Part shown: positions 1-64,000 of the stretch, one piece after another
How positions within the stretch are numbered: the stretch's first letter is position 1
How the letters are laid out: each line of letters opens with the position of its first letter
Assembly (NCBI GenBank): GCA_038237075.1
Contig: JBBRZC010000001.1
Location: forward strand, 2,959 to 66,958
Length of the DNA stretch: 64,000 bases
Direction: 5' to 3'
Source of the DNA: Actinomycetales bacterium
GTDB taxonomy: Bacteria > Actinomycetota > Actinomycetes > Actinomycetales > Dermatophilaceae
Translations under genes and position numbers: made by a program
Notes under the pieces: model-generated
What the model was told of the DNA's origin: nothing
Databases searched by the model: none
What the model saw: the letters and a program-made list of their open reading frames with translations, nothing else

Positions 1-260
1 CCCGCGCCTCGATCGAGAAGCGCGGCAAGCGGATCAAGGAGCCGCCCCAGCGCTACAAGGGCCTCGGCGAGATGGACGCCGACCAGCTGGCCGACACGAC
101 CATGGACCCGCGGCACCGCACGCTGCGCCGGGTGACCCTCGGCGAGGCGCAGCGCGCCGAGGAGGTCTTCGACCTGCTCATGGGCACCGACGTCGCGCCC
201 CGCAAGGACTTCATCATCGACTCCGCCGCAGCCCTCGACCGGGCCCGCATCGACGCCTGA
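1..260 (+). CDS. parE: Type II topoisomerase subunit B (topoisomerase IV ParE / GyrB-like), C-terminal part; 5' end outside window
   Basis: Frame 3 reads ...QRYKGLGEMDADQLADTTMDPRHRTLRRV...LMGTDVAPRKDFI, the C-terminal RYKGLGEM motif of GyrB/ParE; a cognate A subunit lies at 12327-14783. Confidence 0.9.
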   Translation, partial: RASIEKRGKRIKEPPQRYKGLGEMDADQLADTTMDPRHRTLRRVTLGEAQRAEEVFDLLMGTDVAPRKDFIIDSAAALDRARIDA

Positions 261-364
261 CGATGTGGACGTCCGCCGGGGCCTGACACCGGGTCCGTCT
301 ACGATGAGGCGCGTCGGCGACGTCCGACGCCCGTCGTCCGACGCCCGAGCAGGGGAGGTCCTCC

Positions 365-1537
365 GTGGAGCAGCCGTCCCATCCGTCCGAACCCGCCGCC
401 CCGCCCGAGGAGCACTGGGCGGGCACGACGGCGACGGCGGCGCCCGAGGCCTCGCCCGCTCCTGCCCCCCAGGCGCCCAAGCCGCCCGCGACAGATGAGC
501 CGCCCGCGACAGATGAGCCGCCCGTGGCGCCCGAGCCGCTCCGACAGCCCTCCGGCCCGATCCTCTCCCGCGACGAGGTCGCGTGGGCTCAGGAGGCACT
601 GCACCGGGTCTCGCAGGCGTTCGGCGGCAAGGTCGTCGGCCAGGTGCGCCTCCAGGAGACCCTCCTCATCGGCCTGCTCACCGGTGGCCACATCCTCCTC
701 GAGTCGGTGCCCGGGCTGGCCAAGACCACGGCGGCCTCGACACTCGCCGGCGCCGTGCACGGCAGCTTCAAGCGCATCCAGTGCACGCCCGACCTGCTGC
801 CCAGCGACATCGTCGGCACCCAGATCTACGACCAGGCGAACGCGACGTTCAAGACGCAGCTCGGCCCGGTCCACGCGAACTTCGTCCTGCTCGACGAGAT
901 CAACCGCTCCTCGGCCAAGACCCAGTCCGCGATGCTCGAGGCGATGCAGGAGCGTCAGACCTCGATCGGCGGCACGATCTACCCGCTGCCCGAGCCGTTC
1001 CTCGTCCTCGCCACGCAGAACCCCATCGAGCAGGAGGGCACCTATGTCCTGCCCGAGGCCCAGCTCGACCGGTTCATGCTCAAAGACGTCCTCGACTACC
1101 CGACCCTCGAGGAGGAGGCCGAGGTCCTCTACCGGATCGACGCCGGCGTCTTTCGCGAGGACCAGGCACCGGTCATCGGCATGGACGACGTGCGCCACCT
1201 CCAAGCGGTGACCCGCCGGGTCTACGTCGACCCGGCGATCGTCCGGTATGCCGTGGGCCTGGTCTACGTGACCCGGCACGCCGAGCGCTACATCGACACG
1301 GCGCTCGCCCGGTTCATCGAGTTCGGCGCCAGCCCGCGCGGCAGCATCGCGTTCGTCCAGGCGGCCCGGGCCCGGGCGCTCCTCGCCGGCCGCGACCACG
1401 TCGTGCCCGACGATATCAAGGCGCTGGCCCACCGGGTGCTGCGCCACCGGGTCGTCCTCGGCTTCGAGGCCGTGGCCGAGGACGTCATGGTCGAGTCGGT
1501 CATCGACGCCCTCCTCGCGACGGTGCGCACTCCCTGA
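365..1537 (+). CDS. moxR: MoxR-family AAA+ ATPase
   Basis: Walker A variant ESVPGLAKT, RIQCTPDLLPSD, Walker B LLDEINR, ATQNPIEQEGTY..PEAQLDRF; Pro/Ala-rich N-terminal extension. Confidence 0.95.
   Translation: MEQPSHPSEPAAPPEEHWAGTTATAAPEASPAPAPQAPKPPATDEPPATDEPPVAPEPLRQPSGPILSRDEVAWAQEALHRVSQAFGGKVVGQVRLQETLLIGLLTGGHILLESVPGLAKTTAASTLAGAVHGSFKRIQCTPDLLPSDIVGTQIYDQANATFKTQLGPVHANFVLLDEINRSSAKTQSAMLEAMQERQTSIGGTIYPLPEPFLVLATQNPIEQEGTYVLPEAQLDRFMLKDVLDYPTLEEEAEVLYRIDAGVFREDQAPVIGMDDVRHLQAVTRRVYVDPAIVRYAVGLVYVTRHAERYIDTALARFIEFGASPRGSIAFVQAARARALLAGRDHVVPDDIKALAHRVLRHRVVLGFEAVAEDVMVESVIDALLATVRTP
481..524 (+). repeat. In-frame 18-bp tandem duplication (PPATDE x2) in the moxR N-terminal extension
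   Basis: gccgcccgcgacagatga at 481-498 and 499-516, plus a partial third copy. Confidence 0.8.
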
Positions 1538-1552
1538 CGGGAGGACACCGGC

Positions 1553-2437
1553 ATGGCTGCGCTGCTGACCCGGGTGAAGAGCAAGCTCTTCATCATCGCC
1601 CGCCGCAAGACGTGGGGGCTGCTCGACGGCGAGTACGCCTCGGTCTTCCGCGGACGCAGCCTCGACTACGACGACCTGCGCGACTATGTGCCCGGTGACG
1701 AGGTGCGCGACATCGACTGGAAGGCCACCGCGCGGCATGGGCCGCCGCTGGTCAAGCGCTACGTCGCCACCCGCAGGCAGACGGTCCTGTTCGTCGTCGA
1801 CACGGGCCGCGGCATGGCCGCCAGCGCCGCCGGGGGAGAGGCCAAGTCGGCGGTCGCGATCATGGCCTGCGGGATGCTCGGCTACCTCGCGATCCGGCAC
1901 GGCGACCTCGTCGCGCTCGTCGAGGGCGACGCCGGCCAGAGCCGGCCACATCCCGCGAAGGCAACCGAGGCCCACCTCGAGCGGCTGCTGCGCACCATCG
2001 AGAGACGGACGAGCCTCGCGGGCGCCCCGAGCCGGCTGCGCGAGCAGCTCCAGTTCGTCGCCCGGCACTACCGCCAGCGGCTGCTTCTCGTCGTCGTGGC
2101 CGACGACCACGAGGTCGACGCCGCCGACGAGGTGCTCGTCCGCCGGCTGCACGCGCAGCACGAGATCCTCTGGGTCACCGTGGCGGACGCCGACCCGACG
2201 AGCGCCGGCTCCGGCCAGGACGCCGTCGACGTCGGTGACGACCTCGTGCTCCCGCCGGAGGTGCGCTTCGACGCGCGGCTCCACACGGCATACGCGACCG
2301 CCCTGCAGGCTCGCCGCGAGACCCTCGAGCGCACCCTCGACCGGCTCGCCATCGTCCACGCCCGGGTGGGCCACACGGACGAGGTCATGGGCACAGTGTT
2401 CCGCCTCTTGGAGGGACAGCGCCGCCGTGTCCGCTGA
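1553..2437 (+). CDS. DUF58 domain protein (MoxR-associated)
   Basis: GRSLDYDDLRDYVPGDEVRDIDWKATAR signature; directly after moxR. Confidence 0.92.
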   Translation: MAALLTRVKSKLFIIARRKTWGLLDGEYASVFRGRSLDYDDLRDYVPGDEVRDIDWKATARHGPPLVKRYVATRRQTVLFVVDTGRGMAASAAGGEAKSAVAIMACGMLGYLAIRHGDLVALVEGDAGQSRPHPAKATEAHLERLLRTIERRTSLAGAPSRLREQLQFVARHYRQRLLLVVVADDHEVDAADEVLVRRLHAQHEILWVTVADADPTSAGSGQDAVDVGDDLVLPPEVRFDARLHTAYATALQARRETLERTLDRLAIVHARVGHTDEVMGTVFRLLEGQRRRVR

Positions 2438-2900
2438 CGACTTCTACCCGCCGATGCCCTACTCGCCGCTGTGGCTCGCCATCGGCATCGTCATCATCGC
2501 CGCCATCGGCGGGTGGGCGCTCGTGATCTGGGCGCAGACCCGCCCCCCACGGCCGGTGCCGGTGCCTGCCGAGCCTCCCGGCTGGCGGCTCGAGCGCCTG
2601 CGGGCCGGCGCCCTGGCCCGGGTCGACGAGATCGTGCGCCTGGCGCAGGACGACGAGCTGACCGCTCGGCGGGCGCACCAGGAGCTCAGTGTCGCCGTCC
2701 GGCAGTTCGTCGAGGAGGCCTCCGGGCTCGCGGCCCCCACGATGACCCTCACCGAGCTCTACCGCAGCGGTGAGCCGGCCCTGCGGCCGGTCACCGACGT
2801 CGTGCTGCGGCTCTACCCCGCCGAGTTCGGGCCCGGCGCGGGAGCCAGCCTCCTCGAGGCCGCTCGTGTCGCCCGTGGGGTGGTGGCCCGGTGGACCTGA
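2427..2900 (+). CDS. Membrane-anchored hypothetical protein of the MoxR/VWA operon
   Basis: GTG at 2427 overlaps the DUF58 end; N-terminal hydrophobic helix LWLAIGIVIIAAIGGWALVIW; typical position in bat-like operons. Confidence 0.75.
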   Translation: MSADDFYPPMPYSPLWLAIGIVIIAAIGGWALVIWAQTRPPRPVPVPAEPPGWRLERLRAGALARVDEIVRLAQDDELTARRAHQELSVAVRQFVEEASGLAAPTMTLTELYRSGEPALRPVTDVVLRLYPAEFGPGAGASLLEAARVARGVVARWT

Positions 2901-3868
2901 CCCAGCAATGGGTCGTCGCGCCCGCTCTGCTCGCCCTGGCGCTCGTCGCCGGGGGTGTCTGGTGGCGGCTGCGGCGGCGCCGCCCGGCCGAGCGCGTCGC
3001 GGTCGCCAACACCGACCTGCTCCGCGGCCTGCCGCAGTACCGCCACGCCGTGCGGGCGCACCGGCTCCGCACTCTCGCGGTCGCGGTCGCCGCGGCAACG
3101 GTCGGGCTGGCCGCCGTCCTTGGTGCGGCGCGCCCCGTAGAGCGCAGCGTGGTCACCACCGCGAAGGACAACCGCGACATCGTCCTGTGCCTCGACGTGT
3201 CGGGGTCGATGATCGACGTCGACGCCGCAGTCGTCGCGACGTTCCGGCGGCTGGCCGAGGGTTTCAAGGGTGAGCGGATGTCGCTGGTGATCTTCAACAG
3301 CTCGGCGGTGCCGGTCTTCCCGCTCACCGACGACGACCACTTCGTCGCCGACGAGCTCCGGCAGGCGGAGCGGGCTCTCGACACCGTCGACCCCGAGGAC
3401 CCGTTCTTCGCCGGGACCCTCAACGGCGACGGCAGCTCGCTCATCGGCGACGGACTCGCCACCTGCGTGCGCAGCTTCGACCACCCCGAGCTGAAGCGGG
3501 CGCGCTCGGTCATCCTCGCCTCCGACAACGAGGCCGCCGGAAAGTCGCTGTTCAGCCTGGGCGAGGCCGGACAGCTGGCCACCACCGGGGGCATCCAGAT
3601 CTACGGCATCAACCCCTCGGACACCCCGGCTTCGTCCCCGGCCCGCGAGATGCGCTCGGTCGTCGAGGCCACCGGCGGGACCTACTACGCCCTCAGCGAC
3701 ACCTCGTCGGTGTCGCGGACACTCGAGGCCGTGACGTCCCGCGAGGCGGCCCGCATCCCCTCCGCCCCCCAGCTCGTCGTCCATGACGCGCCCGCCCTGC
3801 CACTCGCGATGGCCTCGTCAGGGCTTCTCGCGCTCCTCGTCCTGCGCCGGAGCAGGTGGCGCCCATGA
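2891..3868 (+). CDS. VWA domain membrane protein (BatA-like)
   Basis: MIDAS motif CLDVSGSM; N- and C-terminal TM segments; overlaps neighbours. Confidence 0.88.
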   Translation: MDLTQQWVVAPALLALALVAGGVWWRLRRRRPAERVAVANTDLLRGLPQYRHAVRAHRLRTLAVAVAAATVGLAAVLGAARPVERSVVTTAKDNRDIVLCLDVSGSMIDVDAAVVATFRRLAEGFKGERMSLVIFNSSAVPVFPLTDDDHFVADELRQAERALDTVDPEDPFFAGTLNGDGSSLIGDGLATCVRSFDHPELKRARSVILASDNEAAGKSLFSLGEAGQLATTGGIQIYGINPSDTPASSPAREMRSVVEATGGTYYALSDTSSVSRTLEAVTSREAARIPSAPQLVVHDAPALPLAMASSGLLALLVLRRSRWRP

Positions 3869-4932
3869 GCCTCGCCCCGCTCGCCCCGTGGCCGCTGCTC
3901 GTCGTCCTGGCGGGACTCGCCGCCCTGCTCGTCTGGTGGCCCGCCGGGCGACGAGAACGTGCCGAGTCCCTGACGGCCCGCGCTCGGCGCACGGCAATGG
4001 TCGGGGTGCTCCTCGTCGCGGCCCTGCGGCCCGGACTGCCCGGCACCGACGTCACCGTCGACGCGGCCGACCTCGACGTCTACTTCCTCGCCGACACGAC
4101 GACGTCGGTGATGGCGCAGGACTACGCGGGCACCCGCCCCCGGATCGAGGGGGTCCGGGCCGACCTCAAGGGGATCGCTGCGCAGCTGCCCGGCGCGCGC
4201 TACACCCTGCTCACCTTCGACCATCAGACGGTGACCCGACTGCCCCTGACGAGCGACGGGGCCGCACTCGCCGCAGCCGCCGACACGCTCGTCGCCGAGA
4301 CCTCCGCGTGGTCACAGGGCAGCAGTGTCACCGTGGCGAGGACGGCGCTGCGCGAGGCGCTGGAGCGGGGCCGCAAGGCCCACCCCGAGCGCGCCCGGCT
4401 CGTGTTCTACCTCGGTGACGGCGAGCAGACGGCGCCGGATCCCCCGGAGCCGTTCGACGTCGACGCCGCCCTCGTCAACGGCGGTGCCGTGCTCGGCTAC
4501 GGCACTGCGGAGGGGGGCGCCATGGAGCAGACCGGCACCCGGAGTGGTGGGCACGTGCTCGACCCGGCCACCGGCCAGCCGGCTCGCTCCGCCATCGACG
4601 AGCGGCAGCTCGGGGCGATCGCCGCGCAGCTCGCCCTGCCCTACCTTCACCGCACGAGCGACGACGGCGCGGCCGCCGTCGTGGACCGGGTCGGCCTCAA
4701 GGAGCTCGGGTCGCTGTCGAGCGGCGACTCGACCCGCAGCGTCGGCGGCAGGACGGAGCTGTCCTGGGTGCTCCTGCTCGCTCTCGTGCTGCTCGCTGCC
4801 TGGGAGCTCGGCGCCGCCGTTGCCGGCCTGTCCCCGGCCCGCCGACCCCGCACGACGCGCGCCGGCTCGAGCGGAGCGGCCGGCTCGAGCGGCGACCCGG
4901 TCCTGGCCCACTCGGAAGGACCCGCCCGATGA
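3865..4932 (+). CDS. VWA domain membrane protein (BatB-like)
   Basis: ATGA overlap at 3865; MIDAS-like ADTTTSV, FYLGDGE, GYGT..GG motif; TM helices. Confidence 0.85.
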   Translation: MSLAPLAPWPLLVVLAGLAALLVWWPAGRRERAESLTARARRTAMVGVLLVAALRPGLPGTDVTVDAADLDVYFLADTTTSVMAQDYAGTRPRIEGVRADLKGIAAQLPGARYTLLTFDHQTVTRLPLTSDGAALAAAADTLVAETSAWSQGSSVTVARTALREALERGRKAHPERARLVFYLGDGEQTAPDPPEPFDVDAALVNGGAVLGYGTAEGGAMEQTGTRSGGHVLDPATGQPARSAIDERQLGAIAAQLALPYLHRTSDDGAAAVVDRVGLKELGSLSSGDSTRSVGGRTELSWVLLLALVLLAAWELGAAVAGLSPARRPRTTRAGSSGAAGSSGDPVLAHSEGPAR

Positions 4933-5690
4933 GCACGCTGACCACCCAGCGGCCCCGGCCGAGCCCCTCGCATCTCCCCGGAAGGGCGGAGACCGAGCAG
5001 GCCAGAGCTGCGAGGCTGGCGTTGCGTCGCCGGCTCGTCGTCGGGTCGCTGCCCGGCGTCGCCGTGCTGCTCCTCGTCGCCCTCAAGCTCCTCACCATGG
5101 TCGCCGCCGGGGCAGCCGCCGGGAACGCGTATGCCGCGGGCAACATCACCGGCGTCGAGCAGGCCGCTGCACGGATGGGCTTCCTCAACATCATCGAGAG
5201 CTACAAGGCGCCGTTCGCCCGGGGCGACGGGCGCGTCCTGGTGGGCGACTTCGACGGTGCGCGGGCGGCATATGAGGAGGCGCTGGCGATGGCGCCCCGC
5301 GACGCCGTGGCCGCCTGCAAGATCCGGGTCAACCTCGTCCTCAGCCTCGAGAAGCTCGGCGACGCCGCAGGCTCCGCGTCGGGCGCGCCAGCGGCCAAAC
5401 CGTTTTTCGACCGGGTCCAGCAGGTCGTGGACGGAGCACCGAAGGGGTGTTTCCAGCCGCAGGCCGGCGACGCAGGCCAGCGGCTCACCGACGCCCGCTC
5501 CCGGGCCCAGGCGAAGAGCCAGCCGCAGCCGGGACCCCAGAGCCCGCCGGACCCGAACCAGCAGCCGGCCCCGAGCCAGGACAAGCAGCAGCAGCTGGAC
5601 GACAAGACGAAGGACAACCAGCAGCAGCGCTCGCAGTCTGAACAGAACCGTCCCGGGGGCTCACGGCCCCCGGCCGCGAAGCCCTGGTGA
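4929..5690 (+). CDS. TPR-like membrane-anchored protein with Gln/Pro-rich tail (BatC-like)
   Basis: ATGA overlap; TM segment; Ala-rich helical repeats (GDFDGARAAYEEAL); QPQPGPQ/QQQ tail ending KPW. Confidence 0.75.
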   Translation: MSTLTTQRPRPSPSHLPGRAETEQARAARLALRRRLVVGSLPGVAVLLLVALKLLTMVAAGAAAGNAYAAGNITGVEQAAARMGFLNIIESYKAPFARGDGRVLVGDFDGARAAYEEALAMAPRDAVAACKIRVNLVLSLEKLGDAAGSASGAPAAKPFFDRVQQVVDGAPKGCFQPQAGDAGQRLTDARSRAQAKSQPQPGPQSPPDPNQQPAPSQDKQQQLDDKTKDNQQQRSQSEQNRPGGSRPPAAKPW

Positions 5691-5858
5691 GCCGCTCACC
5701 TGTCGGCCGCGGTTCACAGGCCCTGCCTACGTCGGCGACAGCAGCATCGCAGCACGTGCCCGAGGGCGCGGGAGGCGGCGACCCCGCCTTCTGGGTACCG
5801 GGGCTGACGCCCACGTGGCGGGCCGCCGTCGGCTGAGCGCTGCACGGGGCCGCCCAGG

Positions 5859-5936
5859 GCCACCGATGGGCGCTGAGTCCATGGGATCCCATGGACTCAG
5901 CACGCATTACGTGGAGCGCTGTGACGGCTGTGGCGA
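5859..5936 (+). repeat. Dispersed palindromic (REP/MITE-like) element, copy 1
   Basis: Perfect 30-bp palindrome gctgagtccatgggatcccatggactcagc at 5872-5901; about 77% ungapped identity to the reverse complement of 29225-29302. Confidence 0.85.
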
Positions 5937-6084
5937 GTGTGGCCGCAGTGACGGCGGGAGCCGGAGGTTGGCCGTGCGCGGCGAGTGCCGCTTGACACCC
6001 AGGGACCTTGTTCTGGAACCGCCCCGCTTGAGGAGCACGGCATCCGGGGCGAGCGCCTAGGCGGAGAGAGGTCGGACCTAGTGT

Positions 6085-6100
6085 GGCTATACTTGTAGCC
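6085..6100 (+). promoter_or_regulatory. Leaderless -10 (TATACT 6088-6093) inside an inverted repeat; probable TA operator
   Basis: ggcta-tacttg-tagcc; -10 hexamer is 7 nt upstream of ATG 6101. Confidence 0.65.
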
Positions 6101-6382
6101 ATGGCCGTGAATCCGCAGATGGCGCTCAAGGACGTCAGGAACCACCTCTCGGAGGTCGTCGACCAGGTCGAGCGCCAGCACGACCGTGTCGTGATCACCA
6201 AGCACGGTCGACCGGCTGCCATCGTCATGAGCATCGACGACGTCGAGTCGCTGGAGGAGACTCTTGACGTCATGAGCAGCCCGCGGCTCGTCTCGCAGAT
6301 CCGCGACAGCTTGGCCGGCCTCGCCAACGACGACGCCGAGGTGCTGAGCAAGGACGAAGTCCTCGACCTGTTGCGTTCCTAG
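6101..6382 (+). CDS. Phd/YefM family antitoxin
   Basis: LKDVRNHLSEVVDQVERQHDRVVITKHGRPAAIVMS...LEETL pattern; small acidic protein upstream of a toxin gene. Confidence 0.92.
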   Translation: MAVNPQMALKDVRNHLSEVVDQVERQHDRVVITKHGRPAAIVMSIDDVESLEETLDVMSSPRLVSQIRDSLAGLANDDAEVLSKDEVLDLLRS

Positions 6383-6387
6383 CCGCG

Positions 6388-6654
6388 ATGGCCCATGACG
6401 TCGCCTGGTCACCCACGGCGAAGCGGGCCGTGCTCAGGCTGCCCGAGAAGGTCGCGACTGCGGTCGCAGAGCTCATCTACGGCCCGCTTGGCGACAACCC
6501 TCGACGCGTCGGCAAGGCCCTGAGGTTCGATCTGGAGGGCCTGCACAGCGCCCGCCGCGGCGACTTTCGCGTCATCTACCGCATCTCGGAAGGACCCGCT
6601 CGCGTCACTGTTGTCGCCATCGAGCACCGCGCCGACGCCTACCGTTCCCGGTGA
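6388..6654 (+). CDS. RelE/ParE family toxin
   Basis: 88 aa, basic; GKALRFDLEGLHSARRGDFRVIYRI...HRADAYR pattern; 5 bp after the antitoxin. Confidence 0.9.
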   Translation: MAHDVAWSPTAKRAVLRLPEKVATAVAELIYGPLGDNPRRVGKALRFDLEGLHSARRGDFRVIYRISEGPARVTVVAIEHRADAYRSR

Positions 6655-6723
6655 GCCGTGGAGGCGACCTCCACCTCGCCCGCTGCCCGCTGGCGCCGAC
6701 ACCCCGTGGTGCAGGATGGCCGC

Positions 6724-7605
6724 ATGACCCTCTCGGCGCGGTTCGGCGCCCTTCCCGACGGCCGGCCGGTGACGGCATACACTCTTGTCGCGCAGGGGAG
6801 CCCGCGCCTGCGAGTGTTCGACCTCCGCGCGGCGGTGCAGGCCCTGCGGATGCCCGGGGACCTGGCGGCTTGCGCGGCGGCGACGCGAGCATCGTCCTCG
6901 GCCATGCCGGCGTCGAGGGGTATGCCGCGGAGCCGACCGCGTTCCATGGCGCCGTTGTCGGGCGCTACGCCAACCGCATCGCCGGCGCCCGATTCTCCCT
7001 CGACGGCACGCTCCACCGGCTGGACGCGTACGAGGGCGACACCTGCCAGCACGGGGGCGCCGACGGCTTCCACCGACGGAACTGGTCGCTCGTCGCCGTC
7101 GACGAGTCGAGCGTCACCCTCCGGCTCGTGAGCCCGGACGGCGACCGGGGCTTCCCGGGCGAGCTCACCGCCGAGGCGAGGTATGCCGTCGCCCGCGGTC
7201 GCGTCGTCGTCGAGCTCACGGTCACGACCATCGCGCCGACCGTGGTCAGCCTCGCGGGCCACGCCCACTTCAACCTTTGCGGGGGAGGGGCGTGGCTCCG
7301 TCGACGGGCACCTGCTGACGGTCGATACCGACGCCTACCTGCCCATCGACGCGGTGTCGCTCCCGGTGGGAGGCCCGAGCGACGTCCGTGGCACCCCCGT
7401 CGACCTCACCACCCCGGCCGAGCTCGGCGCCCGGTCCGCGACGCGCATCCGCAGGTCACGGCGCCGATACCGGTCAGGGGGACGGCATCGCCCGGGAGAC
7501 GCAGCGGCATCCGACGCGCCGAACCAGGACTGGTTGCCGTCGCCGGTGCCGCGGCCGGGGGAGGCGTACCGGTCCCGCACCAAGTGGCCCCACGGCGCCC
7601 GGTGA
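6724..7605 (+). pseudogene. galM: Aldose 1-epimerase (galactose mutarotase) pseudogene
   Basis: Motifs are split over three frames: FGALPDGRPVTAYTL; GAVVGRYANRIAGARF..QHGG..GDRGFPG..HAHFNL; LPVGGPSDVRGTP..DAPN..PGEAYRS. Frameshifts near 6870 and 7277, more near the 3' end, plus an internal deletion. Confidence 0.85.
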
Positions 7606-7633
7606 CGGCTCGGTGACGGCTCGGTGACGGCTC
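7600..7633 (+). repeat. 11-bp tandem repeat x3 (cggtgacggct) at the galM/xylB convergent junction
   Basis: cggtgacggct cggtgacggct cggtgacggct c read directly. Confidence 0.9.
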
Positions 7634-7640
7634 AGGCGCC

Positions 7641-9101
7641 TCAGGTGGCGGCCCGCAGGAACGCCGCCACCTCCCGGGCTGCGACGCGGTAGCGCTGGAG
7701 CACCCCGGGCGTGGGGTCGGCCGAGATCGTCTGCGACTCACCCGTCTGCCAGGCGGGTGGCTCATTCGTACCGGAGAGGACCCAGGCTGCCTGGCGGGCC
7801 GCGCCGTCCGCCACGTACTCGCCGGGCGTCGGCACTGTGACCGGCACGCCGAGCACCGCTGGCGCGAGGGCCCGCACGGCGCGGGACCGGGCTCCGCCGC
7901 CGACGAGGGTGACGTGCTCGATCGTGACCCCCTGCTCGCGGACCGCCTCGAGGCCGTCCGCGAGAAGGCACAGGAGGCCCTCGACGGCCGCGCGGGCGAG
8001 GTTCTCCCGCGTCATCGAGGTGAGCGTCATTCCCCAGAGGGACCCCGTGGCCGTGGGCAGGTTGGGGGTGCGCTCGCCTTCGAGGTAGGGCACATGGACG
8101 AGGCCCTGCGCCCCTGAGTCTGCGGCGAGGGCGAGGTCGCTGAGGCCCTCGTGGTCGACGCCGAGCACCCGGGCGGCGGCGTCGAGGACGCGGGACCCGT
8201 TGAGGGTGCAGGCCAGCGGGAGGAACCGCCCCGTCGCGTCGGCGAACCCGGCGACGGCGCCGCTCGGGTCCGACGTCGTGGTGGCCGAAACCGCCGCGAC
8301 GACCCCGGACGTGCCGAGCGAGACCGACGTCTCGCCCTCCCGCAGGCCCAGCCCGAGCGCGGCGCCGGCGTTGTCACCGGCACCGGGCCCGAGGAGGACG
8401 TGCCCGAGGCCCCGGCGTCCATCCCCGTGCCCGGCCTCGTCGTGCGGACCGAGGACGCGCGGCAGGACGAGCGAGGCGACCGCGTCCTCGTCGCGCCGCA
8501 GCGCGAGCGCGAGGAGGTCGCGGCGGTAGTGCCCCGACACGGCATCGAAGTAGCCGGTGCCCGACGCGTCCGAGCGGTCGGTGACGAGGGTGTCCAGGGA
8601 TGTGGCGCCCGCGAGGCGCCACGTCAGCCAGTCGTGCGGCAGGGCGACGGCCGCGACGCGGGCCGCGGCCTCAGGTTCGTGGTCGGCGAGCCACCGCAGC
8701 TTGGTGATGGTGAAGGAGGCGACCGGCACCGACCCGACGGCGTCGGCCCACCGTCGCGCGCCCTCCTGCGAGTCGCGGTCACCGAGCTCGGCGACGAGCT
8801 GCGTGGCGGCCGGCGCCGAGCGGGTGTCGTTCCACAGCAGGGCCGGCCGGACGACCTGCCCCTGCGCGTCGAGGCACACCATGCCGTGCTGCTGACCGCC
8901 GACCGAGAGCGCCTCGACGTCGTCGAGTCCCCCCGCCTGCTCGAGCGCCTGCTCCAGCGCGTGCCACCACTCCTGGGGGTCGACCTCCGTGCCCGGGGGA
9001 TGCGGTGCCGAGCCCTGACGCACGAGGCGCCCGGTCTCGGCGTCGCGGATGACGATCTTGCAGGACTGGGTCGAGGAGTCGATGCCGACGACGAGGCTCA
9101 C
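7641..9101 (-). CDS. xylB: Xylulokinase (FGGY carbohydrate kinase)
   Basis: [52 protein letters not shown] motifs. Confidence 0.92.
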
Positions 9102-9164
9102 AAGTGCATCATCCTCTCGTTCGACGTGCTGGACGGGCCGCCCGGTCGGCGCGACGATGGAGCC

Positions 9165-9923
9165 ATGGCCATGCCGTCGGAACGCTCGCCGGAGACGACG
9201 AGCCAGGCCCTCGGCCGTGGGCTCGGGCCCTCGTGGCTGCAGGCCGTCCTGGTGGCCGTCGCGGGGCCGGGCGTCGTCGCGTCCCTCGTCTTCCTGTGGT
9301 CGTCCTTCATCGGGACCGGGCCTTACGGCGACCCGAGCCTTCCGGGCCCTACCGACGTCCGGTTCGCTGACCGGGCAGGCTGGTGGATCGACCTGGGTGC
9401 ATCCACCAGCGCCTTCGCGACGCTCCTCGCCCTCGGGGCGTTCGCCTGGGTCGCAGCTCGGCAGGCACCAGAGCGCGGCACGCGGCCCGCTCTCGTGCGC
9501 AGACTGGGCGCGACCCTCGCCGGAGTCATGTCAGTCCTCATGACCTGGGGGTTGGTGGCCGTCGTGGTCGGCGAGGTTGCGCTCCGCCTGGATCCGACCG
9601 CCGCCCGGGACCCGTTGTCGGCGGTGGGCCTGTTCCGCCTGAACGGCCTGCTCAGCTCGCTGGTGCTCGCGGTGCTGTTCGCAGCGTTGGCCTGGGGGCT
9701 CTGGCGACCGGATCGGCTTGGCGAGCTGCTGTTGCCCCGGCTGGAGCCCGAGGAGCCAGATACCGTGCGGTTCGCGAAGCCCGACGCCGTGGAGCCCGAC
9801 GCTCCCGTCCACCGATCCCGGACCGACGCGCGTAATCCGCCGCGGGGAACCGAGGCGGGCGGAACCGAGGTGCGCGGGACGGACGACGACGCGCAGGCGC
9901 TCTTCCGCCGTCCGCCGGGGTAG
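9165..9923 (+). CDS. Hypothetical membrane protein
   Basis: Four hydrophobic segments followed by an acidic tail; GC3-biased frame. Confidence 0.7.
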
Positions 9924-9972
9924 CAGGAGGGCTGAGTGTCGATCCTGCCGTGAGCGGGGGGAGCTCGCTCCG

Positions 9973-10407
9973 CTAGCCGTCGGTGCTCGTGACCGCCCAT
10001 TCGGCGGCATCATCGGGGGTCAGGCCGGGGCGAACGCCGACCATCAGGTGCTCGGTGGGCATCGGCTGGACCGCCGAGTCGTAGGTCACGGTGAGGGTCC
10101 AGAAGGCGCTCGACGGGGTGCTGTCGAGGGTCATCGTGGAGATCGACGCCGGGTGGCCGGCGTGCCGGTCCAGCAGCGTCCGGCGCTGCGGGCTCGACTC
10201 GGGCACCAGCCGCTCCAGCGCGGCGCGGTCGCCACCCTGAACGGCGGCCACGTATTCGGCCATGGTTCCCATCGGGGAGGCCGTGGGGGCGTGCGGCCGG
10301 ACGTTCCCGGCGACCAGGGCAACCGCCAACCCGAGCGCGGCCACCACAAGGACTGCGACGAGGACCGTATGCCGCGCGCGAGCGGGCGGTGGCGCCGTGA
10401 TCGTCAT
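9973..10407 (-). CDS. Hypothetical secreted or membrane-anchored protein
   Basis: N-terminal basic plus hydrophobic segment (RARHTVLVAVLVVAALGLAVALVAG). Confidence 0.6.
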   Translation of the reverse strand: MTITAPPPARARHTVLVAVLVVAALGLAVALVAGNVRPHAPTASPMGTMAEYVAAVQGGDRAALERLVPESSPQRRTLLDRHAGHPASISTMTLDSTPSSAFWTLTVTYDSAVQPMPTEHLMVGVRPGLTPDDAAEWAVTSTDG

Positions 10408-10538
10408 GGGCGAACCATGGCACCGAGCTCCGCGGTGCACAAGATCGTGCCTCCCGGCAGGGAGTCTCGCCGCGCGGCTCGTGGCCTCCGTGACCCCCGC
10501 CTACCCGAGCCGGCCCCGCAGGGACCAGACTGCGCGCC

Positions 10539-11270
10539 ATGTGTTTCGCCTCCGACCAGCACCCGCCCCTTCCGCCGCGCTCGAGCGACGTCGGTTTCCA
10601 CGGCCCCACCGAGCTCACCGCGTCGGACGGCACCCGCCTGACGGCATACGACGCGGTTCCGGTGACCCGCCGCGGCGCCTCGCTGGTGCTCATGCCCGAC
10701 ATCCGCGGGCTGCATCCCTACTACACCGACCTCGCGCTGTGCTGCGCGCAGGCCGGGATCGACACCGTGGCGATCGACCCCTACGCGCGCACCGCGGGCC
10801 TGGCTCCCCGGGGTGACGACTTCGACTTCATGCCCCACGCCAAGGCGCTCACCGGCGAGCAGGTGCTCATGGATGCGCACGCCGCGGCCGACCGGCTCCG
10901 CTCCCGCAGCAGCGACCCCGTCTTCACCCTGGGCTTCTGCAAGTTCGGCGCGGAGTCCTGGGCGCTTTCCGCGAGCGACCTCGGCGCGGCCGGCTGCATG
11001 GGCTTCTACGGCATGCCCGCCCGGGTCCTCGACACCGTCCCGTCGATGCGGGCACCCGTCCTCGTGCTCGCCGCCGGCGCCGACCAGGCGACGACCCCCG
11101 AGCAGAACGCCGCCCTCGACGCCGCGCTCGGCGCCGCCGGGGTGGACCACACCTTCATCACCTACGGGGGGGCTCCGCACTCGTTCTTCGACCGCAGCTT
11201 CGAGCAGTGGGAGGACGCGTGCACCGACGCGTGGTCGCAGATCCTCGGGTTCGTCGACGCCCACCGCTGA
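10539..11270 (+). CDS. Dienelactone hydrolase family protein
   Basis: LMPDIRGL, nucleophile GFCKFG, GADQ, YGGAPHSF catalytic triad pattern. Confidence 0.9.
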   Translation: MCFASDQHPPLPPRSSDVGFHGPTELTASDGTRLTAYDAVPVTRRGASLVLMPDIRGLHPYYTDLALCCAQAGIDTVAIDPYARTAGLAPRGDDFDFMPHAKALTGEQVLMDAHAAADRLRSRSSDPVFTLGFCKFGAESWALSASDLGAAGCMGFYGMPARVLDTVPSMRAPVLVLAAGADQATTPEQNAALDAALGAAGVDHTFITYGGAPHSFFDRSFEQWEDACTDAWSQILGFVDAHR

Positions 11271-11284
11271 CCGCGGCAGGGCGC

Positions 11285-12319
11285 TCAGGCCGAGGCCGGG
11301 TCCGTCACCCGCGTCGTCCAGGTCCACGTCGCCACCGCCGCCTTGCCGCACGACTCGGCGCGCGGGCTGCCCTCCACCCGCTCGACGTCGACCCGCCAGG
11401 CACGGCCGTCGCGGTGCTCGACCCGCACGGCGCCCTCCGCCTCCGCGCGGGCCGTGAGGGAGACGAGATCGGTCTCGCCGGTCAGCTCGCGCACCGTTGA
11501 CTCGGCCGCCTGCGCGTGGGGTGCAAGGGCGCTCCAGCCCCGGTCGTGGCTCGGCCCGAGCAGCGCCGCGGGCAGGTGCCCCCCGGTGGCCGCCTCGAGG
11601 AGCCCGGGCACGGCCGGGTCGTCGAGCCGGGCCAGGGTCCGCCCCCACGGGAGGAGGACGCCGGTGGGTGCGTAGCGGTGCCCGCCGGTGTGAGAGCACT
11701 CCCACACCCGCCCGGGGTATGCCGCGTGCCCTGCTGCGGCAACGGGTCGCCCGCGCACCGCGCAGCACACGTCTCGGCTCCCGTTGGTGCAGACGAGCAG
11801 CACCGGGTCGGCGGCCGCCAGGCCAGGCAGCGAGGCCGTCACTCCGCGCGCGTCCCCGGCGGCGAGCGCGGCGAGGTCGAGCCCCTCGAGCGCTGCGAGC
11901 CCGCCCGGCGACTCGGGTCCGCCTGGCCCCGCGACCCCGTCGTGGCCCGCCCCGGGCTCGGTGTCGACCAGCGTGGTCGCAAGGAGGAAGGCGCCGGGAC
12001 CGGACCACGCCACGTAGCAGCGCCGGATGCCGGAGCGGGTGTCGGGATGGGCCGCCGGCCGCCGGACCAGCACGAACCGGCCACCCCGGCCCGCACAGGC
12101 CCGGTCCAGTGCCGCTCCGAAGGCCGCCGGCAGGTGCGACTCCGTGGTGGCCTGGCGTCCCCATGGGCCTGGCTGCTCGAGGGCCACCCAGAAGATCGCC
12201 CGGGCGGCGGTGCCGAACGCCGAGGCCTGCGCCTCCTCGGCGAGCACCGAGCAGGCGTCGGGTGAGCTTCTCGCATGGGTGCGCGACGCTGCGGTCGCCG
12301 CCTGCTCGGAGGCGGTCAT
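11285..12319 (-). CDS. Sucrase/ferredoxin-like (Apd1-type 2Fe-2S) protein
   Basis: LEQPGPWG, VCTNGSRDVCCA, WECSHTGGHRYAPT motifs. Confidence 0.88.
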   Translation of the reverse strand: MTASEQAATAASRTHARSSPDACSVLAEEAQASAFGTAARAIFWVALEQPGPWGRQATTESHLPAAFGAALDRACAGRGGRFVLVRRPAAHPDTRSGIRRCYVAWSGPGAFLLATTLVDTEPGAGHDGVAGPGGPESPGGLAALEGLDLAALAAGDARGVTASLPGLAAADPVLLVCTNGSRDVCCAVRGRPVAAAGHAAYPGRVWECSHTGGHRYAPTGVLLPWGRTLARLDDPAVPGLLEAATGGHLPAALLGPSHDRGWSALAPHAQAAESTVRELTGETDLVSLTARAEAEGAVRVEHRDGRAWRVDVERVEGSPRAESCGKAAVATWTWTTRVTDPASA

Positions 12320-12326
12320 CGCTGCC

Positions 12327-14783
12327 TCACCGGACCCCCGCGATCCCGGCGATGACGGTGGACGCCGGCGACCCCGAGCCGTCCCGCCGGCCCTCCGCCG
12401 GCGGCAGCTCGACGGCGACGCCGTTGGCCGCAGCCGCCCGGGCTGGGGCGTTCCCGGCCCAGGCCAGGACCAGGGTGTCCTCGCCGCGGAGGAACCGGTG
12501 GCAGCGCACCCCGCCGGTGGCCCGACCCTTGGGCGGGTACTCGGCATACGGGGTCACCTTGAGCGAGCCGGGCTCGGTGCCGGGCAGCGCCCCCGACGAG
12601 CCGCTCGAGGTGACCACCACGGCCTCGGTGGAGGGGTCGACGACCCCGAAGAACACCACCTCCTGCCCGGCGGCCAGCTTGACGCCGGCCATGCCTCCGG
12701 CTGCGCGGCCCTGCGGGCGGACCGCCCCGGCCGGGAAGCGCAGCAGCTGGGCGTCGGTGGTGACGAAGACGAGGTCGCAGTCCTCGCCGGGCACCTCGGC
12801 GGCGCCGACGACCCGGTCGCCGGCGCGCAGCCCCAGGAGCTCGAAGTCCTTGCGGCTCGGGTAGTCCGTCGTCACCCGCTTGACCACACCCTGCGCCGTC
12901 CCGAGGGCCAGCCCCGGGGAGTCCGGCGTGACCGAGGCGAGGGTGAGTGGCTCCTCACCCCGGGGCAGGTCCACGTATGCCGCGAGCGGGGCCCCGCCCG
13001 ACAGCGACGGAGCGTCGTTGGTCGCCGGCAGCGTCGGCAGCTCGAGCGCCGAGAGGCGGACCATCCGCCCGGCACTCGTCACGAGGCCCACCTCGCCGCG
13101 GGCCGTCGTCCGGACGGCTCCGATGACGACGTCGTGCCTCGAGCGGCCGCCACCCTGGCCGAGGGGCTCGTCGCTCGTCGTCCGGGCGAGGAGGCCGGTT
13201 GAGGAGAGGAGGACCCAGCAGGGGTCGTCGGCGACCTCGAGGGGCACGGCCGGGGCGCCGACCCCGCCGGTGACCGGGTTGCCGGCCGACTCGAGCAGCA
13301 CGGTGCGCCGCGGCGTGCCGTGGGCCTTGGCGACCTCGGCGAGCTCGGACGACACGGTGCGCATCAGCAGCGACTCGTCGCCGAGGATGGCGCGCAGCTC
13401 CTCGATCTGGCGCTCGAGCTCGCCCTTCTCGGTCTCGAGCTCCATCCGGGAGAACCGCGTGAGCCGCCGTAGCTGGAGGTCGAGGATGTAGGTGGCCTGG
13501 GCGTCGGAGAGGTCGAAGACGTCGATGAGCCGGGCCTTGGCGACCGCGGCGTCGTCGGAGGAGCGGATGACCTGGATGACCTCGTCGATGTCGAGGATCG
13601 CGATCAGCAGCCCCTCGACGATGTGCAGCCGGCTCTCGCGCCGTCCGAGCCGGTGGCGGGTGCGCCGGCGCACGACGTCGGTGCGGAAGTCGACGTAGAC
13701 CCGCAGCAGGTCCTTGAGCCCCAGAGTGCGCGGCTGGCCGTCCACGAGGGCCACGTTGTTGATGCTGAACGAGTCCTCCATCGGGGTCAGGGCGTAGAGC
13801 TGGTCGAGGACCGCGTCGGGGTTGAAGCCGTTCTTGACCTCGATGACGAGCTGCAGGCCGTGCGCCCGGTCGGTGAGGTCCTTGACGTCGCTGACGCCCT
13901 GGAGCCGCTTGCTCTGGACGAGGTCCTTCATCTTCTCGATGACCTTCTCGGGGCCGACGAGGTAGGGCAGCTCGGTGACGACGATTCCCTTGCGGCGTGG
14001 GGTGATCGACTCGATGCGGGCGGTGGCGCGGGTGCGGAACGCCCCGCGCCCCGTGAGGTAGGCGTCGCGGATGCCGTCGAGGCCGACGATCCGGCCGCCG
14101 CCGGGCAGGTCGGGTCCGGGGACGAACTTCATCAGGTCGTCGAGCGAGCAGGACGGGTTGGCGATGAGGTGCCGGGCCGCGCCGATGACCTCGACGAGGT
14201 TGTGCGGGGCCATGTTCGTCGCCATCCCCACGGCGATGCCGCTGGCGCCGTTGACGAGCAGGTTCGGGAACGCAGCCGGGAGCACCCCCGGCTGCACCTC
14301 GGTGTCGTCGTAGTTCGGGACGAAGTCGACGGTGTCCTCGTCGAGCCCGCCGACCATGAGCAGGGCCGCCGGCGCCATCCGGGCCTCGGTGTAGCGCGCC
14401 GCGGCGGGCCCGTCGTCGAGCGAGCCGAAGTTGCCGTGCCCGTCGATGAGGGGCAGCCGCAGCGTGAACGGCTGGGCCAGCCGCACCAGCGCGTCGTAGA
14501 TCGCCTGGTCGCCGTGCGGGTGGTACTTGCCCATGACCTCGCCGATGACCCGCTGGCTCTTGACGTGCGGCCGGTCGGGGCGCAGGCCGAGCTCGCTCAT
14601 GCCGTAGAGGATCCGGCGCTGGACCGGCTTCAGGCCGTCACGGGCGTCGGGCAGGGCCCGGGAGTAGATGACCGAGTAGGAGTACTCGAGGAACGCGTTC
14701 CGCATCTCCTCCTCGACGTCGATGTCGATGATCCGTTCGACGAGGTCTTCCGGCGGCGGGGGAGTGCTGCTTCGACGGGCCAT
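12327..14783 (-). CDS. parC: DNA topoisomerase IV subunit A (GyrA-like)
   Basis: RALPDARDGLKPVQRR, GKYHPHGD, AAARYTE (catalytic Tyr), LVNGASGIAVG; C-terminal beta-pinwheel repeats. Confidence 0.93.
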   Translation of the reverse strand: MARRSSTPPPPEDLVERIIDIDVEEEMRNAFLEYSYSVIYSRALPDARDGLKPVQRRILYGMSELGLRPDRPHVKSQRVIGEVMGKYHPHGDQAIYDALVRLAQPFTLRLPLIDGHGNFGSLDDGPAAARYTEARMAPAALLMVGGLDEDTVDFVPNYDDTEVQPGVLPAAFPNLLVNGASGIAVGMATNMAPHNLVEVIGAARHLIANPSCSLDDLMKFVPGPDLPGGGRIVGLDGIRDAYLTGRGAFRTRATARIESITPRRKGIVVTELPYLVGPEKVIEKMKDLVQSKRLQGVSDVKDLTDRAHGLQLVIEVKNGFNPDAVLDQLYALTPMEDSFSINNVALVDGQPRTLGLKDLLRVYVDFRTDVVRRRTRHRLGRRESRLHIVEGLLIAILDIDEVIQVIRSSDDAAVAKARLIDVFDLSDAQATYILDLQLRRLTRFSRMELETEKGELERQIEELRAILGDESLLMRTVSSELAEVAKAHGTPRRTVLLESAGNPVTGGVGAPAVPLEVADDPCWVLLSSTGLLARTTSDEPLGQGGGRSRHDVVIGAVRTTARGEVGLVTSAGRMVRLSALELPTLPATNDAPSLSGGAPLAAYVDLPRGEEPLTLASVTPDSPGLALGTAQGVVKRVTTDYPSRKDFELLGLRAGDRVVGAAEVPGEDCDLVFVTTDAQLLRFPAGAVRPQGRAAGGMAGVKLAAGQEVVFFGVVDPSTEAVVVTSSGSSGALPGTEPGSLKVTPYAEYPPKGRATGGVRCHRFLRGEDTLVLAWAGNAPARAAAANGVAVELPPAEGRRDGSGSPASTVIAGIAGVR

Positions 14784-14882
14784 CCGAGGGTCTGCTCCTT
14801 GCGGTCACGTGCTGCCGAACGCCCCATCATCGCCCACCCCGGAGGCGCCTTCGGCCCCGACCCGCCGGTATGCCGTGCCGGC

Positions 14883-15524
14883 TCAGCTCGACGCGCCGCC
14901 CCCGCTCGGCTCCGCCGCCCCGAAGCGGCCCCAGTGGGTCACCTCGGCGCCGGTCCGCCGGTGCCGGCGCAGGGAGGGGCTGCGGACGGCAGCGTCGTCG
15001 GCCGCGGCATACCCCAGGGCGACCACCCCGACGAGGGTGCGGTCGCGGGGGATGCCGAGCTCCTCGTGGACGTCGTCGTGGCACTCGGGAGGGATGCCGA
15101 AGAAGAGGCCTCCGAGGCCGAGGTCGACCGCGGTGAGGAGAATGAGCAGGGCGGCCATGCCGGTGTCGATGTCCCAGTACGGCGCGGGCCAACGAGCCTC
15201 GTCGCGGTCGGTCCAGCCCTTGTCGGGAGCGGCATACCGCTCGAGGTAGGCCTGCTTGTCGGAGCAGCAGACGATGAGGACAGGCGCGGCGCGCATCCCG
15301 GTGAGCCACGAGTCGGGGGTGTCGTCATCGGTCGTGGCCTCCCAGAAGGTGGCCCGCTCGGCGTCGGTGCGCAGCACCACGAAGTCCCAGCCCTGGCTGA
15401 ACCCGGCGCTGGGCGCCCGGACCGCGTTGTCGAGGCACGCGGTGACGAGCTCGGGGGGCACCGGCCGGTCGGGGTCGTAGCGGCGGACCATGCGGCGGCG
15501 ACGGACGACATCGGAGAGCTCCAT
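14883..15524 (-). CDS. Nitroreductase family protein
   Basis: RRRRMVRRY, RAPSAGFSQGWDFVV, DTGMAALLILL, LGGLFFG. Confidence 0.9.
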   Translation of the reverse strand: MELSDVVRRRRMVRRYDPDRPVPPELVTACLDNAVRAPSAGFSQGWDFVVLRTDAERATFWEATTDDDTPDSWLTGMRAAPVLIVCCSDKQAYLERYAAPDKGWTDRDEARWPAPYWDIDTGMAALLILLTAVDLGLGGLFFGIPPECHDDVHEELGIPRDRTLVGVVALGYAAADDAAVRSPSLRRHRRTGAEVTHWGRFGAAEPSGGGASS

Positions 15525-15567
15525 GGTGGCGATGCTGCCAGTCAGAGGGGCCATGGGACGATGGGGG

Positions 15568-18237
15568 ATGCCCGACTCGCAAGACGCCGTCGCCGGGTAT
15601 CCGGTCGCGTGGGAGGCGGACGTCGTCCTGCGTGACGGCTCCGTGGCCCACGTCCGCCCCATCACCCCCGCCGACGCCGACCGGCTGCGGTTGTTTCACT
15701 CGAGACAGTCCGCGGAGTCGATCTACCTGCGGTTCTTCGCGCCGCTGCGCGAGCTCAGCGACCGTGACGTCCACCGCTTCACCCACGTGGACCACCGGGA
15801 CCGGGTCGCCCTCGTGGTGATGGTGCGCGGCGACATCATCGGCGTCGGCCGGTTCGACCGGATCGACGCGACCTCGGCGGAGGTCGCCTTCAACATCTCC
15901 GACAGCTTCCAGGGCCGGGGCATCGGGTCGGTGCTCCTCGAGCACCTTGCGGCGATCGGCCGCGAGATCGACGTGGAGCGTTTCATCGCCGAGGTGCTCC
16001 CGCAGAACCGCAAGATGATCAACGTCTTCACGGAGGCCGGCTACGAGGTCAGCCATCACTTCGAGGACGGCGTCATCGCGGTGAGCTTCGACATCAGGCC
16101 CACCAAGGCGTCGACGGAGGTCCGCCTCTCCCGCGAGCACCGCGCCGAGTCCCGCAGCGTTGGCTCCGTGCTCCATCCCCGGTCCATCGCGGTGATCGGA
16201 GCGGGCAGGCGGCCGACCTCGATCGGGCACCGCTTCCTGCGCAACATCCTCACCGGCGGGTTCGCCGGCCCGGTGTATGCCGTGAACCGCGAGGCACTCG
16301 AGGTGCTCGGTCTCCCGTCCTACGCCCGGGTGAGCGAGATTCCCGGTCCGGTCGACCTCGCCGTCGTCGCCGTCCCCGCCGAAAGCGTCAGCGAGGTCGT
16401 CGACGAGTGCGCCGCGCATGGGGTGAAGACGCTGCTCGTCGCGTCGGCAGGCTTCGCCGAGAGCGGCCCCGACGGCGTCGAGCGCCAGGAGGAGCTGCGC
16501 CACCGGGCCCGCGAGAGCGGCCTGCGCGTCGTCGGCCCGAACTCGTTCGGGGTGATCAACACGAGCCCGGACACCCGGCTCAACGCCAGCCTGGCCCCCG
16601 ACCTGCCGGGCACCGGGGCGCTGGGACTTTTCGCCCAGAGCGGCGCCCTGGGGATCGCCGTGCTCGCGTCTGCGGCCCGGCGCGGGTTGGGCGTCTCGGT
16701 CTTCGCGTCCGCCGGCAACCGTGTCGACGTCTCCGGGAACGACCTCATGCAGTACTGGATCGACGACCCCGACACCGACGCCGTCGGCCTCTATCTCGAG
16801 TCGATGGGCAACCCGCGCAAGTTCTCTCGGATCGCCCGGGACCTCGCCCAGACCAAGCCGATCATCGTCGTCGCATCCGGGATCTCGGCCTACGGCGCCC
16901 CACCCGGCCACCGGACCCGTGAGACGCACGCTCCCCCGGGGGCCTTCGACGCGATGCTGCGGCAGGCCGGCGTCATCCGCGTCGAGAACGTGCACCAGCT
17001 CTTCGACATCGCGCAGCTCGTGCTGCACCAGCCACTGCCCCAGGGCCAGCGGGTGGCGATCGTCGGCAACTCCGACGCGCTGGGCGCGCTGACCGCCCAG
17101 GCCGTCCTCAGCTGGGGGCTCGACATCACCCACGGGCCGGTGAACGTCCCAGGGGACGCCCCCGCGGCGCATTTCTCGCAGGCCCTCTCCGCCGCCTTCG
17201 CCGACCCGGAGGTCGACAGCGTCCTCACCTGCTTCGTCCCGCCTCTCGAGACGGTCGAGGCCGAGGTCATCGCCGCCGTCCGCGACACCGCGTCCACCAC
17301 CGACAAGCCCTGTCTCGCCACGTTCCTCGGCATGCATGGGGTGGAGGAAGCCCTCGCCCTCGGCAGCCCGGACGACCGGCGGCGGCGCATCGTGCCGGCA
17401 TACGCGATGCCGGAGGACGCGGTTCGCGCACTCACCGCGGCGACGCGCTACAGCCAGTGGCGCACCCGCGACCGCGGGGAGCCGGTCAACCCCGTCGGCA
17501 TCGACCGGGAGGCGGCGGCCGCCCTCGTCGAGAAGGTGCTTGTCGACTGCCCGGACGGGCGGGCGATGACCCGCGCCGAGGCAGCCGAGCTGCTGCACGC
17601 GTACGGCATCCTGCTGTGGGACGCCCGGCACGTCGACACTCCCGACGAGGCGGTGGCGGCGGCGGACGAGGTGGGCTACCCCGTCATCGTCAAGACGACG
17701 TCCCCCGTGCTGCGGCACCAGCCGGGCCTGACGGGTGTGCGCGCCGACCTCGAGGGGCCCGAGGCCGTACACGGTGCGGTCGACTCGCTGCGCTCGCGGC
17801 TCGGACCCATCGCCGACGGCTCGTTCGTCGTCCAGCGGATGGCGCTGACCGGGGTGATCTGCGTCCTGACGAGCGGCGAGGACCCGCTCTTCGGGCCCGT
17901 GGTGAGCTTCTCCGTCGCCGGGCCGCCGACCGAGCTCCTCGGAGACATCGCCCACCGCATCCCGCCCCTGACCGACGTCGACGTCTCCGACCTCATCTCC
18001 GCGGTCCGTGCCGCGCCGCTGCTGCACGGGCACCGCGGCGCCACGCCGGTGCATCGGGCGGCTCTCTCCGACCTCATCGCGCGGCTGTCCTGCCTCGCTG
18101 ACGACATGCCCGAGGTGGAGCGGGTCCAGCTCAACCCCGTCAACGCCTGGCCGGGCGGCGTCGACGTCCTCGACGCGGAGATCACCCTGCACCCGGCCCA
18201 GACCCGCACGGACGCCGACCGCCGCGCGATGACCTGA
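15568..18237 (+). CDS. GNAT / CoA-binding / ATP-grasp fusion (protein lysine acetyltransferase, Pat-like)
   Basis: N-terminal GNAT (FQGRGIGSVLL), CoA-binding domain (SIAVIGA, DLAVVAVPA, GPNSFG, SQSGA-like, SAGNRVD), ATP-grasp C-terminus (LNPV). Confidence 0.9.
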   Translation: MPDSQDAVAGYPVAWEADVVLRDGSVAHVRPITPADADRLRLFHSRQSAESIYLRFFAPLRELSDRDVHRFTHVDHRDRVALVVMVRGDIIGVGRFDRIDATSAEVAFNISDSFQGRGIGSVLLEHLAAIGREIDVERFIAEVLPQNRKMINVFTEAGYEVSHHFEDGVIAVSFDIRPTKASTEVRLSREHRAESRSVGSVLHPRSIAVIGAGRRPTSIGHRFLRNILTGGFAGPVYAVNREALEVLGLPSYARVSEIPGPVDLAVVAVPAESVSEVVDECAAHGVKTLLVASAGFAESGPDGVERQEELRHRARESGLRVVGPNSFGVINTSPDTRLNASLAPDLPGTGALGLFAQSGALGIAVLASAARRGLGVSVFASAGNRVDVSGNDLMQYWIDDPDTDAVGLYLESMGNPRKFSRIARDLAQTKPIIVVASGISAYGAPPGHRTRETHAPPGAFDAMLRQAGVIRVENVHQLFDIAQLVLHQPLPQGQRVAIVGNSDALGALTAQAVLSWGLDITHGPVNVPGDAPAAHFSQALSAAFADPEVDSVLTCFVPPLETVEAEVIAAVRDTASTTDKPCLATFLGMHGVEEALALGSPDDRRRRIVPAYAMPEDAVRALTAATRYSQWRTRDRGEPVNPVGIDREAAAALVEKVLVDCPDGRAMTRAEAAELLHAYGILLWDARHVDTPDEAVAAADEVGYPVIVKTTSPVLRHQPGLTGVRADLEGPEAVHGAVDSLRSRLGPIADGSFVVQRMALTGVICVLTSGEDPLFGPVVSFSVAGPPTELLGDIAHRIPPLTDVDVSDLISAVRAAPLLHGHRGATPVHRAALSDLIARLSCLADDMPEVERVQLNPVNAWPGGVDVLDAEITLHPAQTRTDADRRAMT

Positions 18238-18322
18238 CCCCGCCCGACGGCATCCCGCTCGCGTCCGTCCGGCATCATGGCTGCTCAGAGAGACGACCAC
18301 GATCCCGGACGCAAGCGGCGGG

Positions 18323-18721
18323 TCAGGCGCCGGGGTCGTCCTCGGTCGGGCCGCGGTCGCGGATCTCCTCGAGCCGCTGCTGCATCTCGAGACGGAGCAG
18401 GGCCAGCTCCTCGGCCACGGTCCGAGAGGACTCCTCGAGCGTCGAGATCTCGATGCTCAGCTGGATGCAGACGGTGAGCAGCACGAGGAAGGCGAGGATG
18501 AAGACGAGGTTGATCGGCGTCGTGACCCCGACAAGGGAGGACAGCCAGCCCGTCAGGGCGGGTACGAACGCCAGGACCACGACGCCGCCGATGATGGCGA
18601 ACCACAGGACGCTGTACTTCTCGCGCAGGCGCTGGGTCCGCAGCAGCAGGACGAGCACCACGAGCAGCGCGACGCTGACGACCAGGGCAAAGAGGTAGCC
18701 GCTCGTGTGGAGGATGCTCAC
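18323..18721 (-). CDS. DUF2304 family membrane protein
   Basis: LREKYSVLW, three TM segments, C-terminal coiled coil (LAEELALL); coupled to the GT2 gene. Confidence 0.85.
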   Translation of the reverse strand: MSILHTSGYLFALVVSVALLVVLVLLLRTQRLREKYSVLWFAIIGGVVVLAFVPALTGWLSSLVGVTTPINLVFILAFLVLLTVCIQLSIEISTLEESSRTVAEELALLRLEMQQRLEEIRDRGPTEDDPGA

Positions 18722-19470
18722 CGCCCGAGCTCCTCGTGGCGACGCGGCTGCGGGCGCGACTGGCGGGGCCGGGTCAGGGCCAGGGTGAGGGCCAGGACCG
18801 CCCGGACGAGGAAGACTGCCGACTTGGCCGGGCTGTGCGACGGACGCCCTCCGGCCCGGGGGCGCATCCGGACCCCGACCTCGCGGATGACGAGGTGGGA
18901 CCGCGCGGCCACGACCAGCGACTCGACGGTATCGCCGAGGTACTCCGCGGGGTAGGACCGCGCGAAGAGCTCGATGGCGCGGGCGTTGCAGGCCTTGAAG
19001 CCCGACGTCGTGTCGGTGAGCCGGGTCCCGGCGACCCGCGAGACCGTCACCGCGAGGATCCGCATCGCCCAGAGCCGCGGCCCGCTCGCCGTGAACGCCC
19101 CGTCCCCCTCGGTGCGGGCGCCGACGGCGATGTCGGCGCCGTCGCCGAGCAGGGCCAGCAGGGCCGGCACGTCCGCGGGGTTGTGCTGGCCGTCGGCGTC
19201 GATCTGGACGGCCACGGCATACCCGTTCCTGCTGGCGTAGCGGTAGCCGGTGCGCATCGCCGCCCCGACGCCGAGGTTCACCGGCAGCCGCGCGACCATG
19301 ACGCCGCAGCCTTCGGCCACCAGGGCGGTCGCGTCGTCCGAGCCGTCGTCGACGACGAGGACATCGGAGTGCGGCAGGCTCGCCCCGATCTCGGCGAGGA
19401 CCGCGGCCAGCGTCTCCGCCTCGTTCCACGCGGGAACGATGACGAGCAGACGATCGGAGCTCACCGGCAC
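18718..19470 (-). CDS. Glycosyltransferase family 2 (DPM-synthase-like)
   Basis: IVPAWNE, VVDDGSDD, NLGVGAA, QIDADGQH, DTTSGF. Confidence 0.92.
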   Translation of the reverse strand: MPVSSDRLLVIVPAWNEAETLAAVLAEIGASLPHSDVLVVDDGSDDATALVAEGCGVMVARLPVNLGVGAAMRTGYRYASRNGYAVAVQIDADGQHNPADVPALLALLGDGADIAVGARTEGDGAFTASGPRLWAMRILAVTVSRVAGTRLTDTTSGFKACNARAIELFARSYPAEYLGDTVESLVVAARSHLVIREVGVRMRPRAGGRPSHSPAKSAVFLVRAVLALTLALTRPRQSRPQPRRHEELGR

Positions 19471-19568
19471 AGGGCCGAGGGTATCCGGTGAGCACGGGCC
19501 TCCTCGCGGACCGCACAGGGAGCCACCGCAGGGAAGCGACCCCCGGGCCGGGGTGCAAGGATGGCGGC

Positions 19569-20183
19569 ATGGAGCCCAAGCGCGAGTCGACCCAGACGTC
19601 CCTGCTCCCGGCCGACCTCATGGCCTCGATCCAGCGGGCCGGCTACTACCCCGCACTCGTGGCCGACGTCGTGGAGTCGGCCCTCGGCGACGACGCCGTG
19701 GTGGCCCACCTCGTCCACCAGGAGACGACCTTCGACGAGGACGCGGTGCGGCGCCACATCACCGTGCTCGCCACGACGCCGACCAAGCTCGTCATCGCCC
19801 ACGCCGACGACCACAACGAGCACGAGCCCGGGCTGGCGGTGGCGACCGCCACGAGCGAGACGGTGCCGCTCTCCGCCGTGCGGGGGGTGATGCTCACGCA
19901 CGTCGTCAGCGCGCCCGACTCCTACGTGCGCGGTTCGCTGGGGCGCGAGCTGACCCTCACCCTGGGCTGGGGTGCGGTGAGCCGGCTCGACCTCGTGCCA
20001 GCCACCTGCGGCGACCCCGAGTGCGACGCCGAGCACGGCTTCGAGGGGACCGTCGCCTCCGACGACATCTCGCTGCGCATCAGCGCCGATGCCGACGGCG
20101 ACAGTGCCCTCCAGAACGCGTTGCACTTCGCCCGCACCCTCTCAGCGTCCATCGGCGGTGGGGGCGCGGGGCTGTCCCGGTGA
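19569..20183 (+). CDS. DUF5998 family protein
   Basis: AGYYPALVAD, HQETTFD, LGWGAVSRLDLVPATCGDPECDAEHG; conserved actinobacterial protein. Confidence 0.8.
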   Translation: MEPKRESTQTSLLPADLMASIQRAGYYPALVADVVESALGDDAVVAHLVHQETTFDEDAVRRHITVLATTPTKLVIAHADDHNEHEPGLAVATATSETVPLSAVRGVMLTHVVSAPDSYVRGSLGRELTLTLGWGAVSRLDLVPATCGDPECDAEHGFEGTVASDDISLRISADADGDSALQNALHFARTLSASIGGGGAGLSR

Positions 20184-21325
20184 CCCTCGACGGGCTCGAG
20201 GCGCCCCACTACGGCGACGGCTCGCTCACGGCGGTCCTGCCGGCGGTCGCGGCCAGCCTCGGCTCGATCCGGTATGCCGGGTCGCACCCCTTCGCCCTCG
20301 CCCCGGCCCGGCGGGCGGTCGTCGTCCTCGTCGACGGCCTCGGCTACGAGCAGCTGGGCCAGCGCAGTGGCCACGCCCCGTTCCTGCGCGCGCACCTGCC
20401 CGCCGCCCACCGGATCGACTGCGGCTTCCCCTCGACGACGGCGACGTCGATGGGCTCCTTCGGGACCGGGCTGCCACCCGGGGCGCACGGGCTCGTCGGC
20501 TACGAGGTGCTCGTGCCCGGCGAGGACCGGCTCCTCAACGAGCTGTCCTGGGAGGGTGGCCCGGACCCGTTCGCGTGGCAGCCCAACCCCACCGTGTTCG
20601 AGGTGGTCCACGACGAGGGGATCGACGTCACCCGGATCGGGCCCGGGTTCTTCGACGGCTCAGGGCTGACCAACGCGGCCCTGCGCGGGGGCCGCTTCAG
20701 CCCCGCCGACGACATCGAGGCGCGCGTCGATGCGGCGCTGGCCGCGCTCGCCGCCTCGAGCCGGGCGCTCGTCTACCTCTACTGGGGCGAGCTCGACAAG
20801 GTCGGCCACGTCTTCGGCTGCGCCTCGTGGCAGTGGGGCGACGAGCTCGAGGCCATCGACCGGGCGCTGTCGCGTCTCGTGGCCAGGGTGCCCGCCGACA
20901 CCGCCGTCCACGTCACCGCCGACCACGGGATGGTCGACGCCCCGCACGCCCTGCGGGTCGACCTGGCCCACGACCCGGAGCTGCTCGCAGGCGTCCGGCA
21001 CGTGGGCGGAGAGCCTCGCTCGCTCCAGCTCTACTGCGAGCCCGGCGCCTCCGAGGACGTCCTCGCGACGTGGCGCTCACGCATGGGTTCCCGGGCCTGG
21101 GTCGCCTCCCGCGACGAGGTCGTCCGCGCGGGGTGGTTCGGGCCCGTGCGAGCGGAGGTGGAGCCGCGGATCGGCGATGTGCTGGCCCTGATGCGGGAGA
21201 ACTTCGCCGTCGTCCACTCGGGCCGGACGAGGCCGAAGGTCCTCGCTCTGCGGGGCCTGCACGGCTCGGCGTCGGCGCAGGAGCGGGCCATCCCGCTCGT
21301 GTCGGTCGACGCCCGGACCCCCTAG
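20180..21325 (+). CDS. Alkaline phosphatase superfamily / nucleotide pyrophosphatase
   Basis: LVDGLG, FPSTTAT, LDKVGH, TADHGM, GLHG metal-binding motifs; GTGA overlap. Confidence 0.9.
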   Translation: MTLDGLEAPHYGDGSLTAVLPAVAASLGSIRYAGSHPFALAPARRAVVVLVDGLGYEQLGQRSGHAPFLRAHLPAAHRIDCGFPSTTATSMGSFGTGLPPGAHGLVGYEVLVPGEDRLLNELSWEGGPDPFAWQPNPTVFEVVHDEGIDVTRIGPGFFDGSGLTNAALRGGRFSPADDIEARVDAALAALAASSRALVYLYWGELDKVGHVFGCASWQWGDELEAIDRALSRLVARVPADTAVHVTADHGMVDAPHALRVDLAHDPELLAGVRHVGGEPRSLQLYCEPGASEDVLATWRSRMGSRAWVASRDEVVRAGWFGPVRAEVEPRIGDVLALMRENFAVVHSGRTRPKVLALRGLHGSASAQERAIPLVSVDARTP

Positions 21326-21335
21326 AGTCCCCGCT

Positions 21336-22022
21336 GTGGCCGAGCTCGTCTTCTTCTGCGGGACCATGGACTGCGGCAAGTCGACGCTGGCGCTCCAGAT
21401 GGACTACAACCACGCCGTCCGCGGGCGCGCCGGCCTGATCTTCACCAAGCTCGACCGGGGCGGCAGCTCCGTCCTGTCGTCCCGGCTCGGGCTGTCGACG
21501 CCGGCGCGTGAGGTCACCGACGACGTCGACTTCTGGGGGGTCGTCGTCGGGCACGCCACGACGGGTCACCGGGTCGACTACCTCATCTGTGACGAGGCTC
21601 AGTTCTACACCCCGGCGCAGGTCGAGCAGCTCGCCCGCATCGTCGACGAGATGGCCGTCGACGTCTACGCCTTCGGGATCACCGCAGACTTCCGGGCCAC
21701 CCTCTTCCCGGGCTCGCAGCGGCTCATCGAGCTCGCCGACCGCGTCGAGGTGCTCCAGGTGGAGGCCCTGTGCTGGTGCGGCAGCAAGGCGACGCACAAC
21801 GCCCGGGTCGTCGACGGGGCGATGGTCGTCGAGGGTGACCAGGTCGTCGTCGGTGACACCAAACCGAGCCGCGCCGGCGTGGTGGAGTACGAGGTGCTCT
21901 GCAGGCGACACCACATGCGCCGGATGACGTCGCACGCCGCCCGCGCCGCGGCGCTCTCGCCCGACGTGCTGCCCTTCGACCTCGACGTCCGCGCGGTCCC
22001 GCCGGGCCGGCTGAGCGGCTGA
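21336..22022 (+). CDS. tdk: Thymidine kinase
   Basis: GTMDCGKST, DEAQF, LCWCG, LCRRH Zn motifs. Confidence 0.93.
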   Translation: MAELVFFCGTMDCGKSTLALQMDYNHAVRGRAGLIFTKLDRGGSSVLSSRLGLSTPAREVTDDVDFWGVVVGHATTGHRVDYLICDEAQFYTPAQVEQLARIVDEMAVDVYAFGITADFRATLFPGSQRLIELADRVEVLQVEALCWCGSKATHNARVVDGAMVVEGDQVVVGDTKPSRAGVVEYEVLCRRHHMRRMTSHAARAAALSPDVLPFDLDVRAVPPGRLSG

Positions 22023-22033
22023 GCGGCCCGGTG

Positions 22034-23200
22034 TCAGTCGCGCCGGGAGCCGAACATGATGTCGTCCCACGACGGCACCGACGCCCGGGCGGTCCGGCGG
22101 CCGGGCGGCTTCTCCGCCACCGCTGCTCGCTTCCTGGACGGGCCTGGGTCACGGCCGGGAGCCTCGGACGCCGCCTCGTCGGCGACCGCCACGGCCGGGA
22201 CCTCGACCGGGACCGGGACCTCCGGGACTTCGTCGGGAGGCTCGAGCGCGACCGGCGCGGCATACCCCGCGTCCTCGTCCTCGGGTGCCCCCACCAGCTC
22301 GGGGTCGTCGTCGGGGTGCGGGTGGGCCGCGGGGGGTGGCGCGTCGGCGGCGGCGTCGTAGCTCAGTGAGTCGAGGGGCAGGGCGTCGGACGGCAGGTGC
22401 TCGGCGCCCGGGAGCTCGGTGGGCGTCGCCCGGCGCCGTGCCCCGGTGCGGCGGCCGCCGACGGTGCTGCGCTGGCGCATCGCCGTCATGAGGTCGAGCG
22501 GCTCGTCCTGCCCGGGGGTGCGGCGGGTCACGCTGACGCCGCCCTCGGCCTCGACGTCGTAGACCCGCGTCGCGCGGGCCGGCGCGGCCGGTCCGCCGGC
22601 CACGACCGACGAACCCGACGGCTCCTCCTCGCTGAGCCAGCGGGCCTCGTCGTCGGCGGCGTCGACGGTGCGCGAGACGGGGTCGAAGGTCCACGATGCC
22701 TGCCGCTGCCGGCCGCCCGCGGCGAAGGTGAGGACGACGGTCCAGTGCCCGCCTTCCGGGGATCGCCAGGCGTCCCAGGCGTTGGCCTCGCCGTTGACGC
22801 CGCGCCCCTCCATCCGCTGGGCCACTCGTGCGGCCAGGGTCGGGGCGGCGCCACCACCTTGGCCCGCGCGGCCGCGCACCCGCACCTGGCGGGCCAGCTG
22901 GGCCACGTGCTCGCGCTCGGCGAGGATGGGGCCCTCGTACTTGTGCACCTTCTCGACCGGCCAGCCCGAGCGTTCGGCGACCTCCTCGGCGCTGGCGCCG
23001 GCCCGGACGAGCGCCTGGACGTCGCGGGGTCGCAGCCCCCGGTCCATCTCGATCTGGAGCTGCCCCAGGCGCGGACGCTCGCGGCGCGCGGCGGCGCGCA
23101 GGGCCTCGTCGAGCGGGAGGCGGAAGCGTCCGCCGTCGGCTCCGGCGAGGAGGACGTGCTGCCCGTCCTCGTCCACGCCGATGAGTCGGACGTCCTGCAT
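22034..23200 (-). CDS. sepH: Septation protein SepH (DUF3071)
   Basis: LRPRDVQALVRAGASAEEVA HTH, YEGPILAER, WDAWR, C-terminal VPSWDDIMFG. Confidence 0.9.
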   Translation of the reverse strand: MQDVRLIGVDEDGQHVLLAGADGGRFRLPLDEALRAAARRERPRLGQLQIEMDRGLRPRDVQALVRAGASAEEVAERSGWPVEKVHKYEGPILAEREHVAQLARQVRVRGRAGQGGGAAPTLAARVAQRMEGRGVNGEANAWDAWRSPEGGHWTVVLTFAAGGRQRQASWTFDPVSRTVDAADDEARWLSEEEPSGSSVVAGGPAAPARATRVYDVEAEGGVSVTRRTPGQDEPLDLMTAMRQRSTVGGRRTGARRRATPTELPGAEHLPSDALPLDSLSYDAAADAPPPAAHPHPDDDPELVGAPEDEDAGYAAPVALEPPDEVPEVPVPVEVPAVAVADEAASEAPGRDPGPSRKRAAVAEKPPGRRTARASVPSWDDIMFGSRRD

Positions 23201-23308
23201 CGCACACTCCTCGCTCGACCCGGTGACCCCTCGACTCTGCCATGGCCGTGCACCGCACGGAAGCGGCCACGCCGGGCCCGCACCCGCCGGGTACCGTTTG
23301 TCCTCAGC

Positions 23309-23503
23309 ATGCAGACCAACCCTCAGATCTCGTCCCCCGTCCGGCCCATCGGCGCCGCCCCCCCGGTCGGCATCAGCGACTGGCGCCTGCTGACCGCGGC
23401 CTCGGTGTGGGCCGCGGCGCTCCTCGTCCTCGGCATCCGCAGGGTGGCCGTCGTCATGCACCTCAACGCCCCCCAGCCCTTCCGACTCGGAGACCGCACA
23501 TGA
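23309..23503 (+). CDS. Possible small membrane protein or leader ORF coupled to hemH
   Basis: 64 codons, hydrophobic core; its TGA overlaps the hemH ATG (ATGA at 23500-23503). Confidence 0.35.
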   Translation: MQTNPQISSPVRPIGAAPPVGISDWRLLTAASVWAAALLVLGIRRVAVVMHLNAPQPFRLGDRT

Positions 23504-24618
23504 GCCAGACCCCCGCCGCGCCCACGGGCACGGACCTCCTGCAGCCCTACGACGGCATAGTCCTGCTCTCGTTCGGCGGTCCCGAGGCGCCGGAGGAGGT
23601 CATGCCGTTCCTGCGCCGCGTCACCGCCGGCCGCGGCATCCCGGACGAGCGGCTCGCCGACGTCGCCCACCACTACGACCTCTTCGGCGGCCGAAGCCCC
23701 ATCAACGACCAGAGCCGGGCGCTCATCGCGGCGCTCGAGGCCGAGCTCGCGAGCCGGCAGATCGACCTGCCGGTGCTGTGGGGCAACCGCAACACCGCGC
23801 CCTTCCTCGTCGACACCCTCCGCGACGCCGGTGAGCGCGGGCTGCACCGACTCGTCGTCGTCACGACGAGCGCCTACTCGTGCTACTCGTCGTGCCGTCA
23901 GTACCGCGAGAACCTCGCCGAGGCCTTTGGCATCGCCCGCGACGAGGGTCTCGTCGTCGAGATCGACAAGATCGGCCCGTATGCCGGGCGGCCGGGGTTC
24001 GTGCGCCCCAACGCGCGGCTCGTCGTCGAGGCCCTGCGCGGGCAGGCCGACGTGTCCGACGAGGAGATCGCGCTGCTCTTCGTGACCCACTCGGTCCCCG
24101 ACGCGATGGACGAGACGTCCGGGCCCGGAGACGGCGAGGGCCGGCTCTACCAGCGTCAGCACCACGACGTGGCCCGCGCCGTCACCGACGAGGTCCGCGC
24201 GGTCCTGGGCCGTGACCTGGCTCCCGAGGTCGTCTACTGCTCGCGCTCGGGCTCGCCGAGCCAGCCGTGGCTCGAGCCGGACGTCAACGACCGGCTCGCC
24301 GAGCTGGCCAAGGAGGGGCGGCGGGTCGTCGTCGCCGCGCCTGTCGGCTTCGTCTCCGACCACATGGAGGTCGTCTACGACCTCGACACCGAGGCCGCCG
24401 AGACCGCCCGCGACCTCGGCCTCACCCTGGTGCGGGTGCCGACGGTGGGCACGGACCCGGAGTTCGTCTCCGGACTGGTCGACCTCGTCGTCGAGCGCGC
24501 CGCCGAGGCGCGCGGCGGCCCCGGCCCATCGGGCCCGGGCACCCGGCCGTCGGTCTGCGAGCGCGGCTGCTGCCCCAACCTGCGACGGGCCGCCCCGGCC
24601 CTGTGCGGGAGCGACTGA
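23500..24618 (+). CDS. hemH: Ferrochelatase (coproporphyrin ferrochelatase)
   Basis: LLSFGGPE, SPIN, THS, YCSRSG..PWLEPDV, GFVSDHMEVVYDLD. Confidence 0.95.
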   Translation: MSQTPAAPTGTDLLQPYDGIVLLSFGGPEAPEEVMPFLRRVTAGRGIPDERLADVAHHYDLFGGRSPINDQSRALIAALEAELASRQIDLPVLWGNRNTAPFLVDTLRDAGERGLHRLVVVTTSAYSCYSSCRQYRENLAEAFGIARDEGLVVEIDKIGPYAGRPGFVRPNARLVVEALRGQADVSDEEIALLFVTHSVPDAMDETSGPGDGEGRLYQRQHHDVARAVTDEVRAVLGRDLAPEVVYCSRSGSPSQPWLEPDVNDRLAELAKEGRRVVVAAPVGFVSDHMEVVYDLDTEAAETARDLGLTLVRVPTVGTDPEFVSGLVDLVVERAAEARGGPGPSGPGTRPSVCERGCCPNLRRAAPALCGSD

Positions 24619-25496
24619 TGCCTCTGGTGCCGCCGGTACCGGGGGTTCCGCGGGTCCCGCAGCCCGGGGTCGACCTCGCCGGGGTCGACCTGGCGGGACT
24701 GGAGCGGCTGGCGGTCGCGGTGGCGGTCGAGGCGGGACGGCTCATCGTCGACGAGCGCCCGCTGCACGTCTCCGCCGCGTCGACGAAGTCCTCGCCGACC
24801 GACGTCGTCACCGTCATGGACACCCGCGCCGAGGAGCTCATCCACGGCAGGCTCCTCGCGGCCCGACCCGACGACGGCATCCTCGGAGAGGAGGGTGCCG
24901 ACCACCGCGGCAGCTCGGGCATCACCTGGGTCGTCGACCCCATCGACGGGACGGTGAACTACCTCTACGAGATCCCGGCGTATGCCGTGTCCGTCGCCGC
25001 GGTAAGTGGTGACCCGCGGGTGCCGGGCGCGTGGCAGGTCCTGGCCGCCGCCGTGGCCGACCCCCCGCGAGGCCGGGTGTTCCACGCCCGGGTCGGCGGC
25101 GGGGCACGCCTGTCCACGGTGGACGGCGCCCTGGTGTCGACGCTCGGGGTGGGCGTCGTCGGTGACCTCGCGGGCGCACTGGTCGGCACCGGCTTCGGCT
25201 ACACCGAGGAGAAGCGCCGCGCCCAGGGGCAGCTCCTCCTCGAGGTGCTGCCCCTGGTCCGCGACATCCGCCGGATCGGCAGCGCCGCCCTCGACCTGTG
25301 CTTCGTCGCGGCCGGCCTCCTCGACGGGTACTACGAGGTCGGGCTCAACCCCTGGGACCTCGCCGGGGGCTGGCTCGTCGTCACCGAGGCGGGCGGCGTC
25401 GTCACCGGACCGGGCGGTGGCGGACCCTCGGACCGGCTCACCGTGGCCGGCAACCCTACCGTCCACGCCGCCCTCGCTGCCATCGTGGACCCCTGA
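24618..25496 (+). CDS. Inositol monophosphatase family protein
   Basis: LGEEG, WVVDPIDGTVN, RRIGSAALDL, PWDLAGG. Confidence 0.93.
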   Translation: MPLVPPVPGVPRVPQPGVDLAGVDLAGLERLAVAVAVEAGRLIVDERPLHVSAASTKSSPTDVVTVMDTRAEELIHGRLLAARPDDGILGEEGADHRGSSGITWVVDPIDGTVNYLYEIPAYAVSVAAVSGDPRVPGAWQVLAAAVADPPRGRVFHARVGGGARLSTVDGALVSTLGVGVVGDLAGALVGTGFGYTEEKRRAQGQLLLEVLPLVRDIRRIGSAALDLCFVAAGLLDGYYEVGLNPWDLAGGWLVVTEAGGVVTGPGGGGPSDRLTVAGNPTVHAALAAIVDP

Positions 25497-25542
25497 GGCC
25501 GCGGTCGACCGGGACAGAGCACGGCGGGGCAGCCCGGGAGGG

Positions 25543-25752
25543 TCAGGCGACGCGGGTGCGGAACGGGTCCAGCTCGGGCAGGTGGACGTCGTGGTCGTCA
25601 GCGAGCCTCGAGATCGTCTCGAGGTCGCCGGTGTGGACGTCGGCTGAGTAGAGGTCCTCCGCGTCCTGCGCCTCGGCCAGTGAGTGGAGCGCCTGACGGG
25701 CGCGGTCGCGCAGCTGTGCGCTGAACTGGGTGAACTGGGTGGAATCGGTCAT
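25543..25752 (-). CDS. Small hypothetical protein (69 aa)
   Basis: ggaggtg RBS before ATG 25752; acidic helical sequence. Confidence 0.65.
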   Translation of the reverse strand: MTDSTQFTQFSAQLRDRARQALHSLAEAQDAEDLYSADVHTGDLETISRLADDHDVHLPELDPFRTRVA

Positions 25753-26164
25753 CGTGCACCTCCGGGGAGCTCGGCGAAGCGTTGGCCGCGACGGTGCGGG
25801 GGTCCGCCGCCGTCGTGGGGAGACCCTACGGGCTCCCCGGGTCGGGCGGACGCCACCATGGTCTCCCGGGACGGCAACGAACAGGTCAACAGGAGGCCAA
25901 CAGCAGGGGCTGACCTGCGGTGATGCCGACACGACAACCCCGCGCAGGGGCCTCGAGACTCCCGATCTGACAGGTCTTTGGTCCTCGACGTGGTCGCAAA
26001 GATGACGCCGGCGAGAAAATAAGGCACAATCCGCCCCGCGGCACAACCATCGGACCCCTGGACCCGGGCACAAACGGATTGGTCGGCGCGTTACATCGGA
26101 ACATCATCTCCGACCATCCCCATCACGACTGACCTTACGACTGACCAGGAGAGCGACACCCCCC

Positions 26165-26464
26165 ATGGCGACTGACTACGACGCGCCACGCAAGACCGAC
26201 GACGACCTGTCCGAGGACTCCATCGAAGAGCTCAAGGCACGCCGCGTGGACAAGTCCTCGTCGAGCGTCGACGTCGACGAGACCGAGCAGGCCGAGGGCT
26301 TCGAGCTGCCCGGTGCAGACCTGTCCGGCGAAGAGCTGTCGGTCCGCGTCCTGCCCCGACAGGCCGACGAGTTCACGTGTACCCAGTGCTTCCTCGTGCA
26401 CCACCGCTCACAGCTGGCCAGCCAGGCCGGCGGGATGGCGGTGTGCCGGGAGTGCGCCGCTTGA
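26165..26464 (+). CDS. DUF4193 family protein
   Basis: MATDYDAPR...[20 protein letters not shown]...CREC. Confidence 0.92.
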
Positions 26465-26508
26465 CGCAGACCAGCACATCGGATGGCGCAGGGTCGGCCC
26501 GCGACGAC

Positions 26509-27009
26509 GTGGCCGGCCCTCGCGCTGTCCGGGTCGCCGTCCGCCGGCTCGACCCCGACCTGCCCCTGCCGCGCTACGCCCACCCCGGCGACGCCGGGGC
26601 GGACCTGCACGCCCGCACCGACGTCACCCTCGCGCCCGGCGAGCGCGCCCTCGTCCCGACCGGGATCGCCATCGCCCTGCCAGCCGGGTATGCCGCCTTC
26701 AGCCACCCCCGCTCGGGGCTGGCCACCCGTCACGGCGTGACCATCGTCAACGCGCCCGGCACCATCGACGCCGGCTATCGCGGTGAGATCTTCGTCAACC
26801 TCGTGAACCTCGACGCGACCACCCCGTTCACCGTCCACCGGGGCGACCGGATCGCCCAGCTCGTCGTGCAGCGGGTGGCCGTCGCGGACTTCATTGAGAC
26901 CGATTCGCTCCCGGACAGTGACCGGGGGGAGACTGGGCATGGTGCCAGCGGAGGGTTCGGTGACCCACCAGGGGCGCCCGACAGCACACCAGACGACACG
27001 AAGGGCTAG
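26509..27009 (+). CDS. dut: dUTP diphosphatase (alternative start TTG 26461)
   Basis: [38 protein letters not shown]. Confidence 0.95.
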
Positions 27010-27013
27010 GACG

Positions 27014-27907
27014 TTGGGACTCTTCCGCCGAGGACGCAAGGCCGAGGCCGCAGCCGAGGTGGACACGCCCACCCACGACACCGGAGACCCCGCGGATGTC
27101 GGCGGCGACCCGACCGGCGACGCCGACGCCGACGCAGACTCCGACGTCGACCTGAGCGACGGAGCCGACGCCGCGGAGGCACCCCCCGAGCCGGACGCCG
27201 ACGTCGTGGCGTTCAGTAGGGCGCGTGGGCCCTTCGACAGCTCCGAGGTCGACGAGGACGCCAACCGGCTCGATCTCGGCTCCATCCAGATCGTGCCGGT
27301 CGACGGCATGCAGCTGCGGCTCGAGCTGGACGAGACCCAGACGACCGTGGTCGGCGTCCACGCGCTCCTCGGCGAGTCGGGCGTGCAGCTCCAGGCCTTC
27401 GCGGCGCCGAGGACGTTCGGGCTGTGGGAGGAGATCCGCGACGAGATCGCCCAGAGCATCGTCACCCAGGGCGGCACGGCCGACGACGTCGCCGGACCTC
27501 TGGGTCGCGAGCTGCAGACCCGGATGCCGTCGCGGGCCGCCGACGGGCGCACGGTCTTCCAGCCGGTCAGGTTCCTCGGCGTCGACGGCCCGCGCTGGTT
27601 CCTGCGCGCGGTGCTGAGCGGGCCGGCTGCGGTGCACGAGGCGGTGGCACGCCCTCTCATCGAGCTGGTGCGCCACGTCGTCGTCGTGCGCGGTGAGGAA
27701 GCCCGTCCGCCGCGCGAGGGCCTGCCCCTGACGCTCCCCGAGCAGCTGCAGCCGGAGGACGCCGACGCAGCAGCCGACGCGGCGCCTGCCGGCGCAGCCG
27801 ATGAGGCGCCTGCCGGCGCAGCCGGTGGCGACGACGATGCCCTTCCACGCCGCATCGAGGACCTGCGTCCGTTTGAGCGCGGCCCCGAGATTACCGAGAT
27901 CCGTTGA
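27014..27907 (+). CDS. DUF3710 domain protein
   Basis: LDLGS, LQAFAAP, GVDGPRWFLR, VVVRGEEARPPRE..L. Confidence 0.88.
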   Translation: MGLFRRGRKAEAAAEVDTPTHDTGDPADVGGDPTGDADADADSDVDLSDGADAAEAPPEPDADVVAFSRARGPFDSSEVDEDANRLDLGSIQIVPVDGMQLRLELDETQTTVVGVHALLGESGVQLQAFAAPRTFGLWEEIRDEIAQSIVTQGGTADDVAGPLGRELQTRMPSRAADGRTVFQPVRFLGVDGPRWFLRAVLSGPAAVHEAVARPLIELVRHVVVVRGEEARPPREGLPLTLPEQLQPEDADAAADAAPAGAADEAPAGAAGGDDDALPRRIEDLRPFERGPEITEIR

Positions 27908-27908
27908 G

Positions 27909-27938
27909 GCGCCGACCGATGAGCGCCGACCGATGAGC
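27909..27938 (+). repeat. 14-bp tandem duplication in the intergenic gap
   Basis: gcgccgaccgatga x2 followed by gc. Confidence 0.8.
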
Positions 27939-27955
27939 ACAGACGAAGGCAGGCC

Positions 27956-28363
27956 ATGAGCGACAGTCCGACCCAACGAGACAAGGCAACGGCCCGCAAA
28001 GGTGTGCTCGGGCGGCTCGCCGACCGGCTCATCAAGCCGGCGCACGAGCTGGAGGACCGTGAGCTCCAGGAGGACTCGCAGCGCGTCGGTGCGACGCCGA
28101 TCAACCGGCTGGCCAACCGCGAGCGGGCCGACGTCTGTGGTCTCGTCCGCTCGGTGACGCTGCGACCCCGCGTCGACGTGCCGGCCCTCGTCGTGGAGAT
28201 CTACGACGGCAGCCGGCCGTTGCACCTCGTGTGGCTCGGTCGCCGCGAGATCGTCGGCATCCAGCCGGGAGTGCAGCTGCGGGCGACCGGGCGGGTGTCC
28301 TACTACCGCGGCATACCGACGATCTTCAACCCCTTCTACGAGATCGTGCCGAAGAGTGGCTGA
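27956..28363 (+). CDS. OB-fold nucleic acid binding protein
   Basis: YDGS..L.LVWLGRREIVGIQPG...NPFYEI. Confidence 0.85.
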   Translation: MSDSPTQRDKATARKGVLGRLADRLIKPAHELEDRELQEDSQRVGATPINRLANRERADVCGLVRSVTLRPRVDVPALVVEIYDGSRPLHLVWLGRREIVGIQPGVQLRATGRVSYYRGIPTIFNPFYEIVPKSG

Positions 28364-29135
28364 GCCGGTGGTCGACCCGGCCCGCTCGCTGCCGCCGGTC
28401 TTCGTCACCGTCGAGGAGCTGCTCCGGGCCCGGCTCGGCGCGGCGCTCGGAGGCTGGCGCGGGGCGCTGGAGTCGGCTCTGCCCACGGTGGCGTTCGTCG
28501 CGGCGTGGACGAGCACTCACGAGGTGCGCCCCGCCGTGGGTGCGGCGGTCGTGGCGCTGGTGCTGCTCGCCGGCCTGCGGCTGGCTCGCCGCCAGACGCT
28601 GCGGTTCATCGCGTATGCCGCGTTCGGCGTCGCCGTCGCGGCGTTCTTCGCCCTGCGCTCGGGTCGGGCCGAGGACGCGTTCCTGCCGGGGATGATCCAG
28701 ACCGCGGCCTTCGGGCTCGCGATGCTCGTGGCGAACCTCGTGCGGTGGCCGCTCTTCGGCTTCCTCCTCGGCGCCGGCGACCCCGAGCTCGTCGCGGCGT
28801 CCGAGCGGCTGCGGCAGAGCTCGCGCAAGGACGCCCCGACGGACCCGGACTCCGTGGCCCGCGCGGCGGCCGACGAGGCCGCCGTCAAGGAGGCGTTCAC
28901 CGGGTGGCGCCGCCACGCCGGGATCGTCGCAGTCGCGAGCCGGCTGGGCTGGGTCATCGTGGTCCTCGACGCCATCCGGCTGCTCGTCATGGTGCCGCTC
29001 TACCTTGCCGGCCAGGTCAGCGCCCTCGGAGTGGCCAAGATCCTCCTCGGCTGGCCCGCCTACGTCGTGGCCGTCCTCGTCATGGGTCTGCTCCTCGTGC
29101 GCGGCCATACCCCGCTGGACGAGCCCCGCTCCTGA
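28356..29135 (+). CDS. DUF3159 family membrane protein
   Basis: LGGWRGALES, AEDAFLPG, RWPLFG, AKILLGWP; several TM helices. Confidence 0.88.
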   Translation: MAEPVVDPARSLPPVFVTVEELLRARLGAALGGWRGALESALPTVAFVAAWTSTHEVRPAVGAAVVALVLLAGLRLARRQTLRFIAYAAFGVAVAAFFALRSGRAEDAFLPGMIQTAAFGLAMLVANLVRWPLFGFLLGAGDPELVAASERLRQSSRKDAPTDPDSVARAAADEAAVKEAFTGWRRHAGIVAVASRLGWVIVVLDAIRLLVMVPLYLAGQVSALGVAKILLGWPAYVVAVLVMGLLLVRGHTPLDEPRS

Positions 29136-29224
29136 GCCGGACCTCGCGACCCCGTGCACGGCATACCGAGCACCCCGGCCCGGCGCGGCCCCGGGGCGAG
29201 TTTCCGGAGCACCTTCGGCCCCGT

Positions 29225-29302
29225 TCGTCACTGTGGCACCAGCGCTCCGCGAAATGCGCACGCAGTCCATGGGATCCCATGGACTGCGCGCTCAACCGTG
29301 GC
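29225..29302 (-). repeat. Dispersed palindromic (REP/MITE-like) element, copy 2
   Basis: Perfect 28-bp palindrome cgcagtccatgggatcccatggactgcg at 29261-29288; inverted homolog of 5859-5936. Confidence 0.85.
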
Positions 29303-29377
29303 GTTGCACCGGGGTCGGGCGCACTCAAGGCAGGCCGCAGCGTCAGCGGGGCTCGCGCCGCGTGCTGAGGGTGGCAC

Positions 29378-29893
29378 TCAGCAGTCGAACACCGACCAGC
29401 AGATGTCGTTCCGCATTCGCTGGTCGTCGAGGACGAGCTCGCGAACCGCGTCCGGGAGCCGGTCACGCTGCCACTGGCACTCGGGTCGTCCGGCGGCCAC
29501 GCCATCGCCGTCGGACGCGGCAGCGCCGACGGCCTTGATCGCATAGGCCGCCGCGCCGAGCTCGTGCGCGGCGACGTGGCCGACGCAGGCGGCCTGACCC
29601 GCGGCGTACGCGGCATACCGTGCTGGCCCGCGCAGGTCCCTGGCCGCGCCCATGGCATGGCCGCCGGCTGCGCGGGCCCGCATCATGGTGACCTCGCCGC
29701 GCACCCAGGCGCGGGCGTGCTCGATCGCCTGCCGCGGTCGTGGGTCCTCGGGCCGAGTCACCTCGAAGAGGTCGAGGACGTGCTCCGCGCAGGAGGCCGC
29801 CCACAGCGCGAGGAGCTGGTGGTCCGAGTCGGTGAGGGTCCCACCCCGGCGGATCGTGACCAAGCGCGGGTCCCGGACCTTGGAGAGGATCAT
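29378..29893 (-). CDS. Putative immunity protein (Imm5-like family)
   Basis: LALWAASCAEHVL, DPRPRQAIE, AAYAAGQA...HVAAHELGAAAYA pattern, recognised from memory of the family. Confidence 0.75.
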   Translation of the reverse strand: MILSKVRDPRLVTIRRGGTLTDSDHQLLALWAASCAEHVLDLFEVTRPEDPRPRQAIEHARAWVRGEVTMMRARAAGGHAMGAARDLRGPARYAAYAAGQAACVGHVAAHELGAAAYAIKAVGAAASDGDGVAAGRPECQWQRDRLPDAVRELVLDDQRMRNDICWSVFDC

Positions 29894-29903
29894 GGCCGGC
29901 ACC

Positions 29904-29960
29904 CTACGGGCCGCCTACTGGTCGTAGACATCTCCGAAGCCCGATGCGACAGGCGCTCAC
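29904..29960 (-). pseudogene. 5' stub of a RelE/ParE-like toxin
   Basis: GTG overlaps the antitoxin stop (GTGA); reads MSACRIGLR, resembling a RelE start, then ends after 18 codons. Confidence 0.5.
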
Positions 29961-30205
29961 TCCCAGCCGAGGTCGGCCCTGACCTGCTCCCAGGGGATGT
30001 TCGGTCCCACCTCGGGCCATCGCCGCGTCGAAGTCCGCGACGTCCTTGGCGTCGTCCAAGGCCGTCATCAGCTGCTCATAGCGCTCAGGACTCACCAGCA
30101 CCCCGGTCAGGCGACCCCGGCGCTGGACGAACACCGCTTCGGTGCGTGCGGTCTCCATCGCGTCGGGCAGATGGTTCGCGCGTTGCTCATGCTCATCGTG
30201 GCCAT
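29957..30205 (-). pseudogene. Phd/YefM antitoxin pseudogene (two frameshifts)
   Basis: Reconstructs as MATMSMSNAR/NHLPDAMETARTEAVFVQRRGRLTGVLVSPERYEQLMTALDDAKDVADFDAAMA/..PNIPWEQVRADLGWE*, with frame changes near 30177 and 30012. Confidence 0.8.
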
Positions 30206-30267
30206 CCGTGAATCGTACGGTTCAGCGCCAGTGATGCATGCGAACCGGCCGCGCTAGGTGCCGGCGG

Positions 30268-30951
30268 TCAGTCGTCGGTGCGGGGCTGGCGGTGGCCCGG
30301 CGACAGCATCTCCTCGAGGGCGTCCTCGCTGTCGGGGGTGGTGATGAAGAGCAGCTCGTCGTGGGCCTCCACCGCGTCGTCGCGGCTCGGGGCGATCGGG
30401 CGGTCGTCGCGGATGATGCCGACGAGCACGGTGTCGTCGGGCCAGCTGATGTCGGCGATCCGCTTGCCGATGTAGGGGCTCTCGCCGGGCATGGTGAGCT
30501 CGACCATCGAGGCCTTGGCCTGCTGGAACTGGAAGATCCGCACGAGGTCGCCGACGCTGACCGCTTCCTCCACGAGGGCGGTCATGAGGCGGGGCGTCGA
30601 CACGGCGACGTCGACCCCCCACGACTCGTCGAACATCCACTCGTTCTTGGGGTTGTTGACCCGGGCCACGGTGCGCGGCACCCCGAACTCGGTCTTCGAG
30701 AGCAACGACACCACGAGGTTGGCCTTGTCGTCACCGGTTGCGGCGACGACGACGTCACACTCCTGCACCTTGGCCTCCTCGAGGACCGTGATCTCGCAGG
30801 CGTCGGCCAGCAGCCAGGCGGCGTCCGGCACCCGGGAGGCCTGAACGTCGTCGGCGTCCTTGTCGATGAGCAGCACCTGGTGCCCGTTGTGCAGCAGCTC
30901 GCGGGCGATCGAACGACCGACGCTCCCGGCTCCGGCGATGACGACGCGCAT
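30268..30951 (-). CDS. trkA: TrkA/KtrA family RCK (NAD-binding) K+ transport regulator
   Basis: VIAGAGSVG, AATGDDKAN, ARVNNP; TrkA-C domain. Confidence 0.93.
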   Translation of the reverse strand: MRVVIAGAGSVGRSIARELLHNGHQVLLIDKDADDVQASRVPDAAWLLADACEITVLEEAKVQECDVVVAATGDDKANLVVSLLSKTEFGVPRTVARVNNPKNEWMFDESWGVDVAVSTPRLMTALVEEAVSVGDLVRIFQFQQAKASMVELTMPGESPYIGKRIADISWPDDTVLVGIIRDDRPIAPSRDDAVEAHDELLFITTPDSEDALEEMLSPGHRQPRTDD

Positions 30952-31040
30952 CTGGACCTTCCTGGGTCGAACGGGTGAGACAACGAGGTCAAGTCGGCCG
31001 CGAGGTGGGGACGAGGCCGTGGGGACGGGAATGGGCCGGG

Positions 31041-31700
31041 TCAGTGCGGCGGCGGCTGGTCGTACGCCTTCTCGATCCGGGACAGGTCCTCGGTCGCCGC
31101 CGCGACGTGCACCTGGTCGCCGTCCTGGTAGACGGTGTCGGCACCGGGGACCATCCCGTCGCCGAGCCGGGTGAGGTAGGCGATCCGTGACCCCGTGAGC
31201 AGCTCCACCTCGCTGATCCGGTGGCCGATCCACTTGCGCGACAGCGGGACCTCGGCGACGACGACGCGACCGCTGGGGTCGGTCAGGGCGGGGACCGAGC
31301 CCTGGGGGAGCAGCTTCTGGATCATCTGGTCGGCGGTCCACCGCACCGTCGCCACGGTGGGGATGCCGAGCCGCTGGTAGACCATGGCGCGGCCCGGGTC
31401 GTAGATACGTGCGGCGACGTGCTCGACCCCGAAGGTCTCGCGGGCGACGCGCGCGGCGAGGATGTTGGAGTTGTCACCGCTGGACACGGCCGCGAAGGCG
31501 TAGGCGTCCTCGATCCGGGCCGACTTCAGGGTGTCGCGGTCGAAGCCCAGGCCGGTGACCGTCATCCCCTCGAACGAGCTGCCGAGCCGGCGGAACGACG
31601 CGGGGACCACGTCGATGACGGCCACGTCGTGGCCGATCCTGCTCAGGCTCTTGGCCAGGGTCGAGCCCACCCGGCCGCAGCCCATGATGACGAAGTGCAC
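31041..31700 (-). CDS. trkA: TrkA/KtrA family RCK protein (second paralog)
   Basis: VIMGCGRVG, AVSSGDNSN, ARIYDP. Confidence 0.93.
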   Translation of the reverse strand: MHFVIMGCGRVGSTLAKSLSRIGHDVAVIDVVPASFRRLGSSFEGMTVTGLGFDRDTLKSARIEDAYAFAAVSSGDNSNILAARVARETFGVEHVAARIYDPGRAMVYQRLGIPTVATVRWTADQMIQKLLPQGSVPALTDPSGRVVVAEVPLSRKWIGHRISEVELLTGSRIAYLTRLGDGMVPGADTVYQDGDQVHVAAATEDLSRIEKAYDQPPPH

Positions 31701-31799
31701 GCCACGAGACGCTACACCGCCTGCGGCAGACGTTGGTGCGCGTCCGCAGGGGAAGAGGGTTTGCGCGTGTCCCCCGCGGGCGCGGCATACAGTGTCCGC

Positions 31800-33809
31800 G
31801 TGGCAAGTTCCGGTCGCGTCCTCAAGCGTCTCCTGCTCGGGCGCGCGATGCGCAGTGACCGGCTCGGGGAGACCCTGCTGCCGAAGCGGCTCGCGCTGCC
31901 CATCTTCGCCAGCGACGCCCTGTCGTCGGTCGCCTACGCGCCCGACGAGATCATGCTGATGCTGGGGCTCGCCGGCGGGGCCTTCGTCACGACGCACTCG
32001 TGGCAGATCGCCGTCGGCGTGATCTTCGTCATGGCCGTCGTCGTCGCCTCCTACCGGCAGAACGTGCACGCCTACCCCTCCGGTGGCGGGGACTACGAGG
32101 TGGCGACGGTCAACCTCGGGCCGCGGGCGGGCCTCACCGTCGCGAGCGCCCTGCTCGTCGACTACGTCCTCACCGTCGCGGTGTCGATCTCCTCGGGCGT
32201 CCAGAACGCGGCGACGGCGGTCCCCAGCCTGCGCGGCCACGAGGTCGAGGTCGCCATCGGGCTCATCGTCATCCTCACGGCGATGAACCTGCGCGGGGTG
32301 CGCGAGTCGGGCACTGCCTTCGCGTTCCCCGTCTACGCGTTCATGGTCGGCATCATCGGCATGGGCCTGCTCGGGTTCGCGAAGGCCCTCACCGGCACCC
32401 TCGGCGACGCGGAGAGCGCCAAGTTCGTCCTCGTGCCCGAGGCCGGCCACGAGGAGGTCGTCGGGATCGCCGCCGCGTTCCTCCTCCTGCGGGCGTTCTC
32501 CTCCGGCTGCGCGGCTCTCACCGGGGTGGAGGCGATCTCCAACGGCGTGCCCGCGTTCAAGAAGCCGAAGAGCCGCAACGCCGCGACGACCCTGCTCCTC
32601 ATGGGGATCCTCTCGATCACCATGCTCACCGCGATCATCGGGCTCGGGCGGGCCACCGGCATCCAGATCGCCGACGACCCGGCGCGCCAGCTGACCCTGG
32701 GCGGCGTGCCGGTCGGCGACGGCTACGTCCAGGACACCGTGCTCGGCCAGCTCGCGAAGGCGGTGTTCGGCGGCTTCACACCCGGCATCGTCTTCGTCTC
32801 GATCGTCACCGGCCTCATCCTCATCCTCGCCGCGAACACCGCCTTCAACGGCTTCCCCGTCCTTGGCTCGATCCTCGCCAAGGACGGCTACCTGCCGCGC
32901 CAGCTGCACACCCGCGGCGACCGGCTCGCGTTCTCCAACGGCATCCTCATCCTCGCCGCCGGTGCGGCGCTGCTGATCGTCGCCTACCAGGCCAAGGTCA
33001 CCTCGCTGATCCAGCTCTACATCGTCGGGGTGTTCGTCTCCTTCACCCTGAGCCAGACCGGCATGATCCGGCACTGGAACCGGCACCTGCTCACCGAGCG
33101 CGACCCCAAGGCGCGGCGCCAGATGATGCGCTCGCGGGCCATCAACGGAGTCGGCGCCTTCATGTCCGGCACCGTGCTCGTCGTCGTCCTCATCACGAAG
33201 TTCATGGAGGGTGCCCGTTACGCCATCCTTGCCATGGCGGTCCTGTTCTTCCTCATGCTCGGCATCAAGCGCCACTACGACCGCGTCACCGACGAGCTGC
33301 GGCTCACCGAGGACGACTCCCAGCTGCTCCCGAGCCGGGTGCACGCCATCGTCCTGCTGAGCAAGCTGCACAAGCCGGCGATGCGCGCCCTGGCCTACGC
33401 GCGGGCGACCCGGCCGACCTTCATCGAGGCGCTCACCGTCGAGGTCGACCCGGAGGACACGGAGGCGCTGCGGGCGGAGTGGCAGCGACGCGAGATCCCC
33501 GTGCCGCTCAAGGTGCTCGCCTCGCCCTACCGCGAGATCACCCGCCCGATCGTCGACTACGTGCGCTCGATCCGCAGCGGCAACCCCCGCGACGTCGTCG
33601 TCGTCTACATCCCCGAGTACGTCCTCGGCAGGTGGTACGAGCAGCTCCTGCACAACCAGAGCGCCCTGCGCCTCAAGGCCCGGCTCCTGTTCACCCCGGG
33701 TGTCATGGTCGCCAGCGTGCCGTGGCAGCTGCGCTCGTCGGAGGGCCAGGACGACGACGACCTGTTCGGCGGTCCTGTCGTCGGGTCGGTCCGTCGCGGA
33801 CCCTCGTGA
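31800..33809 (+). CDS. APC-superfamily permease, KimA-like K+ transporter
   Basis: ASDALSSVAYA, AYPSGGGDY, GCAALTGVEAISNG, DRLAFSNG; about 12 TM plus a soluble C-terminal domain. Confidence 0.88.
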   Translation: MASSGRVLKRLLLGRAMRSDRLGETLLPKRLALPIFASDALSSVAYAPDEIMLMLGLAGGAFVTTHSWQIAVGVIFVMAVVVASYRQNVHAYPSGGGDYEVATVNLGPRAGLTVASALLVDYVLTVAVSISSGVQNAATAVPSLRGHEVEVAIGLIVILTAMNLRGVRESGTAFAFPVYAFMVGIIGMGLLGFAKALTGTLGDAESAKFVLVPEAGHEEVVGIAAAFLLLRAFSSGCAALTGVEAISNGVPAFKKPKSRNAATTLLLMGILSITMLTAIIGLGRATGIQIADDPARQLTLGGVPVGDGYVQDTVLGQLAKAVFGGFTPGIVFVSIVTGLILILAANTAFNGFPVLGSILAKDGYLPRQLHTRGDRLAFSNGILILAAGAALLIVAYQAKVTSLIQLYIVGVFVSFTLSQTGMIRHWNRHLLTERDPKARRQMMRSRAINGVGAFMSGTVLVVVLITKFMEGARYAILAMAVLFFLMLGIKRHYDRVTDELRLTEDDSQLLPSRVHAIVLLSKLHKPAMRALAYARATRPTFIEALTVEVDPEDTEALRAEWQRREIPVPLKVLASPYREITRPIVDYVRSIRSGNPRDVVVVYIPEYVLGRWYEQLLHNQSALRLKARLLFTPGVMVASVPWQLRSSEGQDDDDLFGGPVVGSVRRGPS

Positions 33810-35059
33810 GCACGGGGGCGGACTCCGCGCCGGCCGGCTCCGGAGCAGGAGCGGCCGCCGAGGACCTCGTCGGGTCCGAGGCGGTCGTCGACGTCGGCGC
33901 GGTCGCCCACGGCGGGCACTGCGTCGCCCGCCATGAGGGCCGGGTGGTCTTCGTGCGCCACGCTCTCCCCGGCGAGCGGGTCCGCGTGCGGATCACCGAG
34001 GGCCGGCCCCGGGACCGCTTCCTGCGCGGCGACGCGGTGGAGATCCTCACTCCCTCGCCTCACCGGGTCACGCCGCCTTGCCCGTATGCCGGGCCGGGAC
34101 GCTGCGGCGGCTGCGACTTCCAGCACGCGAGCCTGCCGCACCAGCGTGAGCTCAAGACCGCGGTCGTGCGCGAGCAGCTCTCGCGGCTCGCCGGCCTCGA
34201 CGTCGACGTCGCGGTCGAGCCGGTCCCGGGCGACGTGCACGGCCTGCGCTGGCGCACCCGGGTCGAGCTCGCGGTCACGCCCGAGGGACGTCCGGGGCTG
34301 CGCGTCCACCGCTCGCACGAGATCGTGCCCGTCGACGACTGCCTCATCGCGTCGCCACGGGTGGTCGAGTCGGGCGTCCTCGAGACGGTGTGGACCGGGT
34401 GCACGGCCGTCGACGTCGTCGCCGCGACCGAGCCCGACGACGCCGTGGTCGTGCCCGTCCCCGAGCACCGGGTGCCGCACGTCGTCGAGCACGTCGAGGT
34501 CGGCGGGTGGTCGGAGGACTACCGGCTCAGCGCCCGCGGCTTCTGGCAGGTGCACCCGGGTGCCGCCGCGACCTATGTCGGTCAGGTGCTCGCCGAGCTC
34601 GCGCCGATGCCGGGGGAGCGGGCCCTCGACCTGTACGCCGGGGTGGGCCTGTTCGCGCTCGCGCTCGCCGACGCGGTGGGCCCGCAGGGCGCGGTGCTCG
34701 CGGTCGAGGCGGACCGCCGCGCCGTCGAGGACGGGACCCGCAACGCGCAGGACCGGGCCCAGGTCGAGTACCGGGGCGGACGGGTCGACGCGGTGCTGCG
34801 GTCGTTGCGACGCCAGGGGATCGGCGCCGACCTCGTCGTCCTGGACCCGCCGCGCACGGGTGCGGGGCGGTCCGTCGTCGCCGACCTGGCCGCGCTGCGC
34901 CCCCGCGCCGTCGCCTACGTCGCGTGCGACCCGGCCGCCCTGGCGAGGGACACGGCATACCTGGGTGTGGCGGGCTACCGCCTGCGGTCGCTGCGCGCCT
35001 TCGACGCCTTCCCCATGACCCACCATGTCGAGTGCGTCGCGGTCTTCGAGCCGGCGTGA
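33806..35059 (+). CDS. TRAM-domain RNA (uracil-5)-methyltransferase (RlmD/TrmA-like)
   Basis: TRAM (AHGGHCVAR..FVRHALPGE), CPY..CGGC 4Fe-4S motif, FWQVH, DLYAGVG, LDPPRTG, YVACDP, FPMTHHVE. Confidence 0.92.
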   Translation: MSTGADSAPAGSGAGAAAEDLVGSEAVVDVGAVAHGGHCVARHEGRVVFVRHALPGERVRVRITEGRPRDRFLRGDAVEILTPSPHRVTPPCPYAGPGRCGGCDFQHASLPHQRELKTAVVREQLSRLAGLDVDVAVEPVPGDVHGLRWRTRVELAVTPEGRPGLRVHRSHEIVPVDDCLIASPRVVESGVLETVWTGCTAVDVVAATEPDDAVVVPVPEHRVPHVVEHVEVGGWSEDYRLSARGFWQVHPGAAATYVGQVLAELAPMPGERALDLYAGVGLFALALADAVGPQGAVLAVEADRRAVEDGTRNAQDRAQVEYRGGRVDAVLRSLRRQGIGADLVVLDPPRTGAGRSVVADLAALRPRAVAYVACDPAALARDTAYLGVAGYRLRSLRAFDAFPMTHHVECVAVFEPA

Positions 35060-35068
35060 GCGGGTCTG

Positions 35069-35755
35069 TCAGGCGAGGACCCGCCTGGCCGTGACCGGGC
35101 CCGCGGCCCGCAGCTCGGCCGCCTGGGCGAGGTAGAGCTCGGCGCAGGCGAGGGCGTCGCCGAGGGCGTGGTGGGCCCGGTAGGTGGGCAGGCCGTGGCG
35201 GCGGCGCGCCTGGGACAGCCGCAACGTGCCCTCGCGCGGGTCGGGCTGCCAGGCCGACGTCGTCAGCCGGCGCTCCAGCTCGAGGGTGTCCACCGCCGGG
35301 CAGGGCAGGTCGGCGCCCCACGTGCGCCCGCAGGCGACCGACAGGAAGGTGGTCTCGATCCGCGCGTGGTGGGCGAGGAGCACCCGACCGGCCAGCGCCT
35401 GGAGGAGCTCGGCGAGCGCGTCCGGCAGCGGGAGCCCCCCGGCGACGAGGTCGTCGCCGAGCCCGTGGAACGTCGCACTCTGGCCGACCGGTGCCGAGCC
35501 CTGCACGAGGAGGTGGCGGGCGCCCGAGAGCTCGATGCGCAGACCGTCGACGGGGACGAAGCCGATCGAGACGATGCTGGCGGTGCGCACGTCGAGGCCC
35601 GTCGTCTCGAGGTCGACGGCGAGGAGCCGCAGCTCGCGAAGTTCCGTCGCCGGGCCTGGTGGGGGCGTCGCGAGGAAGTCGCGCAACGGTCCCGGCGAGG
35701 CGGCCCGCAGCGCCTCTCGGCGCTGCCGGTCCGGCGAGCGGGGCCACCACCTCAT
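35069..35755 (-). CDS. DEDDh 3'-5' exonuclease family protein
   Basis: Exo I VDLETTGL, Exo II-like LAHHARIE, Exo III HHALGDA. Confidence 0.88.
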   Translation of the reverse strand: MRWWPRSPDRQRREALRAASPGPLRDFLATPPPGPATELRELRLLAVDLETTGLDVRTASIVSIGFVPVDGLRIELSGARHLLVQGSAPVGQSATFHGLGDDLVAGGLPLPDALAELLQALAGRVLLAHHARIETTFLSVACGRTWGADLPCPAVDTLELERRLTTSAWQPDPREGTLRLSQARRRHGLPTYRAHHALGDALACAELYLAQAAELRAAGPVTARRVLA

Positions 35756-35765
35756 CGGTGAGGGC

Positions 35766-37634
35766 TCACGAGATGTACTGCAACGGGTAGCGGCTCGCGA
35801 GGACCGACTGGCCCGAGCGGATCACCGCGAACGCCTCCCGCAGGTGGCGCTTCTCGAAGGTGCTCAGCTCATCGGGGGCGACGTGGTTGTCGGGGTCGAG
35901 CCCGGAGGCCACCTGGGCGGCCTGGTGGCGCAGCCGCACGGACGAGATGAACTCGAAGGCGTCGAGCAGGTCGGCACCGGCCTCACGGCTGAGCAGGCCG
36001 GCGGAGACGACGGCGTCGATCCGAGCGCGGGTGGTGACGGCGCCCGACCCCACGGAGAGGGCGTGAACCCGGGCCAGCTCGACGAGGGCACCGACGCCCC
36101 CGCGCTTGATGTCGAGGGTGTTCTTGTGCGCGCCCTTCCGGTCCAGCACGAACCCCCGGAAGAACCCCAGCGGGGGCTCGTGCTCGACCGCGTGCTTCGC
36201 GAGATGGGCGAGGAAGCTGGTGCTCGTCGGAGCGAGGCCGTTGACGTAGCTCATGAGGGAGTCGACGAGGTTCGGGTCGCCGTGCACGGCGCGCATGTCG
36301 AAGAAGATGCTGGCCCGCATGACGGCGTCGGAGGTGGGCTCGGTGAGCCAGGTCGCGAAGGACCGTCGCCACGCGGCCAGCGGCTGGCGCCACGACGGGT
36401 TGGTGGCCATCACATCACCGCGGCACCGGGGGTACCCGCAGACGTCGAGCCCGTCCGTGACCGCGCGCGCCAGCGCCTCGAACCAGGTCGCGTCCTGCTC
36501 GGTGACGTCGTCGTGCAGGAGGATCGCGTTGTCCTGGTCGGCGGCGAGGGCCTGCTCCGACCTGGCCCGCGACCCGAGGACGACCCAGCAGTAGGGGACC
36601 GGCGGCGGCCCGAGCTCGGCCTCGGCGAGCGCGAGGAGGCGTCGCTCGACGGCGTCCCCCACCGCGGTGACGACCCGGCTGATCTCGTCTGCCGAGGCGC
36701 CCTGACGCACGAGTCCCTCGACGACCGAGGGCAGGCGTCCGGCGACCCGGGCAACCCCGGCGAGGTCGGGCTGCCTGGCCACGTCGCCGACGAGGTGGAC
36801 GGGGTCGGCCCGCTCGACCCGGAGCAGGTCGGTGGCCGTCACGACGCCAACCACGCGCCCGGCGTCGAGGACGGGCAGGTGATGGATGTTGCGGGTGACC
36901 ATGTCGAGGAGCACGTCGACGGTGCGAGACTCGGCGCTGGCGCAGACGGGGTCGCGGGTCATCACGGCGTCGACCGGGTCGTGCGGCGAGCGCTCCGCGG
37001 CGACGACGCGGTTGCGCAGGTCGCGGTCCGTGACGATGCCCACGAGGTGGTCGCCGTGCATGACGAGCAGGCACGAGACGCCACTGGCTGCCATCTGCCG
37101 GGCCGCGTCGAGGATCGAGACGCCGGTCGCGACGGTGACGGGATCGCGCCCGATCAGGTCGCTGACCCGGCCGCGCAGCCCGGAGGCCCCCGTCGGGACC
37201 TGCTGCTGGGCGGTCACGGCGGCTGCGAGCCGGTCGCGTCGCTGCTCGTCGAAGAACCGGGCGAACCCGGGGTGCGCGCGCGAGACCGCGCCGAAGGCGT
37301 CGGCGCCCAGGAGGAGCACGAGGCTGTCCTCGATGGCGGTGACGGTGAGGGTCGACGGCTGGCCGCTGGTCATCGAGGTGGACCCGAAGCAGGAGCCCGC
37401 GGCGCCGCGGTCCACGAGGGCGCCGTGCTCGTCGGTGATGTCGACGGCCCCGGAGCGCACGACGTAGAGGTGGTCGTTGCGCTGCCTCAGGGCGATGACC
37501 GGCGTCCCCCGGCGGACGTACTCGACGGCGAACCGCGGCGCCAGCGCCTCGAGGTCGGGGTGGGACAGGTCGTCGAAGGGAGGGTGCTGGGCCAAGAAGT
37601 CCGTGATCTCGCTGAGCTCGACGTCCAGGGCCAT
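35766..37634 (-). CDS. cNMP-binding / CBS / DUF294 putative nucleotidyltransferase
   Basis: N-terminal cNMP domain (VVRSGAV), CBS pair (GIVTDRDL, HHLPV), NTase motif LGSRARSEQ..DQDN, DIKRGG. Confidence 0.9.
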   Translation of the reverse strand: MALDVELSEITDFLAQHPPFDDLSHPDLEALAPRFAVEYVRRGTPVIALRQRNDHLYVVRSGAVDITDEHGALVDRGAAGSCFGSTSMTSGQPSTLTVTAIEDSLVLLLGADAFGAVSRAHPGFARFFDEQRRDRLAAAVTAQQQVPTGASGLRGRVSDLIGRDPVTVATGVSILDAARQMAASGVSCLLVMHGDHLVGIVTDRDLRNRVVAAERSPHDPVDAVMTRDPVCASAESRTVDVLLDMVTRNIHHLPVLDAGRVVGVVTATDLLRVERADPVHLVGDVARQPDLAGVARVAGRLPSVVEGLVRQGASADEISRVVTAVGDAVERRLLALAEAELGPPPVPYCWVVLGSRARSEQALAADQDNAILLHDDVTEQDATWFEALARAVTDGLDVCGYPRCRGDVMATNPSWRQPLAAWRRSFATWLTEPTSDAVMRASIFFDMRAVHGDPNLVDSLMSYVNGLAPTSTSFLAHLAKHAVEHEPPLGFFRGFVLDRKGAHKNTLDIKRGGVGALVELARVHALSVGSGAVTTRARIDAVVSAGLLSREAGADLLDAFEFISSVRLRHQAAQVASGLDPDNHVAPDELSTFEKRHLREAFAVIRSGQSVLASRYPLQYIS

Positions 37635-37733
37635 GACGCCATCCTCGCAGCACCCGAATACCCAGACCCCGGGATCTGCGCGATGCTGGGTACGGACAGG
37701 CTGCCGCCTCGCTCGAGACAGGCGCGCGAGCGG

Positions 37734-37762
37734 TATGCTTAGATATCTTGATGTCAAGATAG
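37734..37762 (+). promoter_or_regulatory. acnA promoter: -10 TATGCT followed by the palindromic operator TATCTTGA-TG-TCAAGATA
   Basis: TATGCT 37734-37739; perfect 8-bp arms at 37744-37751 and 37754-37761; RBS gaagggag before GTG 37785. Confidence 0.7.
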
Positions 37763-37784
37763 TTTCGCGATGAAGGGAGCCCTC

Positions 37785-40586
<2,802 letters not shown>

Positions 40587-40632
40587 CGTCGACCACGCGC
40601 GACCGGCCACCCGGCATACCGACTCGGCAGGT

Positions 40633-40652
40633 CCGCCCCACTCGTGGGGCGG
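40633..40652. terminator. Hairpin between convergent acnA and fic
   Basis: ccgcccca-ctcg-tggggcgg. Confidence 0.6.
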
Positions 40653-40677
40653 GCGTGGCGTGAGGTTCTGGTGCCGG

Positions 40678-41940
40678 TCACCGGCCGACGGTGCGACGCC
40701 CGGCTCGCCGCGAGAACTCGTCGATCGCAGTGATCACCTGGGGTGCCAGCCAGACGCGGTTGCGTCGCGCGTCCGATGTCGCGGTGAGCACTCCCGCGTG
40801 GACCAGGGTGTCGATCGCGGTACGCGCCGCACGGGTGCTGATCTGCAGGTCGGCGGCGACCCTCTCCGCGTTGACGACCGGCTGCGCGAACAGCAGGTCA
40901 GCAAGTCGCCACGCGGAGGAGTCGGACCGCGCGGTGATCTGGTCCATCCAGGCGGTGCGGATCTGCACGATGTCGTCGGACAACCGGCGGCCGTTGACGA
41001 CAGCCGCCAGGGCTGCGTGCGACATCTCCTGCACGATGGGGTCCACGTCGCCGTCCCTGTACGCGGTCAGCGCCGCGAAGTACCGGGCGGGCGAGCGCAG
41101 CAGGCCTGCTGACACCGGCACGGTGGTATGCCGGGTGACCCCGTGGGAACGCAGCACGGTGTGCACCAGGACGCGACCAGTACGTCCGTTGCCATCCACG
41201 AACGGGTGGATCGTCTCGAACTGGGCGTGCAGAAGTGCAGCGTGGGCGATCGGCGGGATGTCTGCTCGATGGGAGAACGCGACCAGGTCGCCGATGAGGG
41301 CAGGCACCCGGTCGGCATGTGGAGGGACGAAGTCTGCCCAGTGCGGACTCAGGCCTGAGCTTCCGATCCAGACCTGCTCGTCCCGCCACGCTCCGGCGAC
41401 CTCAAGGCTGGAGTCGGACATCAGGTTCGAGTGGACGGCCAGGATCGTCTGGTCGTCCACCTGGTCCCCCGCGTCCATGGCGGCGCGCATCGCCCGGGCG
41501 TTGGAGACGATCAGCCTGGCGTTCGACTTGTTGCCGACGCCGAGCTCGGCCAGGGCGATGTTCCGGGCGTTTGAGGTCAGGTGCTCGATCTGGGAGCTCG
41601 ATGCTGACTCGGTGCGCAGCAAGACGGTCGGCATCGGCACCGGAAGAGTCGCCATCTGCGCGTCGAAGCGAATCACCTCACCCACCGCATCCTGGTGCAG
41701 GGCGAGGGTCTCCGGCGCAAGGTCAACCGCCAGGTCGGCCACCATTGGCGGGACTGCGGCCTTGTAGGGACCGGACATCCGGATCCGCTGAAGAACGTCC
41801 GCGTGACCTTCGTTGACCGTGGACGTCCACTCTCGATCCTCGTACTCGAGGGCTGGCCAGGCTCGTCGCTGGCCGCCGCGGTGAACGTCACGTTCACCCC
41901 GGCTCGAGTGAGGTCTCTGAGGTTGGCCCGGGTCGATCAT
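40678..41940 (-). CDS. Fic domain protein with C-terminal winged HTH (start codon uncertain)
   Basis: Canonical HPFVDGNGRTGR; N-terminal SSSQIEH inhibitory-helix-like motif; C-terminal VNAERVAADLQIS..IDTLVHAGVL. Confidence 0.9.
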   Translation of the reverse strand: MIDPGQPQRPHSSRGERDVHRGGQRRAWPALEYEDREWTSTVNEGHADVLQRIRMSGPYKAAVPPMVADLAVDLAPETLALHQDAVGEVIRFDAQMATLPVPMPTVLLRTESASSSQIEHLTSNARNIALAELGVGNKSNARLIVSNARAMRAAMDAGDQVDDQTILAVHSNLMSDSSLEVAGAWRDEQVWIGSSGLSPHWADFVPPHADRVPALIGDLVAFSHRADIPPIAHAALLHAQFETIHPFVDGNGRTGRVLVHTVLRSHGVTRHTTVPVSAGLLRSPARYFAALTAYRDGDVDPIVQEMSHAALAAVVNGRRLSDDIVQIRTAWMDQITARSDSSAWRLADLLFAQPVVNAERVAADLQISTRAARTAIDTLVHAGVLTATSDARRNRVWLAPQVITAIDEFSRRAGRRTVGR

Positions 41941-42005
41941 GGAGATCCTTCCCGTTTGCTCCGCGTTGCGGAACCTTCACTCGCACTCTTGCGCAAGCGA
42001 GAGTC

Positions 42006-42037
42006 TTACGGAAGGGTAATCAGATAGCCTACCGTAA
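42006..42037. promoter_or_regulatory. Inverted repeat in the AT-rich fic / peptidase divergent region
   Basis: ttacggaagg-N12-cctaccgtaa (1 mismatch); second palindrome cttgcgcaag at 41988-41997. Confidence 0.5.
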
Positions 42038-42198
42038 TGATCTTCGATAGGGACGGCTACGGGCCTCGCGAGGTCGAACCGGTGGAGGTCCTGATGGGCG
42101 AGACTGCCGGTGTGCTTGAGTACGCGCGAGGAGTGAGGGGTTTACGCTCAGATGCGAGCGTGTGTGAATCGTTCACGCCGCGCGAGAAGCGAGCCACC

Positions 42199-43635
42199 AT
42201 GGCCGAGCCCAGGACGTCCGCCCCGAGCACCGACACTCCGTCCGTCACGGCACCGCCCGACGTGCCGCCGGCGGTGCGCCGGTTGGTCGCCTCGCTGCGC
42301 CCCGGACGTCGGGCCGTCATCGGCGCCGGAGTCGGCGCCACCGCCGGCCTGGCCCTCGGCGCACCACAGGTCCTGGCCGCCGGCGTCACCACCGCACCGG
42401 CCGCCTCGGCCGCGGCGGCCGGCTCGTTCGTGCCCGCCGTCGCTCCGCGGCGCCGGGTCCAGTTCCTCGGGTTCGACTCCCGGACCTTCGCGCGGGGCAC
42501 CTTTGTCGGCGCCGCCACCGGCCCCGACGGGCTCTACCTCGACCACCCCCAGTCGCGGCGCCAGTACGTCGACCCGGGCGGCGCGACGGCCGTCTACGAC
42601 CAGGCCACCTGGGTCTCGCCGGTGACGGCCACGGCCTTCGCCTTCGCCGAGCGCGTCGCCTCCTGGAACGCGGACACGCCGAACGGGACCTGGGTCGAAG
42701 TGCTCGTCCGGGGCACCAACGAGACGGGCACGTCAACCGGCTCCTTCGTCCTGGGCCGATGGTGCTCCGCCGACCCCGCCGACGGCGGGGCGATCCACCG
42801 GACCAGCGTCAACGGGCAGATCACCGGGGTGGCCCAGGTGCTCACGGACACGCTGCAGACCCGCGGCGCCCACCGGCTGCACGACTGGCAGCTCACCGTC
42901 AACCTGCTCCGCCGCGCCGGCACGACCGTGACGCCGACGGTGTCGCTCGTCAGCGCGGTCGTCTCCGACGGCGGGCTCGGCCCCGTCAGCGGCGCCAGTG
43001 CACCAGGACCGGCGCGCGGCGTGACGCTGCCTGTGCCGACGCTGTCGCAGGAGGTGCACCGGGGCCACTACCCGCAGTGGGACAACGGGGGAGAGGCGTG
43101 GTGCTCGGCGACCTCGACGGCCATGGTGCTCGCCTACTGGGGAGCCGCCCCGAGTGCCGCTGCCACGGCGTGGGTCCAGCCCGCGGTCGACGCCCAGCTG
43201 GACTACACCGCCCGCAACGTCTACGACTACGCCTACCAGGGGTGCGGCAACTGGCCATTCAACACGGCGTATGCCGCGCGGCCCGGGCTCGAGGGGTTCG
43301 TCACCCGGCTGCCCAGCTTCACCGAGCTCGAGGTGTACGTCGCTTCCGGGGTCCCGGTCGTCATCTCGGTCTCCTTCGCCAAGGGGGCGCTGACCGGCGC
43401 CGGGTACGGCACCAACGGCCACCTCATGGTCGTCGTCGGTTTCACGCCCGCCGGCGACGTCGTCGTCAACGACCCGGCGTCGCACCTCGTTGCCGACGAC
43501 AACCGGGTCCGGGTGACCTACCGACGCCACCAGCTCGAGAAGGCCTGGCTCGACGGGTCCGGCGGCACGGCATACGTCATCCGTCCGCGGGCCGTCCGCT
43601 CGCATGTCGCGTTGCCGCTCCACCGGGCGTTCTGA
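42199..43635 (+). CDS. Secreted C39-like cysteine peptidase
   Basis: Tat-like GRRAVIG plus hydrophobic signal; Q..EAWCSATSTAMVL (Cys), GHLMVVVGF (His), VVNDP (Asp). Confidence 0.85.
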   Translation: MAEPRTSAPSTDTPSVTAPPDVPPAVRRLVASLRPGRRAVIGAGVGATAGLALGAPQVLAAGVTTAPAASAAAAGSFVPAVAPRRRVQFLGFDSRTFARGTFVGAATGPDGLYLDHPQSRRQYVDPGGATAVYDQATWVSPVTATAFAFAERVASWNADTPNGTWVEVLVRGTNETGTSTGSFVLGRWCSADPADGGAIHRTSVNGQITGVAQVLTDTLQTRGAHRLHDWQLTVNLLRRAGTTVTPTVSLVSAVVSDGGLGPVSGASAPGPARGVTLPVPTLSQEVHRGHYPQWDNGGEAWCSATSTAMVLAYWGAAPSAAATAWVQPAVDAQLDYTARNVYDYAYQGCGNWPFNTAYAARPGLEGFVTRLPSFTELEVYVASGVPVVISVSFAKGALTGAGYGTNGHLMVVVGFTPAGDVVVNDPASHLVADDNRVRVTYRRHQLEKAWLDGSGGTAYVIRPRAVRSHVALPLHRAF

Positions 43636-43646
43636 GGCGTGCGCAA

Positions 43647-44015
43647 GTGAGCTCAGCCGTCCCGCCCGGGTGGCCGCCGTCGGTGCCGCCGCCGCACTCG
43701 CCGGGCTGGGAGGACAAGGCGGTGGGCTGGCTGCTCGACCACTGCCCACCCGACTACCGCGCGTATGCCGGGTGGCGCAAGAACCCGATCGCGCTCGCCT
43801 GGCTCGCCGACCGGCACATCGACGGGCAGGTGGCCGCGATGCGGCAGGCCTACCGGGAGGCCCGGGTCGAGCTCGGCCCGCACGTCACGACGGAGGCGCT
43901 GGCCGAGATCCTGGCCAACCTCGAGGCAGAGGGCCTGCGGCTCGTGGCGGCCAAGCGCAGCGCCGCCCTGGTGCTCGAGGCGATGCAGGGCAAGCACTTC
44001 GTCCCGCGCCTCTGA
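43647..44015 (+). CDS. Conserved actinobacterial hypothetical protein
   Basis: GWP..VPPP..GWE..AVGWLLDHCPPDYR..F.PRL; GTG at 43647. Confidence 0.8.
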   Translation: MSSAVPPGWPPSVPPPHSPGWEDKAVGWLLDHCPPDYRAYAGWRKNPIALAWLADRHIDGQVAAMRQAYREARVELGPHVTTEALAEILANLEAEGLRLVAAKRSAALVLEAMQGKHFVPRL

Positions 44016-44044
44016 CGGCGCGGCCGCCGACAGACCGCCCGCCG

Positions 44045-44205
44045 CCCTCGTGGCGTCGAGCGTCGTCAAGACGTACGGCCCGCCCGCGCCGGAGAGGTCG
44101 CCCGCTCGGCGGCGTCAGCCTCACCATCCATGAGGGCGAGCATCGCCATCATGGGCCCCTCCGGCTCCGGCAAGACGACGCTGCTGCACATCCTCACGGG
44201 ATCAC
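44045..44205 (+). pseudogene. 5' remnant of an ABC transporter ATP-binding gene
   Basis: LVASSVVKTYG / GGVSLTIHEGE / IAIMGPSGSGKTTLLHIL fall in three frames; Walker A is intact; truncated. Confidence 0.8.
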
Positions 44206-44238
44206 GGCCCCGCGAGCGGCTCGGTCACCTGTCAGGGC

Positions 44239-44514
44239 TCATGCTCTCGCGAGATACTCACTCAGAGCGCGGCGCATGACTTCAGAGACGGTGACCCCGT
44301 CGGCGGCGGCCCGCTGTGCGGCCTCGACTCGCAGGGCAGGCTCGAGACGAACTGATTCCACCGACATGGCTGCATCGCCCAGGGGCGGACGCCCAGGGCC
44401 GCGGCGATGGCCCTGGAGATGACCGGACTTGTAGCCTCGTTCGGCTTCGTCCGCCAGGTTCTCGATCAGCTCGTGGTTGATCGGCTTCCCGTTCTGACAT
44501 CGGAGTCGAGACAA
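44239..44514 (-). CDS. Ribbon-helix-helix (CopG-like) protein, N-terminus probably damaged
   Basis: LADEAERGY..GRPPLG..SVRLEPALR..AAADGVTVSEVMRRALSEYL; alternative ATG at about 44537 is in another frame. Confidence 0.65.
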   Translation of the reverse strand: MSRLRCQNGKPINHELIENLADEAERGYKSGHLQGHRRGPGRPPLGDAAMSVESVRLEPALRVEAAQRAAADGVTVSEVMRRALSEYLARA

Positions 44515-44726
44515 AAGGTGGTCTTACGTCGGCTCATTCGTTCAGGATCTCCACACCGTCATGACGTCAAGACGGCACCCCCCCTTTCATGGGTCCCGAA
44601 GCGGAGTCAGAGGTGACGCGGTGCGCGATCTCGGGACAACGACAAGGGTGCGTCCCGCGAGAGAGCTCACAGGACTGCTGATATCAATGGGCCGTGCCCA
44701 GCTCGCGCAGTGAGCGAACCTCCGGA

Positions 44727-45461
44727 ATGATCCGCGGGCTGTCATTCGGGTCGGTCGCGGACCAGTACGAGCGCTACCGGCTCGACTACCCCAACGAGGT
44801 CGTCGACACGGTGCTGCGGTACGCGGGACGGCCCCTGCGTTCCGCACTCGAGGTCGGCGCGGGTACCGGGAAGGCGACCCGGCTCTTCGCTGCGCGAGGC
44901 ATCCACGTCACCGCGCTCGAACCCGACGCCAAGATGGCGCACGTCCTCGAGAGAACAACCCGCGGGCTGCCGGTGGCGCATGTGGTGACCGCCTTCGAGC
45001 AGTTCGAAACCGCTCGCCGGTTCGAGCTGGTCTTCGCCGCGGCGGCCTGGCACTGGACCGACCCGGCGACCAGGTGGGTCCGCGCCGTCGAGCTGCTCGT
45101 CCCCGACGGCGTGCTCGCGCTGTTCGGCAGCCCGGTCCAGCTGGCGGACCCGGTCCTCGCCGCAGCCGTACACGAGATCGAGAAGCAGGTGATTCCGGAC
45201 GACGACCCGGCCGTCACCCACCCGTGGTCGATCGAGGAGATGACTGTTGCCGGCGGCCTCATCGACTGCGAGCACTGCGAGCTGGCCCGCGTCGTGACGA
45301 CGACGTCCGCCGACGTCGTGGGGCGCCTCGCCACCGTCTCGGCCTACCTGGCGCTCAGTCCTACGGCGCGCGCCGAGGCCCTGCGCCTTGTCGGCGCGGT
45401 TCTTCCCGACGATGTCCAGATCGACGCCACGGTGCAGCTATGGCTCGCCCGACGCCGTTGA
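44727..45461 (+). CDS. Class I SAM-dependent methyltransferase
   Basis: SFGSVADQYERYR.DYP, LEVGAGTGKAT, ALEPD, AAAWHW. Confidence 0.88.
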   Translation: MIRGLSFGSVADQYERYRLDYPNEVVDTVLRYAGRPLRSALEVGAGTGKATRLFAARGIHVTALEPDAKMAHVLERTTRGLPVAHVVTAFEQFETARRFELVFAAAAWHWTDPATRWVRAVELLVPDGVLALFGSPVQLADPVLAAAVHEIEKQVIPDDDPAVTHPWSIEEMTVAGGLIDCEHCELARVVTTTSADVVGRLATVSAYLALSPTARAEALRLVGAVLPDDVQIDATVQLWLARRR

Positions 45462-45690
45462 CCAGCGTCCTTGACCACGCAGGGGAGAAGCCGACGACCG
45501 CGACATCGACCTCCCGACCGGACTCGTAGCGGCAGTGCCGTGACCCGAACCCCGCGACGGAGGTGCCCGACAGGACCGCCGGCTCGCCGGTCGCCTCGTG
45601 CATCAGCTCGACCAGGAGGTGCGCATCCCCCGCGCGACCGCGCAGCCGAGACGACGGCGAGCTCGTCCCGCGCCCGGACGGCAGTTCCAT
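45462..45690 (-). pseudogene. DUF1801 (YdhG-like) gene fragment
   Basis: DAHLLVELMHEATGEPAVLSGTSVAGFGSRHCRYESGREVDVAVVGFSP resembles the DUF1801 core; both ends lost. Confidence 0.6.
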
Positions 45691-45723
45691 GGGTGCGACG
45701 GTCGTCGTCAGAGCGAGCCCGGT

Positions 45724-45758
45724 GCATCCAGGGCTCCCTGTGAGGGAACCCTGGATGC
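45724..45758 (-). terminator. Hairpin downstream of the sugar ABC operon
   Basis: gcatccaggg (45724-45733) pairs with ccctggatgc (45749-45758), 5 bp past the stop at 45764. Confidence 0.7.
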
Positions 45759-45763
45759 CTCGG

Positions 45764-46681
45764 TCAGCCCTTGACGCCGCCCTCGTTGCCACCGGTGACG
45801 AAGTACCGCTGGAAGGCGAAGAAGAGGATGGCCACGGGGATCGTCGTCAGCAGGGCGGCGCCCATCTTGAGCGGGAACTGGAGTCCGGACCCGAGAGAGC
45901 CGCTGGTGAGGCTGGCCAGCCCGGTGATGAGGGTCTTGTGCTCGGGGCTCTGCGTGACCACGAGGAAGTGGCTGAACTCGTTCCACGACCCCTGGAAGGC
46001 GAGGATCGTCAGCGTGATGAGCGCCGGCCGGGCCATCGGGAGCACCACCGACCAGAAGGTCCGAAAGACCCCGGCCCCGTCCATCCGCGCCGCCTCCTCG
46101 ATCGAGACCGGCACCGAGTCGAAGAACTGCTTCATGATGAAGACACCGGCGGCGTCCACGAGCAGCGGCAGGATCATCGCGGTATACGTGTCATAGATGC
46201 CGAGATAGGTCACGATGAGGAACTTCGGCACCAGCAGCGCGACTCCGGGCACGCTCATGACCGCGAGCACGGCCGCGAAGAGCGCGTTGCGCCCGCGGAA
46301 GTGCAGGCGCGACAGCGCATACCCGGCAAGGCTGTCGAAGAAGACCCGCGAGGCCGTGACGATGACGGTCACGAGGACCGAGTTGCCGAGCCAGGTCATG
46401 ATCGGCACCGACGTGTCCACCGAGCCGATGCCGAACATCCGTTTCCATGCCGTCAGGTCGAACGGGTTCGGGATCAGCGACAGCGGGTTGGCTGCCGCCT
46501 GCGGGTCGTCCTTGAAGGACGTCGCGATCTGGATCGCGAAGGGGTAGAGGTAGATGACCGCGAAGATGACCAGCACGGCATACCCGGCGAGCTTCTTGCT
46601 GCCGGCGTTGCGCACGTGACGCAGGTCGGAGTCGCGGACCTCGCTCGGCTGGTCCTTCTTCGGGATGGTCGCCGTGCTCAT
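45764..46681 (-). CDS. Carbohydrate ABC transporter permease (MalG-like)
   Basis: EAA motif SIEEAARMDGAG, LAGYALSR, AFQGSWNEF. Confidence 0.93.
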   Translation of the reverse strand: MSTATIPKKDQPSEVRDSDLRHVRNAGSKKLAGYAVLVIFAVIYLYPFAIQIATSFKDDPQAAANPLSLIPNPFDLTAWKRMFGIGSVDTSVPIMTWLGNSVLVTVIVTASRVFFDSLAGYALSRLHFRGRNALFAAVLAVMSVPGVALLVPKFLIVTYLGIYDTYTAMILPLLVDAAGVFIMKQFFDSVPVSIEEAARMDGAGVFRTFWSVVLPMARPALITLTILAFQGSWNEFSHFLVVTQSPEHKTLITGLASLTSGSLGSGLQFPLKMGAALLTTIPVAILFFAFQRYFVTGGNEGGVKG

Positions 46682-47805
46682 CGGCGTGCTCCTGTCGTGG
46701 CGGTGTCGGTCGGCGTGGCTGCGGCGGTGGCGCCGGAGGAGGATGCTCCGGCCAGGGTGCTGCGCCGGCGCCACCGGCTCGGCTTCTTGTCCTCGCGCAT
46801 GACCCGCCGCTGGAACCAGGTAAGGATGACGATGATGAGGAAGACGACGAAGGCCATCGCCGCGCCGGAGCCGTATTTCAGCGACGTGAAGCTCTGGTTG
46901 TAGGACAGGAACGCGGGGGTCATCGTCGTCCCGTCCGGGTTGCCCTTGCCCATCACGTAGATCTGGTCGAACACCTGCCATGTCCCGATGAGGCCGAGGG
47001 TCACGACGAGGAAGATCGCCGGCCGCAGCATGGGGACCGTGACGAGGCGGAACTTCTGCCACGCGGAGACGCCGTCGAGGGCGGCGGCCTCGTCGACCTC
47101 GACGGGCAGGTCCTGCAGGGCCGCGAGGAACATGAGCATGAAGGTGCCGGTCGTCGTCCAGATCGCGAGGATGATGATGACGCACATGGCGACCGATGGG
47201 CCGGCGAGCCACTCCCAGAGGGTCCGGCCGAAGATCTCGCCCTGAGCCCACGAGGGGTTGTCGGCGCCGAACAGCCCGAGGAACAGGTGCAGGAGGCCGC
47301 GCGAGTCGGCGAACCACTGCGGGCCGGTGATCCCGAACAGCTTGAGGAAGGCGTTGACCGCGCCCGAGTTCGAGAAGAGGAAGAGGAAGACCGTGGAGAT
47401 CGCGATCGAGCTCGTCACCGAGGGGAAGTAGAACGCCGTCCGGAAGAAGCTCTTGCCCTTGAGCAGCTTGTTGTTGACGACGAGCGCGAGGAGCAGCGAG
47501 GTGATGGTCTGGAGCGGCACCACGAGGAGCACGTAGTAGAAGGTGTTGCCGATCGACTGCATGAACGTGCTCCGGGTCAGGCCGTCCTTGAGGAACAGGT
47601 CGGTGTAGTTCGAGACCCCGACGAACTTGGCGGTCTCGCCGCCCCCGAACGGGTTGCCGTTCCCGCCCCAGCTGGTGAGGCTCACCCAGAAGGCCATGAG
47701 CACGGGGATGAAGAGGAACAGGCCGAGGATGACGATCACCGGGGCGGTGAAGAGCCACCCCGCGATGCCCTCACGGCCGTGGATACCGCTCTTGCTACGA
47801 CGCAT
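46678..47805 (-). CDS. Carbohydrate ABC transporter permease (MalF-like)
   Basis: FFRTAFYFPSV, LAALQDLP..DEAAALDG, YGSGAAMA. Confidence 0.93.
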   Translation of the reverse strand: MRRSKSGIHGREGIAGWLFTAPVIVILGLFLFIPVLMAFWVSLTSWGGNGNPFGGGETAKFVGVSNYTDLFLKDGLTRSTFMQSIGNTFYYVLLVVPLQTITSLLLALVVNNKLLKGKSFFRTAFYFPSVTSSIAISTVFLFLFSNSGAVNAFLKLFGITGPQWFADSRGLLHLFLGLFGADNPSWAQGEIFGRTLWEWLAGPSVAMCVIIILAIWTTTGTFMLMFLAALQDLPVEVDEAAALDGVSAWQKFRLVTVPMLRPAIFLVVTLGLIGTWQVFDQIYVMGKGNPDGTTMTPAFLSYNQSFTSLKYGSGAAMAFVVFLIIVILTWFQRRVMREDKKPSRWRRRSTLAGASSSGATAAATPTDTATTGARR

Positions 47806-47820
47806 GGCGCTCTCTCCTTG

Positions 47821-47862
47821 CGGACGGCATACAGGCCGGGGGACTGGCCCGTATGCCGTCCG
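47821..47862. repeat. Hairpin formed by an inverted pair of CGGCATAC octamers between the binding-protein and permease genes
   Basis: cggacggcatac (47821-47832) ... gtatgccgtccg (47851-47862), perfect 12-bp arms. Confidence 0.85.
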
Positions 47863-47880
47863 GTCGCGGTCGGGGGTCGG

Positions 47881-49143
47881 TCAGCCCGCGAGGGCTGCAG
47901 TGCCGTTCTTCTGCAGCTCGGCGAGCATCGCCTTCGGGTCGCCGCCCTTGCTCAGCGTCGCCATGCTGGAGTTGAACTTCTTGATGACCGGGTCGAGCCC
48001 GGGGGCGTTGACCGCGCCCTGGCCATAGTCGCCGCCCGCGGCGAACGGCACGTCGGCGGGGTACTGGGTCTTGAACGCGGCGATCCCGTCCTCGGTTGAG
48101 GGCATCGGGCCGAACGCCTTGGTGAAGGCGAGCTGCTGGTCGGTGCTGGTGAGGAACTTGACGAGGTCTACGGCCGCGGCCTGGTGCTGGCTCTTGGCGG
48201 CGATGGCCCAGCAGTTGCTGAACTCCAGCGTGCCCTTGCCCCCGGGGCCCGTGGGCAGCTCGACCACCTTGAACTTGACGCCCGGGTAGTCCTTGGACAT
48301 CGCGCCCTTGATCCAGTTGCCCTCGATGGTCATCGCTCCGATGGCCTTGCCGAAGGCCTCGCCGCCCCAGCCTGCGGCGGGCGTCGTGTCGGTGTTGAAC
48401 TTGAGCGAGCCGTCGGTCATCAGCTTCTTGATCTGCTCGAGGCCGGCAAGGTTGCCGGGCTGGTCGGCCGTCATCTTCTTGCCGTCGGCCGAGATGACCC
48501 AGCCTCCGGCCTGCTTCATGAAGGCACCGCCGCGGTTGATGTCGTTGCCGATGACGAGCCCGGTGACCGGTCCGCTGGTGAGCTTCTTGGCGACGGTCTC
48601 GAGCGAGGCCCAGTCCTTGGGCACGTCGGCGTCGGTGAGCCCGGCCTTGGTCCACAGGTCGGTGTTGATGACCAGCGCGAGCGTGGAGTAGTCCTTCGGC
48701 GCGCACTGGAGCTTGCCGTCGTAGGTGAAGGTCTGCACCAGCGTCGGCAGGAACTTCATGCTGCCCATCTGGTCGCCGTAGGCGTAGAGGTACCCGGCCT
48801 TGGCGAAGTCACCGATGCGGGTGTCCGCGCCGTAGAAGACGTCCGGCGGTGCGCCGCCCGCGAAGGCCTGGCCGAGCTGCTGGTCCATGTTGGCGGCTGC
48901 GGTCACCTCGACGGTGTTGCCGCTCTTCTTCCCCCACGCGGCGGTGGCCGCCTTGACCGCGTTGGTCTCCGCATCGCCCGAGCTCGCGATGAGCATCTTG
49001 AGGGCCACTGGTCCCGAGGCCGGGGCCTGGGTGGCCGCCGGCTGGCTGAAGCCACCGCCGCTCGAGCAGGCCGCCAGAGCCAGCGTCCCGACGGCGCCGA
49101 GGGCCACGGCGGCACTCATCGACCGAGTCTTCCTTGACTGCAT
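47881..49143 (-). CDS. Sugar ABC transporter substrate-binding lipoprotein
   Basis: Lipobox LAAC; PPDVFY, YDGKLQCAPKDYS, AMTIEGNW; RBS caggag. Confidence 0.93.
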   Translation of the reverse strand: MQSRKTRSMSAAVALGAVGTLALAACSSGGGFSQPAATQAPASGPVALKMLIASSGDAETNAVKAATAAWGKKSGNTVEVTAAANMDQQLGQAFAGGAPPDVFYGADTRIGDFAKAGYLYAYGDQMGSMKFLPTLVQTFTYDGKLQCAPKDYSTLALVINTDLWTKAGLTDADVPKDWASLETVAKKLTSGPVTGLVIGNDINRGGAFMKQAGGWVISADGKKMTADQPGNLAGLEQIKKLMTDGSLKFNTDTTPAAGWGGEAFGKAIGAMTIEGNWIKGAMSKDYPGVKFKVVELPTGPGGKGTLEFSNCWAIAAKSQHQAAAVDLVKFLTSTDQQLAFTKAFGPMPSTEDGIAAFKTQYPADVPFAAGGDYGQGAVNAPGLDPVIKKFNSSMATLSKGGDPKAMLAELQKNGTAALAG

Positions 49144-49251
49144 GGTGATTCTCCTGTTCACCGGCGGAGCCGGGGTGGGGTGGCGCAGGTGCGCCGGGAT
49201 GCGGACGACGTGCGGTCGGTGGGTGGGTGGGTCCGGGTGGGCTGCCGGTGG

Positions 49252-50256
49252 CTATCTCCTCGTGCTCGCTCGGGGGACGACGGAGGGGGTGACGATGACG
49301 CCGTGGCTCGGCTCGGCGCTGGCCTCGAGCATCCGGATGAGCAGCGCGGCGATGTCGTGCAGGGGCTGACGCACGGTGCTGAGGTCGAAGACCTCGGCGA
49401 GGTCGCCGTCGTCGAAGCCGATGACGCCGATGTCGGCACCGGCGCGCAGGCCACGCTGCCCGAGGGCCATGGTGACCCCGAGGGCGAGGACGTCGGAGGC
49501 GCAGGCGATCGCGTCGCCGGGGGAGAGGCGCCCGAGCAGCGGCCCGGCGGCGTGCGCCGCGGCGAGGGCGTTCTGGGCCACGGCCACGGACAGGGCGCCG
49601 GCGTCCTGGTCGAGGCCGGCCGTCGCCTCGATCCAGCCCGCGCGACGGTCGTCGCCGACCGGCGAGCCCTCGGGCCAGCCGAGCCAGGCGACCTGCCGGT
49701 AGCCGGCCTCGCGCAGGTGCTCGACCGCCTCGATGGTCCCGGCGTGGCCGTCGACGTCGACCCAGGACGTGACCGTGGGGTTGTCCCAGATGCGCCCGAA
49801 CGAGACGAAGGGCACGTCGCGCTCGCGCAGCCAGTCGGCCCGGGGGTCGTGGCGGTGGGTGTGGGCGAGGACGAACCCGTCCACGACCTGGGTGGCGAGG
49901 AGGTGGTCGTAGGTCGCGAGGACGTCGTCGTCGGCGACGAAGGTGATGACGTGGGCGTCGTCGGCCTGGGCGCATCCCGTCAGGGCCGACAGGAAAGGGT
50001 CGTGGATGTCGTTGAACACCCGGGCGGTGTCGCGTTCGACCTGGAACCCGATGGCGTTGGCACGCCGGCGGCGCAGCGACCGGGCGGCCCGGTTGGGACG
50101 GAACCCGAGGCGGGCGATCTCGAGCTGGACACGCTCGAGGGTGTCGGAGGCGACGCGCTCGGGGTTGTTCAGCGCGTTGCTCACGGTCTGCCGGGACACC
50201 TGGGAGGCACGGGCCACGTCGACGAGGGTTGCGCGGTCGCGCCGCTGCCTGGGCAT
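49252..50256 (-). CDS. LacI family transcriptional regulator
   Basis: ATLVDVARASQVSRQTVSNALN, LGFRPNRAARSL, GFDD..LSTVRQP. Confidence 0.95.
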   Translation of the reverse strand: MPRQRRDRATLVDVARASQVSRQTVSNALNNPERVASDTLERVQLEIARLGFRPNRAARSLRRRRANAIGFQVERDTARVFNDIHDPFLSALTGCAQADDAHVITFVADDDVLATYDHLLATQVVDGFVLAHTHRHDPRADWLRERDVPFVSFGRIWDNPTVTSWVDVDGHAGTIEAVEHLREAGYRQVAWLGWPEGSPVGDDRRAGWIEATAGLDQDAGALSVAVAQNALAAAHAAGPLLGRLSPGDAIACASDVLALGVTMALGQRGLRAGADIGVIGFDDGDLAEVFDLSTVRQPLHDIAALLIRMLEASAEPSHGVIVTPSVVPRASTRR

Positions 50257-50292
50257 CTGGCCGCACTCCTCCCAAACGTCGTCGACCCGGAC

Positions 50293-50344
50293 TGTGGAAC
50301 GTTCACAAGACGAGACTTGACATCCATTTGAACGTTCATATCGT
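50293..50344 (+). promoter_or_regulatory. sigmaA-type promoter (TTGACA-N16-TATCGT) with two LacI-type operators
   Basis: tgtggaacgttcaca 50293-50307; TTGACA 50317-50322; tgaacgttca 50329-50338; TATCGT 50339-50344. Confidence 0.75.
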
Positions 50345-50480
50345 TAGCACGGGATGGTTCCCCGGATACGGTCTGCTGTCAAGATCCCGTGGCCAGATCG
50401 AGACCCACGGCCCCCGTGGCCGGAGACGGGCCCCCACCCCGCGGAGCAGCAGGCCGCTCCGGACCCCCAACCGAAGGCAG

Positions 50481-52559
50481 ATGGTCGAGATGTCGAAGGT
50501 GGTCCCCCGCCAGCCCTGGCTCCACGAGCTCAACGTCAGCGTCCGCGGCAACGTCACCGCGCTCTCGTCACGGGCCGGGGACATGGCGCCGGACGGAGCC
50601 GGGGGGCTCTACGTCGACGATCGGCGCGCGGTGAGCGAGCTCTCCGTCCTCGTCGGCGGCGAGCGGCCCAGCCCGGTGGCGGACGGTGCCCTCGGTGCCC
50701 GCGCCGAGTTCTTCGCCTCGGCCCGCAACATCGGCTCCGTCACGCCCGACCCCGTGGTGGAGGTCCGCCGCCACCGGCGGCTCGTGGACGCCGGGATGGT
50801 CGAGTCGGTCTCGGTGATCTCCCGCGCCGACGGCCCCCTCTCCACGATCCTCACGATCCGGGTCGCCAGCGACGCCGCTCCGATCGGGACGATCAAGTCG
50901 GGGCACTTCGACCTGCCCCCCGTCTCGCCGACGCTGCTCCCGGCAGGAGCCGGGTTCGCCACCGACTGGCACACCTGCCGGGCGACCTTCGACCCGGCGC
51001 CTGACCGGCTCGAGGCGCAGGGCGACGTCGTCGTGGCCCACTTCGACCTCACGCTCGAGCCCCAGCACGAGACGTCCGTGAGCCTCGCCGTGACGACGAC
51101 CCGACGGCGGCCCTCCGAGCTCGACGCCGAGCCGGGCGGAGCACTCCTGGAGTGGGACGAGGTGTGCGTCAGCGGCACCGACCCTCGCCTCGAGCCGACC
51201 TTCTCGGGGGCGATCGAGGACCTCCGGGCGCTCGCCCTCACCGATCCGTCCGACCCCGGAGACGTCTTCGCCGGAGCCGGAACTCCTTGGTATCTAACGC
51301 TTTTCGGTCGTGACTCGGTGTGGGCCGCGCGCCTGACCTTGCCCATCGGCACCGCGCTGTCCCGCGGCACCCTGCGCAGCCTCGCGCGACGCCAGGGCTC
51401 GCGCTACGACATCGGCTCGGCCGAGGCGCCGGGCAAGATCCCCCATGAGGTCCGCCGTTTCCCCTACGTCGACCCTGAGAGCGGCATGACTCTCCCCTCG
51501 GTCTACTACGGCACCGTCGACGCCACGGCCCTGTGGGTGCTCCTGCTCCACGACGCCTGGCAGTGGGGCCTTGCCGATGCCGACGTCCTGGAGATGCTGG
51601 GCACCCTCGACGCCGCCGTCGACTGGCTCGTCACCGACGCGGTCCCCGACGAGGACGGCCTGCTCAAGTACATCGACGAGTCCGGGAGCGGCCTGTCCAA
51701 CCAGGGCTGGAAGGACTCCGGCGACGCCGTCCGGTTCCGGGACGGCAGCATCGCCACGGCACCCATCGCTCTCATCGAGGCGCAGGCGTATGCCGTCCAC
51801 GCGCTCGAGTGCGCCGCCCGCCTCTTCACCGCCTTCGGGCGCGGGGGGGCCGAGCAGGTGCGCGAGCGGGCCGCGGCGATGCGTGTCGCGGTGAGGAACC
51901 GGTTCTGGGTAACCGGAGCGGGTGATCCCTACCTCGGCATCGCGGTCGACGGGACCGGCCGGCTCGTCGACGGGCTCGCGTCCAACATGGGACACGCGCT
52001 CGGCACGGGTCTGCTCACCCCTCAGGAGGTCGACAGCGTCGCCGGCCACCTCACCGGCCCTGCCCTGCTGGACCGCTACGGGATCCGCACCCTCGGGTCG
52101 GACAACGGCGGGTTCAACCCGATCGGCTACCACACAGGCTCGATCTGGACCCACGACACGGCGATCGTCGCACTGGGCCTGTCCCAGGAGGGCCGGAGCG
52201 CCGACGCGGTGCGGGTGGCCCGGACCCTGCTGGCCTCCGCCGAGGCCTTCGACTACCGCTGGCCCGAGCTCTACTCCGGCGCCGCCGCGCTCGGGAAGCC
52301 GGCGCCCTACCCGGCAGCGTGCCGCCCGCAGGCCTGGTCGGCGGCATCCGCGGTGGCCCTGGTCTCGGTCGCCCTCGGACTGTCCGCCGATGCTCCTACC
52401 CGCACGCTCCACGTGCACCCGGCCCGGCCCGCCGCCTTCGGGGCGATGCGGGTGGAGGGCCTGGTCTTCTGCGGCGGGCGCGTCGACCTCGACGTCGCCG
52501 CCGATGGCGAGGTCACCGTGCTGCGGGTACCCGTCGATGTCACCGTCACGGTGCACTGA
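50481..52559 (+). CDS. Glycogen-debranching / amylo-alpha-1,6-glucosidase-like glycoside hydrolase
   Basis: AGTPWYLTLFGRDS, PGKIPHE, YYGTVDAT, NQGWKDS, YHTGSIWTHD, PELY, ACRPQAWSAA; (alpha/alpha)6 fold pattern. Confidence 0.88.
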   Translation: MVEMSKVVPRQPWLHELNVSVRGNVTALSSRAGDMAPDGAGGLYVDDRRAVSELSVLVGGERPSPVADGALGARAEFFASARNIGSVTPDPVVEVRRHRRLVDAGMVESVSVISRADGPLSTILTIRVASDAAPIGTIKSGHFDLPPVSPTLLPAGAGFATDWHTCRATFDPAPDRLEAQGDVVVAHFDLTLEPQHETSVSLAVTTTRRRPSELDAEPGGALLEWDEVCVSGTDPRLEPTFSGAIEDLRALALTDPSDPGDVFAGAGTPWYLTLFGRDSVWAARLTLPIGTALSRGTLRSLARRQGSRYDIGSAEAPGKIPHEVRRFPYVDPESGMTLPSVYYGTVDATALWVLLLHDAWQWGLADADVLEMLGTLDAAVDWLVTDAVPDEDGLLKYIDESGSGLSNQGWKDSGDAVRFRDGSIATAPIALIEAQAYAVHALECAARLFTAFGRGGAEQVRERAAAMRVAVRNRFWVTGAGDPYLGIAVDGTGRLVDGLASNMGHALGTGLLTPQEVDSVAGHLTGPALLDRYGIRTLGSDNGGFNPIGYHTGSIWTHDTAIVALGLSQEGRSADAVRVARTLLASAEAFDYRWPELYSGAAALGKPAPYPAACRPQAWSAASAVALVSVALGLSADAPTRTLHVHPARPAAFGAMRVEGLVFCGGRVDLDVAADGEVTVLRVPVDVTVTVH

Positions 52560-52634
52560 AACCCGCCGCGGACATGGAGCCGTCCGGCAAAGGTCCTAGA
52601 CTCGACCGACCCCGCGAAAGGACCGGCACCAACC

Positions 52635-54506
52635 GTGGCACTGCTCGACTCGATCGACGGACCGGACGACCTCAAGGCCCTACGGCCTGCGGAGCTGCCC
52701 CTCCTCGCCCAGGAGATCCGGGACTTCCTCATCACCTCCGTCTCGCGCACAGGCGGCCACCTCGGCCCCAACCTCGGGGTCGTCGAGCTGACGATCGCCA
52801 TCCACCGGGTGTTCGACTCGCCCATGGACACGGTCGTCTTCGACACGGGCCACCAGGCCTACGTGCACAAGCTGCTCACCGGCCGGCACGACTTCGCCCG
52901 GCTCCGGACCAAGGGTGGCCTGTCCGGCTACCCGAGCCGGGCCGAGTCCGAGCACGACGTCGTCGAGAACTCCCACGCCTCCACGGCCCTCTCCTGGGCC
53001 GACGGCATCGCCAAGGCGCGCCGGCTCACCGGCCGGCGCGACCGGCATACCGTGGCCGTCATCGGTGACGGGGCGCTGACCGGCGGGATGGCCTGGGAGG
53101 CGCTCAACAACATCGCCGCCGACAAGGACCTGCCGCTCGTCATCGTCGTCAACGACAACGCGCGGTCCTACGCCCCGACGACCGGAGGCCTCGCGGACCA
53201 CCTCGCGACGCTGCGGATGACCCGCGGCTACGAGAACTTCCTCGACTGGGGCAAGAACGCCCTGGCACGCACGCCGGTCATCGGGGGCGCGATGTATGGC
53301 GCGGTCCACGGGATGAAGAAGGGCCTCAAGGACATCGTCGCGCCGCAGGGAATGTTCGAGGACCTCGGGCTGAAGTACCTCGGCCCCATCGACGGCCACG
53401 ACGAGCCGGCCGTCGAGGCGGCCCTGCGCCGGGCCCGGGCGTTCGGCGGCCCCGTGCTCGTGCACGTCCTGACCCAGAAGGGACGCGGCTACGACCTCGC
53501 CCGCAAGGACGAGGCCGACCGGTTCCACGCGGTTGACAAGATCAACCCCGAGACCGGCCTGCCGCTGCAGGTCAAGGGGCGGATCTGGACGGACGAGTTC
53601 AGCGACGCCCTGCTCGACGTCGCCGCCCGGCGCGACGACGTCGTCGCCATCACTGCGGCAATGCTCATCCCCGTCGGGCTGCGGGAGTTCGCCGAGCGCT
53701 ACCCCGACCGGGTCTTCGACGTCGGCATCGCGGAGCAGCACGCGGTCACCATGGCCTCGGGCCTCGCCTTCGGCGGGTTGCACCCGGTGGTCTGCGTCTA
53801 TGCGACGTTCCTCAACCGGGCGTTCGACCAGCTGCTCATGGACTGCGCCCTGCACCGTGCCGGCGTGACGTTCGTCCTCGACCGGGCGGGGGTCACCGGC
53901 ACCGACGGGGCCTCGCACAACGGCATGTGGGACATGACCGTCACCGGCATGGTGCCGGGGCTGCACCTGACCGCCCCGCGCGACGCGCACGAGCTGGCCC
54001 GGGCTCTCGACGAGGCGGTCGACATCGCCGACGCCCCCAGCGTGATCCGCTTCTCGAAGCAGAACCCGCCTGCTCCGCTGCCGGCGCTGCGCACCGCCGG
54101 CTCCGTCGACGTCCTCTTCGAACCCGGGCCGGCGCAGGTGGACCTCCTCGTCGTCGGGCTCGGCGAGATGGCCACGACGGCGATGTCGGTGGCCGAGAAG
54201 CTCACAGCACAGGGTCACTCGGTGCGGGTCGTCGACCCGCGCTGGTGCCTGCCGGTCAGCGTCGACCTCGTCGACCTCGCCCGCGGCGCCGGCGCGGTGG
54301 CCGTGATCGAGGACAACCTCGTCATCGGGGGTGTCGGGTCGCAGGTGACCCAGGCCCTGCGCGAGGCGGGCCTCCAGGTGCCGGTGCACCTGCACGGCAT
54401 ACCGAAGCGGTTCCTCGAGCATGCCTCGCGCGGTGAGGTCCTCGAGGAGATCGGGCTGACACCCGACGCGATCGCCGACCGGCTGACCCAGGCGCTCGGC
54501 CGCTGA
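52635..54506 (+). CDS. dxs: 1-deoxy-D-xylulose-5-phosphate synthase
   Basis: [42 protein letters not shown]. Confidence 0.97.
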
Positions 54507-54578
54507 CCGCGGTCCGGATCGCGTCACCTGCGCCGACCGGCACCGGCCGGCGCCTCGCCCGAGCAGAGGAGTGAGCCC

Positions 54579-55553
54579 ATGGAGCCCAGGAGCACCGAGA
54601 GGCGCCGTGAGCTGCCGGCCGCACCGCCGGCCCCCGACGTCGCTGTCCACGGCCTCGCCGTGCACGACCTCAGTGTCGGCGAGCCGGCCGGCGACGCGCC
54701 CGTCGTCGTCGCCGTCCACGGCATCACCGCCAACGGGCTGAGCTGGACCCGGGTCGCCGAGGAGATCGCCCGCCGCCGCGGCCCCGGAAGCGTGCGGGTC
54801 CTCGCGCCCGACCTACGCGGCCGGGGCGACAGCCGAGCCGTCGCCGGACCATACGGGGTGGCGGCCCACGCCGACGACGTGCTGGCGATCGCCGACGCCC
54901 TCGGGTCGCGGCCGGTGCTCGTCGGTCACTCGATGGGCGCGTTCGTCGTCGCGCTCGCCGCTGCCCGAGGCCCGGAGCGGGTTGCCGGTGTGGCCCTCGT
55001 CGACGGAGGTCTGGCGTTTCCCGTGCCGGCAGGCCTCGACGTCGACGCCGCGCTCCAGGCGGTCATCGGCCCGGCCATGGCCCGGCTCGGGATGAGGTTC
55101 GCCAGCCCCAACGCCTACGTCGACTTCTGGCGCCGGCACCCGGCCGTCGGGCCCACCCTCGACGGTCCGCGGGGACGCGCGGTGCGCCGTTTCCTCCTGC
55201 ACGACCTCGTGCCGGCCGAGCACGCCAACGGCGAGTGGGTGAGCTCGTGCGTCCTCGCAGCGGTGCGGGCCGACGGCGCGGGCATCCTCGCCGACGCCGA
55301 GGTCCACGGGGCGGCGGCCAAGGCCGTCGCGGCGGGGGTCCCCGTCGAGCTCCTCTGGGCCGAGCGGGGCCTCATGGACGAACCCCAGGGCCTCTACGAC
55401 GAGCAGCGCCTCGCCGCGCTCGGCCTGCCGGCCACGATCCGGGTCACGCCGGTGCCGGCGGTCAACCACTACACGGTGGTCTTCGCCGACCCGGGGGTCG
55501 CCGTCGTGGTGGACGCCGTCGAGCGCCTGCTGGACGGGGCTGCCAGCGCCTGA
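54579..55553 (+). CDS. Alpha/beta hydrolase
   Basis: VHGITAN, PDLRGRG, GHSMG nucleophile elbow, NHYT. Confidence 0.9.
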   Translation: MEPRSTERRRELPAAPPAPDVAVHGLAVHDLSVGEPAGDAPVVVAVHGITANGLSWTRVAEEIARRRGPGSVRVLAPDLRGRGDSRAVAGPYGVAAHADDVLAIADALGSRPVLVGHSMGAFVVALAAARGPERVAGVALVDGGLAFPVPAGLDVDAALQAVIGPAMARLGMRFASPNAYVDFWRRHPAVGPTLDGPRGRAVRRFLLHDLVPAEHANGEWVSSCVLAAVRADGAGILADAEVHGAAAKAVAAGVPVELLWAERGLMDEPQGLYDEQRLAALGLPATIRVTPVPAVNHYTVVFADPGVAVVVDAVERLLDGAASA

Positions 55554-55638
55554 CGCGCTTGCGTCCGGGGTCGCGGCGGTGCTGGTGCCCAGAGCCCCGG
55601 ACGCGACGACAGGGGTGTGCCGCAGCGCGGCCCCGCGC

Positions 55639-56292
55639 TCAGAGCTTGCGGGCGATCGTGAGGCCGTCGAAGGCGGTCAGGACGACGGCCTCGACACGGT
55701 CGTCCCCGGCCACGACGTCGTTGAACGACCGGATGGCCCGCGTGTCGTCGTCGATGGGGTCGTCGGCGACGACGGCGCCGCTCCACAGGGTGTTGTCGGC
55801 CAGCAGCAGACCGCCGGAGCGGACCCTGGGCACCAGTGCGGCCCAGTAGTCGACGTAGCCGGGCTTGTTGGCGTCGATGAACACGAGATCGAGGTGCGGC
55901 CCGTCGGGAAGGCTGCGCAGCGTGTCGATGGCGGGCGCGATGACCAGCTCGATCCGGTCGTCCAGGCCGGCGCTGCGCCACGCCACGCGACCGATCGCGG
56001 TCCACTCCGCGCTGACGTCGCAGCACAGCAGCGAGCCACCCTCGGCCAGCCCTCGGGCGATGCACAGGCTCGAGTACCCGGTGAAGGTCCCCACCTCCAC
56101 CGCCCGGCGGGCCCCGACGAGCCGGGTCAGCAGCGTCAGCAGCTGACCCTGGTCGTCGCCGATCTGCATTCCCGAGACGTGGCCCAGCTCGGCGGTGCTG
56201 GACCTCAGCCGGCGCACGACGTCGTCGGGCTGCCGGCTCCCGTGGGCGACGGCATACTCGCGGACCGCTTCGGTGACGAGGAACTCGCGCAT
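55639..56292 (-). CDS. O-methyltransferase (caffeoyl-CoA OMT-like)
   Basis: EVGTFTGYSSL, DLVFIDANK, GGLLLADNTLWSG. Confidence 0.93.
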   Translation of the reverse strand: MREFLVTEAVREYAVAHGSRQPDDVVRRLRSSTAELGHVSGMQIGDDQGQLLTLLTRLVGARRAVEVGTFTGYSSLCIARGLAEGGSLLCCDVSAEWTAIGRVAWRSAGLDDRIELVIAPAIDTLRSLPDGPHLDLVFIDANKPGYVDYWAALVPRVRSGGLLLADNTLWSGAVVADDPIDDDTRAIRSFNDVVAGDDRVEAVVLTAFDGLTIARKL

Positions 56293-56326
56293 GCCCGCGA
56301 CCCTAGCCCTGGTGAAGGGGCCCTCG

Positions 56327-57109
56327 TCAGTGGGCCGTCCAGCCGCCGTCGATGACCATCGAGGCTCCCGTGATGGATGCGGAGGAGGGCCCGCAGAGGA
56401 AGGCGGCGAGATCGGCGACCTCGGCCGGCTCGATGAGCCGCTTGACCGCCATCGCCTCGAGCATGACCTTCTCGACGACCTCGGACTCGGGTATGCCGCG
56501 AGTCATGGCTTGGTCGGCGATCTGCTTCTCCACCAACGGGGTTCGCACGTAGCCGGGGTTGATGCAGTTGCTCGTGACCCCCCTGCCGGCGCCCTCGAGC
56601 GCGACGACCTTCGAGAGTCCCTCGAGCCCGTGCTTGGCGGCGACGTAGGCGCTCTTGTAGGCGCTGGCCCGCAGCCCGTGGGCGCTGGAGATGTTGACGA
56701 CACGGCCCCAGCCGCGCTCGTACATGTGGGGGAGCACCTGCCGGACCAGGCGGAACGGGCTGTGCAGCATGAGGTCGAGGATGAGCTCGAAGCGCTCCAG
56801 CGGAAACTCCTCGACGGGCGCGATGTGCTGGATGCCGGCGTTGTTGACGAGGATGTCCACGTCGGTCGGCAGCGCGGCCAGCCCGTCGAGGTCGGCGAGG
56901 TCGGCTCGGACCGCCGTCACTCCCTCGAGGTCGGTGAGGTGGGCCAGACCCGCCTCGTCGCGGTCCACGGCATACACCCGCGCGCGGGCGACGACGAGGC
57001 GGTGCACGGTCGCCGCTCCGATGCCGCTTGCGGCGCCGGTGACCATCGCCGTGCGGCCGTGAAGGTCGACCGGGGCACCGAGGGACGAGGACGAGGTCTG
57101 CGCCGACAT
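56327..57109 (-). CDS. bdhA: 3-hydroxybutyrate dehydrogenase (SDR)
   Basis: TGAASGIG, NNAGIQHIAP, SSAHG, YVAAKHG, PGYVRTPLVEKQI. Confidence 0.9.
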   Translation of the reverse strand: MSAQTSSSSLGAPVDLHGRTAMVTGAASGIGAATVHRLVVARARVYAVDRDEAGLAHLTDLEGVTAVRADLADLDGLAALPTDVDILVNNAGIQHIAPVEEFPLERFELILDLMLHSPFRLVRQVLPHMYERGWGRVVNISSAHGLRASAYKSAYVAAKHGLEGLSKVVALEGAGRGVTSNCINPGYVRTPLVEKQIADQAMTRGIPESEVVEKVMLEAMAVKRLIEPAEVADLAAFLCGPSSASITGASMVIDGGWTAH

Positions 57110-57166
57110 GACGCCGACCCTAGGGGAGCCCGCGCCATCGCGCTCGCGGGGGGCCCGGGTCGGCGG

Positions 57167-57814
57167 CTACGCCGGGAGCACGCGGAGGACCGCGGTGGCG
57201 CGGTCGCGGCAGCGTTGCACGATCTCGGCGTTCGTCTGGTCGGTGCCACCGGCCCAGGCCACCGCCTGCTCATGGCTCATCCCGAACCCTTCGTGCCGGG
57301 CGACGAGCCGGTGGATCCGGGTCGCCGGGTCGATCTCGAGGAACCAGGACTCGTCGAGGAGCGGGAGCACGGCCGACCACGAGCCGAGGTCGGACAGCAG
57401 GTAGTTGCCCTCGGTGACCACGAGGGGCACCTCGCGTGCCACGGGGAGCGCCGACCCGATGGGCTCGTCGACGTCCCGGTCGAAGTCGGGTGCGTAGACC
57501 ACGGATGTGGCCCGGCTCCGCAGCCGGCGCAGGAGGTCGACGTAGCCGTCCGCGTCGAAGGTGTCCCACGCGCCCTTGCGGTCGCGCCGACCCAGGCTGT
57601 GCAGCACCGTGTTGGCGTAGTGGAAGCCGTCCATCGGGACGAGCGCCGCGACATCAGGGCCGAGGGCGGTGACCAGCTGTCGGGCCACGGTGGACTTGCC
57701 GGCTCCCGGGGAGCCGGTCACGCCGAGGACCTGCCGCCCGCCCTGCTGCGCGAGCGCCCGCGCCCTCGCGACCAGCTCGGCGAGGGTCACGGGCTCGGCG
57801 GGGCGGTCCTCCAT
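57167..57814 (-). CDS. P-loop nucleoside/pantothenate kinase-like protein
   Basis: GSPGAGKST, MDGFH, GAWDTFD, TEGNYLL. Confidence 0.88.
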   Translation of the reverse strand: MEDRPAEPVTLAELVARARALAQQGGRQVLGVTGSPGAGKSTVARQLVTALGPDVAALVPMDGFHYANTVLHSLGRRDRKGAWDTFDADGYVDLLRRLRSRATSVVYAPDFDRDVDEPIGSALPVAREVPLVVTEGNYLLSDLGSWSAVLPLLDESWFLEIDPATRIHRLVARHEGFGMSHEQAVAWAGGTDQTNAEIVQRCRDRATAVLRVLPA

Positions 57815-57825
57815 GTCTCAGGGAT

Positions 57826-57866
57826 ATCAGATGCCGGAGAGATCAGATGCCAGAGAGATCAGATGT
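57826..57866 (+). repeat. 16-bp tandem repeat (about 2.6 copies) duplicating the murA stop region
   Basis: atcagatgccggagag / atcagatgccagagag / atcagatgt. Confidence 0.85.
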
Positions 57867-59394
57867 CGCGGAAGACCTCGATGGTCGCGCCGAGGGCGTT
57901 GAGCCGGTCGGCGAGGTCCTCGTAGCCACGGTTGATGACGTAGACGTTGCGCAGCACCGAGGTGCCGGGCGCGGCCAGCATGGCGAGGAGGACGACGACG
58001 CCGGGACGCAGCGCCGGCGGGCACATGACCTCGGCGGCGCGCCACCTGGTCGGCCCCTCGATGAGCACCCGGTGCGGGTCGAGGAGCTGCACCTTGGCGC
58101 CGAGCTTGGTCAGCTCGGTGAGGTAGATGGCCCGGTTGTCGTAGACCCAGTCGTGCAGCATCGTCGTGCCCTCGGCCATCGCCCCGATGAGGGCGAAGAA
58201 GGGGAGGTTGTCGATGTTGAGGCCGGGGAAGGGGAGCGGGTGGATCTTGTCGATCGGCGCGGTCAGCGGTCCGGGGATGGTCGTGAGGTCGACGAGCCGG
58301 GTCTTGCCGTTGGCGGACATGTACTCCGGGGTGAGGTCGTACTTCATGCCCATGCCTTCGAGGGTGGCGAGCTCGATCTCCATGAACTCGATGGGGACCC
58401 GGCGGATGGTGATCGACGAGCCGGTGACGACGGCCGCGGCCAGCAGGCTCATCGCCTCGATGGGGTCCTCCGAGGGGAAGTACTCCACGTCGACGTCGAT
58501 CGTGCCCACCCCGTGGACGGTCAGCGTGGTGGTGCCGATGCCCTCGATCCGCACGCCGAGCTTGACGAGGAAGAAGCAGAGGTCCTGGACCATGTAGTTC
58601 GGGCTCGCGTTGCGGATCACCGTGACGCCCTCGTGCCGCGCCGCGGCGAGCAGGACGTTCTCGGTGACCGTGTCGCCGCGCTCGGTGAGCACGATGGGCC
58701 GCTGCGAGCTGCGGCTCGGGTCGCGCACCGCCTCGTAGAAGCCGTGCGTCGCCGTGACGTCGAGGCCGAAGTGGCGCAGGGCGGCCATGTGCGGCTCGAC
58801 GGTCCGGGTGCCGAGGTCGCAGCCGCCGGCATAGGGCAGCCGGAAGGAGGGGTGGTCGTGGAGGAGCGGCCCGAGGAACATGAGCACGGTGCGGGTGCGC
58901 CGCGCGGCCTCGACGTCGATCCCTTCGAGGTCGAGGACGGCGGGTGGGGTGATCTCGAGGTCGCTGCTGTCGGGCAGCCAGCGGGTACGGACACCGATCG
59001 AGCTGAGGACCTCGATGATCCGGTTGACCTCCTCGATCCGGGCGAGCTGGCGCAGCGTGGTGCGCCCGCGGTTGAGCAGGGACGCGCAGAGCAGGGCGAC
59101 TGCGGCGTTCTTCGACGTCTTGACGTCGATCGCGCCGGTGAGCTGGGTGCCGCCGACGATGCGCAGGTGCTGCGGGCCGGAGTGGCCGAGCGAGACGAAC
59201 TCCGAGTCGAGGCTCGCGCCGATGCGGGCCAGCGTCTCCAGGCTGAGGTTCTGCTGGCCCTGCTCGATGCGCACCACGGCGCTCTGGCTGGTGCCCAGCG
59301 AACGGGCCAGCTCTGCCTGGGTCAGACCCTTGTGACGGCGTGCGTCGCGGATCAGGGATCCGATGCGCACCAGGTAGGTATCAGTGACGGTCAT
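57859..59394 (-). CDS. murA: XRE-type HTH fused to UDP-N-acetylglucosamine 1-carboxyvinyltransferase
   Basis: N-terminal IRDARRHKGLTQAELARSLGTSQSAVVRIEQG; MurA motifs KNAA, GGCDLGTR (active Cys), DPIEA, INRGYE. Confidence 0.92.
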   Translation of the reverse strand: MTVTDTYLVRIGSLIRDARRHKGLTQAELARSLGTSQSAVVRIEQGQQNLSLETLARIGASLDSEFVSLGHSGPQHLRIVGGTQLTGAIDVKTSKNAAVALLCASLLNRGRTTLRQLARIEEVNRIIEVLSSIGVRTRWLPDSSDLEITPPAVLDLEGIDVEAARRTRTVLMFLGPLLHDHPSFRLPYAGGCDLGTRTVEPHMAALRHFGLDVTATHGFYEAVRDPSRSSQRPIVLTERGDTVTENVLLAAARHEGVTVIRNASPNYMVQDLCFFLVKLGVRIEGIGTTTLTVHGVGTIDVDVEYFPSEDPIEAMSLLAAAVVTGSSITIRRVPIEFMEIELATLEGMGMKYDLTPEYMSANGKTRLVDLTTIPGPLTAPIDKIHPLPFPGLNIDNLPFFALIGAMAEGTTMLHDWVYDNRAIYLTELTKLGAKVQLLDPHRVLIEGPTRWRAAEVMCPPALRPGVVVLLAMLAAPGTSVLRNVYVINRGYEDLADRLNALGATIEVFRDI

Positions 59395-59400
59395 ATCCCG

Positions 59401-59423
59401 AGGATATCTCACATATGAGATAT
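59401..59423 (-). promoter_or_regulatory. Leaderless -10 (TATCCT) overlapped by the 20-bp palindrome ATATCTCA-CATA-TGAGATAT
   Basis: Perfect 8-bp arms 59404-59411 and 59416-59423; -10 is 6 nt upstream of ATG 59394. Confidence 0.75.
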
Positions 59424-59489
59424 GCCGGGGCAACGGCTCCTCGCGGCGCGCCGCGGGCGGGGTGGCGAGCGTGCCCCCGAGACAAAGGA

Positions 59490-59527
59490 CGAGGTATGCC
59501 GCGAAGGCGAGCTCGCGGCATACCTCG
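59490..59527. terminator. Hairpin formed by an inverted pair of CGGCATAC octamers downstream of fadB
   Basis: cgaggtatgccgcga-aggcgagc-tcgcggcatacctcg, perfect 15-bp arms, 20 bp past the stop at 59548. Confidence 0.8.
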
Positions 59528-59547
59528 CCGTTCTGGGGGGTTCCCGC

Positions 59548-61692
59548 TCAGCCGGGGACGCTGGCGGCACCGGGCGGCAGGAACCGCCGTCCGGTGACCT
59601 TCTCGGCGATGCCGGTGCGGTCGAGCAGGGGGGTGACGCCGCCGTTCCAGAACTGGAAGCCGGCGCCCGTGATCATCGCGAGGTCGAGGTCCATGGGGGC
59701 CTGGACGACGCCCTCGTCGAGCATCCGGCGGGCCTCGTCGGCGATGACGGTCAGGACGCGCTCGCGGATCTCGTCGGATGAGAGGGCCACGGGGTGCTCG
59801 GGTGTGGGCATCAGGGCGCGGACCTCGGGGTCGACGACGGGCCGGCCCTCGGGCCAAATGTAGAACGCTCGCTTCCCGGCGGCGACCACCCGGCGAAGCC
59901 CCTCGGAGACGTAGAACCGGTCGGGGAACGCGGCGGCCAGGCTTTCGTTGTTGTGCAACGCGATCGCCGGGCCGACGAGGCCGAGCAGGACGAACGGAGG
60001 CATCGGAGCCAGCCCCGCGAGGGCGGCGTCGGCCACCTCGATGGGGGTGCCCTCGTCGACGACCCTGGCGACCTCGCCCATCCACCGCCCGAGCAGCCGG
60101 TTGACGATGAACGACGGCGAGTCGTTGACGAGGATGCAGGTCTTGCGCAGGGTCTTCCCGGTGGCGAAAGCCGTCGCGAGTGTCGCGTCGTCGGTGTGCT
60201 CGCCCCGGACGATCTCGAGCAGCGGCATCACCGCCACGGGGTTGAAGAAGTGAAACCCGACGACCCGCTCCGGGTGGGCGAGGTCCGCGGCCATCGCGGT
60301 GATCGACAGCGAGGACGTGTTCGTGGCGAGGACGCAGGTGTCGGAGACGACTGCCTCGACCTCGCGCAGGACCGTCCTCTTGACGGCCAGCTCCTCGAAG
60401 ACGGCCTCGATGACGAAGTCCGCGTCGGCGAAGCCGGCCTTGGAAGTGGACCCGGTGACCAGGGACGTGAGCCGGTTGGCCCGGTCGTGGGTGAGCCGGC
60501 CCTTGGCGAGCAGCGCGTCGACCTCGGCGTGCACGGAGGCGACGCCGTGGTCGACCCGGGCCTGGTCGAGGTCGGTGAGGACGACCGGCACCTCGAGCCG
60601 CTGCGCGAAGAGGAACGCGAGCTGGGTCGCCATGAGCCCGGCACCGACGATGCCGACCTTCGTCAGGGGTCGGGCGAGCGCCTTGTCGGGCGCGCCGGCC
60701 GGCCGCTTGGCGCGGCGCTGCACGAGGTCGAAGGCGTAGAGCCCGGCTCGCAGCTCGTCACCCATGACGAGGTCGGCGAGCGTCTCGTCCTCGGCGGCGA
60801 ACGCCTCGTCGCGCGTCGCGGTGCGGGCGGCGGCGACCAGCTCGAGGGCTCGGTAGGGCGCCGGCGACTGGCCGCCCGTCTTGAGGTCGACGACCTTCCT
60901 GGCGCCCTTGACCGCGGCGGCCCACTCGGCCTCGTCGCGCGTCACCTCGGCTCGCTCGACCCGGACCTCACCGGCGACCACCGCGGCGGCCCAGCGCAGC
61001 GACTCCTCGAGGAAGTCGGCCGGCTCGAACATCGCGTCGGCGATCCCGAGCGCGAGGGCCTGGGGGCCGGTGAGCATCCGGTTGGTGTTCATCGGGTTCT
61101 CGATGATGACCTTGAGGGCGTTGGACGGCCCGACGAGGCGCGGCAGGAGGTAGCAGCCGCCCCAGCCGGGCACGAGGCCGAGGAAGGTCTCGGGCAGTGC
61201 CACGGCCGGCACGCCCGCGGACATCGTGCGGTGGTCGCAGGCCAGGGCGATCTCGACCCCGCCGCCCATGGCCGCCCCGTTCACGAAGGCGAAGGTGGGC
61301 ACGCCGAGGTCCATGATCGCCGCGAAGGCGCGGTGCCCGGCCCGGGCCCCGGCGAGGGCCTGGTCGCGGGAGCGGATGCCGGAGACGGCCAGGAGGTCGG
61401 CCCCGACGGCGAAGACGAAGGGCTTGCCGGTGATGCCCACGGCGTGGACCTCTCCGGCCGCCACGCGTGCGGCGATGCCGTCGAGGGTCTCCTGCAGGCC
61501 CGCCACGGTCGCGGGCCCGAAAGTGTTGGGTTTGGTGTGGTCGAAGCCGTTGTCGAGGGTGATCAGGGCAAGCGTGCCGACGCCGCCGGGCAGGGCGATG
61601 TCCCGGACCGGGGTGTGGGTGACGACCTCGTCGGGGCGGGCGGCAGGCGCGGTGTCGCGCCCGGCGGTCGTGGTGGTCGTGGCGGTCGTCAT
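59548..61692 (-). CDS. fadB: Fatty acid oxidation multifunctional protein (enoyl-CoA hydratase / 3-hydroxyacyl-CoA dehydrogenase)
   Basis: FAVGADL, MGGGVEIALACD, PETFLGLVPGWGG, GIVGAGLM, IEAVFE, NTSSL, GFHFFNP. Confidence 0.95.
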   Translation of the reverse strand: MTTATTTTTAGRDTAPAARPDEVVTHTPVRDIALPGGVGTLALITLDNGFDHTKPNTFGPATVAGLQETLDGIAARVAAGEVHAVGITGKPFVFAVGADLLAVSGIRSRDQALAGARAGHRAFAAIMDLGVPTFAFVNGAAMGGGVEIALACDHRTMSAGVPAVALPETFLGLVPGWGGCYLLPRLVGPSNALKVIIENPMNTNRMLTGPQALALGIADAMFEPADFLEESLRWAAAVVAGEVRVERAEVTRDEAEWAAAVKGARKVVDLKTGGQSPAPYRALELVAAARTATRDEAFAAEDETLADLVMGDELRAGLYAFDLVQRRAKRPAGAPDKALARPLTKVGIVGAGLMATQLAFLFAQRLEVPVVLTDLDQARVDHGVASVHAEVDALLAKGRLTHDRANRLTSLVTGSTSKAGFADADFVIEAVFEELAVKRTVLREVEAVVSDTCVLATNTSSLSITAMAADLAHPERVVGFHFFNPVAVMPLLEIVRGEHTDDATLATAFATGKTLRKTCILVNDSPSFIVNRLLGRWMGEVARVVDEGTPIEVADAALAGLAPMPPFVLLGLVGPAIALHNNESLAAAFPDRFYVSEGLRRVVAAGKRAFYIWPEGRPVVDPEVRALMPTPEHPVALSSDEIRERVLTVIADEARRMLDEGVVQAPMDLDLAMITGAGFQFWNGGVTPLLDRTGIAEKVTGRRFLPPGAASVPG

Positions 61693-62954
61693 GGTCGGGC
61701 GCCCTTCTCGTCGCGGGTCGGCGCACTCGTCGTCTCGGTGCCACCGCCTTCGGTGCCGTAGTCGGGGTGGTGGGGGTTCTCCCAGACCACCGCGCCGCCC
61801 ATGCCGATCCCGACGCACATCGCGGTGAGGCCGTAGCGGACCTCCGGGCGCTCCTCGAACTGGCGGGCGAGCTGGGTCATGAGCCGCACGCCGGACGACG
61901 CGAGCGGGTGCCCGACGGCGATGGCCCCGCCGTACGGGTTCACGCGGGGGTCGTCGTCGGCGATGCCGAAGTGTTCGAGGAAGGCGAGCACCTGCACGGC
62001 GAAGGCCTCGTTGAGCTCGAAGAGCCCGATGGCGTCGATGCCCAGCCCGGCCTGCCTCAGGGCCTTCTCGGTCGCCGGCACCGGGCCGATGCCCATGACC
62101 TCGGGCTCGACGCCGACGAAGGAGTAGGAGACGAGGCGCATCCGCACCGGGAGCCCCAGCTCGGCAGCGGCCGACTCGCTGGCGAGCAGGCAGGCGGTCG
62201 CGCCGTCGTTGAGCCCGGCGCTGTTGCCGGCGGTGACCCGGCCGTGGGCCCGGAAGGGGGTCTTCAGGGCGGCGAGGTCCTCGAGGGTCGTCCCGGGGCG
62301 CGGCGGCTCGTCGACCGTCGCGAGGCCCCAGCCCCGCTCCACGTCACGGGTGGCGACGGCGACGAGGTCGGGCTGGATCTGGCCGTTCGCGTAGGCCTTG
62401 GCCAGCCGCTCCTGGGACTCCACGGCATACGCGTCGCAGCGCGCCCTGGTGAGCGTGGGGAAGCGGTCGTGGAGGTTCTCGGCGGTGGCGCCCATGACCA
62501 GCGCCGAGGGGTCGACGATCCTCTCGGCGAGGATCCGCGGGTTGGGGTCGACGCCCTCGCCCATCGGGTGGTGCCCCATGTGCTCGACCCCGCCGGCGAC
62601 CGCGACGTCATAGGCGCCGAACGCGATGGCCGAGGCGGTGTTGGTCACGGCGGTCATGGCGCCGGCGCACATCCGGTCGATGGAGTAGCCGGGGGTCGTC
62701 CTGGGCAGGCCGGAGAGGAGCGCGGCGGTGCGGCCGAGGGTCAGGCCCTGGTCGCCGATCTGGGTCGTCGCGGCGATGGCGACCTCCTCGACCCGCTCGC
62801 GGGGCAGCTCGGGGTGGCGGCGCAGGAGCTCGCGGATGCACCGGATGACGAGGTCGTCGGCACGCGTCTGGGCGTAGATGCCCCGGTCACCGGCCTTGCC
62901 GAACGGGGTGCGCACCCCCTCGACGAAGACGACCTCACGCAGGGAGCGGGGCAT
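61689..62954 (-). CDS. fadA: Acetyl-CoA acyltransferase (thiolase)
   Basis: RMCAGAM (Cys), VTAGNSAGLNDGA, ELNEAF, GGAIAVGHP, MCVGIGMG. Confidence 0.96.
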   Translation of the reverse strand: MPRSLREVVFVEGVRTPFGKAGDRGIYAQTRADDLVIRCIRELLRRHPELPRERVEEVAIAATTQIGDQGLTLGRTAALLSGLPRTTPGYSIDRMCAGAMTAVTNTASAIAFGAYDVAVAGGVEHMGHHPMGEGVDPNPRILAERIVDPSALVMGATAENLHDRFPTLTRARCDAYAVESQERLAKAYANGQIQPDLVAVATRDVERGWGLATVDEPPRPGTTLEDLAALKTPFRAHGRVTAGNSAGLNDGATACLLASESAAAELGLPVRMRLVSYSFVGVEPEVMGIGPVPATEKALRQAGLGIDAIGLFELNEAFAVQVLAFLEHFGIADDDPRVNPYGGAIAVGHPLASSGVRLMTQLARQFEERPEVRYGLTAMCVGIGMGGAVVWENPHHPDYGTEGGGTETTSAPTRDEKGARP

Positions 62955-63059
62955 GTCGGGCCTCCTGAAGACGATCGGACGAGGGTGCGGCGATGGCCGA
63001 CCGAGACCGATGCTACTCGCGGGTAACCGGGGCCGTCGCGCGGCCCGACGTGAGGGTGG

Positions 63060-64000
63060 TCACGGGTGGTCGGCGAACGCCCGGACGATGGCAGGTGCCG
63101 TGGCCTGCACCTGCCAGGGACGGGCTCCCATGGCTCGGAGTGCGACGAGGATCCCGGCCTCGCTGACGTCGGAGGGCGGCGTCCAGAGGATCCGGCGCAG
63201 CACATCGGGAGTGAGGACGTTCTCGACGGGGACTCGGTGCTCGAGACCGAAGGCCGTGATCTCACCCCGGGCCTGGGCGAGCCGGGCGGCAGCGACGGGG
63301 TCGCGGTCGGCCCAGGCCCGCGGCGGCGGCGGCCCGGTGCCCGGCACCGTCAGAGCGGGCAGAGCCGAGTCGGGCAGCGCGGCGCCCCGACGGATCGCGT
63401 CGAGCCAGATGCGGGCGTTGCGGCGCGCGGCGCGCATCTCGCGGACCGCCTCGATGTCGGCGAGCGTCTGCGGGGTGGCGAGGGCCAGCTCGACGATGAC
63501 GGCGTCGGGCAGGACCCGGCCCGGGGAGATGTCGCGCTGCTCGGCGAGGCTCTCGCGCGCCTGCCAGATCTCCCGGACCGTCGCCAGCCCGCGGCGCCTG
63601 CGGACCCGGTGCAGGCCCGACGTGCGGCGCCAGGGGTCCACCCTCACCGGAGGCCCGTCGAAGGACTTCAGCGCCTCGAACTCCTGCCGGGCCCACTCGG
63701 TCTTGCCCTGATGCTCGAGGTCGGCGGCGATGCCGTCGCGCAGCTCGACGAGGACCTCGACGTCGAGCGCGGCGTAGCGCAGCCAGGGCTCCGGCAACGG
63801 CCGCGTCGACCAGTCGACGGCGGAGTGCTCCTTGGCCAGCGAGAGGCCCAGGTAGTGCTCGACCGCCGCGCCGAGACCGACGCGGGGCAGCCCGACGAGC
63901 CGGGCGCCGAGCTCGGTGTCGAAGAGGTCGCGGGGCTTCAGGCCCACCTCGGCGAGGCAGACGAGGTCCTGGCTCGCGGCGTGAAGGACCCACTCGGCGT
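63060..64000 (-). CDS. rnd: Ribonuclease D / HRDC domain protein; 5' end outside window
   Basis: WVLHAASQDL, LFDTELG, SAVDWSTRPL, YAALDVE; HRDC region. Confidence 0.93.
   Translation of the reverse strand, partial: AEWVLHAASQDLVCLAEVGLKPRDLFDTELGARLVGLPRVGLGAAVEHYLGLSLAKEHSAVDWSTRPLPEPWLRYAALDVEVLVELRDGIAADLEHQGKTEWARQEFEALKSFDGPPVRVDPWRRTSGLHRVRRRRGLATVREIWQARESLAEQRDISPGRVLPDAVIVELALATPQTLADIEAVREMRAARRNARIWLDAIRRGAALPDSALPALTVPGTGPPPPRAWADRDPVAAARLAQARGEITAFGLEHRVPVENVLTPDVLRRILWTPPSDVSEAGILVALRAMGARPWQVQATAPAIVRAFADHP

Follow-up and report, generated by a model that had tools for sequence, protein, structure and literature searches.

Why does a single asymmetric octamer recur throughout a 64-kb stretch of actinobacterial DNA, and what might keep it there? 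An exact search of this whole stretch, hereafter the window, found 47 copies of CGGCATAC (in its other-strand form, GTATGCCG), 25 on the + strand and 22 on the − strand, in agreement with the number and places given in the initial annotation. Only about 1–2 copies would be expected: the mononucleotide expectation is 2.1, matching the earlier rough figure of about two, and dinucleotide-preserving shuffles of the window gave 0.86 copies on average and never more than 4. Every GGCATAC heptamer in the window is completed to the full octamer (47 of 47), as are 47 of the 49 GCATAC hexamers; one-mismatch variants, described as few in the initial annotation, number 37, 19 of which are the codon-favoured CGGCATCC. 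Adjacent copies are in opposite orientation in 29 cases and in the same orientation in 17. The extent of the series and its largest gap are as follows.

1246..62430, unstranded: span of the 47 octamer copies, by exact search
34961..40161, unstranded: longest octamer-free stretch of the window, 5.2 kb

The + strand coordinates of the initial annotation refer to the start of GGCATAC, which lies one base inside the octamer.

Abundance of the octamer and its cost to coding DNA

The excess extends beyond the window. The source genome (G000), a MAG of a soil actinobacterium, carries 2,539 copies in 3.42 Mb, 1,248 forward and 1,291 reverse, and the mean density per contig is 0.74 ± 0.21 per kb over all contigs, or about one copy per 1.3 kb. 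Throughout the genome the eight positions are fixed to an equal degree and one-mismatch neighbours are at background. Outside the octamer, positions −2, −1 and +8 are weakly biased, giving a soft extended form CA-CGGCATAC-C, and there is no other conserved flank. A dispersed repeat of the REP/MITE type was rejected on the basis of these flanks and of the location of 77% of the copies inside genes. The density is 1.35/kb in intergenic and 0.65/kb in coding DNA genome-wide.

Within genes, the octamer is imposed against codon and peptide preference. The 1,958 coding copies compare with 139 after within-gene synonymous shuffling and with 61 expected under word-free codon usage, a 14- to 32-fold excess over codon-preserving nulls. 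Disappearance of the excess under a dicodon-preserving null, which the initial annotation had named as a possible outcome, was not observed, since it survives both codon-preserving and dicodon-conditioned nulls: the flanking bases that complete the octamer accompany the rare dicodons TAT-GCC, GCA-TAC, GGC-ATA and GTA-TGC in 86–94% of cases and the synonymous control dicodons in 4–16%. Across four frames, 58–62% (about 60%) of the protein-permissive sites carry the word. As a result, 52.6% of the ATA codons of the genome sit inside an octamer, and the 852 nnG-TAT-GCC-Gnn copies account for 43.8% of its TAT codons; nCG-GCA-TAC copies number 628 genome-wide. The peptides encoded by the word are also over-represented, with observed/expected ratios of 1.68 for RHT versus 0.80 for the reversed THR and 1.89 for VCR versus 0.86 for RCV.

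By our own gene calls, the window contains 23 copies of the form nnG-TAT-GCC-G, 9 nCG-GCA-TAC, 3 GGC-ATA, 2 CGG-CAT-AC and 10 intergenic or gene-boundary copies. These four coding frame classes bear out the earlier claim that codon usage is overridden in several frames. The frame examples that had been cited are also right, except for the copy at 10367, which falls outside any called gene.

1246..1253, − strand: example of the nnG-TAT-GCC-Gnn class (Tyr-Ala, rare TAT), the commonest coding class
1246, 5129, 6920, 7181, 12542, 15005, 15230, 16275, 19215, 20272, 22258, 23979: nnG-TAT-GCC-Gnn copies 1–12 of 23
24980, 26688, 28613, 29611, 34084, 43269, 43763, 51788, 56250, 56968, 62423: nnG-TAT-GCC-Gnn copies 13–23 of 23
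2286..2293, + strand: example of the nCG-GCA-TAC class (x-Ala-Tyr, rare GCA)
2286, 10642, 11717, 12975, 17396, 31783, 34953, 40162, 43568: the nine nCG-GCA-TAC copies
54395..54402, + strand: nnC-GGC-ATA-Cnn class (Gly-Ile, very rare ATA), in the dxs-like ORF 52635-54506
28309, 56491: further nnC-GGC-ATA-Cnn copies
53043..53050, + strand: CGG-CAT-ACn class (Arg-His-Thr), in the same dxs-like ORF
41126: further CGG-CAT-ACn copy

Both dxs sites recur elsewhere, the octamer lying at the same position as the 54395 copy in L001 and L021 and at that of the 53043 copy in L002, L021 (Nostocoides) and L059 (Knoellia).

Between genes, the octamer often occurs as inverted pairs. Among pairs within 60 nt in the genome, 107 are inverted and 13 direct, and the window itself has two intergenic hairpins; pairing of the word into hairpins had been proposed in the initial annotation. 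Folded with ViennaRNA, the region 47800-47885 gives −49.7 kcal/mol on the + strand and −40.6 on the − strand, and the region 59470-59550 gives −51.2 and −47.4 kcal/mol.

47821..47862, unstranded: inverted pair, 47825 (+) and 47851 (−), intergenic hairpin between ORFs 46678-47805 (−) and 47881-49119 (−)
59490..59527, unstranded: inverted pair in reverse order, 59494 (−) and 59516 (+), intergenic hairpin between ORFs 57859-59394 (−) and 59548-61692 (−)
6773..6780, + strand: single intergenic or gene-boundary copy
10367 (−), 14868 (−), 29159 (+), 40612 (+), 46576 (+): other single intergenic or gene-boundary copies

Family range and strand layout

The octamer is clade-restricted and has dialects. 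Most of the 73 genera sampled from Dermatophilaceae, a family to which many soil taxa and the principal phosphate removers of wastewater plants belong, are enriched in CGGCATAC, which is at background in the 16 other families of the order that were sampled. The congener G020 uses the dialect CCGCATAC, G076, a sister of Humibacillus, uses CGGCATCC, and one genus of the family (G092) has the unrelated word CGAAGGGG in the same layout. Each of these three words occurs on both strands, alternating, and genomes scored as non-enriched for CGGCATAC may likewise have words of their own. In a full-text search of the literature, the octamer appeared only in primers and adapters and was undescribed for family members or as an uptake or over-represented word. 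A scan of viral contigs for the inverted octamer pair yielded only chance matches in low-GC contigs and no phage of these hosts.

The two strands are used equally. Counts over contiguous stretches of 400 kb are balanced (317/303 and 112/120), per-contig counts are balanced and under-dispersed, and neither replication-strand skew nor polarity was found per contig or over 400 kb, which agrees with the earlier claim that there is no such skew. An apparent strand polarity on large contigs, with only '+' among the matches listed, was discarded, as the densities fit a listing of forward matches only and direct counts are balanced.

The strand-unbiased dispersal described by the initial annotation therefore holds for the counts, but it does not extend to blindness to orientation. 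In G000, pairs in the same orientation occur at 0.15–0.2 of the random frequency below 200 bp and at 0.35–0.55 up to 1 kb, and return to about 1 beyond 1.5 kb, so the exclusion reaches about 1–1.5 kb, whereas pairs in opposite orientation stay at about 1.0 of random at all distances. The ratio of same- to opposite-orientation pairs at 100–1000 bp is 0.34, and the same-orientation exclusion was replicated in G132 and G102, which belong to two other genera. Measured by the same pair statistic on less than whole genomes, this ratio is 1.0–1.08 at 200–1000 bp and 0.77 at 100–200 bp for the Neisseria DUS, and 0.95 at 100–1000 bp for the Pasteurellaceae USS. Since same-strand copies avoid each other, a putative reader seems to recognise the octamer on one strand at a time. 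An asymmetry between convergent and divergent pairs at 0.5–1.5 kb was rejected as a feature of the layout: with FR denoting the order + then − and RF the order − then +, FR/RF is 495/390 in G000, was not replicated in G132 (286/254) and is reversed in G102 (31/49).

Possible readers of the octamer

We suggest, tentatively, that the octamer is a self tag recognised on single DNA strands while DNA is imported and recombined. CGGCATAC/GTATGCCG would then be a lineage-specific mark of 'self', kept near saturation by biased transmission in homologous DNA exchange. Incoming DNA would be made single-stranded at the ComEA/ComEC import step or beyond it in these single-membrane actinobacteria, and a putative component acting in import, or early in single-strand processing, would prefer the strands that bear the word. 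Entry would be open to either strand of a fragment, a + copy serving one strand only and a − copy only the other, and one copy per strand in each imported or recombined tract would suffice. Because such a component would favour word-bearing strands and one copy would be enough, word-bearing alleles would be inherited preferentially, and molecular drive, which was proposed earlier for USS and DUS, rather than selection, would maintain the word, running until each strand has a copy every ~1–3 kb. Shifts in the specificity of the reader may give rise to dialects and word replacements. The uptake or recombination signal put forward in the initial annotation is thus viable, but only in a strand-specific form.

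Two points of background count against the self-tag reading: we know of no demonstration of natural transformation in Dermatophilaceae, and of no single-membrane bacterium with sequence-specific uptake. A search for competence and Tad genes, which had been recommended, found ComEC and a Tad-type ATPase in G000, with an unannotated ORF upstream of ComEC in the usual position of comEA. However, ComEC and the ATPase occur throughout the family and are intact also in lineages without the octamer, so gene content does not discriminate and gives the import reading no positive support. AdnAB gene pairs are likewise present in all 35 genomes tested, G000 included; as ComEC, the Tad-type ATPase (T2SSE) and AdnAB are all universal, their presence or absence is uninformative.

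The main alternative, conceivable though less likely, is that the octamer acts like Chi. A helicase-nuclease, most plausibly AdnAB, would recognise the word in the unwound 3′-ended strand and turn from degradation to recombination, by which self DNA would be protected and word-bearing incoming linear DNA favoured. Chi sequences are 5–8 nt long, active in one orientation only and recognised on one strand by an enzyme in motion along the DNA. The octamer resembles the Chi of RecBCD and AddAB in being an over-represented, asymmetric, taxon-dependent word, and it would likewise mark 'self' and be read on a single strand. A reader that responds to the first site met from an end predicts an asymmetric 8-nt word with redundancy in the same orientation and independence in the opposite one, and this reading fits the two-point statistics equally well. 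The universal AdnAB pairs and the variation of the words between lineages, as of Chi between taxa, are also in its favour. Every described Chi, however, is co-oriented with replication and mildly enriched, whereas the octamer is unskewed and ~30-fold enriched, and its ~60% saturation against codon bias is far above anything known for Chi. Moreover, other AdnAB-bearing actinobacterial families of the order, screened for this word alone, show no enrichment. AddB and RecC read Chi via an inactivated helicase domain. RecBCD was excluded as the reader, since RecC is missing from G000 and many enriched genomes and its presence is uncorrelated with enrichment. An eroded AdnA ATPase was rejected as the signature of a Chi reader, because most enriched lineages have kept the AdnA ATPase motifs whole, and loss of the Walker A lysine is scattered over word-bearing and word-free lineages alike, showing no correlation. 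The only universal candidate would be AdnAB, for which no Chi is known and the existence of one is an open question (PMC5314763).

A one-way motor or pump might instead load or start at the octamer, as in a conjugative translocase resembling FtsK or TraB or at a relaxase-like nick site, and export or import the DNA on one side of it; we regard this as improbable. FtsK, SpoIIIE and TraB read oriented 8-bp words (KOPS, SRS and TRS), which the octamer resembles, and orientation does matter in the pair data of G000. But such a site predicts redundant convergent or divergent pairs, with a reproducible contrast between the two arrangements, and the opposite-orientation pairs are near random, with a sign of FR/RF that varies between genomes. 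KOPS and SRS point towards the terminus, unlike the octamer, which is unpolarised both within contigs and across 400 kb; lacking replichore polarity, it is not a KOPS.

The DUS of Neisseriaceae (GCCGTCTGAA and its dialects), whose reader is the minor pilin ComP, and the USS of Pasteurellaceae (core AAGTGCGGT) are among the closest known systems. Like them, the octamer is a short exact word at about one per kb, equal on both strands and without replication skew, written into genes at the cost of codons and peptides, twice as dense between genes, often paired into hairpins, restricted to a family and split into lineage dialects. The likeness to DUS and USS that had been proposed therefore stands for abundance, dialects, proteome distortion and terminator pairs, but not for orientation-blindness. 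A surface or pilus receptor that binds the word as double-stranded DNA in either orientation would make + and − copies equally redundant, and the ratio of 0.34 for the octamer contrasts with ~1.0 for DUS and 0.95 for USS. As these controls show no orientation-specific exclusion, a ComP-like double-strand uptake receptor is a poor model, which we consider very unlikely, and the analogy with uptake signals holds only for features of the abundance type. The octamer also differs from them in its single-membrane, actinobacterial host and in being an 8-nt word with only soft flanks.

Equally doubtful is an origin through a methyltransferase with mismatch or very-short-patch repair (a drive like that of HIP1 or Dcm-Vsr), or as a strand-nicking entry site for post-replicative repair. 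The cyanobacterial HIP1 (GCGATCGC) is similarly a hyper-abundant octamer with quasi-periodic spacing across a large clade, and a strand-specific nick site that is needed on both strands would also be spaced evenly in each orientation. HIP1 is palindromic and the target of known methylases, whereas CGGCATAC is asymmetric and its orientation matters. The methylation or patch-repair origin raised by the initial annotation accounts neither for the kb-scale exclusion of same-orientation copies nor for the equal fixation of the eight positions with one-mismatch neighbours at background, and selection acting on repair at second order would hardly drive saturation to ~60% in the face of codon bias. 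HIP1 has been tied to methylases, with quasi-periodic spacing, and recently also linked to transformation (10.64898/2026.06.24.733823).

Finally, although high-GC genomes are rich in codon-driven frequent words and the octamer forms part of the Illumina P7 sequence (CAAGCAGAAGACGGCATACGAGAT), a by-product of codon, dicodon or dinucleotide composition, a short mobile repeat and adapter contamination are refuted by the excess over codon-preserving nulls and flank bases conditional on the full octamer, by the lack of conserved flanks beyond −2, −1 and +8, by extended adapter matches in only 3–12 copies, and by the presence of the word in frame at shared gene positions across independent assemblies of many genera.

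Consequences for self-DNA discrimination

To our knowledge, genome-wide 'self' words are found in very few lineages, namely Neisseriaceae, Pasteurellaceae, cyanobacteria and, as Chi, some phyla. All of these have been central to understanding which DNA bacteria select for recombination, and the octamer adds the Actinomycetota. There is not quite an even chance that it is the first single-strand-read tag favouring self DNA, either as the first uptake or processing signal of a single-membrane bacterium or as the first Chi-type signal of AdnAB. In either case, an evolvable specificity would explain both the dialects and the unrelated CGAAGGGG in one genus. The layout, measurably unlike that of DUS and USS, leads to the testable prediction that the word is read on single strands, each having a copy every ~1–3 kb, and bears both on self-DNA discrimination in single-membrane import and on a possible Chi of AdnAB. 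The word and its dialects could be used in designing transformable DNA for the hard-to-manipulate members of the family, and would provide a cheap marker for binning and for detecting foreign DNA. In the source MAG, no long word-free islands were found, and the depletion of the octamer in foreign genes is weak, with an occupancy of 0.37 in the genes of the lowest 5% GC3 versus ~0.5 elsewhere.

Abundance of the octamer and its coding context

Exact search of the window recovered 47 copies of the octamer CGGCATAC (25 + and 22 −) at the places read by eye in the initial annotation; as had been claimed, each of the 47 GGCATAC heptamers is part of a full octamer. The mononucleotide expectation is 2.1 copies, and dinucleotide-preserving shuffles averaged 0.86, with at most 4. 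Among the 37 one-mismatch variants, 19 are the codon-favoured CGGCATCC. The enrichment is not confined to the window: the genome that holds it, G000 (3.42 Mb in 247 contigs, 72% GC), carries 2,539 copies (1,248 forward, 1,291 reverse), or 0.74 per kb, with little difference among contigs. The core is sharp and flank bias is limited to positions −2 (C, 66–67%), −1 (A, 46–54%; T, 2–3%) and +8 (C, 52–66%), and a longer repeat unit is therefore ruled out as the source. Genic and intergenic copies share this bias, which defines a soft extended form, CA-CGGCATAC-C.

The word is also contained in the Illumina P7 adapter. However, extended adapter matches are rare in G000 (just 3–12 copies), and the word lies in frame at shared gene positions of independent assemblies; CGGCATAC is therefore not contamination, and the G000 assembly itself is not adapter-contaminated. 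GTATGCCGT matches nine adapter bases, and aggressive 3′ adapter trimming with a short minimum overlap may clip reads of word-bearing genomes.

Gene calls made in this analysis (3,032 genes, 88% coding) place 1,958 copies within genes, compared with 139 ± 12 after within-gene synonymous shuffling and 61 when codons were redrawn from word-free usage. The density is twofold higher in intergenic DNA (1.35 per kb) than in coding DNA (0.65 per kb). Several reading frames had been proposed, and six were found.

Reading frames of the octamer in G000 genes
nnG-TAT-GCC-G: 852 copies
nCG-GCA-TAC: 628 copies
GGC-ATA: 182 copies
ATG-CCG: 124 copies
CGG-CAT-AC: 109 copies
GTA-TGC-CG: 61 copies

In four frames, 58–62% of the sites at which the protein permits the word synonymously are occupied; occupancy is lower in the Met-Pro (37%) and ATA (19%) frames. 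The word contains 52.6% of the genome's ATA codons and 43.8% of its TAT codons. The dicodons TAT-GCC, GCA-TAC, GGC-ATA and GTA-TGC are accompanied by the completing flank bases in 86–94% of cases, compared with 4–16% for synonymous control dicodons. The enrichment thus outlasts dicodon conditioning, and the refutation envisaged in the initial annotation, that it would vanish under such a null, fails. Beyond codon choice, the word also bends the proteome: the word-encoded peptide RHT has an observed/expected ratio (O/E) of 1.68 (reversed THR, 0.80), VCR one of 1.89 versus 0.86, and YA[VADEG] peptides one of 1.41 versus 0.97. Occupancy this close to saturation, in the face of codon bias, speaks for biased transmission (drive) rather than for weak selection for efficient repair.

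Strand layout and its reading

The per-contig +/− counts in G000 are more even than binomial (chi-square 77.6, 193 degrees of freedom), and of the neighbouring pairs 1,593 are in opposite and 701 in the same orientation. This arises because same-orientation pairs are depleted and opposite pairs are not: the latter occur at about 1.0 of random at every distance, save for a hairpin excess below 30 bp.

Same-orientation pairs in G000, as a fraction of random placement
Below 200 bp: 0.15–0.2
200–750 bp: 0.35–0.45
750–1000 bp: 0.54
1–1.5 kb: 0.82, and about 1 further out

Same-strand gaps have a coefficient of variation of 0.63, compared with 0.95 under random placement. Within genes, positions are uniform in both orientations, and orientation in G000 does not track GC skew. 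The layout was replicated in two further genera, over 400-kb stretches of G132 (1.55 per kb; 217 same and 402 opposite adjacent pairs) and G102 (0.58 per kb; 75 and 156), and the exclusion length grows with the mean spacing of the word. The counts of 317/303 and 112/120 in these stretches bear out the earlier statement that the word is strand-unbiased. A convergent-over-divergent excess of opposite pairs, present in G000, was not reproduced in them.

Orientation-blind behaviour is expected of double-strand receptors. In the control sets, whose loci were picked for containing an inverted pair (a choice that, at longer distances, raises the same and the opposite counts alike), the same/opposite ratio was 1.08, 1.00 and 1.04 in successive bins from 200 to 1000 bp for the Neisseria uptake word DUS (78 loci, 591 kb, 847 DUS) and 0.95 over 100–1000 bp for the Pasteurellaceae word USS (66 loci, 500 kb, 488 USS), whereas it was 0.12–0.49 by bin and 0.34 overall for CGGCATAC in G000. 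DUS and USS are therefore orientation-blind and CGGCATAC is not. The DNA-uptake-like reading first suggested thus holds for the abundance-type features but not for this behaviour.

The layout is exactly what would be predicted for a single-strand reader with the strands handled apart and one copy per tract. Such a reader would see the word on one strand only and would deal with each strand by itself, a single copy sufficing for every tract handled. Two known kinds of process treat single strands like this: one is the import of transforming or transferred single-stranded DNA together with its first processing steps, the other the scanning of the 3′ strand by an end-resecting helicase-nuclease, as with Chi. 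We tentatively favour, as the most likely reading, a self tag read on the single strand and acting in DNA import and recombination. A Chi-like signal for the actinobacterial helicase-nuclease AdnAB ranks second and seems rather unlikely: the layout resembles that of Chi, but replication skew and a RecBCD reader are lacking, and loss of the AdnA Walker A lysine does not follow the word, so that an eroded Chi reader of the AddB type gains no support from it. A one-way process from the site (a pump or loading site) would make one opposite arrangement redundant too, which is not seen, and an orientation-blind reader, making both orientations equally redundant, is contradicted by the layout.

Candidate readers

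RecC is absent from G000 and many enriched genomes, and some non-enriched genomes have it; this excludes RecBCD as the reader. AdnAB pairs are universal among the genomes examined, and no Chi is known for AdnAB (PMC5314763). In AdnA alignments drawn from samples L137–L172 and G000 contig C169, the Walker A lysine is replaced (GTGT/GTGR/GSGL/GTGS) in G132, G066, G165, G082, G188, G110, G048 and G092, a loss scattered over word-bearing and word-free lineages alike. The AdnB motifs are invariant, and there are two AdnAB-like loci in each of G132 and G043. All genomes examined have a Tad-type secretion ATPase, with a single one in G000, and ComEC is present in 148 of 151 genomes.

Import-related features in G000
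C9:17190-19631: ComEC
Upstream of ComEC: ORF of 391 aa at the usual comEA position

Taxonomic range and dialects

G000 falls within Dermatophilaceae as GTDB defines the family. The nearest relatives of the dxs-like protein of the window are from uncultured MAGs, followed by Intrasporangium, Terrabacter, Ornithinibacter and Humibacillus. Of 24 sampled congeners, 23 are enriched for the word (0.09–0.74 per kb), the exception being G016 (19 copies in 4.6 Mb). Across 150 Dermatophilaceae genomes it is enriched in most of the 73 genera, reaching 5,422 copies in 3.6 Mb, and is at background in the remainder, as it is in the 16 sampled other families of the order. A tree of 35 genomes, built on AdnA and AdnB together, intersperses lineages with and without enrichment, which implies an ancient origin and many later losses or switches.

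Sampling of non-enriched genomes at 40–140 kb each showed that several had switched word instead of losing the system. The congener G020 (samples L089–L094, L153) uses the one-letter dialect CCGCATAC at 0.27 per kb, and G076, a sister of G102/Humibacillus (L111, L112), uses CGGCATCC at 1.05 per kb, with 30 opposite and 10 same adjacent pairs. G092, from another genus (L121, L122, L154), lacks CGGCATAC and has the unrelated octamer CGAAGGGG/CCCCTTCG at 0.91 per kb on both strands, in the same layout (28 opposite, 14 same). No such tag word was found in 60 kb of the complete genome G016. CGGCATAC is a genuine and strong signal that spans the family and has dialects, and our literature search found no description of it.

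Several minor features were observed. GTAC is under-represented in G000 (3,897 versus 7,062 expected from a Markov model), CGTACG-containing octamers are 10–20 times rarer per base than in samples of the congeners G015 and G016, and the most avoided hexamer palindromes are TACGTA (O/E 0.19) and ATCGAT (0.26); restriction avoidance is a possible cause, with TAC-to-TAT conversion at word sites as a partial confounder. Two G-rich words of G048 (L097, L098), GTGGAGGG and ATGCGGGG, each occur 10 times forward and 4 times in reverse over 40 kb, possibly as polar KOPS-like words and not as tags like CGGCATAC. The 50 overlapping AAAAAAAA matches in 120 kb of G020 (L089–L094; genome 70% GC) point to one long A tract, possibly an assembly or contig-end artefact. 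Finally, 4.3 kb of G132 without confident ORFs (C1, about 318,000–322,500; offset 218,229–222,498 of the 400-kb sample) falls in the sample's longest word-free gap (7.7 kb; GC 0.655 versus 0.696 sample-wide) and is a candidate rRNA operon.

Follow-up and report, generated by a model that had tools for sequence, protein, structure and literature searches.

The window analysed here, a stretch of 64,000 nucleotides (C1:2959-66958) from a MAG of 3.42 Mb (genome G000; 72% G+C, 247 contigs, 99.3% complete), contains two copies of a palindromic element. Copy 1 is whole and of the short form (about 100 bp) and lies at 5854..5955 on the forward strand, where it was matched by covariance model R1 (G000:C1:8812-8913, 79.3 bits) and by nhmmer (62.1 bits). 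It is built around an uninterrupted 30-bp palindrome (5872..5901) that holds the 22-bp core AGTCCATGGGATCCCATGGACT (5876-5897), with the centre between GGGA and TCCC at 5886/5887, and it carries on one side a tail (5915..5952, forward strand) of four GTGRC boxes in an exact 9-bp phase (GTGAC at 5921-5925, GTGGC at 5930-5934 and 5939-5943, GTGAC at 5948-5952). Copy 2 lies at 29206..29307 on the reverse strand (R1 match G000:C1:32164-32265 (-), 82.8 bits), has the same core at 29264-29285 within an uninterrupted palindrome of 28 bp (29261..29288), and is prolonged by a 3' extension (29166..29205, reverse strand; GACGAACGGGGCCGAAGGTGCTCCGG...), which was delimited by BLAST and alignment and marks a 'long form' subfamily. 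The first-pass annotation had aligned 5859-5936 with the reverse complement of 29225-29302 at about 60/78 identity, and the gapless alignment gave exactly 60 identical columns of 78; the core flanks, read there as differing yet still pairing, do so (CTG..CAG in copy 1, CGC..GCG in copy 2), and the asymmetric tail was confirmed on its one side but reaches further than had been described. After dinucleotide shuffling of the window the core was matched in none of 100 shuffles, even with 3 mismatches allowed.

The genes beside the two copies are not part of the element. Upstream of copy 1 lies a conserved gene (4929..5690, forward strand, GC3 call) with no Pfam match; its 3' part is retained by 26 of the 27 sister genomes, unlike the DNA past its stop; an alignable empty site for copy 1 was not found in the sister genomes, in which the DNA after this gene is unconserved. 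Downstream of copy 1 lie genes for a Phd/YefM antitoxin (6083-6382, forward strand; PF02604, 6e-20) and a ParE toxin (6388-6654, forward strand; PF05016, 9e-9), an accessory pair for which a match was present in just one of the sister genomes, and there on another contig. Copy 2 is converged upon by a DUF3159 gene (28356..29135, forward strand; PF11361, 5.6e-46) and an Imm5-like gene (29378..29902, reverse strand; PF21805, 1.2e-40). For two flanking proteins no encoding contig was recorded in the search of public contigs.

The two copies had been taken in the first-pass annotation for members of a dispersed family rather than the only two that exist, and the genome holds many more: 49 copies were found at no more than 4 mismatches to the core (49 matches to the core pattern at up to 3-4 mismatches, against 0 for a reversed control pattern), and about 55 loci were recovered by profile search (iterated nhmmer and a covariance model, the latter suggested by that annotation). 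Two further copies are carried by contig JBBRZQ010000271.1 ('MAG: Actinomycetales bacterium isolate metawrap_la5_58'), which overlaps the end of C185 at 100% identity and is therefore part of the same MAG. The MAG is fragmented, in part because the palindromes break contigs (C77/C100, C185/L016). An exact 20-mer of the element was found in public genome contigs in only one more contig, of the same MAG, and in JGI metagenomes not at all.

The element measures about 96 bp, or about 190 bp in the long form, to which copy 2 of the window, C23:8321 and two L016 copies belong; these share the 3' extension, and the L016 sequence aligned by BLAST with C1:32124-32280 and C23:8263-8476 at 81-86% over 140-195 bp. 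The family consensus reads GnCACCGATGAGCGCCG-AGTCCATGGGATCCCATGGACT-CGGCGCTCATCGGTGG-AGCGCTGGTGCCnGAGTGACCGGTGTGACC, and conservation begins abruptly some 30 bp on the left of the centre and tails off some 66 bp on the right. The sequence-invariant 22-bp apex is followed on each side by 2-4 bp that vary but remain complementary, then by conserved outer arms (TGAGCGC / GCGCTCA and CCACCG / CGGTGG); the GTGRC boxes of the tail stand family-wide at +34, +43, +52 and +61 from the centre. Triple GTGRC arrays occur 23 times in the genome, 15 of them adjoining a copy, and are specific to the element. An octamer, GGCATACC, is often seen near copies and has about 1,360 occurrences genome-wide, independently of the element. 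Two tail types were distinguished (GGAGCG.. in 36 copies, GGACTC.. in 12). The core is free of mismatches in 18 copies and has 1, 2 or 3 in 13, 11 and 5 copies, respectively, and the palindrome is uninterrupted over 22-46 bp in 19 of the 49. Copies also form local clusters in direct orientation (four on C224, others on C110, C183, C206 and L016); the C224 array is a tandem with 127-bp spacing and unrelated spacers, in which the palindrome centre is gone from two of the four copies. Long DNA palindromes tend to lose their centre.

With a covariance model applied to 28 genomes of the genus (for the sister genomes the counts are minimum values), about 52 loci were counted in G000, at least 3 in G012, at least 2 each in G018 and G041 and at least 1 in G013; further matches were a weak divergent one in G042 and a false one in G005, and among the matches listed clear copies were present in these five genomes only. 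The core pattern was absent from 24 sister genomes and from 16 other families, and no copies of the element were among the matches listed for 200 genomes from 80 genera of the order. Copies in sister genomes retain the architecture and the GGGATCCC centre, and their stems differ by compensated changes: the core stem AGTCCAT..ATGGACT of G000 stands against ACTCAAC..GTGGAGT and GCTCGAC..GTCGAGC in sister genomes, and all scattered copies in G000 carry the G000 variant. In G000 an element separates ribH from hisE, which directly abut in G022, G001 and G005, and at this insertion the C-terminus of RibH has been replaced and its stop codon is supplied by the element. An apparent 13-17-bp duplication at ribH-hisE was set aside as GC-rich and not reproduced elsewhere, and the target-site duplication for which the first-pass annotation had advised looking did not emerge, no consistent flanking direct repeat being present in the 49 copies, and no fixed target came to light. 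Its other suggestion, a non-autonomous mobile element, agrees with the behaviour of the family, which includes a lineage-specific burst (about 55 copies here, at least 1-3 in sister species). That the element is a dispersed repeat family with such a burst is almost certain.

A linked DUF559 gene, one of the candidates that had been named, was found outside the window, beside the syntenic copy. This gene (C191:3547-4461, reverse strand) is single-copy and encodes an AbiEi-like wHTH joined to a Vsr-like (DUF559) nuclease. The 305-aa protein was matched by Pfam DUF559 at 22.9 bits (cut-off 20.6) and by AbiEi_4 below cut-off, and it had no PDB match by sequence, but a search by fold gave matches. 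In its AlphaFold model (pLDDT 94, pTM 0.90) the N-terminal ~200 residues are predicted to match the whole AbiEi antitoxin 6y8q (E 9e-6, fold search), and the modelled C-terminus appears to match the catalytic domain of I-Bth0305I (3r3p, TM 0.70 over the target) as well as Vsr (1vsr) and the DUF559 protein 3hrl. Residues D237, E248, D250 and K254 of the nuclease motif are invariant or nearly so across 26 homologues. AbiEi proteins autoregulate by binding inverted repeats that precede their genes (PMC7319586). For one neighbouring protein, the source records of its homologues give the names Dermatophilaceae, Lapillicoccus or Phycicoccus.

The C191 gene is bracketed by two copies of the element, one upstream between the guaA 3' end and the gene (C191:4578-4662, forward strand, 117 bp away) and one past its stop (C191:3416-3500, reverse strand, 47 bp downstream). 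They are mutually inverted with both tails outward, and they represent the two tail subfamilies. The order guaA, element, DUF559 gene is common to G000, G012, G013, G018 and G041, and with this arrangement in five species the guaA-side copy is therefore the oldest that can be recognised; the same guaA-side spacer lacks the element in G011, G019 and a G007 paralogue. The G021 gene, at 68% identity the closest orthologue, has neither an adjoining palindrome nor a copy elsewhere in its genome. Intact orthologues are present in G012 and G041 with at least 2-3 copies only, from which it follows that an intact gene is insufficient for a burst.

Bracketing recurs across the gene family. When the 450 bp upstream of each homologue were compared with the 450 bp downstream, a paired repeat was found at 24 of 29 loci from different genera of the order, at 10 of 27 loci in the genus and at eight of nine mutually diverged paralogues in genome G081, and one was also present at the second, distant G000 paralogue on C214; among random G000 genes of similar length, a control drawn from this one genome, it was found at 2/400. 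The paired repeats are 17-192 bp long, 83-100% identical, usually hairpin-forming and in either orientation, and their sequence differs from gene to gene, each homologue having its own. Several of the repeats of other homologues are likewise scattered families in their own genomes (G016, G043, G006, G005, G010, G009). In the literature searched, on DUF559 with repeats and on REP/RAYT in Actinobacteria, no account of such a pairing was found. In our reading the window element is the dispersed version of the palindrome that stands on both sides of the C191 gene, and on balance we favour the whole chain from dispersed family up to and including a partnership with that gene. Position and recurrence point, with somewhat better than even support, to a putative repeat-nuclease partnership of the REP/RAYT kind.

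The strongest competitor, though rather unlikely, is an orphan REP- or MITE-like repeat, spread through recombination and slippage during replication or by some other enzyme that is lost or was not seen, to which the DUF559 gene would be a favoured neighbour, or beside or between whose palindromes that gene itself would land. Mobile genes are often missing from MAGs, and the present one is in 247 contigs; the direct-orientation clusters on C224, C110, C183, C206 and L016 imply local duplication that needs no special gene, and the nearest orthologue, that of G021, is 'naked'. That IS elements target REP hairpins (PMC1525189) was also counted in its favour. A chance neighbourhood would hardly account for brackets that recur with different repeats and around diverged paralogues (24/29 and 8/9 against 2/400), and self-BLAST of G000 brought out no multi-copy transposase-like unit, the long repeated stretches of this fragmented MAG being paralogous ordinary genes; a Y1 transposase was not found either.

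Selection for RNA structure, with the element serving as a factor-independent terminator, an mRNA 3'-end stabiliser or a small RNA, was considered in the light of where the copies lie and how they pair. The copies are intergenic, and by home-made, crude GC3-based gene calls that cover 75% of the genome and make all placement numbers approximate, 16 of 46 lie in convergent spacers (background 18%, p=0.006); in tandem contexts the palindrome comes first and the tail downstream with respect to transcription in 16 of 20 (16 vs 4, p=0.012). Several copies fill the entire spacer between co-directional genes, as at ribH-hisE, and folding predictions give a strong structure (-88 kcal/mol over 151 nt, z = -4). 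All of this would suit an RNA element, but the right arm is followed by GGAGCGCTGGTG and not by the U-tract or T-run of an intrinsic terminator, and the best matches in an Rfam 15 scan of the region reached 20 bits against thresholds of 44-197. The orientation bias may, speculatively, reflect selection after insertion, the opposite orientation putting a C-rich, G-poor stretch in the transcript. Co-orientation with transcription is not predicted by a purely DNA-level model.

Pairing was examined in the 49-copy alignment over a 25-pair helix, in which 80.8% of cells are paired as against 30-42% in slid controls, and the covariation score was reached by 0/500 shuffles and by no slid control. Compensation, seen in the first-pass annotation between the two window copies, is thus reproduced genome-wide, but it is confined to the 2-4 bp beside the core: double changes were counted in 6 cells for pair 20:47, 14 for 21:46 and 15 for 22:45, just beyond the core, and pairs 21:46 and 22:45 take at least five pair types (CG, GC, UA and others). 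Hardly any departure within the 22-bp core is paired, the bases that vary in the stem follow the tail subfamily (31 copies concordant, 5 discordant), and G.T pairs (62) are not commoner than A.C pairs (51, p=0.35). The earlier idea of selection for hairpin structure, taken as acting on every copy, is not supported by these observations, namely uncompensated core mutations, compensation that tracks subfamilies and near parity of G.T and A.C. Since G.T is not favoured over A.C, there is no sign of a strand-specific RNA, and both strands fold equally well; against an RNA role stands also the apex, conserved in sequence beyond what pairing alone would ask. With core mutations uncompensated and G.T not in excess, the symmetry is likely to lie at the level of DNA rather than RNA. 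It looks as though symmetry is there when a copy is born, or in a small number of masters, and neutral decay follows; it also looks like a property of the site of a dimeric protein or of a hairpin or cruciform on either strand. Selection for RNA structure as the reason for the family is accordingly improbable, and an RNA-level role could well be something that the copies brought about secondarily.

Less probable still is a regulon, in which the palindromes, instead of being mobile DNA, would serve a dimeric transcription factor as operators; that factor might be the AbiEi-like protein in the role of a repressor only. Dimeric repressors typically have sites of this kind, perfect palindromes (here of 22 bp) that are conserved in sequence; the DUF559 gene has one copy 117 bp upstream, and autoregulation of AbiEi through inverted repeats (PMC7319586) would fit. 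The sites, however, are mostly at gene 3' ends, with no enrichment in divergent, promoter-bearing spacers (10 of 46 against a background of 17%, by the same approximate gene calls), and the neighbouring genes are functionally unrelated. Nor would operators be expected to number about 55 in one species and at least 1-3 in its sisters, to be accompanied by some 70 bp of further conserved sequence, or to show tandem arrays and deletions at the centre.

An attachment or recombination site for the entry of small toxin-antitoxin islets, akin to the integration hotspot raised in the first-pass annotation, is very improbable, for although both window copies adjoin accessory genes (Phd/ParE and Imm5-like) and the Phd/ParE pair is not at the same locus in sister genomes, other Phd, ParE and Imm5 paralogues in the genome have no copy on their contigs and most copies are among housekeeping genes, those inspected elsewhere having ordinary neighbours (ribH/hisE, guaA, murT/gatD). 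A classical REP/REPIN moved by a RAYT, or an IS200/IS605-derived element worked on as a single-strand hairpin by an HUH Y1 enzyme, would share the hairpin with asymmetric flank, the extragenic position, the many copies and the want of target duplication, but this reading, which had led to the advice to look for a linked TnpA(Y1)/RAYT gene, is largely refuted and hardly credible: no PF01797 match was obtained in the 99.3%-complete genome (6 of 14 control genomes score), and the GTAG or CGTC tetranucleotide conserved at one palindrome end in REP/REPIN (PMC3733652) is absent from the foot in the 49-copy consensus, where the arms end CCACCG / CGGTGG and the conserved block is at the apex instead.

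Under the favoured partnership of repeat and nuclease, the copy adjoining the C191 gene is likely to be the master, which would explain why all of the roughly 55 copies carry the G000 core variant. Much as AbiEi recognises inverted repeats, the protein would read both half-sites of the palindrome as a dimer, and its Vsr-like nuclease domain would nick or cut there; repair templated on another copy would keep the symmetry and occasionally seed a new copy elsewhere. New copies would be born symmetric, survive mainly at harmless sites such as the 3' ends of genes, and later decay through single uncompensated substitutions. Once this lineage had separated from the G012 group, the core at the guaA locus would have changed by compensated steps, with the burst following. 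Such nuclease-driven copying is proposed tentatively, and with equal reserve it is suggested that AbiEi-like wHTH plus Vsr-like (DUF559) nucleases might form a second REP/RAYT-like class, independently evolved in Actinomycetota, each member of which would recognise, cut, keep symmetric and spread its own bracketing palindrome. With its one intact gene alongside about 55 scattered copies, this MAG would then be a live case.

If true, this would assign a function to a very large actinobacterial family, whose members are annotated as 'very short patch repair endonuclease' or 'AbiEi antitoxin domain'; it would also account for one class of intergenic repeats found in high-GC genomes and mean that repeats can proliferate by a non-HUH route. 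G000 is useful for its sharp contrast, about 55 copies where the sister species, which share the ancestral locus, have at least 1-3, and the consequences of the element are visible in the replaced C-terminus and stop of ribH and in broken assemblies. Dispersed palindromes are common, and to our knowledge the enzyme behind them is known in only one case, REP/RAYT.

Several known systems resemble parts of this arrangement. MITEs of the Correia/NEMIS kind are likewise small non-coding intergenic repeats, sometimes co-transcribed and able to supply stop codons (as at ribH here), but the present element has no MITE-type terminal inverted repeats and no fixed-length target-site duplication, no DDE parent or full-length parent IS emerged from the fragmented MAG, and the element is asymmetric, with its tail on one side only. 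The C-terminal fold and the acidic and lysine residues of the linked protein, as modelled, resemble those of Vsr, I-Bth0305I (1vsr, 3r3p) and DUF559 (PF04480). By cutting a long target, the Vsr-like fold of I-Bth0305I can reportedly bring about selfish copying of DNA; unlike that enzyme's gene, the one on C191 lies outside any intron or intein, between two whole palindromes and with no split target, and the likeness to Vsr does not imply a T/G-mismatch role. With AbiEi the protein would share the fold of its N-terminal ~200 residues, as predicted from the model, but its gene has no AbiEii (DUF1814) toxin partner, its C-terminus is a nuclease domain, and the repeat flanks the gene on both sides and is scattered about 55 times. 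The closest parallel is offered by the REP/REPIN-RAYT 'REPtrons' (PMC3116915; bioRxiv 10.1101/119735; PMC3479197). The enzyme here is an AbiEi-like wHTH with a Vsr-like PD-(D/E)XK domain and not an HUH Y1 enzyme, in a genome without a RAYT; the palindrome is far longer and uninterrupted (up to 46 bp, with no loop spacer), its invariant block is at the apex and not the foot, and its one-sided tail is phased at 9 bp. In both, extragenic hairpin repeats number in the tens, repeats of its own bracket a gene that is single-copy and inherited vertically, the repeat sequence is specific to the gene lineage, and bursts occur in some lineages with no target duplication.

The copy of the element (the ~96-bp palindromic repeat) that lies between ribH and hisE in the source MAG G000 (contig C46:7980-8080, locus L017) was compared with the same region of sister genomes. 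There, ribH reaches as far as the start of hisE, whereas in G000 the last ~20 ribH codons are replaced by the inserted element, the left end of which (GTGTGACAG) supplies the TGA stop of the gene. Four further copies are arranged in tandem with 127-bp spacing at C224:975-1480; the spacers between them are unrelated, and copies 1 and 3 of this array lack 10-14 bp at the palindrome centre (AGTCC-CTGA-ACT; AGTCCCGTGGAC), a loss expected in unstable long palindromes. The palindromes appear to break the G000 assembly, because element copies mark places where contigs terminate or overlap (C77:16011-16197 with C100:13159-13196, and the end of C185 with L016:3870-4010, the latter on an overlapping contig of the same MAG); the true copy number is probably above 55.

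The Phd/YefM-ParE pair adjoining the first of the two copies in the window (window 6083-6654) is accessory; among 27 sister genomes, the gene upstream of this copy is conserved in 26, and a match to the pair was obtained in only 1, on another contig. When G000 was compared with itself, the only clearly multi-copy gene was a DUF222/HNH-like gene ('13E12 repeat'-type, as judged by eye from the sequence), of which at least three copies, 87-90% identical, were located at contig ends (C205:3800-5555, C27:1-729 and C234:1-813) and without linkage to the element. The octamer GGTATGCC / GGCATACC was counted 681 + 678 times in the whole 3.4-Mb genome, ~12× the composition-based estimate, and GTATGCCG ~1,290 times per strand. 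This octamer is spread much wider than the element; it is frequent near element copies (for example at window 29141-29148, adjoining the second copy in the window) and is contained in the repeat that brackets the distant DUF559 paralogue on C214.

Upstream of DUF559-family genes (AbiEi-like wHTH and Vsr-like nuclease) in many sister genomes, a DnaA-box-like motif, (C)TGTGGAC, is present as two direct copies ~30 bp apart, positioned after the palindrome and before the start codon (G000 C191:4470-4560; homologous spacers in loci L083-L089, L107 and L109). At least six further hairpin-repeat families, unrelated to the element, are scattered across genomes of the genus (G016, G043, G006, G005, G001, G021, G010, G009 and G042), among them the CCCCTTTATCGGGTCACCCGATAAAGGGG family with at least 25 loci in G043 and the CCGGACATTATCGGG-nnn-CCCGATAATGTCCGG family with at least 18 loci in G016, and for every one of these families there is at least one genome in which it flanks a DUF559-family gene on both sides. 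The 2.4-Mb genome G081, from another family of the order, carries ~10 DUF559-family paralogues that have diverged from one another. Of the nine that were examined (L142-L150), eight have a 17-125-bp repeat of their own on either side; in two of these eight cases the paired repeats show 100% identity, over 37 and 61 bp.

Follow-up and report, generated by a model that had tools for sequence, protein, structure and literature searches.

The analysed window, a 64,000-nucleotide stretch of a Dermatophilaceae genome, carries a minus-strand gene at positions 57859–59394 (511 aa, stop codon included), identified from its open reading frame and profile matches, which fuses an XRE/Cro-C1 helix-turn-helix (HTH) domain to MurA. 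MurA is the enzyme that opens cell-wall synthesis and the first committed enzyme of peptidoglycan-precursor formation. We consider it likely that the fusion is bifunctional, a MurA whose HTH domain binds a palindrome in its own leaderless promoter and thereby limits its own synthesis. Under this model, the C-terminal ~435 residues would act as a working UDP-GlcNAc enolpyruvyl transferase and the XRE-type HTH at the N terminus would bind the 20-bp palindrome as a dimer; occupancy of the site would cover the -10 element, so that the fusion would throttle its own production. Negative autoregulation of the gene is well supported by sequence comparison; we infer that the protein binds DNA, represses and does not activate, works as an enzyme and forms dimers.

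Architecture of the fusion protein

Both parts of the protein are recognized by established profiles. HTH_3 (PF01381) matches residues 15–59 with 46.1 bits against a Pfam gathering cut-off of 23, and EPSP_synthase (PF00275) spans residues 81–498, corresponding to profile positions 3–417 of 417 (149.7 bits, E = 1.4e-43); the HTH that a sequence-only reading had placed ahead of MurA is thus part of a real fusion. Taking the Pfam match together with the helices of the AlphaFold model (3–21, 26–33, 37–44 and 52–61; pLDDT ~90), we assigned the HTH domain to residues ~7–66 (59197–59376, minus strand), with TSQSAVVRIE as its recognition helix. A short linker, VSLGHSGPQ (residues ~67–75; 59170–59196, minus strand), was delimited by the AlphaFold model and the orthologue alignment; its sequence is conserved among orthologues, yet it is flexible in the model (pLDDT <50 at residues 67–72). 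The MurA domain, an enolpyruvyl transferase defined by PF00275, NF006873 and PDB matches, occupies residues 76–511 (57862–59169, minus strand). The monomer model has a mean pLDDT of 92, and the HTH sits on its flexible linker in a position undefined relative to the MurA domain.

Translation is assigned to the ATG at 59392–59394 (minus strand), which is backed by the orthologue alignment and further supported by an in-frame stop inside the palindrome at Streptomyces loci. Upstream TTG (59433) and GTG (59412) codons were rejected as starts because neither frame nor spacing is conserved there among orthologues.

Catalytic residues and MurA copies

The fusion exceeds the cut-off of the subfamily model NF006873 (321.7 bits against 297) and falls below that of the equivalog model TIGR01072 (304.5 bits against 392.7), and its top PDB matches are all MurA chains (E = 2e-52). 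In the phylogenetic tree, the fusion clade is separate from the canonical MurA proteins, whose clade has a support of 100/100. All the catalytic signatures described beforehand are kept: K95 and N96 form the KN pair, C192 is the Cys of the active loop (within GGCDLGTR), and D395 is the NID Asp. In the alignment of 80 orthologues, residues K22, N23, R91, C115, R120, D305, R331, R371 and R397 (E. coli numbering) are invariant. Among these, Cys192 (codon at 58819–58821, minus strand) was matched by alignment to solved MurA structures with E. coli Cys115, the site of the fosfomycin and PEP adducts. The Asp at the E. coli D369 position, which canonical MurA keeps beside L370 and R371, is absent; all 80 orthologues carry Ala within the motif CPPALRP, and Ala is also found in HTH-less relatives from the fusion's MurA clade.

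The distribution of MurA copies bears on enzyme activity. Across the Dermatophilaceae, the fusion is the sole MurA-type match in ~52 of 81 genomes, where it must therefore presumably be the active enzyme; five closed genomes contain no PF00275 members beyond AroA and the fusion. These family counterparts, the sole MurA in most genomes, are 83–90% identical to the protein studied here, and we infer that the latter is likewise a working MurA. A second, canonical murA, which the sequence-only reading had suggested looking for, does exist in the analysed genome: it lies on contig 11, scores 490 bits with TIGR01072 (above the cut-off) and is of the Asp type, with Asp in the catalytic loop at the position where 80/80 fusions keep Cys115. 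Elsewhere, catalytically dead HTH-MurA-like relatives have lost C115, R120, R371 and R397; their genes adjoin real murA–murB, ddl and mur-ligase genes and carry a similar palindrome.

The palindrome and its promoter

The proposed operator is a 20-bp palindrome, ATATCTCA-N4-TGAGATAT, at positions 59404–59423, singled out by its uniqueness and its conservation among orthologues. Read on the minus strand (59423 to 59404), it is AT-rich and has the central tetranucleotide TATG between its arms. Its earlier description as perfect holds for both 8-nt arms and is slightly overstated for the whole, because the central TATG is not self-complementary (18/20 positions symmetric). It is the sole match in the 64-kb window even when three mismatches are allowed, with no match in 100 shuffles, and its 6+6 core is found a single time in the whole genome (3.42 Mb, 72% G+C), where 0.0085 occurrences would be expected.

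At its downstream edge lies a -10-like hexamer, TATCCT (59401–59406, minus strand), read by eye as TANNNT, a pattern conserved in the orthologues. It ends 7 nt before the ATG, within the 6–8 nt expected of a leaderless actinobacterial promoter, and its first three bases belong to the right palindrome arm, so the overlap noted earlier between palindrome and -10 element is borne out. No Shine-Dalgarno sequence was seen before the ATG. These features agree with the leaderless promoter proposed from the sequence, the measured start being that of the Streptomyces coelicolor orthologue only; the fusion mRNA of the analysed Dermatophilaceae genome is presumably leaderless as well, with transcription starting at the ATG as judged from the 7-nt spacing. 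On this numbering, the palindrome spans -29 to -10. No sigma-70 type promoter was found by an E. coli-type consensus scan, though such a scan is not informative in a high-G+C actinobacterium. Upstream, a terminator-like hairpin (59488–59529, minus strand; an 18-pair stem followed by a T-rich tail) ends a fadB-like gene and stands 65 nt from the palindrome, isolating the murA promoter region.

Conservation of the proposed operator and search for further sites

The sequence-only reading had also raised the question of whether the palindrome might be missing upstream of orthologues. The orthologous loci, which range from Dermatophilaceae to Streptomyces and Nonomuraea, keep the palindrome in 80 of 81 cases, and in the large majority of the 81 it ends 10–12 nt before the start codon. 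Over the 12 specified core positions, 57 loci match exactly, 9 differ at one and 14 at two, against mostly 5–7 mismatches in control windows; the 28 control windows with two mismatches trace back to a pair of look-alikes that recur, one of them within the HTH coding sequence and the other at acnA. Information content across the aligned loci peaks only at the palindrome and at the T of the -10 element. The palindrome is degenerate at two loci (L011 and L013). In two Terrabacter loci and in Nostocoides, both half-sites read AACTCA/TGAGTT, and the recognition helix contains SQGA instead of SQSA, a covariation that probably reflects a single evolutionary event. No such palindrome was found upstream of the canonical murA of the analysed genome or of two HTH-less relatives in the fusion's MurA clade.

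To define the regulon, the whole genome was searched with ATCTCA-N4-TGAGAT, allowing up to two mismatches. The only exact match lies at the fusion's own promoter; since the operator is unique in the genome, the circuit would control the fusion gene only. Two sites with one mismatch were found (0.48 expected), and both were judged to be chance occurrences: C2:15007 lies within long open frames, and C107:7548 runs across the start codon of a gene for an AlaA-like aminotransferase. Another near-match, at +139 within the HTH coding sequence, recurs in orthologues because the codons for QN(I/L)SLE are conserved. Within the window, a palindrome in the same register as the murA site stands upstream of the aconitase gene acnA (37743–37766). 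It was rejected as a second target, since a family genome without the fusion (G046) retains it and since Terrabacter and Nostocoides, whose murA operator and recognition helix have changed, carry it unaltered. By these comparisons, the acnA palindrome is clearly served by another regulator. A similar acnA palindrome is present in Streptomyces, beside murA2.

Identity with Streptomyces MurA2

The Streptomyces orthologue of the fusion is MurA2 (SCO5998 / sven5810 / vnz_28735; 75% identity). SCO5998, a 1530-nt gene encoding 509 aa, is divergent from the aconitase gene SCO5999, and Streptomyces murA2 carries the same palindrome as the analysed locus. Jeong et al. 2016 (Supplementary Data 2) include SCO5998 in their list of leaderless transcripts. 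Published work has established murA2 as a BldM–WhiI target, with BldM–WhiI footprints on its promoter, and a SigB-dependent promoter has been reported further upstream of SCO5998. Of 61 Streptomyces-type loci, 26 have the BldM–WhiI motif ~30 nt ahead of the palindrome; the analysed locus differs in lacking both this motif and the aconitase adjacency, its acnA being ~17 kb away. The earlier statement that no regulation had been worked out for such fusions therefore needs dividing: the BldM–WhiI activator and SigB inputs of murA2 are published, whereas the literature searched yielded no mention of an HTH on MurA or MurA2, or of the murA2 palindrome. The papers found on murA2 treat its product as a plain second MurA, and, as judged by sequence comparison, the HTH–MurA fusion is an unnoticed architecture of Streptomyces MurA2.

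Dimer model and alternative interpretations

The sequence-only reading had gone further and proposed a trigger enzyme whose self-repression responds to UDP-GlcNAc/PEP occupancy. In its full form, this model has the catalytic state of MurA switch DNA binding: the closed form, with UDP-GlcNAc/PEP or with UDP-MurNAc and the Cys-PEP adduct, would dimerise and repress, and the open, empty form would not. Ligand-dependent control of this kind is plausible, and we regard the switch as a real possibility without favouring it. The structural case for it comes from a predicted homodimer with an ipSAE of 0.62 (best control 0.00), whose contacts agree to at least 94% among the three runs and whose partner pLDDT is at least 87; the mark for a dimer was reached by 20 of 30 solved homodimers and 1 of 23 single-chain proteins, counts that apply only roughly since a custom alignment was used. 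The predicted interface lies on the cleft face, with contacts near residues 195–200, 235–239, 339–347, 381–391 and 438–442; it takes in G195–R197 of the catalytic loop as well as residues adjoining D395, and the HTH domains fall outside its confident part. Further points in favour are Cys115 in every fusion against Asp in the canonical paralogue, the dead HTH-MurA-like proteins beside murA–murB, which would fit a MurA fold kept as a sensor, and the general behaviour of MurA, which closes from an open form in a large movement and has a high affinity for UDP-MurNAc. However, plain concentration-dependent autorepression explains all the observations. At the interface, conservation hardly exceeds that seen elsewhere in the domain (19/33 residues invariant against a background of 49%), and many interface residues are conserved in all MurA proteins, so the positive dimer result, obtained from a ligand-free model, may reflect crystal packing in solved MurA structures.

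A fuller version of the trigger enzyme, to be held tentatively and with some doubt, would make the MurA domain catalyst and sensor at once, its closed state dimerising through the cleft face and bringing two HTH heads onto the operator. The precursor pool would then be read at the first committed enzyme and would set the synthesis of that enzyme; after duplication, some lineages could have kept a dead copy purely as a regulator of murA–murB; and in Streptomyces the switch might gate the BldM–WhiI-activated burst of MurA2 in sporulation.

That the fusion serves here as a regulator or sensor only, leaving catalysis to the Asp-type MurA of contig 11, appears unlikely. The presence of that canonical, high-scoring enzyme, the fusion's position below the equivalog cut-off, its D369-to-Ala replacement and the existence of dead relatives elsewhere would all suit such a division of labour, but the remaining catalytic residues are all invariant, and a protein 83–90% identical is the sole MurA in most family genomes, closed ones included. 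Moreover, the genome's single operator-like site is at the fusion's own promoter, so a pure regulator would control only itself.

It is similarly improbable that the HTH activates the promoter, or that the palindrome serves another protein and the HTH binds elsewhere. The acnA look-alike in the same window, assigned to a different regulator, lends the latter some colour. Against this reading, the site at -29 to -10, sharing 3 nt with the -10 element, occupies a classic repressor position; it accompanies the HTH and is missing from murA genes that have none; site and recognition helix change together; and the genome offers no alternative candidate for HTH binding.

That the palindrome works as an RNA hairpin, within a 5' leader transcribed from a promoter further upstream, and not as a DNA operator can hardly be credited: symmetric arm changes would be expected of an RNA stem too, and the SigB-dependent promoter of SCO5998 could supply such a leader, but the S. 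coelicolor orthologue has been catalogued as leaderless, the terminator-like hairpin intervenes 65 nt upstream of the palindrome in the analysed window, several orthologues have non-complementary arms that a stem would not tolerate (e.g., ATCTCA with TGATCT), and the stem would comprise only eight AT-rich pairs.

Significance and comparison with known systems

Self-limiting control by the fusion would be readily testable, the fusion being the sole MurA in most Dermatophilaceae and having one exact operator; Streptomyces MurA2 is the same protein, and its gene has been assigned to regulons of development and stress and can be studied in genetically tractable strains. If binding proves ligand-dependent, it would add the cell wall to the small set of enzyme-repressors and would account for the retention of the fosfomycin-sensitive Cys in this clade, while canonical actinobacterial paralogues can have Asp.

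The level of MurA is controlled by proteolysis in Firmicutes and through CwlM in mycobacteria; the literature searched contained no description of transcriptional self-control via a DNA-binding domain within MurA. Compared with canonical MurA proteins, such as those of E. coli and E. cloacae, the fusion has the same fold and the same catalytic residues but is only 30–36% identical, has Ala at D369, bears an N-terminal HTH and has a longer insertion around residues 355–392. It also keeps the Cys that Asp replaces at position 115 in M. tuberculosis MurA.

Known trigger enzymes include NadR, PutA and BirA, the E. coli biotin protein ligase and bio-operon repressor. Like BirA, the fusion joins an N-terminal DNA-binding domain and a biosynthetic enzyme (active, as we suppose) in one polypeptide, and its proposed operator lies over the promoter of a gene from that enzyme's own pathway; BirA needs dimerisation to bind DNA, and the same is predicted for the fusion. 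It differs in combining an XRE/Cro-C1 HTH with MurA and in having its own gene as the only predicted target and, unlike BirA with biotinyl-AMP, no known co-repressor. With the Cro/C1 repressors of phages 434 and lambda, the fusion shares the HTH family and, as proposed, a palindromic operator of 16–20 bp lying over the -10 element of its own promoter, but in place of their C-terminal dimerisation or sensor domain it carries a complete, conserved enzyme.

The HTH–MurA gene and its promoter

The gene for the HTH–MurA fusion (window 57859-59394, minus strand; ATG start, 511 aa) carries, ten nucleotides upstream of its start codon, the palindrome ATATCTCA-TATG-TGAGATAT (59423..59404). The sequence-only reading had described this 20-bp site as perfect, which holds for its 8-nt arms, complementary without mismatch, and not for its central four bases, which are asymmetric. 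The overlap with the −10 element was confirmed: TATCCT, a −10-like hexamer of the form TANNNT, starts within the right arm, and 7 nt separate its last base from the ATG, upstream of which no Shine–Dalgarno sequence is found. Because the fadB-like gene upstream ends in a strong terminator-like hairpin (59529..59488), the promoter must fall within the approximately 90 nt containing the palindrome. The site is matched nowhere else in the window at up to three mismatches, with 0 matches in 100 shuffles, and its core, ATCTCA-N4-TGAGAT, occurs once in the genome (3.42 Mb, 72% G+C) against 0.0085 expected. At the other end of the gene, a 16-nt tandem repeat (2.5 copies, 95% match, 57826-57865) covers the murA stop codon and a 44-nt spacer; a P-loop kinase-like gene (57167..57814, minus strand) lies downstream.

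Conservation among orthologues was assessed in 80 loci from species-representative genomes of Lapillicoccus, Terrabacter, Nostocoides, Knoellia, Serinicoccus, Streptomyces, Kitasatospora, Actinacidiphila, and Nonomuraea, with 74-90% identity to the fusion. Absence of the palindrome upstream of orthologues, named in the sequence-only reading as its refutation, is clearly contradicted, because the site is conserved in position and sequence: with the window counted, the 12 specified core positions are exact in 57 of 81 loci, with one mismatch in 9 and two in 14. Control windows from the same loci usually have 5-7 mismatches, the few with 2 representing two recurring look-alike sequences. The distance to the start codon is 10-12 nt in the large majority of loci, and upstream information content peaks over the palindrome and the last T of the −10 and nowhere else. 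Two loci, L011 and L013, have degenerate sites.

Identity with Streptomyces MurA2

The fusion is the same protein as MurA2 (SCO5998), its Streptomyces orthologue, for which leaderless and BldM–WhiI data have been published. This identity follows from the size of SCO5998 (a 1530-nt gene, 509 aa), its divergence from the aconitase gene SCO5999, an arrangement shared by the Streptomyces loci of our set, the presence of just one other MurA in Streptomyces genomes, and the position of the BldM–WhiI motif. Of 61 Streptomyces-type loci (L021-L083), 26 contain the published group II motif, TGnnCCGnnCGGGTGA, as its reverse complement, TCACCCGnnCGG, approximately 30 nt ahead of the palindrome; in those 26, as judged from sequence, an activator site and a putative auto-operator adjoin on one leaderless promoter. 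The listing of SCO5998 among genes with leaderless transcripts (Jeong et al. 2016) supports our reading of the −10 and start of the fusion gene. Publications on murA2 cover BldM–WhiI footprinting, a SigB-dependent promoter, and a predicted DmdR1 site, and those found by our literature search make no mention of its HTH or palindrome.

Probable catalytic competence and MurA complement

An HTH ahead of a MurA with retained catalytic residues, as first read from the sequence, is borne out by Pfam, which places HTH_3 (XRE/Cro-C1 helix-turn-helix) at residues 15-59 (46.1 bits) and, C-terminal to it, a full-length enolpyruvyl-transferase domain (PF00275) at residues 81-498. In NCBIfam, the C-terminal part exceeds the cut-off of NF006873, the model for the MurA subfamily (321.7 vs. 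297 bits), and scores below that of the equivalog model TIGR01072 (304.5 vs. 392.7 bits). The closest solved structures are without exception MurA chains (E=2e-52), alignment to which locates K22, N23, R91, C115, R120, D305, R331, R371, and R397 (E. coli numbering), all invariant across the 80 orthologues. D369 of canonical MurA is replaced by Ala in every orthologue, within the motif CPPALRP.

A fusion-type match (292-322 bits, in open frames 469-675 aa long) is present in 76 of 81 genomes of the GTDB family to which the window's genome belongs, the Dermatophilaceae. A canonical MurA above cut-off is present in just 25, which leaves the fusion-type protein as the sole MurA homologue in about 52 and hence in most of the family. 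The HTH was verified in the 80 orthologue loci, the remaining family genomes being assigned on score and on the length of the open frame. Five closed genomes (99-100% complete) have no PF00275 members other than AroA and the fusion. Since peptidoglycan synthesis requires MurA, sequence evidence indicates that the fusion must be catalytically active in genomes with no other MurA; the window's protein is 83-90% identical to these sole-MurA proteins. In one 100% complete genome of the family (G048), the sole MurA-type gene lies in two overlapping frames split near residue 385 (C1:1261840-1263365), which points to a frameshift or else to an error in the assembly.

The check for a second, canonical murA in the window's own genome identified one outside the window, on contig 11 (C11:29340-30590; L001:1495-2778; 490 bits), in which Asp replaces Cys115 (PGGDAIGSR); the genome is thereby among the minority of the family that has two MurA homologues. 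This Asp form, known from Mycobacterium tuberculosis, is insensitive to fosfomycin. Phylogenetically, every canonical MurA falls in one clade (100/100 support), with the fusion and its HTH-less relatives outside. In a 251-genome phylum-wide sample, full-length matches were confined to the window's family, one Streptomyces-like family (5/5 genomes), and two further genomes; the remainder, to which the unpublished genomes G085, G132, G172, and G204 contribute solely as canonical-only counts, have canonical-type matches alone.

Probable recognition of the palindrome by the HTH

In two Terrabacter genomes and Nostocoides japonicum, the half-sites are AACTCA/TGAGTT instead of ATCTCA/TGAGAT, and precisely these three have the recognition helix SQGA, SQSA being invariant elsewhere. 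This joint change, probably a single evolutionary event, is what direct readout of the palindrome by the HTH would be expected to produce. The palindrome is not found upstream of the canonical murA of the window's genome or of two HTH-less members of the fusion's MurA clade. A very distant HTH–MurA-like protein, P0142 (37% identical), has nearly the same recognition helix, and its gene carries a related palindrome, ATATCA-N4-TGATAT (spacer TATA; L095:3973-3988), between TTGACA and the ATG.

A whole-genome scan revealed no further credible operator beyond the fusion's own promoter. Two one-mismatch core sites occur against 0.48 expected: C2:15007 was rejected as lying inside long open frames at chance level, and ATCTCACGCATGAGAA (C107:7548-7563; L084:1549-1564), overlapping the ATG with which an AlaA-like aminotransferase gene begins and without AT-rich flanks, likewise fits chance. 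The aconitase gene acnA (37770..40586, plus strand) has an 8+2+8 palindrome of its own, TATCTTGA-TG-TCAAGATA (window 37743-37766), in the register of the murA operator; the probable start codon, GTG, follows approximately 20 nt later. Five other Dermatophilaceae loci keep this palindrome ahead of acnA, and 41 Streptomyces-type loci have it beside murA2 as TATCTCGATGTCGAGATA, 110-135 nt before acnA. It also persists in a genome that lacks HTH–MurA, and it stays unaltered in Terrabacter and Nostocoides, where the murA half-sites changed; on these grounds it was rejected as an HTH–MurA target and considered independent.

Structural prediction and proposed regulation

The AlphaFold monomer (mean pLDDT 92, pTM 0.83) comprises a four-helix HTH and a MurA body, with residues 67-72 between them forming a flexible linker (pLDDT below 50). 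When two copies of residues 10-509 were modelled together, the prediction supported a symmetric homodimer, scoring 0.62 vs. 0.00 for the best of three controls, with at least 94% of contacts shared among three runs and partner pLDDT of at least 87. This mark is reached by 20/30 proteins solved as homodimers and 1/23 solved as single chains, counts that are approximate here, a custom alignment having been used. The predicted interface lies on the cleft face (catalytic-loop G195-R197, 381-391 beside D395, and 438-442). Many of its residues are conserved across all MurA, and the result could therefore stem from remembered crystal contacts.

The best-supported reading, which we consider quite probable, is that the HTH head of an active MurA represses the fusion gene's own leaderless promoter, which would keep the first committed step under homeostatic control. 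That ligand occupancy of the MurA domain additionally tunes DNA binding is a more tentative proposal, somewhat on the improbable side; in its favor are the catalytic loop within the predicted interface, the strict retention of Cys115, and relatives that lack C115, R120, R371, and R397 and still adjoin mur genes. P0142 (L095:4001-5503, 500 aa), which lacks these four residues, is encoded divergently to an operon of intact murA (438 aa) and murB, with ddl and a Mur ligase gene downstream of its own, and has the appearance of a dedicated mur-gene regulator that has lost its catalytic activity. The persistence of such relatives at these loci suggests that the MurA fold may act purely as a sensor.

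The HTH–MurA fusion is already annotated in databases. Like BirA, NadR, and PutA, it would combine enzyme and repressor in one protein, and in the manner of the Cro/C1 autoregulators it would regulate itself through an HTH; it differs from these systems in the enzyme involved, the class of HTH joined to that enzyme, and its single-gene loop.
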